From Chiloscyllium plagiosum (lineage: Eukaryota), in assembly GCF_004010195.1 (NCBI RefSeq), contig NC_057718.1, positions 95,747,158 through 95,767,254 on the forward strand: 20,097 nt of DNA, in the 5' to 3' direction. The notes under the pieces are model-generated. The model saw only the letters and a list, made by a program, of their open reading frames with translations, did no database searches and was not told the origin of the DNA. The position numbers and the translations under genes are program-made. Below, in pieces: positions 1-20,097 of the stretch. Positions within the stretch are counted from its first letter, which is position 1. Every line of letters starts with the position of its first letter.

Positions 1-194
1 TCAAGTACAATGTACATTAGATGAGGTATTTGGATTGCAGGAAAATCACTGCTGGATGTGGAACGGTCTTTTGGGGCCTTGGATGGAGGTGAGAGGGTGG
101 GTGTGGGCGCAGGTTTTACACCTCTTTTGGTGGCAAGGCAAAGTGTCGGGAGTGGAGGGTGGGTTGGTGGGGGCATAAACCTAAGGAGGGAAGG
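1..194 (-). mobile_element. Penelope-like element fragment: Cys-rich linker upstream of the GIY-YIG endonuclease (runs off window edge)
   Basis: Minus strand translates PDTLPCHQKRCKTCAHTHPLTSIQGPKRPFHIQQ*FSC, the C-x4-C-x2-C linker between RT and GIY-YIG in PLEs; contains an in-frame stop. Confidence 0.8.
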
Positions 195-294
195 ACCTTC
201 TACACATCATCTACTGTGCCTGTTGCTCTCGATGTGGTCTCCTCTACACTGGCAAGACAGGTCACCAACTCAGGGATCATTTCAGGGAGCATCT

Positions 295-720
295 GGCACG
301 GTGGCTCAGTGGTTAGCACTGCAGCCTCACAGTACCAGGGTCCCAAGTTCGATTTCAACCTCGTGCGACTGTCTGGGTGGAGTTTGCACATTCTCCCTGT
401 GTCTGCGGAAGTTTCCTCTGGGTGCTCTGGTTTCCTCCCACAGTCCAAAGATGCGCAGGTCAGGGGAATTGGTCATGCTAAATTGTCCTTAGTGTTCAAA
501 GTTTGTGAGAAGATTTGTAGCTCGGGTGCTCATTGTTGTGGTTCTGTTCGCCGAGCTGGGAATTTGTGTTGCAGACGTTTCGTCCCCTGTGTCCTTAGTG
601 TGTGGTGCATTTGTCAGAGGTAAATGGGTCTGGGTGGGTTACTCTTCGGAGGGTCAGTGTGGACTGGTTGGGTCGAAGGGCTTGTTTCCACATTGTATGG
701 AATCTAATCTAAATCTAATT
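295..720 (+). mobile_element. HE1-like tRNA-derived SINE, itself interrupted at 496-589
   Basis: A box GTGGCTCAGTGG (301-312), B-box-like AGTTCGATTTC, central GGAGTTTGCACATTCTCC...CCCACAGTCCAAAGATG body shared with four other copies, (AATCT)n tail; TCTGG at 292-296 and 721-725 may be a short TSD. Confidence 0.9.
496..589 (-). mobile_element. 94-bp 5'-truncated PLE terminal fragment retaining only the 3' half of a hammerhead
   Basis: Flanked by perfect 12-bp direct repeat TGTCCTTAGTGT (484-495, 590-601). Reverse complement starts CAGGGGAC-GAAAC-GTC-TGC. PLE assignment rests on this motif and recalled family similarity. Confidence 0.7.
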
Positions 721-1086
721 TCTGGTACACCTGCACCATGTCATGGGTCTTTTCCACTGCCAAATCCAAGCCACTTGATGCCTGGAGGAAGAACGCCTCA
801 TTTTCTGCCTTGGAATCCTCCAACCATCCAGCATCAACATCAACTTCACCAGGTTCCTCGTCTCCCCTTGCCCCACCTCATCCCAGATCTAACCCTCTAA
901 CTCAGCACCGCCCTCTAGAACTGTCCTACCTATCCATTCCTTCCCACCTATCCACTCCACTCTCCCATCCGACCTATCACCATCACCCCCCACCTGCATC
1001 TACCTACAGCCTTCCCAAATATGTCACACCCGACCCGCACCCCCATTCTCCTAATTACATCAGCCCCCTTCCCTCAGCCCACATTC

Positions 1087-1114
1087 CCGATGAAGGGCTT
1101 TTGCCCGAGACGTT
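1087..1114 (+). ncRNA. Degenerate minimal hammerhead ribozyme (variant A), probably inactive
   Basis: CCGATGA-A-GGGC-TTTT-GCCC-GAGA-CGTT versus the intact CTGATGA-A-GGGC-TTTT-GCCC-GAAA-CGTC at 7337-7364; core changes U4C and A14G. Confidence 0.75.
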
Positions 1115-1184
1115 GATTCTCCTGCTCCTCGGATCTGCCTGATCTGCTGTGCTTTTCCAGCACACCAACCTCATCTCTGGATTG

Positions 1185-1390
1185 ACAGTCCAGTGATAAT
1201 ACCACGAAGCCATCGCGTCTCCATACGCTAACCAATCAGCATGTTTTTCTCATATAGTATCAAAATGTTATTTCTCTTTACATTGGTATTCTTGTGAATT
1301 GTCCTGAAGAGGGCAAGATGAAAAGATTCAACAAAATGTGTGTTTTTTTCGTGATACTTGAGTTCTGTCCTACCAAATAATATTCAGTTC
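1185..1390 (+). mobile_element. Old PLE-type terminal fragment with degenerate hammerhead (variant D)
   Basis: 1304-1329 CTGAAGA-GGGCAAGAT-GAAA-AGATTC. The flanks (TTGGTATTCTTG..AATTG; ATGTGT.TTTTTTTC) recur at 11533-11660. Confidence 0.55.
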
Positions 1391-1451
1391 AATAGCTGTT
1401 GAATAATTCTTTGAGGTTACACTTGGGAATATGCTGAGGTTTGCATGAATG

Positions 1452-3225
1452 TTCTTTTATTTATTGATTTGTTGGATGAGGGGTGTTGCTGGCTGTGTCA
1501 GCATTTATTCACCATCCCTGGTTGTCCCTCGAGAAGGTGGAGGTGAGCTGCCTTCTTGAACCACCACAGTCCATATGTTGTAGGTAGACACGCAATGACC
1601 TTAGGGAGAGAATTCTAGAATTTTGACCCAGCGACAGGAAAGGAATGGCGATAGGTTTCCTAGTCAAGATGGTGAATGGCTTGGAGGGGAGCATGAGGGG
1701 GTTCCCATGTATCTGCTGCCCTTGTCCTTCTAGATAGAAGTGATTGGGGGTTTGGAAGGTACTGTCCAAGGAGCCTTGGGGAATTTCTGCGGTCCATCTG
1801 ATAGATGGTACACACTACTGTCACTGTGAGTTGATGGTGAAGGGAGTAGATATTTGTGGATGTGATGTCAATCAAGTAGGCTGCTTTGTCAAGTTTCTTG
1901 ATTGTTGTTGGGACTGCTTTTATCCAGGCAAATGGATGTATTCCATCCCACTCCTGAATTATGCCCTGTCACGCTTTGGGAAGTGAGAAGCTAACTTACT
2001 CACTGCAAGATTTCCAGCGTCTGACATCCTCTTGGAGCCACTGTATTTATATTGGGAGTCCAGTTAACAGTCAATGGTAATGCCCCAGGATGTTCACAGT
2101 GGGGATTCAGTGATGCTAACACCACTGAATGTCAAGGAGCGATGTTTAGATTGCCTCTGATTGGAGATGGGATTGCCTGGCATGTATGTGGTGCAAATGT
2201 TACTTGCCCCTTTTTAGCTCAAACCTGGATGTTGTCCAACAATGACAGAAGTTGCTGGAGAGACTCTGCAGGTCAGGCAGCATCTGTGGAGAGAAAGCAG
2301 AGTTAACATTTTGGGTCCAGTGATCCTCCTTCAGAACTGATAGTAGCTAGGAAGAAATTGTATAAACGCTGGGTGGGGAGGTAATTGGGGGAGGTGGTAA
2401 GGGAGTAAGTGAATAGGTAGAGATGGAACCCAGAGGGAGAGAAAGACAGTTAGACAGACAAAAGGATAAATAATGGTAAGCCAGGGAGAAAGAAGAGGTG
2501 CTAATGGGGACTATTAATGGGTGAAAATGCGTCATCTGTGTTGAAAGTAGCCCATGTGATGACAGGGCCTTGGTGTGTAGTGGGTAAAGAACATGGAAGA
2601 AGGTTTTCTGGCCCTAAAATTATTCCACTCGATATTGAGTCCTGAAGGCTGCAGGGTCCCCATGTGGAAAATGAGATGATGTTTTTCCAGCTTGTGTTGA
2701 GCTTCGCTGGAGCACTGCAGCAAGCCTGACACAGGGGTGTTGGCCATGGAAGTGTGTTGATGGCAACTGAAAGCACGGGGTCATGCTTGAACACAGAAAG
2801 TAAGATGCCCAGTCTAAGGTTCATTTCCCCAATGTAGAGGAGATCACATTGTGAGCAGCATAGATCTTGTCCAAGTCTTGCTGCATTTAGCTATGGATAT
2901 GTGCAATCATGTACAAACATCTCCAGCTTTGACCTTATGATGGAGGGGAAATCATTGATGAAGCAGCTGAAGATGGTTGGGCCTAGGATACTACCCAAGG
3001 AACTACTGTGGAGATGACCTGGAATTGAGATGACTGACCTCCAACAACTACAGTCGGCTTCCTTTGTGCTAGGTGTGATTTCAACTAGCAGCACAAATTC
3101 CCCCCCCACTCCCGATTCCCATAGACTCCAGTTTTGCTCAGGTTACTCGACCATACACTTGTGGTCAGATGCAGTCTTGGTATGGAGAGCAGTCAGTCTC
3201 ACATCATCTGCAGATTTCAGCTCTT
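1452..3225 (-). mobile_element. Degraded CR1/L2-group LINE, 3' part of ORF2 plus 3' tail, interrupted by a PLE at 2240-2862
   Basis: ORF 2891-3109 contains SLGSILGPTIFSCFINDFPSIIRSKLEMFVHDCT (decayed PQG...FADD RT core); C-terminal frames at 1509-1875; A-rich 3' end at ~1452-1470. Confidence 0.8.
2240..2862 (-). mobile_element. Penelope-like element 3' part (GIY-YIG plus terminal region with degenerate hammerhead variant B)
   Basis: Minus strand CSQCDLLYIGEMNLRLG at ~2810-2860 and VSGLLQCSSEAQHKLEKHHLIFHMGTLQPSGLNIEWNNFR (ORF 2532-2747). HHR relic GTT-CTGAAGG-A-GGATC-ACTG-GACCC-AAAA-TGTT-AAC at 2302-2337. TSD GATGTTGTCCAA (2228-2239) / GATCTTGTCCAA (2863-2874), 11/12. Confidence 0.88.
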
Positions 3226-3502
3226 TAAGGCTAATAATGCTAATGTGGCAGTGGGTAGATGATGATTTAACCATAGGGGCTGGACAGAGGACAGTAGCAT
3301 GGGCCTAGCATGTTGTTTACCATGAGCATGTGTTGTGTGCAGCTGTACATAAATAATTCATGGGAAAGCCTACTACGTCCAAGTCATTCATAAGGAAACC
3401 TTTACTGAATAGAAGTTGGCTCATTCAGCCACAATTCCCATAAAAGCAGAGAACAAAGATGACAAAACATTTTTCAAAAACGATCATACCCACTCTAAGG
3501 CA

Positions 3503-3833
3503 AGGCAATGGTAGTGGTACTACCATTGGACTGGTAACCTGGAGACCCAGATAATATTCTGGGGAGCCAGGTTGTAATCTTGCCAAGGGAGATGGTGGAA
3601 TTTGAATTTAACAAAAGAAAATAATCTGGAACTAAGTGTCAAATGATGACCATGAATCCATTGCTGATCTGTTTCACTAATATCCTTCAGGGAAGGAAAC
3701 TGCTATCCTTACCTGGTCTGGCCTACATGTGACTCCAGACCCACAGCCATGTGGTTGACTCTTAACTGCCCTCTGGGCAATAAATGCTGGTCCAGCCAGT
3801 GACATCCACGTCCTGTGAATGAGTAAAAAAAAA
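3503..3833 (+). mobile_element. tRNA-derived SINE (not HE1) whose 3' tail matches the LINE at 1452-3225
   Basis: Degenerate tRNA-like head with B-box-like GGTTGTAATCT (3570-3580); tail GGGCAATAAATGCTGGTCCAGCCAGTGACATCC...GAGT-A9 resembles the reverse complement of 1452-1515. Confidence 0.75.
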
Positions 3834-5023
3834 CCTATTAATCATTTAACAACCCATTTTAGTCTTGCTTCAGCAACGCTAGCCCACACATTTCAAAGTG
3901 ATCGTCTGGAAACTTGGTTGCATGGCAAATTTTTTTTTTGTATCCTTTTTAGCATGGCCCAAAGTGTTCACAGTGGTGAAGCTGTGACACCAATCATTGC
4001 GGTGCCAATTTGGAACTTAAACCTCCAGCTTAACACCCTCTCTTACTCTTACCTGGCACCTGTACAACCATTTAAATTCTCAGGCAGCCCTGTTTCCACT
4101 GGATGGAAGCAGGCATGGGTTAATCAAACATCATGAGCCACACACCCATATCCTGGGGCTACCAAATTTTTCTTTGATCATTGTTATAAACTAAGGGAGG
4201 TTATTGCTTAATTGCTAATATATCACTGACAGTCATAACTAGCTGGAATTTATTGGCAGGAATTATCTAGTTTTAATAAAGTGTGACATTTTTAACAACT
4301 GCTTCAGACAGAATAAAAGATATTAAATCATGGGTTTTGACAGAGTGGAACCATGCTAGAGGTATCTGTAATGTCTTGAACTTAATTTTAAAAAAATTAC
4401 AATGAGAATTCTCAAATGGCAATATTGCTTATGTTTGTTTTTCGCTAGCCACAATTTTTTGGGAAGCCATTCACATTGGTGTAAGATTAAATTCTTTCCA
4501 GTTTGTTTTGTCCATCCATTAATAAATCTTCCAATTTCTCAATTTAATCCTTTGTTCCTGATTTTTTTCCATGCTTGCGGCCTGATCATCTTCAAACAAT
4601 TGACGATGAATAGGAATGCAGAGGCAAACCACAAATAAACTTTGTCCTTTTAAAAATGATTTCCCACACATTTACGCCAGTAATGTCAGCATAATCTGAC
4701 CATGATCAGCCAAAATCAGAGTAAAAATCAAGATATATCAAACGGCAGTGAATTAAATCCCAAAGCACTCAATGGTTGCACTTCCCACGAATTAAGATTC
4801 AGTTCTGACCTGCCCCCTGAAAGTGACCACACCACCATATTGACAATGTGCAATTCCCTGGGTTGTATCAGATTTCAAAGGCATTCTTTCAAAGGTCATA
4901 ACTTTTCTTAAAAATCCTACAAAGAAACATTCCAGCTCCACAAATGAAACCAAATAATAATTTAGCATAATTTCTCGCCATTTTCAGTGATTTTAAAGTC
5001 AGGTTACTCCGAGGCAAACTTAA

Positions 5024-5353
5024 GGGCGGCACAGTGGCTCAACGGTCAGCACTGCTTCTGCCTCACAGCACCAGGGACCCGGGTTCAATTTCAACCTCAG
5101 GCGACTGTCTGTGTGAGGTTGCATGTCTTCCCAGTGTCTGTGTGGGTTTCCTCCGGGTGCTCTGCTTTCCTCCCACAGTCCAAAGATGTGCAGGTTAGGT
5201 GGGTTGGCCATGCTAAATTACCCATAGTGTCCAGGGAAGTTCAGGTTAGATGTGTTAACCATGGGAAATGCAGGGTTATAAGGATAGAGTAGAATGCCCT
5301 TTGGAGGGGTCAATGGGTCAAATGGCCTTTTTCTGCACTGTAGGATTCTATGA
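5024..5353 (+). mobile_element. HE1-like SINE
   Basis: GGGCGGCACAGTGGCTCAACGG head, GGTTCAATTTC B box, conserved body, CR1-type tail ...CACTGTAGGATTCTATGA. Confidence 0.9.
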
Positions 5354-5668
5354 CCAATGAAGGATCTGTTTGTTAACTTTTTTTTGGTGATAAACACATT
5401 TACACTTGTATTGATTAAAACACAACTAGATTGTCCCCCATATATACAACAAGAGACACTCTTTATTGGAAAGCTTTGACAAACAGGAAATGATTTCATT
5501 CTGCAATGCTGCCCAGTTACATTAGTTCATTATGTAATTGTAAATTTGCCAACCAATTTTATCAGAAACTGCAATGTTGATCGGTGTGGATGGCACTGTA
5601 GAAGACCCATAACTGTCTCAAGGGTCAGGTAACAGCGCCTCGGCTGTCTAGGCTGCTTTATCACTTAC

Positions 5669-5800
5669 AAGCAAAATACTGTGGATGATGGAAATCTGAA
5701 GCAGACGCAGACAATGCTGGAGAAGCTCAGTAGGTCTGGCAGCACCTGTGGACACAGAAATACAGATAATGTTTCGTGTCCAGTATGACACGTTTTCTTC
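5669..5800 (-). mobile_element. Short PLE terminal fragment, 5'-truncated inside a hammerhead core (variant B-like)
   Basis: Similar to 2245-2335. Reverse complement starts GAAGAAAA-CGTGTC-ATACTG-GACAC-GAAAC-ATT. Possible TSD TATCACTTAC (5659-5668) / TGTCATTTAC (5801-5810), 8/10. Confidence 0.7.
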
Positions 5801-5935
5801 TGTCATTTACCCACAGGCTCATGCCTGCTTCTTAGGTCTCCGTCTTCATAACACTTCCCAGGTTCTCTTTGATTCACTATCAACCCTGACCTTCAATCTG
5901 CTGTGATCCTGTTGAGCGGTGGAACAGGCTCGAGG

Positions 5936-6090
5936 CTCTTGGGCATTAATCTCTCAAGGAATTAAGGGATACGGGGAGAGTGCAGGTAAGTGGCGTTGAA
6001 ATGTCCATCAGCCATGATTGAATGGCAGAGTGGACTTGATGGGCCAAATGGCCTTACTTCCACTCCTGTTTCTTATGGTCTTACTTATGG
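5936..6090 (+). mobile_element. CR1-clade LINE extreme 3' end
   Basis: ATCAGCCATGATTGAATGGCAGAGTGGACTTGATGGGCCAAATGGCCTTACTTC followed by a CTTATGG-repeat tail; appears to interrupt an older similar 3' end at ~5895-5935. Confidence 0.7.
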
Positions 6091-7235
6091 GTTCTAAATG
6101 GGTTGAGGAGCCCTTTGTATTTCTTTAAAAAAAATTGCAGACTAATGGTAGTTCATTCTGACCACCTCGTTTTGCTGCCTTGGCCATTTTAGAATTTGCT
6201 TAGATGCAGTCTTTGCTCCTATTCCCCCTTTCACCTATCCAAATCTGAAGCCGAACCAACACTACGAGCTAGGGGAAACTAGGCTGCGAACAACATGCTT
6301 CTGTCATGTTCACTTGAAGCTTGGCAATAAGCCATTTATCTCTGTCACTAGAGGAAATACAAGGCTCTCCTGTTTATTGTAGAGTTGGGGAACCCAGCAC
6401 CAATGGAGTTTTACATGAAAAAGGAACACAGTTGAAGTACTTGCATTGATATAACAGTCTTCGTGACTGCCAAGGGCCTCAAAGCCAATAAAAAAAGACA
6501 TTCCGAAGCACCTTTTGCCAACACGAGGCATCACGTTCCGGAAAGGAACAGAGACATTTGAAGGGGATATTCCCAATCCCAACAAAGTGAGGCACCACAA
6601 TGTATTAGAATTTGGAATCGTAGGCTGTGCCACTCAAATAAAACTGCAGCCTGTTCGTATGCGTCTAATACAAACTAGCATGTGTAGATGCTAGTCAGAT
6701 GATATCAGTGCTCAATAAAATATTTGGTTCTGTTGGAAGAGTAGTGTATGGTTCACCACCAAATTAGCTCAAGCATTTCAAACAGTCTATTGTACAAGTC
6801 TGTCTGCCGCCATCCCTCATTCTGTAAATAATTTTGTTCTCCTTTGTACTGTTATTCATCTATGTTGCATCAAAGCAATAGGAATGTATACGGTAAATGC
6901 CTGACTCGTCAGTGCATGCTCTCCTGCAGTCTGGTAATTGTTCCTTCAGGAACCACAAGGTAACTGCACATGGTTGAATTAATTTAATCGACAAAAGACC
7001 TCTGGAGTATCTCAGCTTCTGAGAAACAGCCTGGCCCCACGAGTAATTAGCCTCATGGCCATTAAATATCTGCCTCTTGTCTTTGTTAGCAGAGAACAAC
7101 ATATTATTCAATGTATGGTCTGCCGAGATAATGTACAGTTTGAGTGTCACTTTCTCTCACTTAGCCTGTTGGTTATGTAGTTTAACACTCGAATCGTATT
7201 GCTTCTTGCTTCTGAGTTGGTTGGATATATTGAGT

Positions 7236-7410
7236 AGGTAAAAACAATGACTGCAGATGCTGCAAACCAGAGTCCAGATTAGAGTTGAGCTGGAAAAGCA
7301 CAGCAGTTCAGGCAGCATCCGAGGAGCAGTAAAATCGACGTTTCGGGCAAAAGCCCTTCATCAGGAACACAGGCAGAGAGCCTGAAGGGTGGAGAGATAA
7401 GTGAGAGTAG
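7236..7410 (-). mobile_element. 175-bp PLE terminal insertion with intact hammerhead and perfect TSD
   Basis: Perfect 13-bp direct repeat GGATATATTGAGT at 7223-7235 and 7411-7423; body homologous to 1085-1183. Confidence 0.9.
7337..7364 (-). ncRNA. Minimal hammerhead ribozyme (variant A), catalytic core intact
   Basis: Reverse complement CTGATGA-A-GGGC-TTTT-GCCC-GAAA-C-GTC: CUGANGA box, 4-bp stem II with tetraloop, GAAA box, palindromic ACGU in place of stem III, GUC cleavage triplet. Confidence 0.85.
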
Positions 7411-8144
7411 GGATATATTGAGTGTCAGGGTGCTTTTAATATCCCTTTTAACCATTCAGCGACCTTCATGGAGGACACATACTGTTCCCGAGGATAGTAG
7501 TAAATCAGTAAAAAAAAATGATTATCCATCATTGTTCTGACAACTTCGACATTTCATTAATGTTTTCTTTAATTTATGAGCTGTTCTGAATCCACTGCCC
7601 AACCTAACTTCGTCATTTTCTTCTGGCTTTTCCTGTGTTACCTGGGATAGCCACAATCTTGGTTGATCACCTTGATGCTAACCCTTGTTGTGGATTTGTT
7701 AGGTGGCTTTTGTAGCTGGATATCCTTCCTAATGCTCATCTCTGCCCCTTCTATGTCGGCAATGTATCCAATTTACAGTGGTGCCAGCTGAAAGGGTTAA
7801 AGGCGAATTGACTTGATGGGTCAAAGTAGCCCTCAAAACTGATTCTCCCCCACCCCTCACCCCACTGCCTCTAACTCCTAGTCTTACTCATTGCTGGGTT
7901 TCCCACAGATCATGGTCCTGCACCCACTGTAGGCAACATACCAGTGGTGGCAGAATGAAATCTTGAGTGACCTCTAATTGGTGAGTGAGCCCAAGGATGG
8001 AGGGACTGAATGTCAGGTGCCCTGCCCCAGACCTCTCAATTGAAGGGTGGGTTGGTGGTTGGCAGGTACTGGGAAGGACATCCTCTCACTAACTCAAACC
8101 CATCTCGGAACAACGTGAATTCCAATCGCAATTGCTGGCAGCTA

Positions 8145-9025
8145 ACAGCACAGGAACAGGCCCTTCAGATCTCCAAGACTGCGCTGACACTTGATGTCTT
8201 TCTAACCTAAATGGTCCATACATGGTCATATCCTTCTATTCTTTGCCTAATTGTATATCTGTTGAGATGCTTCTTAAGCATTGCGATTGTATCCTTCTCC
8301 ACTATCTCCTCTTGCTATGCCCTCCAAGCACTTTCTACCCTTTGTGTAAGAAACTTGCTCTCATAACTCCTTTAAACCTACCCCCTTTTAAACTAAACAT
8401 ATGCCCCCTGGTCATTGACATTTCTGCTCTGGGAAATAGATTCCAATTATCCATTTGATCCGCAGCTCTTCTAAATTTGTAAACTTCTATCGGGTTGCCC
8501 CTCATCCTGCAATGTTCAAGTGAAAACAGATCAAGTTTGCTCAATCTCTCCTCATACCTAATACCCTCCAAACCAGGCAACATCCTGGTAAACTGTTTCT
8601 GTACCCTCACCAAAGGCTCCACATCCTTTTGTAATGTGGCGACTAGAACTGTACACAATCTCCCACAAGTGTGGCCTAAGTAAAGTTCCATACAGTGCAC
8701 CATGACTTACTAATTTTTATATTCTATGCCCTGACCAATGAAGGCAAGCATATGCCATATGCCTTCTTGACCACCTTATCCACTTGTGTTGCTATTTTTA
8801 GGGAACAGTGGACTCTGTACACCAAAATCCCTCTGAATGTTGATGCTTCAAAGAGTTTTGACATTCACCGTGTACTTCCCTTCTGCATTAAATCTTCCAA
8901 AATGCCTCACCTTGCCTTTGTCCAAATTAAACTCCATCTGATAATTTTCTATCCAGGTTTCCAGCCTATTTATATCCTGTTGCATCCTCTGGCAATCCTC
9001 CTCACTATCCCTAGTTCCCCCCTTT
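8145..9025 (-). mobile_element. CR1-clade LINE, ORF2 C-terminus and 3' UTR (left part of the 8145-10730 element)
   Basis: ORF 8335-8703 LVRVQKQFTRMLPGLEGIRYEERLSKLDLFSLE...TRGH; ORF 8848-9030 DSEEDCQRMQQDINRLETW...MEFNLDKGKVRHFGR. Confidence 0.9.
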
Positions 9026-9288
9026 CTCAAACAAGGAATTAGGAAGGCTAAAAGGAGTCATAAAATGCCTTTGGCGAACAGGATTAAGGTAAATCCCAAG
9101 GTATTTTATACATACCTAAGGAGCCAAGACAGTAGCTAGGGAAAGGGTAGGTCCACTTAAGGACAAAAGAGGAAATTTATATGTGAAGCCCAGAGGAAGT
9201 GGGTGAGGTCCTCAGTGACTACGTTGCATCAGTATTCACAAAAGAGAAGTACATGGTGGATGATGAGTCTTGGGGAGGGGGGGATATT
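9026..9288 (+). mobile_element. Internal CR1 ORF2 segment (EN-RT tether) inserted antisense into the surrounding CR1
   Basis: Reads IRKAKRSHKMPLANRIKVNPKVFYTYLRS...GEVLSDYVASVFTKEK; flanked by TTCCCCCCTTT (9015-9025) / TTCCCTCCTTT (9289-9299), 10/11. Confidence 0.8.
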
Positions 9289-9563
9289 TTCCCTCCTTTT
9301 CTGTCATCTGCAAACTTACTATTCAGGCCACCTACATTCTCCTTCAGATCATTTGTGTACAAACAACCAAGGTCCCAGCACCACTCCCTATGGACACCAC
9401 GGCTCACAAACCTCCAAACTGAAAAACACCCTTCCACTGCTACTCTCTGTCTTCTAGGACTAAGACAGTTCTGCATCCATCTTACCAACTCGCTGCAGAT
9501 CCCATGTCACTTCACCTTTTGCATCAGCTGGCCATGAGGGACCTTGTCAAAGTCCTTGCTAAA

Positions 9564-9595
9564 CCTGATGAAGGAGCAGTGCTCCAAAACCTAGT
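9564..9595 (+). ncRNA. Isolated degenerate hammerhead (variant C) inserted in CR1 RT
   Basis: C-CTGATGA-A-GGAGC-AGT-GCTCC-AAAA-CCTAGT; perfect 5-bp stem II, G12A change; homologous to 11480-11508 and 12499-12528. Confidence 0.7.
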
Positions 9596-9904
9596 AGATT
9601 AGATTCCCTACGGTATGGAAACAGGCCCTTCAGCCCAACAAATCCAAACCAACCCTCCAAAGAGTAACCCACCCAAACCCTTTCCCTTCTCCTATATTTA
9701 CCCCTGACTAATGCACCTAACACTATGGGCAATTTAGCATGGCCGATTCACCTGACCTGCACATCTTTGGACTGTGGGAGGAAACCCACGCAGACACAGG
9801 GAGAATGCGCAAACTCCACACAGACAGTGACACGAGGGAGGAATTGAACCTGCGTCCCTGGGGTTGTGAGGCAGCAGTGCTAACCACTGAGCCACCATGC
9901 CATC
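9596..9904 (-). mobile_element. HE1-like SINE
   Basis: Reverse complement of the HE1-like head (CTAACCACTGAGCCACC), body and AGATTAGATTCCCTAC tail; candidate TSD CCTAGT at 9590-9595 and 9905-9910. Confidence 0.9.
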
Positions 9905-10350
9905 CCTAGTCCATTAACAAAATCCATATCGACAGCATCAACTGCCCTGCCCTCATCAATTATCTTTATCACCTCCTTAAAAACTCAATCGAATTTGTGA
10001 GACCTTCCCCACACAAAGCCATGTTACTCATCTCTAATAAGTCCATATTTTACCAGATGTGAGTAGATCCTATTCCTAAGAACCTTCTCCAATAATTTCC
10101 CTTCCACTTAGGCTCAGCGGCCTGTAATTTCCCAGATTATTCCTGTTGCCATTATTAAAAAAAGGAACAATACTGGTTATTCCCCAATCCTCTCGGACCT
10201 CTCCTGTGACTAAAGTGCGCACACAGATTTCATACAAGGCCCCAGCAATTTCTTTCCTCACCTCCGTCAGTATTCTGGGATCGATCCCATCAGATCCTGG
10301 GACTTGTCTACCATAGTGCTTTTTAAAACACCCCCAACACCTCCTCTCTG

Positions 10351-10383
10351 TCCACACTGTAGGGATTCTATGATTCCATGATT
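10351..10383 (+). mobile_element. Severely 5'-truncated HE1/CR1 3' tail
   Basis: TCCACACTGTAGGGATTCTATGATTCCATGATT matches the SINE tails at 18683-18700 and 5335-5353; sits inside the minus-strand CR1. Confidence 0.7.
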
Positions 10384-11386
10384 TTTATATTGACATGCCC
10401 CAGAAAATCAAAATGCCCATCCCAAGATTCACCATCCATCATGTCCTTCTCCTTTGTGAATACTGATGCAAAGTAGTAATTGAGGATCTCACCCACTTCC
10501 TCCTCACGAAGGAATTCCCTCTTTTGTCCTTAAGTGGACCTTCCCTTTTCCTAGCTACCCTCTTGGCTCCTCATATATGTACAAAATACCTTGGGATTTT
10601 CCTTAATCCTGTTTGTCAAAGACATTTCATGAGCCCTTTTAGTCCTCCTAATACCTTGTTTGAGTTCTTTCCTTCTATTTTTGTATTCTTCGAGGGATCT
10701 CTCTGTCCTCCGTTTCCTAAGATGAATCTTTAAAATAAATCAATCCCACTATGTTTTACTGGCAGGATGGTTGTTCAGGGCCCTGATTTGCCTATCAAGA
10801 GGTCTCTTCTTGGATTTAGTGGGTGCCCCTGCTCTTTTATGAAAACTACTAGATTAAAATGGGGATCGGTGGGATCATTGCAGGAATAGAGTCCTTTTTG
10901 ATGGATTTAACTATCCACACACTCCACTTCTGTTGGAGTGCTGGGTAATGATTGCCATTTATCTCAATGTTCTGTATTTTAACATTTGTGTCTTACATAT
11001 GGTTTATCAGTTCTCCTCTCCATTTGTGGATTTGGCTGGTAAATTGGTTGTGGTATTAATACAGAATAAGCTGCAATAGCGATGCTAAATCTGCTGTTGA
11101 ATTGTTGAAGAATTCTCTTCATGTATCTGGCTTCAGGTAAATATCCATTCATACAATGCTCTGTTTGCCTTTTAACATCTTTGTGTTTGCACTGTTATGT
11201 TGCACTCCTTCAGAAGGGGAACTAACCTTGTATTTTTCAAGTTAGTCAGAAAATGACCCTTCATTTGCTGATCTCTAGGCACGGCTATGGGGAGTTTGAG
11301 AGAATTGTGCAAAATGAAACCCTAGTTATTTAAAAGTAGTAATTTGGAAGTCGAGAAATTGCTGATATAAAGGCACATGGTATTGA

Positions 11387-11519
11387 TGATTTGGAGATGC
11401 CGGTGTTGGACTGGGGTGTACAAAGTTAAAAATCACACAACACCAGGTTATAGTTCAACAGGTTTAATTGGAAGCACACTAGCTTTCGGAGCACGACTCC
11501 TTCATCAAATGGTTGTGTA
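11387..11519 (-). mobile_element. 133-bp PLE-type terminal insertion (variant C) with near-intact hammerhead
   Basis: TSD CACATGGTATTGA (11374-11386) / CACATGGCATTGA (11520-11532), 12/13; body nearly identical to 19890-19980. Confidence 0.85.
11480..11508 (-). ncRNA. Minimal hammerhead ribozyme (variant C), single C3U core change
   Basis: Reverse complement TTGATGA-A-GGAGT-CGT-GCTCC-GAAA-GCTA; 5-bp stem II (one U-G pair), palindromic AGCU, CUA triplet. Confidence 0.75.
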
Positions 11520-11664
11520 CACATGGCATTGAAGCTTTTTGTCTTGCACTCATTGAAACAATTTGCAAGAATACCAATTCAAGGGAAAACTAACACTTGG
11601 GTTAGTAAGATGAAAAAGCTTTGCATAAATGTGTCTTTTTTTCAGCATTACTTGAATTTCAGTT

Positions 11665-11855
11665 AGGTTAGCTCAATTGACTGGACAGCTGGTAATATAA
11701 TGTGGAGTAATAAGAATGGTGCATGTTCAATTCCTACACTGGCTGAGGTTACCGTGAAGGACTCTCTTTTTCAACCTCTCTACTCACGTGAGGTGTGGTG
11801 AAACTTAGATTATGGTACCACTAGTCATCTCTCTCCAAGGAGAGAGTGGTCCAGC
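11665..11855 (+). mobile_element. Third type of tRNA-derived SINE, degraded
   Basis: A-box-like TAGCTCAATTG (~11669-11679), B box GTTCAATTCC (~11725-11734), terminal CTCTCTC...GAGAGAG stem; family recognised from memory only. Confidence 0.55.
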
Positions 11856-12335
11856 TTTTAACTAAGATCAAAGTGAGATCCTCGCTAAGCCATGGGCAAG
11901 CCTATTAAGGGGGATTACTGTTTATTAAATGCCGTATGAATTGCTCATCTTGCCTCATTAATCTATAGCTTTCTGTCATATCGCCTGTCATGAGCTAACT
12001 AGATGCCAAGAATTCTCGACATATAAGTCAGAGCAGATAGCTCCAAAGGTATTCCATGTTGTACGCCATTCATTCCATAGGCACCAGCCACATGCACCCC
12101 AAGTACATGGACATTGCCATCTGATGTGTGCCAGCCTGCAGGAATCCTGGTTCTCCCCACTGCTGTAGAGAACCAGGGTTCCAGTGGAAAGCCTTACACC
12201 CAAACAGACAACTGTGTAGCCTGCCTAACAGTGATGGCAAGATGGACTGATAAAAATCAAAGATTGCAATTGAAGGTGCAAAGTCTCCACCATTTTGTTG
12301 CCATTTCAGACAATATTAGATTGTCCCTTTTTAAA

Positions 12336-12581
12336 TGATGTGGAGGAGCCGGTGTTGGACTGGGGTGGATAAAGTCTGAAATCACACGACACCAGGTTAT
12401 AGTCCAACAGGTTTATTTAAAATCACAAGCTTTCAGAGGCACAGACACAGAATATACAGGCGGAATATATAATGCCAGTGCGCCTCCCTCCACTTCACCT
12501 GATGAAGGAGCAGCGCTTTCAAAAGCTTGCGATTTTAAATAAACCTGTTCGACTATAACCTGGTGCTGTGTGACTTCAGAC
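12336..12581. mobile_element. Fold-back PLE-type insertion (variant C subfamily): two inverted ~60-bp arms, spacer, degenerate hammerhead
   Basis: Arms ~12374-12433 and ~12522-12581 are reverse complements with a few mismatches; CTGATGA-A-GGAGC-AGC-GCTTTC-AAAAGCTT at 12499-12528; TSD ATTGTCCCTTTTTAAA (12320-12335) / ATTGTCCTTTTTTAAA (12582-12597), 15/16. Confidence 0.85.
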
Positions 12582-12850
12582 ATTGTCCTTTTTTAAAATG
12601 CACCTAAAAGGCCAGGGCACAATAATTTGAATGAAGTATTGCAATCAGATTATTTTGTCCTGTTACAGTGTGGACTTGTATGGTAAGCTTTTCAAGGACC
12701 TGGCTACAGCATGAGTTCTTTACAGAGGTCAGCAAAGCAACGTCTGCAATGAAATCCTTTCAAAATGAACACCTTTTCTATGTACTTAAAGCAAGATATT
12801 GGGAAGTTATCTTCATTTCTTCAAGTTCCAAACTTGTTTCTAACTTCGAA

Positions 12851-13323
12851 TCATAATTTCATTGAGTCATAAAGTCATACAGCACGGAAACAGACCCTTC
12901 GGTTTAAAGAGTCCATGCCGACCATAATCCCAAACTGAACTAGCTGGTTTTTGTGCTTGGCCTATATCGCTCCAAACCTTTCTCATTCATATACTCATCT
13001 AAATGCCTTTTAAATGTTATATCTGTACCTGTATCCACCACTTCCTCTGGAAGTTCATTCCACACGCGATTCACTCTGTATGTAAAAACATTGCCCCCAT
13101 GTCTTTTTTAAAACCTTTCTCCGCTCACCTTAAAAATATGGTCCCCAGTCTTGAAATCCCCAACGTAGGGGGAAAAAAACCCTGCCATTCACCTTGTCTA
13201 TATCCCTCATGATTTTATGAACCTCTATAAGGTCACCCCTAAACCTCCTAAGCTCCAGTGAAAAACACCCCAGCCTGTCCAGCCTCTCCCAATAACTCAT
13301 AACCTCCATCCCTGCCAACATCT
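12851..13323 (-). mobile_element. CR1-clade LINE 3' fragment
   Basis: ORF 13130-13321 MLAGMEVMSYWERLDRLGCFSLELRRFRGDLIEVHKIMRDIDKV; GAGTCAT-type tail at the left end. Confidence 0.88.
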
Positions 13324-13559
13324 CTGCATGTTAAAGAGCTTCTCAAAGTGTAGTATCACTTTTTGCCAAATAATGTTGGGTGGCAATGTTTCTCACCTCA
13401 ACCTCTAGTTGGATATCCTCCTTGGACTGTTCCTTTATAACCATCTTGAATATTTCCAAAGTTCTTCACCTGCAAAAAGCCCCCCTCTTCCTTTAAATGG
13501 CTGCTGCAGCCCTTTGCTACATACTGAAGTGTCAGATATCCCATCCGTGAATCTATGTT

Positions 13560-13617
13560 TCATGCCAGATCTGCTGAGTCTTTCTAGCAATTTCTATTTT
13601 TGTTTCAGATTTTCAGT
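13560..13617 (+). mobile_element. Short remnant of a PLE terminal sequence
   Basis: TGCCAGATCTGCTGAGTCTTTCTAGCAATTTCTATTTTTGTTTCAGATTTTCAG resembles the reverse complement of 5688-5742 and 2241-2280. Confidence 0.55.
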
Positions 13618-13626
13618 TCTTTGGCT

Positions 13627-14711
13627 CTTCACTATTATCTCTTTGAGACTGATTACTAAACTTAGTGATCTCAGACTAAGCCCCACTCTCTGCAACTGGA
13701 TCCTCAGCTTCCTGATCCACAGGCCACAATCTGTGAAGATCGAGGACAGTATTTCATCCTCACTAACACTCAACACTGGAGCCCCCCAAGGGTGGGTACT
13801 GAGCCCCCACTGTACTCGTGTATACCCATGACTGCGTCGCCAAATACCAGACTAATGCCATTTACAAGTTTTCTAATGACACCACAATAGTTGGTCAAAT
13901 CTCAGATGGTGATGAAACAGACTACAGACAGGAGGTGGAAGACCAGGAAAAATGGTGCATTGAGAACAACCTAGCTCTCAATGCTGGCAAAACCAAGGAA
14001 CTCATTATTGACTTTTGGCGGCATGTTACTCATGCCTCCCCACCACTACATTAACAGCACAGAGGTGGAAAGAGTGGAGAGTGTCAAGCTCCTGGGAGTG
14101 GTCATCCACAACAAGCTTTCTTGGACTCTTCATGTGGACGAACTGATTACAAAGGCTCAACAACGTCTCTTCTTCCTCAGGCAGCTGAGAAAATTTGGCA
14201 TGATGCCGAATACCCTTGCCAACTTTTATAGGTGCGCCATCGAGAGCATTCTGTCTGGATGTATCACTACCTGGTATGGCAACTGTATTATTCAAGATCG
14301 GAGACGGTTGCAGAGAGTATTGAACTAGGACTGGACAATCACAAAGGCAAATCTCCCAACTATAGAATCCATCTACCAGGCCCACTGTCAAGGAAAGGCC
14401 ACCAGCATTCTCAAAGATCCATCCCACCCTGGCAATGCTTTTCTACAACCTCTACCATTGGGGAGAAGGTACAGAAGTCTGAACACACACGCCATCCCGT
14501 TTCGGAACAGTTTATACCCTGCTGTTGTTGGAATACTGAATGGACTCACAAACTCTTAGCATTTGCCTGTACCTGTGTTTTTGTTTTGCTGCTGTTTTAC
14601 CTATTATTTACTCATCTATGCTATTTAACTCTGTGATCTGCCTGTATTGCTCACAAGACAAAGCTTTTCACTGTGCCTCGGTACATGTGACAATAAATTT
14701 AATTCAATTCA
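13627..14711 (+). mobile_element. Rex1/Babar-clade non-LTR retrotransposon, 5'-truncated RT with frameshifts plus 3' UTR
   Basis: Consecutive frames [18 protein letters not shown]...[13 protein letters not shown] / YTHDC...IYKFSNDTTIVGQISDGDETDYRQEV...LNAGKTKELIIDF / KAQQRLFFLRQLRKF...FYRCAIESILSGCITTWYGNC; ends GTGACAATAAA plus (AATTC)n tail. Confidence 0.9.
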
Positions 14712-14984
14712 GTCAAAATTGTATTGCCACAGTCCAAGAAGGTCAGTGTTGAAAACACCCAGTGACACAGGTCCAAATATTTGATAATAGTATCTTGTAC
14801 TTGACGGGGTACAATGGAAAGTATGCTTACCTGGCTACATGAATAAGTACTCAACTTATCCATTAATGAGGAAATGTGCATTGATAGCATGAGATTATTC
14901 AGTAATATATTCATGGCAAAATCCTCACAGTCCAATCTGGGGCTGCCAACCACCATCAGAAAAGATAAACCATTTTCCATGAAA

Positions 14985-15070
14985 AGTGAAGGCTCAGTGG
15001 TGATCTGATTTATTAAGTTATAAAGGGCTTTGATGGGGAAAACATAAAGGAGATGGTTTCACTGCTGGAG
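14985..15070 (+). mobile_element. Highly degraded CR1 C-terminal remnant
   Basis: AAGGCTCAGTGGTGATCTGAT...TATAAAGGGCTTTGAT resembles the RLRGDLIEV.KI.KG.D segment of the other CR1 copies. Confidence 0.4.
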
Positions 15071-15331
15071 GAAGGACTAGCAATGACTATTAGGGTGTGT
15101 TGTATTTCAGTTCAAACAGGGAATCCAAGTTGCTGTGGCGACATGCACCTTTACCTACATTCTCACCACCCTAAGGGTAAAGAGGTTTCTCCAGATCTCC
15201 ATATTGATTAATCAGCGACTGACTGATACTTGTAGGAGGCCATGTGGTTCAGTGGAAAATCAGATTGGCAAATTACATACCACATTATGAATATTTAAAT
15301 GAGGATTGATCCAGGGGGACAATTAGCAGCA

Positions 15332-15613
15332 TCATAAAATTCCTATAGTGTGGAAGCAGGCCATATGGCCTATCAAGTCTGAACCAAACCTCTGAAGAGC
15401 ATCCCACCTATACCCACCCCATCCCTGAATTTCCCATGGCTAATCCACCTAACCTGCATATCTTTAGACAGAAGGAGGAAACCTGAGGAAACCCATGCAG
15501 ACATAAAGAGAATGTGCAAACTCCACACAGACTGTTGCTCAAAGGTGGAATCAAACCCAGGGTCCCTGGATCTGTGAGGCAGCAGGGCTAACCACTGAGC
15601 TACTGTCCAGCCC
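15332..15613 (-). mobile_element. HE1-like SINE
   Basis: Reverse-complement head CTAACCACTGAGCTACTGT, body GAGAATGTGCAAACTCCACACAGAC, tail TCATAAAATTCCTATAGTGTGGAAGCAGGCC. Confidence 0.88.
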
Positions 15614-16341
15614 AAGTCGGTTCATTGTATGTCTGCCTCCCTTCACCATGTTATCAGTAGACCAAGCATTGAGCTGTTGCTGTCTTACACTTGGTGATAC
15701 TATCACTCTTTCACATACTTCCCTTTTTGTAAGATGGTATTGAGCACACTTTTTCATCCTGACTTCTTTAAATAATCTCCCATGTTTCTCTGAAATGTCT
15801 TGGAACATTTTCTAAACTAAAAACATTGGATCCCTATATCTCTGTTCTCCTACTTGTCTGAGGGTAACTCCTTACCCTCGGTATATCTGCAGATCTCTTA
15901 GGAAATTTCAGTGGAACTTCCGTGGAATTTCACTCCCACTTTATGAATGCTAATAGTTTTGTTTTCCAATCAATGCAAATTAAAAGATGGAAACTGTTTG
16001 TGTATCAAAGCATTAGATGATTAAATGTTAGTTCCCATTTGGTTATAATTTTCTGAGACTGCTAATACGAATAGACCTTGGTATTCTGATTGAATACTTC
16101 ATCGATCAAGCAATCCTTTTTTTTGAGGCTATATACTTATTTAGTTCAAGCCCTATAAGCAACGACATAGTATATGTAAGTTGTCAGTCTCAAGGGCTAA
16201 AATGCCAGTAATCAAGAGTCCCAGTTAGCCCACAGGCTTTACTTTGGATACTCTTTATCATAGAATCTACAGACAGGGAATATTAGTTTCTACATGATAA
16301 CTGAAATTCCTGATCATCCATGTTTTGACTCAACTTCAAAG

Positions 16342-16848
16342 GGCTCAGGAAAGATTTACAAGGATGCTGCCAGGGTATGACGATTTGAGCTATAGGGAGA
16401 GGCTGAATAGACTGGGACTATTTTCCCTGGAGCATTGGAAGCGGGGTTTGGGGGTTGGGAGGGGGGGGGGGGGGTAAGTGGGGGTGACCTTATAGACGTT
16501 TACAAAATCATTAGGGGCGTAGATAAGATAAATAGACAAGGTTTTTTCCCTGGAGTGGGTGAGTCCAGAACTAAAGGTCATAGGTTTAGGGTGAGAGGGA
16601 AAAGATATAAAATGGACCTAAGGGGCAATTTTTTACGCAGAGGGTGGTGCCAGATGAAGTATGGGAAGCTCGTATAATTGCAGCATTCAAAAAGCATTTG
16701 GATAGGTATATGAATAGGAGAGGCTTTAGAGGAGTATGGGCCAAGTGCTGGTAGATGGGACTAGATTAGGTTAGGATATCTGGTCAGCATGGACGATTTG
16801 AACCGAAGGGTCTATTTCCGTGCTGTACATCTCTATGACTCCATGACT
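16342..16848 (+). mobile_element. CR1-clade LINE 3' fragment with internal G-rich expansion
   Basis: ORF 16435-16677 GDLIDVYKIIRGVDKINRQGFFPGVGESRTKGHRFRVRG; tail CTCTATGACTCCATGACT. Confidence 0.88.
16443..16484 (+). repeat. G-rich tract with G-quadruplex potential
   Basis: GGGG-TTT-GGGGG-TT-GGG-A-G14-TAAGT-GGGGG. Confidence 0.7.
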
Positions 16849-16857
16849 AGCATTTAA

Positions 16858-17609
16858 TTTTATTTATGCAAATGATTTGGATGAGAATATAGGAGGCATG
16901 GTGGATAATTTTGCAGATGACACCAAAACTGGTGGTATAGTGGATAGTGAAGAAGATTATCTAAGATTACAAAGAGATCTTGATCAATTGGGCTAATGGG
17001 CTGAGGATTATCAGATGGAGTTAGATTTGGATAAATGTGAGGTATTGCATTTTGGTAAAACAAACAAAAAGAGGAATTATACAATTAATGCTAGGAACCT
17101 AGGAAGTGCTGTGAAACAGCGAGCCCTAGGGGTTTTGATACAAAACTCTGAAATTTGTGTCTCTGTTAGACAGGGTGTTTAAGAAGGCATATAGCACGCT
17201 TGCCTTCATTACTCTGACCTTTGAGTATAGGAGTTGGGTGTCATGTTGAGGTCATGCAGGATGTTGGTGAGGCCTCTTCCAGACTACTGTGTGCAGTCCT
17301 GGTTGCCTTGTAACATTATTAAACTGGAGAGGGTTCAGAAAAAATTACCAGATGTTGCCAGGAATGAGATACAAAAATGGATGGAAAGGCTGAGACATTT
17401 TTCAGTGGAGCTTAGGAGGTAGAGGGGTCACCGTATTGAGGTTTATAAAATCATGAGAGGCATCGATAAGGTGAAAGACAAGGATCTTTTCCCTAGGGTG
17501 GGAGTTGATCAAAGCTAAGGGGCATATTTTTAAGGTGAGAGCAAAAAGATTTAAAAAGGACATGAGGGCAATTTGTTTTTTACACAGAGAGTGATTCATG
17601 TGTGGACGA
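16858..17609 (+). mobile_element. CR1-clade LINE ORF2 fragment (RT core to near C-terminus, no tail)
   Basis: IYANDLDENIGGMVDNFADDTKTGGIVDSEEDYLRLQRDLDQL at ~16862-16990; ORF 17234-17422 LVRPLPDYCVQSW...KLERVQKK. Confidence 0.88.
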
Positions 17610-19889
17610 ACCTACACCTTCCTCCAAATCAGTTATGTCTCTCACAAACAACAGTGGTCCCAGCATGGATCCCTGTGGGACACCACTGGTCACAGGTCTC
17701 CATTTTGAGAAGCTCCCTTCCATTACTACTCTCTGTCTCCTGTTGCCCAACCAGTTCTCAATCCATCTAACTAGAACACCCTGGACCCCATGCGACTTCA
17801 CCTTCTTCATCAGCCTACCAAGGGGAACCTTACCAAACACCTTACTAAAGTGCATTTAAATGACATCTACTCCTCTTCCCTCATCAATCGACTTTGTCAC
17901 CTCTTCAAAGATTTCTATTAGGTTTGTAAGACATGACCTTCCCTGCGTAAAACCATGCTGCCTAACACTGATAAGACCATTTTCTTCCAAATGGGTATAT
18001 ATCGTATCCCTTAGTATCTTCTCCAATAGCTTCCCTACCACTCCTGTCAGGCTTTTGGGTCTGTAATTACCTGGATTATCCCTGCTACCCTTCTTAAACA
18101 AGAGGACAACATTAGCAATTTTCTAGTTCTCTGGGTCCTCCCCTAGTTTTCAAGGATGCTGCAATGATATCTGTTAAAGCCCCAGTTGTTTCCTCTCTCA
18201 GTCCCCTCAGTAACCTGGGATAGATCCTATCTGGTCCTGGGAACTTGTCCAGCTTAATGCCTTTTCTCCCTCCTTATGCTGACTTGACCTAGCGTAATCA
18301 AAGATCTATCCTTATTCTCAACATCCGTCATGTCCCTCTCCTCGGTGAATACTGACAAAAATTACTCATTAAGAATCTCACCCGTTTTCTCTGACTCCAT
18401 ATGTGGCTCAATGGTTAGCACTGCTGCCTCACAGCACCAGGGTCCTTGGTTCAATTCCAGCCTCGGATGTCCATTTGTGCGGAGTTTGCACATTCTCCCC
18501 GTGTCTGTGTGGGTTTCCTCTGGGTGTTCTGGTTTCCTCCCACAGTCCAAAGATGTGCAGGTCAGGTGAATTGGCCATGCTAAATTGCCCATAGCGTTAG
18601 GTGCATTAGTCAGAGGGAAATGGGTCTGGGTGGGTTACTGTTCGGAGGGTTGATGTGGAGTTGTTGGGCCAAATGGCCTGTTTCCACACTGTAGGGAATC
18701 TAATCTTTCCTCCTTTGTCCTTGAGTGGGCCAGTGCTTTCCCTTGTTACCCTTTTGCTCCCTATGTATGAATAAAAGGCTTTGGGGTTTTCCTTAACCCT
18801 GCTCACTAAGGATATCTCATGACTTCTTTTAGCGCTCTTAATTCCTCGTTTCAGATTGGTCCAACATTCCCGATATTCTTCCAAAGCTTTGTCTGACTTC
18901 GGTCGCTTGGACCTTATGTATACATCCTTTTTCCTGTTAGCTAGTCCTCACAATTTCACCTGTCATTCATGGTTCCCTAAACAGGAACATATCTCTCCTG
19001 AACTCTAATCAACCTCTCGTTAAATGCCTCCCACATATCGAATGTGAACTTTCCTTCAAACAGCTGCTCCCATCTGCATTCCCTGGCTCCTGCTGAATGT
19101 TGGTATAGTTGGCCTTCCCCAATTTATCCCTCTTCCTTTAGGACCACTCTCACTTTGTCCATGAGCATCCTAAAGGTTATGGAATTGTGATCACTATTCT
19201 CAAAGTAATCCTCCACTGAAACTTCAACCAACTGGCCGGGCTCATTTCCTAACCCCAGGTCCAGTATGGCCCCTTCACGAGTTGGACTACTTACATACTG
19301 CTTTAGAAGCCCCTCCTGGATGCTCCTTACAAATTCTGCACCATTCAATCTTCTAACACTAAGTGAATCCCAGTCAATGTTGGGAAAATTAAAATCTCCT
19401 ATCACCAATACCCTGTTGCTCCTACATCTTTCTATGATCTCTCTACGTATTTGTACCTCTATCTCACGTTCGCTGTTTGGAGACCTGTAGTAAAACCCCA
19501 ACATTGTTACCGCACCCTTCCTATTTCTGAATCTGCTCATATTGTCTCACTGCTCAAGTCATCCATGGTGCCCTCCTTCAGCACAGCTGTGATATCCTCT
19601 TTGATCAGTAATGCAACTCCTCCAGCCCTTTTACCTCTCTCGCTATCCCACCTGAAGCATCGATATCCTGGGACATTTAGTTGCCAATCATGTCCTTCCC
19701 TCAATCAAGTCTCTGTAATAGCAATGACATCATACTCCCAGGTGCTAATCCAAGCTCTAAGTTCATCTGTCTGACCTACTATACTACTTGCATTAAAACA
19801 AATGCACCTCAGACCACCAGTCCCTCTGCGTTCATCCACCGCTTCCTGCCTATTCTTGCCCTTAGTCACGCTGACTTCATTATCTAGTT
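17610..19889 (-). mobile_element. CR1-clade LINE ORF2: APE endonuclease, tether and RT N-terminal half (pseudogenised)
   Basis: GLRCICFNASSI...YDVIAITET; YYRSPN...VIGDFNFPNIDW...PTREGAILDL...SDHNSITF; KENPKAFYSYI; FKKGSRDNPGNYRP...[25 protein letters not shown]. Confidence 0.93.
18403..18706 (+). mobile_element. HE1-like SINE inserted in the CR1 tether region
   Basis: GTGGCTCAATGG A box, GGTTCAATTCC B box, conserved body, tail CCACACTGTAGGGAATCTAATCT; CR1 sequence resumes on both sides. Confidence 0.92.
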
Positions 19890-20036
19890 GATGATTTGAA
19901 GGTGCCGGTGTTGGACTGGGGTGTACAAAGTTAAAAATCACACAACACCAGGTTATAGTCCAACAGGTTTATTTGGAAGCTAGTGCTTCCAAATAAACCT
20001 GTTGGACTATAACCTGGTGTTGCGTGATTTTTAATC
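19890..20036. mobile_element. Fold-back PLE-type insertion (variant C) containing a 50-bp near-perfect palindrome
   Basis: Arms 19931-19980 and 19985-20034 match 49/50 with loop TAGT; TSD TTATCTAGTT (19880-19889) / TTATCTCGTT (20037-20046), 9/10. Confidence 0.88.
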
Positions 20037-20097
20037 TTATCTCGTTCAGATATGTTACAAAAGGTGGTATGTCTGCTGATGCCGGGGGCTGGGAAGG

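What the first reader, a model, noticed from the sequence alone, without database searches (positions are those of the whole stretch)
484..20046. Multi-family set of short, ORF-less, hammerhead-bearing PLE-terminal insertions with 10-16 bp TSDs
Seen: six ORF-less inserts of 94-246 bp (496-589, 5669-5800, 7236-7410, 11387-11519, 12336-12581, 19890-20036) and one GIY-YIG-coding insert (2240-2862), each bracketed by a 10-16 bp direct repeat. Across the window about five HHR variants occur, differing in stem II and in the palindrome replacing stem III (ACGU, AGCU, AAGCUU). The 5' ends of the single-arm inserts fall inside or just upstream of the ribozyme: in stem II (589), in the core (5800), ~11 nt upstream (11519) and ~46 nt upstream (7410). 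Established: PLE pseudo-LTRs carry minimal hammerheads thought to act as dimers. Inference: these may be non-autonomous, retrozyme-like units mobilised in trans by PLE RT/GIY-YIG, or the ribozyme fold may be a preferred stop point for reverse transcription.
Basis: partly seen in the sequence, partly recalled or inferred. Interest (0 to 1): 0.7.

Follow-up and report, generated by a model that had tools for sequence, protein, structure and literature searches.

The report
Hammerhead-tipped Penelope retroelement stubs
The short inserts are end-pieces of several known Penelope-like jumping genes in a shark-like genome; the pieces are ordinary, but in the one family tested most copies begin a few bases in front of a small ribozyme motif, which suggests the enzyme copies only the first ~130 bases of its own message.

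Summary
The inserts are real. Five of 7 target-site duplications are clear, one moderate, one weak; an empty site is shown for one insert. Only 3 of 7 hold a complete minimal hammerhead. Five further pieces were missed, including a longer GIY-YIG-coding copy of the 7236-7410 family. All fit known Penelope-like element (PLE) ends: pseudo-LTR, tail on one arm, inverted arm.

The boundary test was run for one family. RNA reads covering a place fall from 1062 to 200 over 8 nt just upstream of the hammerhead core; DNA contigs of three organisms agree, and the clipped letters look like unrelated flanks. No listed peak lies at the cleavage site, and tandem joints are about 1%, so these are not retrozymes.

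Best reading (about 0.5, inferred): the RT starts internally at the tail nearest the transcript's 5' end and runs off at the transcription start, leaving promoter-less stubs. This scan reported the same boundary before on other DNA of this genome; I took that lead and tested it. The element kind is known; I did not find the boundary in print.

The parts
13..168 (-). Inverted 5' arm of a long Neptune-type PLE copy (D2): RT-EN linker with Cx4Cx2C
   Evidence: tblastn of P0042, E 1.3e-7
203..295 (+). D2: N-terminal half of GIY-YIG endonuclease
   Evidence: tblastn of P0038 E 9e-6, P0042 E 1e-4
296..716 (+). SINE (HE1-like; name recalled) inserted in D2; host of insert 1; ends approximate
484..495 (+). 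Left TSD of insert 1 (right copy 590-601), 12/12
   Evidence: single in 3 of 3 paralogous SINEs
496..589 (-). Insert 1: Poseidon-like end, starts in stem II, GAAAC-GUC box 581-574, no CUGAnGA box; one open frame
   Evidence: likeness to the anole PAc template judged by eye from the text
740..1185 (+). D2: endonuclease C-terminus (740-862, one stop), pyrimidine-rich 3' UTR, decayed hammerhead (C3 at 1087), end; same family as insert 4
   Evidence: (E 5e-18 to insert 4)
1261..1365 (+). E1: missed PLE end of a fifth group, hammerhead core at 1304; no clear TSD; limits approximate
2240..2862 (-). Insert 2: 5'-truncated Neptune-like copy inside a LINE RT relic; frameshifted GIY-YIG, 3' UTR, decayed hammerhead (C3 at 2334); TSD 2228-2239/2863-2874, 11/12
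5669..5802 (-). Insert 3: end related to insert 2, begins at or in the first core box; TSD weak (7/8)
7236..7410 (-). Insert 4: intact minimal hammerhead (C3 7364, stem II 7357-7345, GAAA 7344-7341, predicted cut after 7337), 46 nt of upstream UTR; TSD 7223-7235/7411-7423, 13/13
7364..7372 (-). Modal 5' boundary of the insert-4 family across the genome (0 to about 8 nt upstream of C3)
9564..9594 (+). Missed stub of the insert-5 group: core and stem II, then interrupted by a SINE
11345..11660 (.). E2: missed head-to-head PLE end (minus arm from about 11592, plus arm from about 11598), host of insert 5; limits approximate
11387..11519 (-). Insert 5: hammerhead (C3 position 11508, now T), 11 nt upstream, tail; TSD 11374-11386/11520-11532, 12/13
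12336..12581 (.). Insert 6: head-to-head pair; minus arm 12336-12438 with tail, ends in stem II; plus arm 12439-12581 without tail, C3 at 12499, 60 nt upstream with TATA-like box at -33; TSD 15/16
13547..13615 (+). Decayed remnant related to insert 3; ends not defined
   Evidence: (E 0.003)
19890..20036 (.). Insert 7: 50-bp-arm hairpin (19931-19980/19985-20034), unpaired tail 19890-19930; the loop spans the predicted cleavage site (after 19982); TSD 9/10

Best explanation
The inserts are retrotransposed ends of about five endonuclease-bearing Penelope-like families (Neptune-type shown; one Poseidon-like by eye). SHOWN HERE: duplicated targets; one end shared with a GIY-YIG-coding copy; tail on one arm only in the head-to-head inserts; for one family a sharp 5' boundary 0-8 nt upstream of the hammerhead core, not at the cut site. 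ESTABLISHED ELSEWHERE: the anole PLE protein nicks and extends both target strands, starts reverse transcription internally at two sites bounding the tail near the ORF start, needs RNA downstream of those sites, and does not need hammerhead cleavage. INFERRED: every element mRNA carries such a start site about 100-130 nt from its 5' end. RT priming there runs through the hammerhead and off the transcript's 5' end, and this short run-off cDNA is integrated. Long copies need the second, downstream site in a tandem or read-through RNA and are rarer. Priming on both strands at the two sites, joined by microhomology, gives the hairpins. The stubs lack the upstream promoter and the downstream protein-binding RNA, so they should be dead ends.
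For: RNA reads covering a place: 1740 at 7345, 1062 at 7360, 200 at 7368, 155 at 7370, 105 at 7388; loss per nt 0.7-1.0% over 7321-7345, about 3% over 7345-7360, 19% over 7360-7368, 0-5% beyond 7370. Contig word depth drops 5.1M to 1.7M, 6.3M to 1.5M and 6.1M to 1.4M over the same 8 nt in three organisms. The largest contig loose end is behind 7367 (1723, 1636, 1737 contigs; 508 reads, second to 763 at 7289). Its letters agree at 0.33-0.34 in contigs, near the commonest-base frequency of 0.30, against 0.47-0.54 at the other listed contig loose ends. The cut site 7337 is not among the 24 listed loose-end rows. Most listed fold-back joints also use 7360-7367. In the window 8 of 14 arms scored begin inside the hammerhead or within 11 nt upstream. 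In insert 7 the loop reads in the orientation of the tail-less strand while the tail is on the other arm, which needs two cDNAs. A TATA-like box at -33 to -31 with an initiator-like motif at -7 to -4 occurs in 2 of 5 arms that reach far enough (background for both 0.6%). PMC11167929.
Against: No transcription start was measured; one search lists no place where many molecules begin. The promoter motifs are missing in both window copies of the tested family (insert 4, D2), and the motif windows were chosen after looking. Insert 4 differs from its family at 7368 (95 of 106 and 86 of 94 reads), so clipping blurs the boundary within 7367-7372. Coverage also halves at 7289 (1961 to 890) from subfamily divergence alone, so part of the 5' step may be the same effect; against reads that fit insert 4's own 3' end (about 620-650) the fall to 155 is only four-fold. 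934 loose-end rows were not shown. One family, one RNA sample. 6 of 14 arms extend 40 nt or more upstream. In D. virilis the start lies about 120 nt upstream of helix I, before an intron. The in vitro data come from a Poseidon element; the tested family is Neptune-type.
Confidence: 0.5

Rival explanations
1. Roadblock or release at the hammerhead: RT copying the 3' pseudo-LTR stalls or switches when it unwinds the (protein-bound) ribozyme, and leaves at the 5' strand of stem I or inside stem II.
For: Loss per nt triples inside stem II and the first core box; six window arms end inside the stem II-to-cut-site part or at the core. The anole hammerhead is protein-assisted.
Against: The main break lies beyond the whole fold. 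Stem II is 4-5 bp and predicted folds are weak (z from -2.3 to +1.8 in 7 of 7 pieces). In vitro product length followed the template 5' end tiled from -126 across the hammerhead.
Confidence: 0.2
2. Non-autonomous SINE-like or retrozyme-like units: stubs are themselves transcribed (host or internal promoter), possibly circularised, and recopied in trans.
For: Two fixed ends and high abundance (64,000-70,000 contigs laid per run); rare head-to-tail joints exist (7367 to 7237: 7, 11, 16 contigs). D. virilis Penelope has an internal promoter; non-autonomous PLEs and mobilisation in trans are described.
Against: Tandem joints are about 1% of loose ends at 7367; no tandem in the window; no permutation; boundary not at the cut site. 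The anole protein needs RNA to +172, beyond the start sites at +111-118, and that part is not copied into a stub.
Confidence: 0.13
3. Ordinary smooth 5' truncation, with an apparent step because several subfamilies share the hammerhead region and differ upstream.
For: A similar though smaller step at 7289 comes from subfamily divergence; the reference mismatches its family at 7368; RNA loose letters at 7367 agree at 0.44.
Against: Contig loose letters at 7364-7367 are near chance agreement and AT-rich like flanks; fold-back and tandem joints use the same point; few copies are lost between tail and hammerhead (0.7-1.0% per nt).
Confidence: 0.1
4. The boundary is a 3' splice site just before helix I, as in D. 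virilis, and stubs come from spliced or partly spliced RNA.
For: A pyrimidine tract plus AG lies 9-20 nt upstream of C3 in 4 of 5 long arms, and the contig loose letters place an AG about 9-10 nt upstream. The D. virilis intron ends at the 5' end of helix I.
Against: No shared upstream exon shows in the loose letters; AG after a pyrimidine-rich UTR is common; PLE insertions retain introns.
Confidence: 0.07

Closest known systems
Solo minimal hammerheads of truncated metazoan PLEs (Cervera and De la Pena 2014, PMC4209133; parts 1-2 of 4 read, supplements not seen)
   Same: Minimal type I motif with palindromic 15.2-16.2, several consensus families per genome, mostly single motifs ascribed to truncated PLEs, pairs 100-700 bp apart on opposite strands.
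   Different: The text read does not map 5' ends relative to the motif and does not treat sharks.
Insertion architecture of EN+ PLEs: pseudo-LTR, inverted 5'-truncated arm, 30-40 bp tail on one end, 8-10 bp TSD (Arkhipova 2013, PMC3846280; Craig 2021, PMC8557442; passages read)
   Same: Inserts 6, 7, E2 and D2 have this layout; tails of about 34-41 nt on one arm.
   Different: Here the unit is reduced to 94-246 bp, TSDs reach 12-16 bp, and the 5' ends cluster.
Poseidon of Anolis carolinensis, internal RT initiation (Frangieh 2024, PMC11167929; main text and methods read; supplementary figure 2 is a picture and was not seen)
   Same: Fixed 3' ends at tail borders, both strands extended, hammerhead cleavage not needed. 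Insert 1 ends about 78 nt after its cut site; PAc starts RT 82-89 nt after its cut site (counted by eye).
   Different: The paper's text deals with 3' ends, not a 5' boundary or run-off stubs; its Fig. S2 coverage may show one.
Non-LTR retrozymes of animals (Cervera and De la Pena 2020, PMC7229834, passages; Li et al. 2026, 10.64898/2026.07.22.740005, parts 1-3 of 5, supplements not seen)
   Same: Non-coding, type I hammerhead, related to PLE pseudo-LTRs, long TSDs, dispersed monomers; reported in one chondrichthyan.
   Different: Defined by tandem units with complete hammerheads and circular RNA; here single or head-to-head copies with minimal, often incomplete motifs.

Membership tests
EN+ Penelope-like element (truncated insertion) | C-terminal GIY-YIG endonuclease upstream of the terminal repeat | tested here: met
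   Insert 2 and D2 match GIY-YIG-bearing relatives; Pfam PF01541 on those relatives is weak (E 0.008 and 0.0009, below gathering) and absent on window fragments. No coding link is shown for the groups of inserts 1, 5-7 and E.
EN+ Penelope-like element (truncated insertion) | Telomerase-like reverse transcriptase | not testable with these tools
   No PLE RT in the window; no genome held.
EN+ Penelope-like element (truncated insertion) | Minimal hammerhead in the pseudo-LTR | tested here: met
   Complete in inserts 4, 5, 6; partial or decayed in the rest.
EN+ Penelope-like element (truncated insertion) | Inverted 5'-truncated arm and 30-40 bp tail on one end | tested here: met
   Inserts 6 and 7; inverted arm also in E2 and D2.
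EN+ Penelope-like element (truncated insertion) | Variable-length target-site duplication | tested here: met
   5 of 7 clear, 1 moderate, 1 weak; empty site for insert 1.
Neptune clade | Cx2-5CxxC motif in the RT-EN linker | tested here: met
   Cx4Cx2C at 13-168(-), part of D2. Not covered by insert 2; no RT tree made.
Non-LTR retrozyme | Tandem units, at least two with complete hammerheads | tested here: not met
   None among the 7 inserts; head-to-tail joints 7367 to 7237 in 7, 11, 16 contigs against 1723, 1636, 1737 loose ends.
Non-LTR retrozyme | Canonical type I hammerhead with helix III and loop 1-loop 2 contacts | tested here: not met
   Only a palindrome in place of helix III and a 2-3 bp stem I.
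Non-LTR retrozyme | Monomeric linear and circular RNA | not testable with these tools
   Only a poly(A) single-cell run was laid.
Non-autonomous PLE (SINE-like) | Independent amplification from short master copies with their own promoter | not testable with these tools
   Needs a genome-wide copy phylogeny; no genome held.

The most novel reading that the evidence does not exclude
Penelope-like elements mass-produce integrated 'strong-stop-like' cDNAs: internal RT initiation at the tail nearest the cap, then run-off at a transcription start a few bases before the hammerhead. The solo minimal hammerheads scattered through animal genomes would then be promoter-less by-products with two defined ends that record each family's transcription start, not random truncations, and rare tandem versions would be the raw material of retrozymes.
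Probability: 0.45. Interest if true: 0.62.

Novelty: new member of a known kind. Interest (0 to 1): 0.36.

Why it matters
The parts are known. What is added is a quantitative 5' boundary that is not the cleavage site. If it is the transcription start, it links the 2024 finding of internal initiation to the genomic record, explains why solo hammerheads greatly outnumber full PLEs and why PLEs need more-than-unit copies, argues that self-cleavage does not make the insertion template, and gives a way to read PLE promoters from genome sequence. It bears on an open question (what the PLE hammerhead is for) and is testable with an existing in vitro system.

Tried and rejected
No whole genome is held, so no genome-wide end map with TSDs. 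Rfam: no hammerhead family; 14 matches, all below gathering, the best being miRNA models on the palindromes, rejected. Pattern scans: insert-5 group 0 in viral, 0 in metagenome, 1 in prokaryote contigs; insert-4 group 10, 0 and 7 loci; of these 18 loci none matched beyond the seed region at convincing scores (best E 4e-4), treated as chance. Plasmid BLAST, none. Word-based protein search, 0 of 7 candidates; Atlas, no usable hit; related loci in viral contigs, 0 of 9 confirmed. Whether insert 1's 30-residue frame starts a long RT ORF stays open. No RNA holder was listed for 10400-13000. No empty-site joint for insert 4 appeared; one contig of organism C carries its left flank and 3' end. The sigma-70 promoter scan does not apply to a eukaryote and was ignored; no tRNA. 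Simple snap-back of the tail-bearing cDNA was rejected for insert 7 because the loop has the other strand's orientation. Cleavage-defined 5' ends were rejected as the main mode for the insert-4 family; insert 7's centre at the cut site is explained as well by the AAGC/GCTT repeat around it. The remnant 13547-13615 was left out of the count of 14 arms because its ends are undefined.
Full report
SETTING. The window is repeat-rich vertebrate DNA with LINE relics and a SINE in several copies. The closest named relatives of its endonuclease fragment come from sharks and rays.

OBSERVATION. TSD scores against 400 random interval pairs: four reached by 0 of 400, one by 1, one by 7 (insert 7, 9/10) and one by 41 (insert 3, 7/8). 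Insert 1 lies in a SINE whose 3 other aligned copies hold the 12-bp target once, which shows the duplication directly. A relaxed minimal-hammerhead scan gave 4 hits (shuffle mean 0.37, max 2), three of them in inserts 4, 5 and 6. Inserts 1 and 7 lack the first core box; inserts 2 and 3 have decayed cores. Rfam found no hammerhead. Five sequence groups exist: insert 1; inserts 2 and 3 plus a remnant; insert 4 plus D2; inserts 5-7 plus a stub; E1 and E2.

Five more pieces, giving 12 loci in 20 kb. The most telling is D2 at 13-1185: an inverted RT-EN linker with Cx4Cx2C, a GIY-YIG split by the SINE that holds insert 1, a 3' UTR, and the same hammerhead end as insert 4. So insert 4 is the end of a coding, Neptune-type element (clade motif as described in PMC8557442). 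Insert 5 is nested in E2, itself a head-to-head pair.

ARCHITECTURE. Inserts 6 and 7 have two opposed arms with the tail on one only, the layout described for EN+ PLEs. In insert 7 the 4-nt loop reads in the orientation of the tail-less strand, so the tail-bearing cDNA cannot have made it by folding back; two cDNAs joined at the AAGC/GCTT repeat fit (inference). This agrees with both-strand extension and two start sites in vitro.

THE BOUNDARY TEST. One RNA run and three DNA contig sets were laid on 7170-7469 at 80% likeness. Reads covering a place: 2131 (7321), 1740 (7345), 1062 (7360), 200 (7368), 155 (7370), 105 (7388), 53 (7403). Loss per nt is about 1% before stem II, 3% in stem II and the first core box, 19% over 7360-7368 and 0-5% after 7370. 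Contig depth falls by 66-77% over the same 8 nt in three organisms. The largest contig loose end is behind 7367, 3 nt upstream of C3, with letters agreeing at 0.33-0.34; loose ends that run into other subfamily sequence agree at 0.47-0.54. The first few loose letters are shared, so true ends spread over about 7367-7372. The predicted cut site (7337) is not among the 24 listed rows, though 934 rows were not shown. Head-to-tail joints from 7367 back to 7237 occur in 7, 11 and 16 contigs. Against the reading: coverage also halves at 7289 from subfamily divergence; the reference mismatches its family at 7368; RNA loose letters agree at 0.44; about a quarter to a third of DNA depth continues upstream; only one family and one RNA sample were examined; contig depth is no copy number. 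In the window 8 of 14 arms begin in the hammerhead or within 11 nt upstream and 6 extend 40 nt or more.

MECHANISM. In the anole element, RT starts inside the RNA at +111-118 of the ORF and at a second nearby site, needs RNA to +172, and gives products whose length follows the template's 5' end; hammerhead mutants insert normally (PMC11167929). The tail is therefore the start of the ORF, and any mRNA begun in the pseudo-LTR has a start site close to its cap. I infer that priming there and running off the cap yields stubs with two fixed ends, without promoter or protein-binding RNA. Promoter evidence is thin: a TATA-like box plus initiator-like motif in 2 of 5 long arms, neither from the tested family, and D. 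virilis Penelope starts further upstream before an intron. Confidence 0.5; PLE origin itself about 0.95. Rivals: roadblock at the ribozyme 0.2, non-autonomous spread 0.13, alignment effect 0.1, splice acceptor 0.07.

COMPARISON. The inserts work like, and on the tested features belong with, truncated EN+ PLE insertions. They fail the retrozyme tests (tandem units, canonical motif). Solo minimal hammerheads from truncated PLEs were reported in 2014, and retrozymes as pseudo-LTR derivatives in 2026. I found no text on a 5' boundary at the hammerhead or on run-off stubs in searches; the library lacks most subscription papers, Dfam and Repbase were not available, and Fig. S2 of PMC11167929 and the supplements of the 2014 and 2026 papers were not seen and may bear on this.

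EARLIER NOTES. This scan has described the same stubs and boundary in other windows of this genome. The idea that the boundary is the RNA's start came from those notes; one search is my own test of the boundary, not of the start.

VERDICT. Real, mostly known, with one reproducible and unexplained regularity. Interest 0.36.

Noticed in passing
window 13-1185: Three-level nesting: a 5'-inverted Neptune-type copy, split by a SINE, which is split by a Poseidon-like stub.
   Followed up: yes
window 19981-19984: The hairpin's centre of symmetry coincides with the predicted hammerhead cleavage site; compatible with one cDNA made from cleaved RNA, but a natural 4-bp inverted repeat explains it as well.
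   Followed up: partly
window 1233-1304: E1 may extend upstream to a CCAAT box (-72) and a TATA-like motif (-46) before its hammerhead core.
   Followed up: partly
window 7170-7285: A contig of organism C carries the left flank joined to insert 4's 3' end, so this insertion predates the split of the two organisms despite its perfect TSD.
   Followed up: no
window 11660-11870: A second, tRNA-like SINE-looking stretch directly after E2 (by eye; ARAGORN found no tRNA).
   Followed up: no
window 13660-14700 and 16340-19880: LINE relics: an RT-to-3'-end piece with a PF09004 match at 13975-14325 (+), and RT and endonuclease pieces on both strands.
   Followed up: no
proteins P0001, P0008, P0038: Several annotated proteins, two of them from rays, end in this PLE endonuclease C-terminus fused to unrelated genes (a GPCR, ATP synthase subunit c, a LINE RT); probably gene-model artefacts or exonised PLE pieces.
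   Followed up: no
window 9026-9279 and 10416-10664: Two LINE pieces form an inverted pair about 1.2-1.3 kb apart, 86-87% complementary.
   Followed up: no
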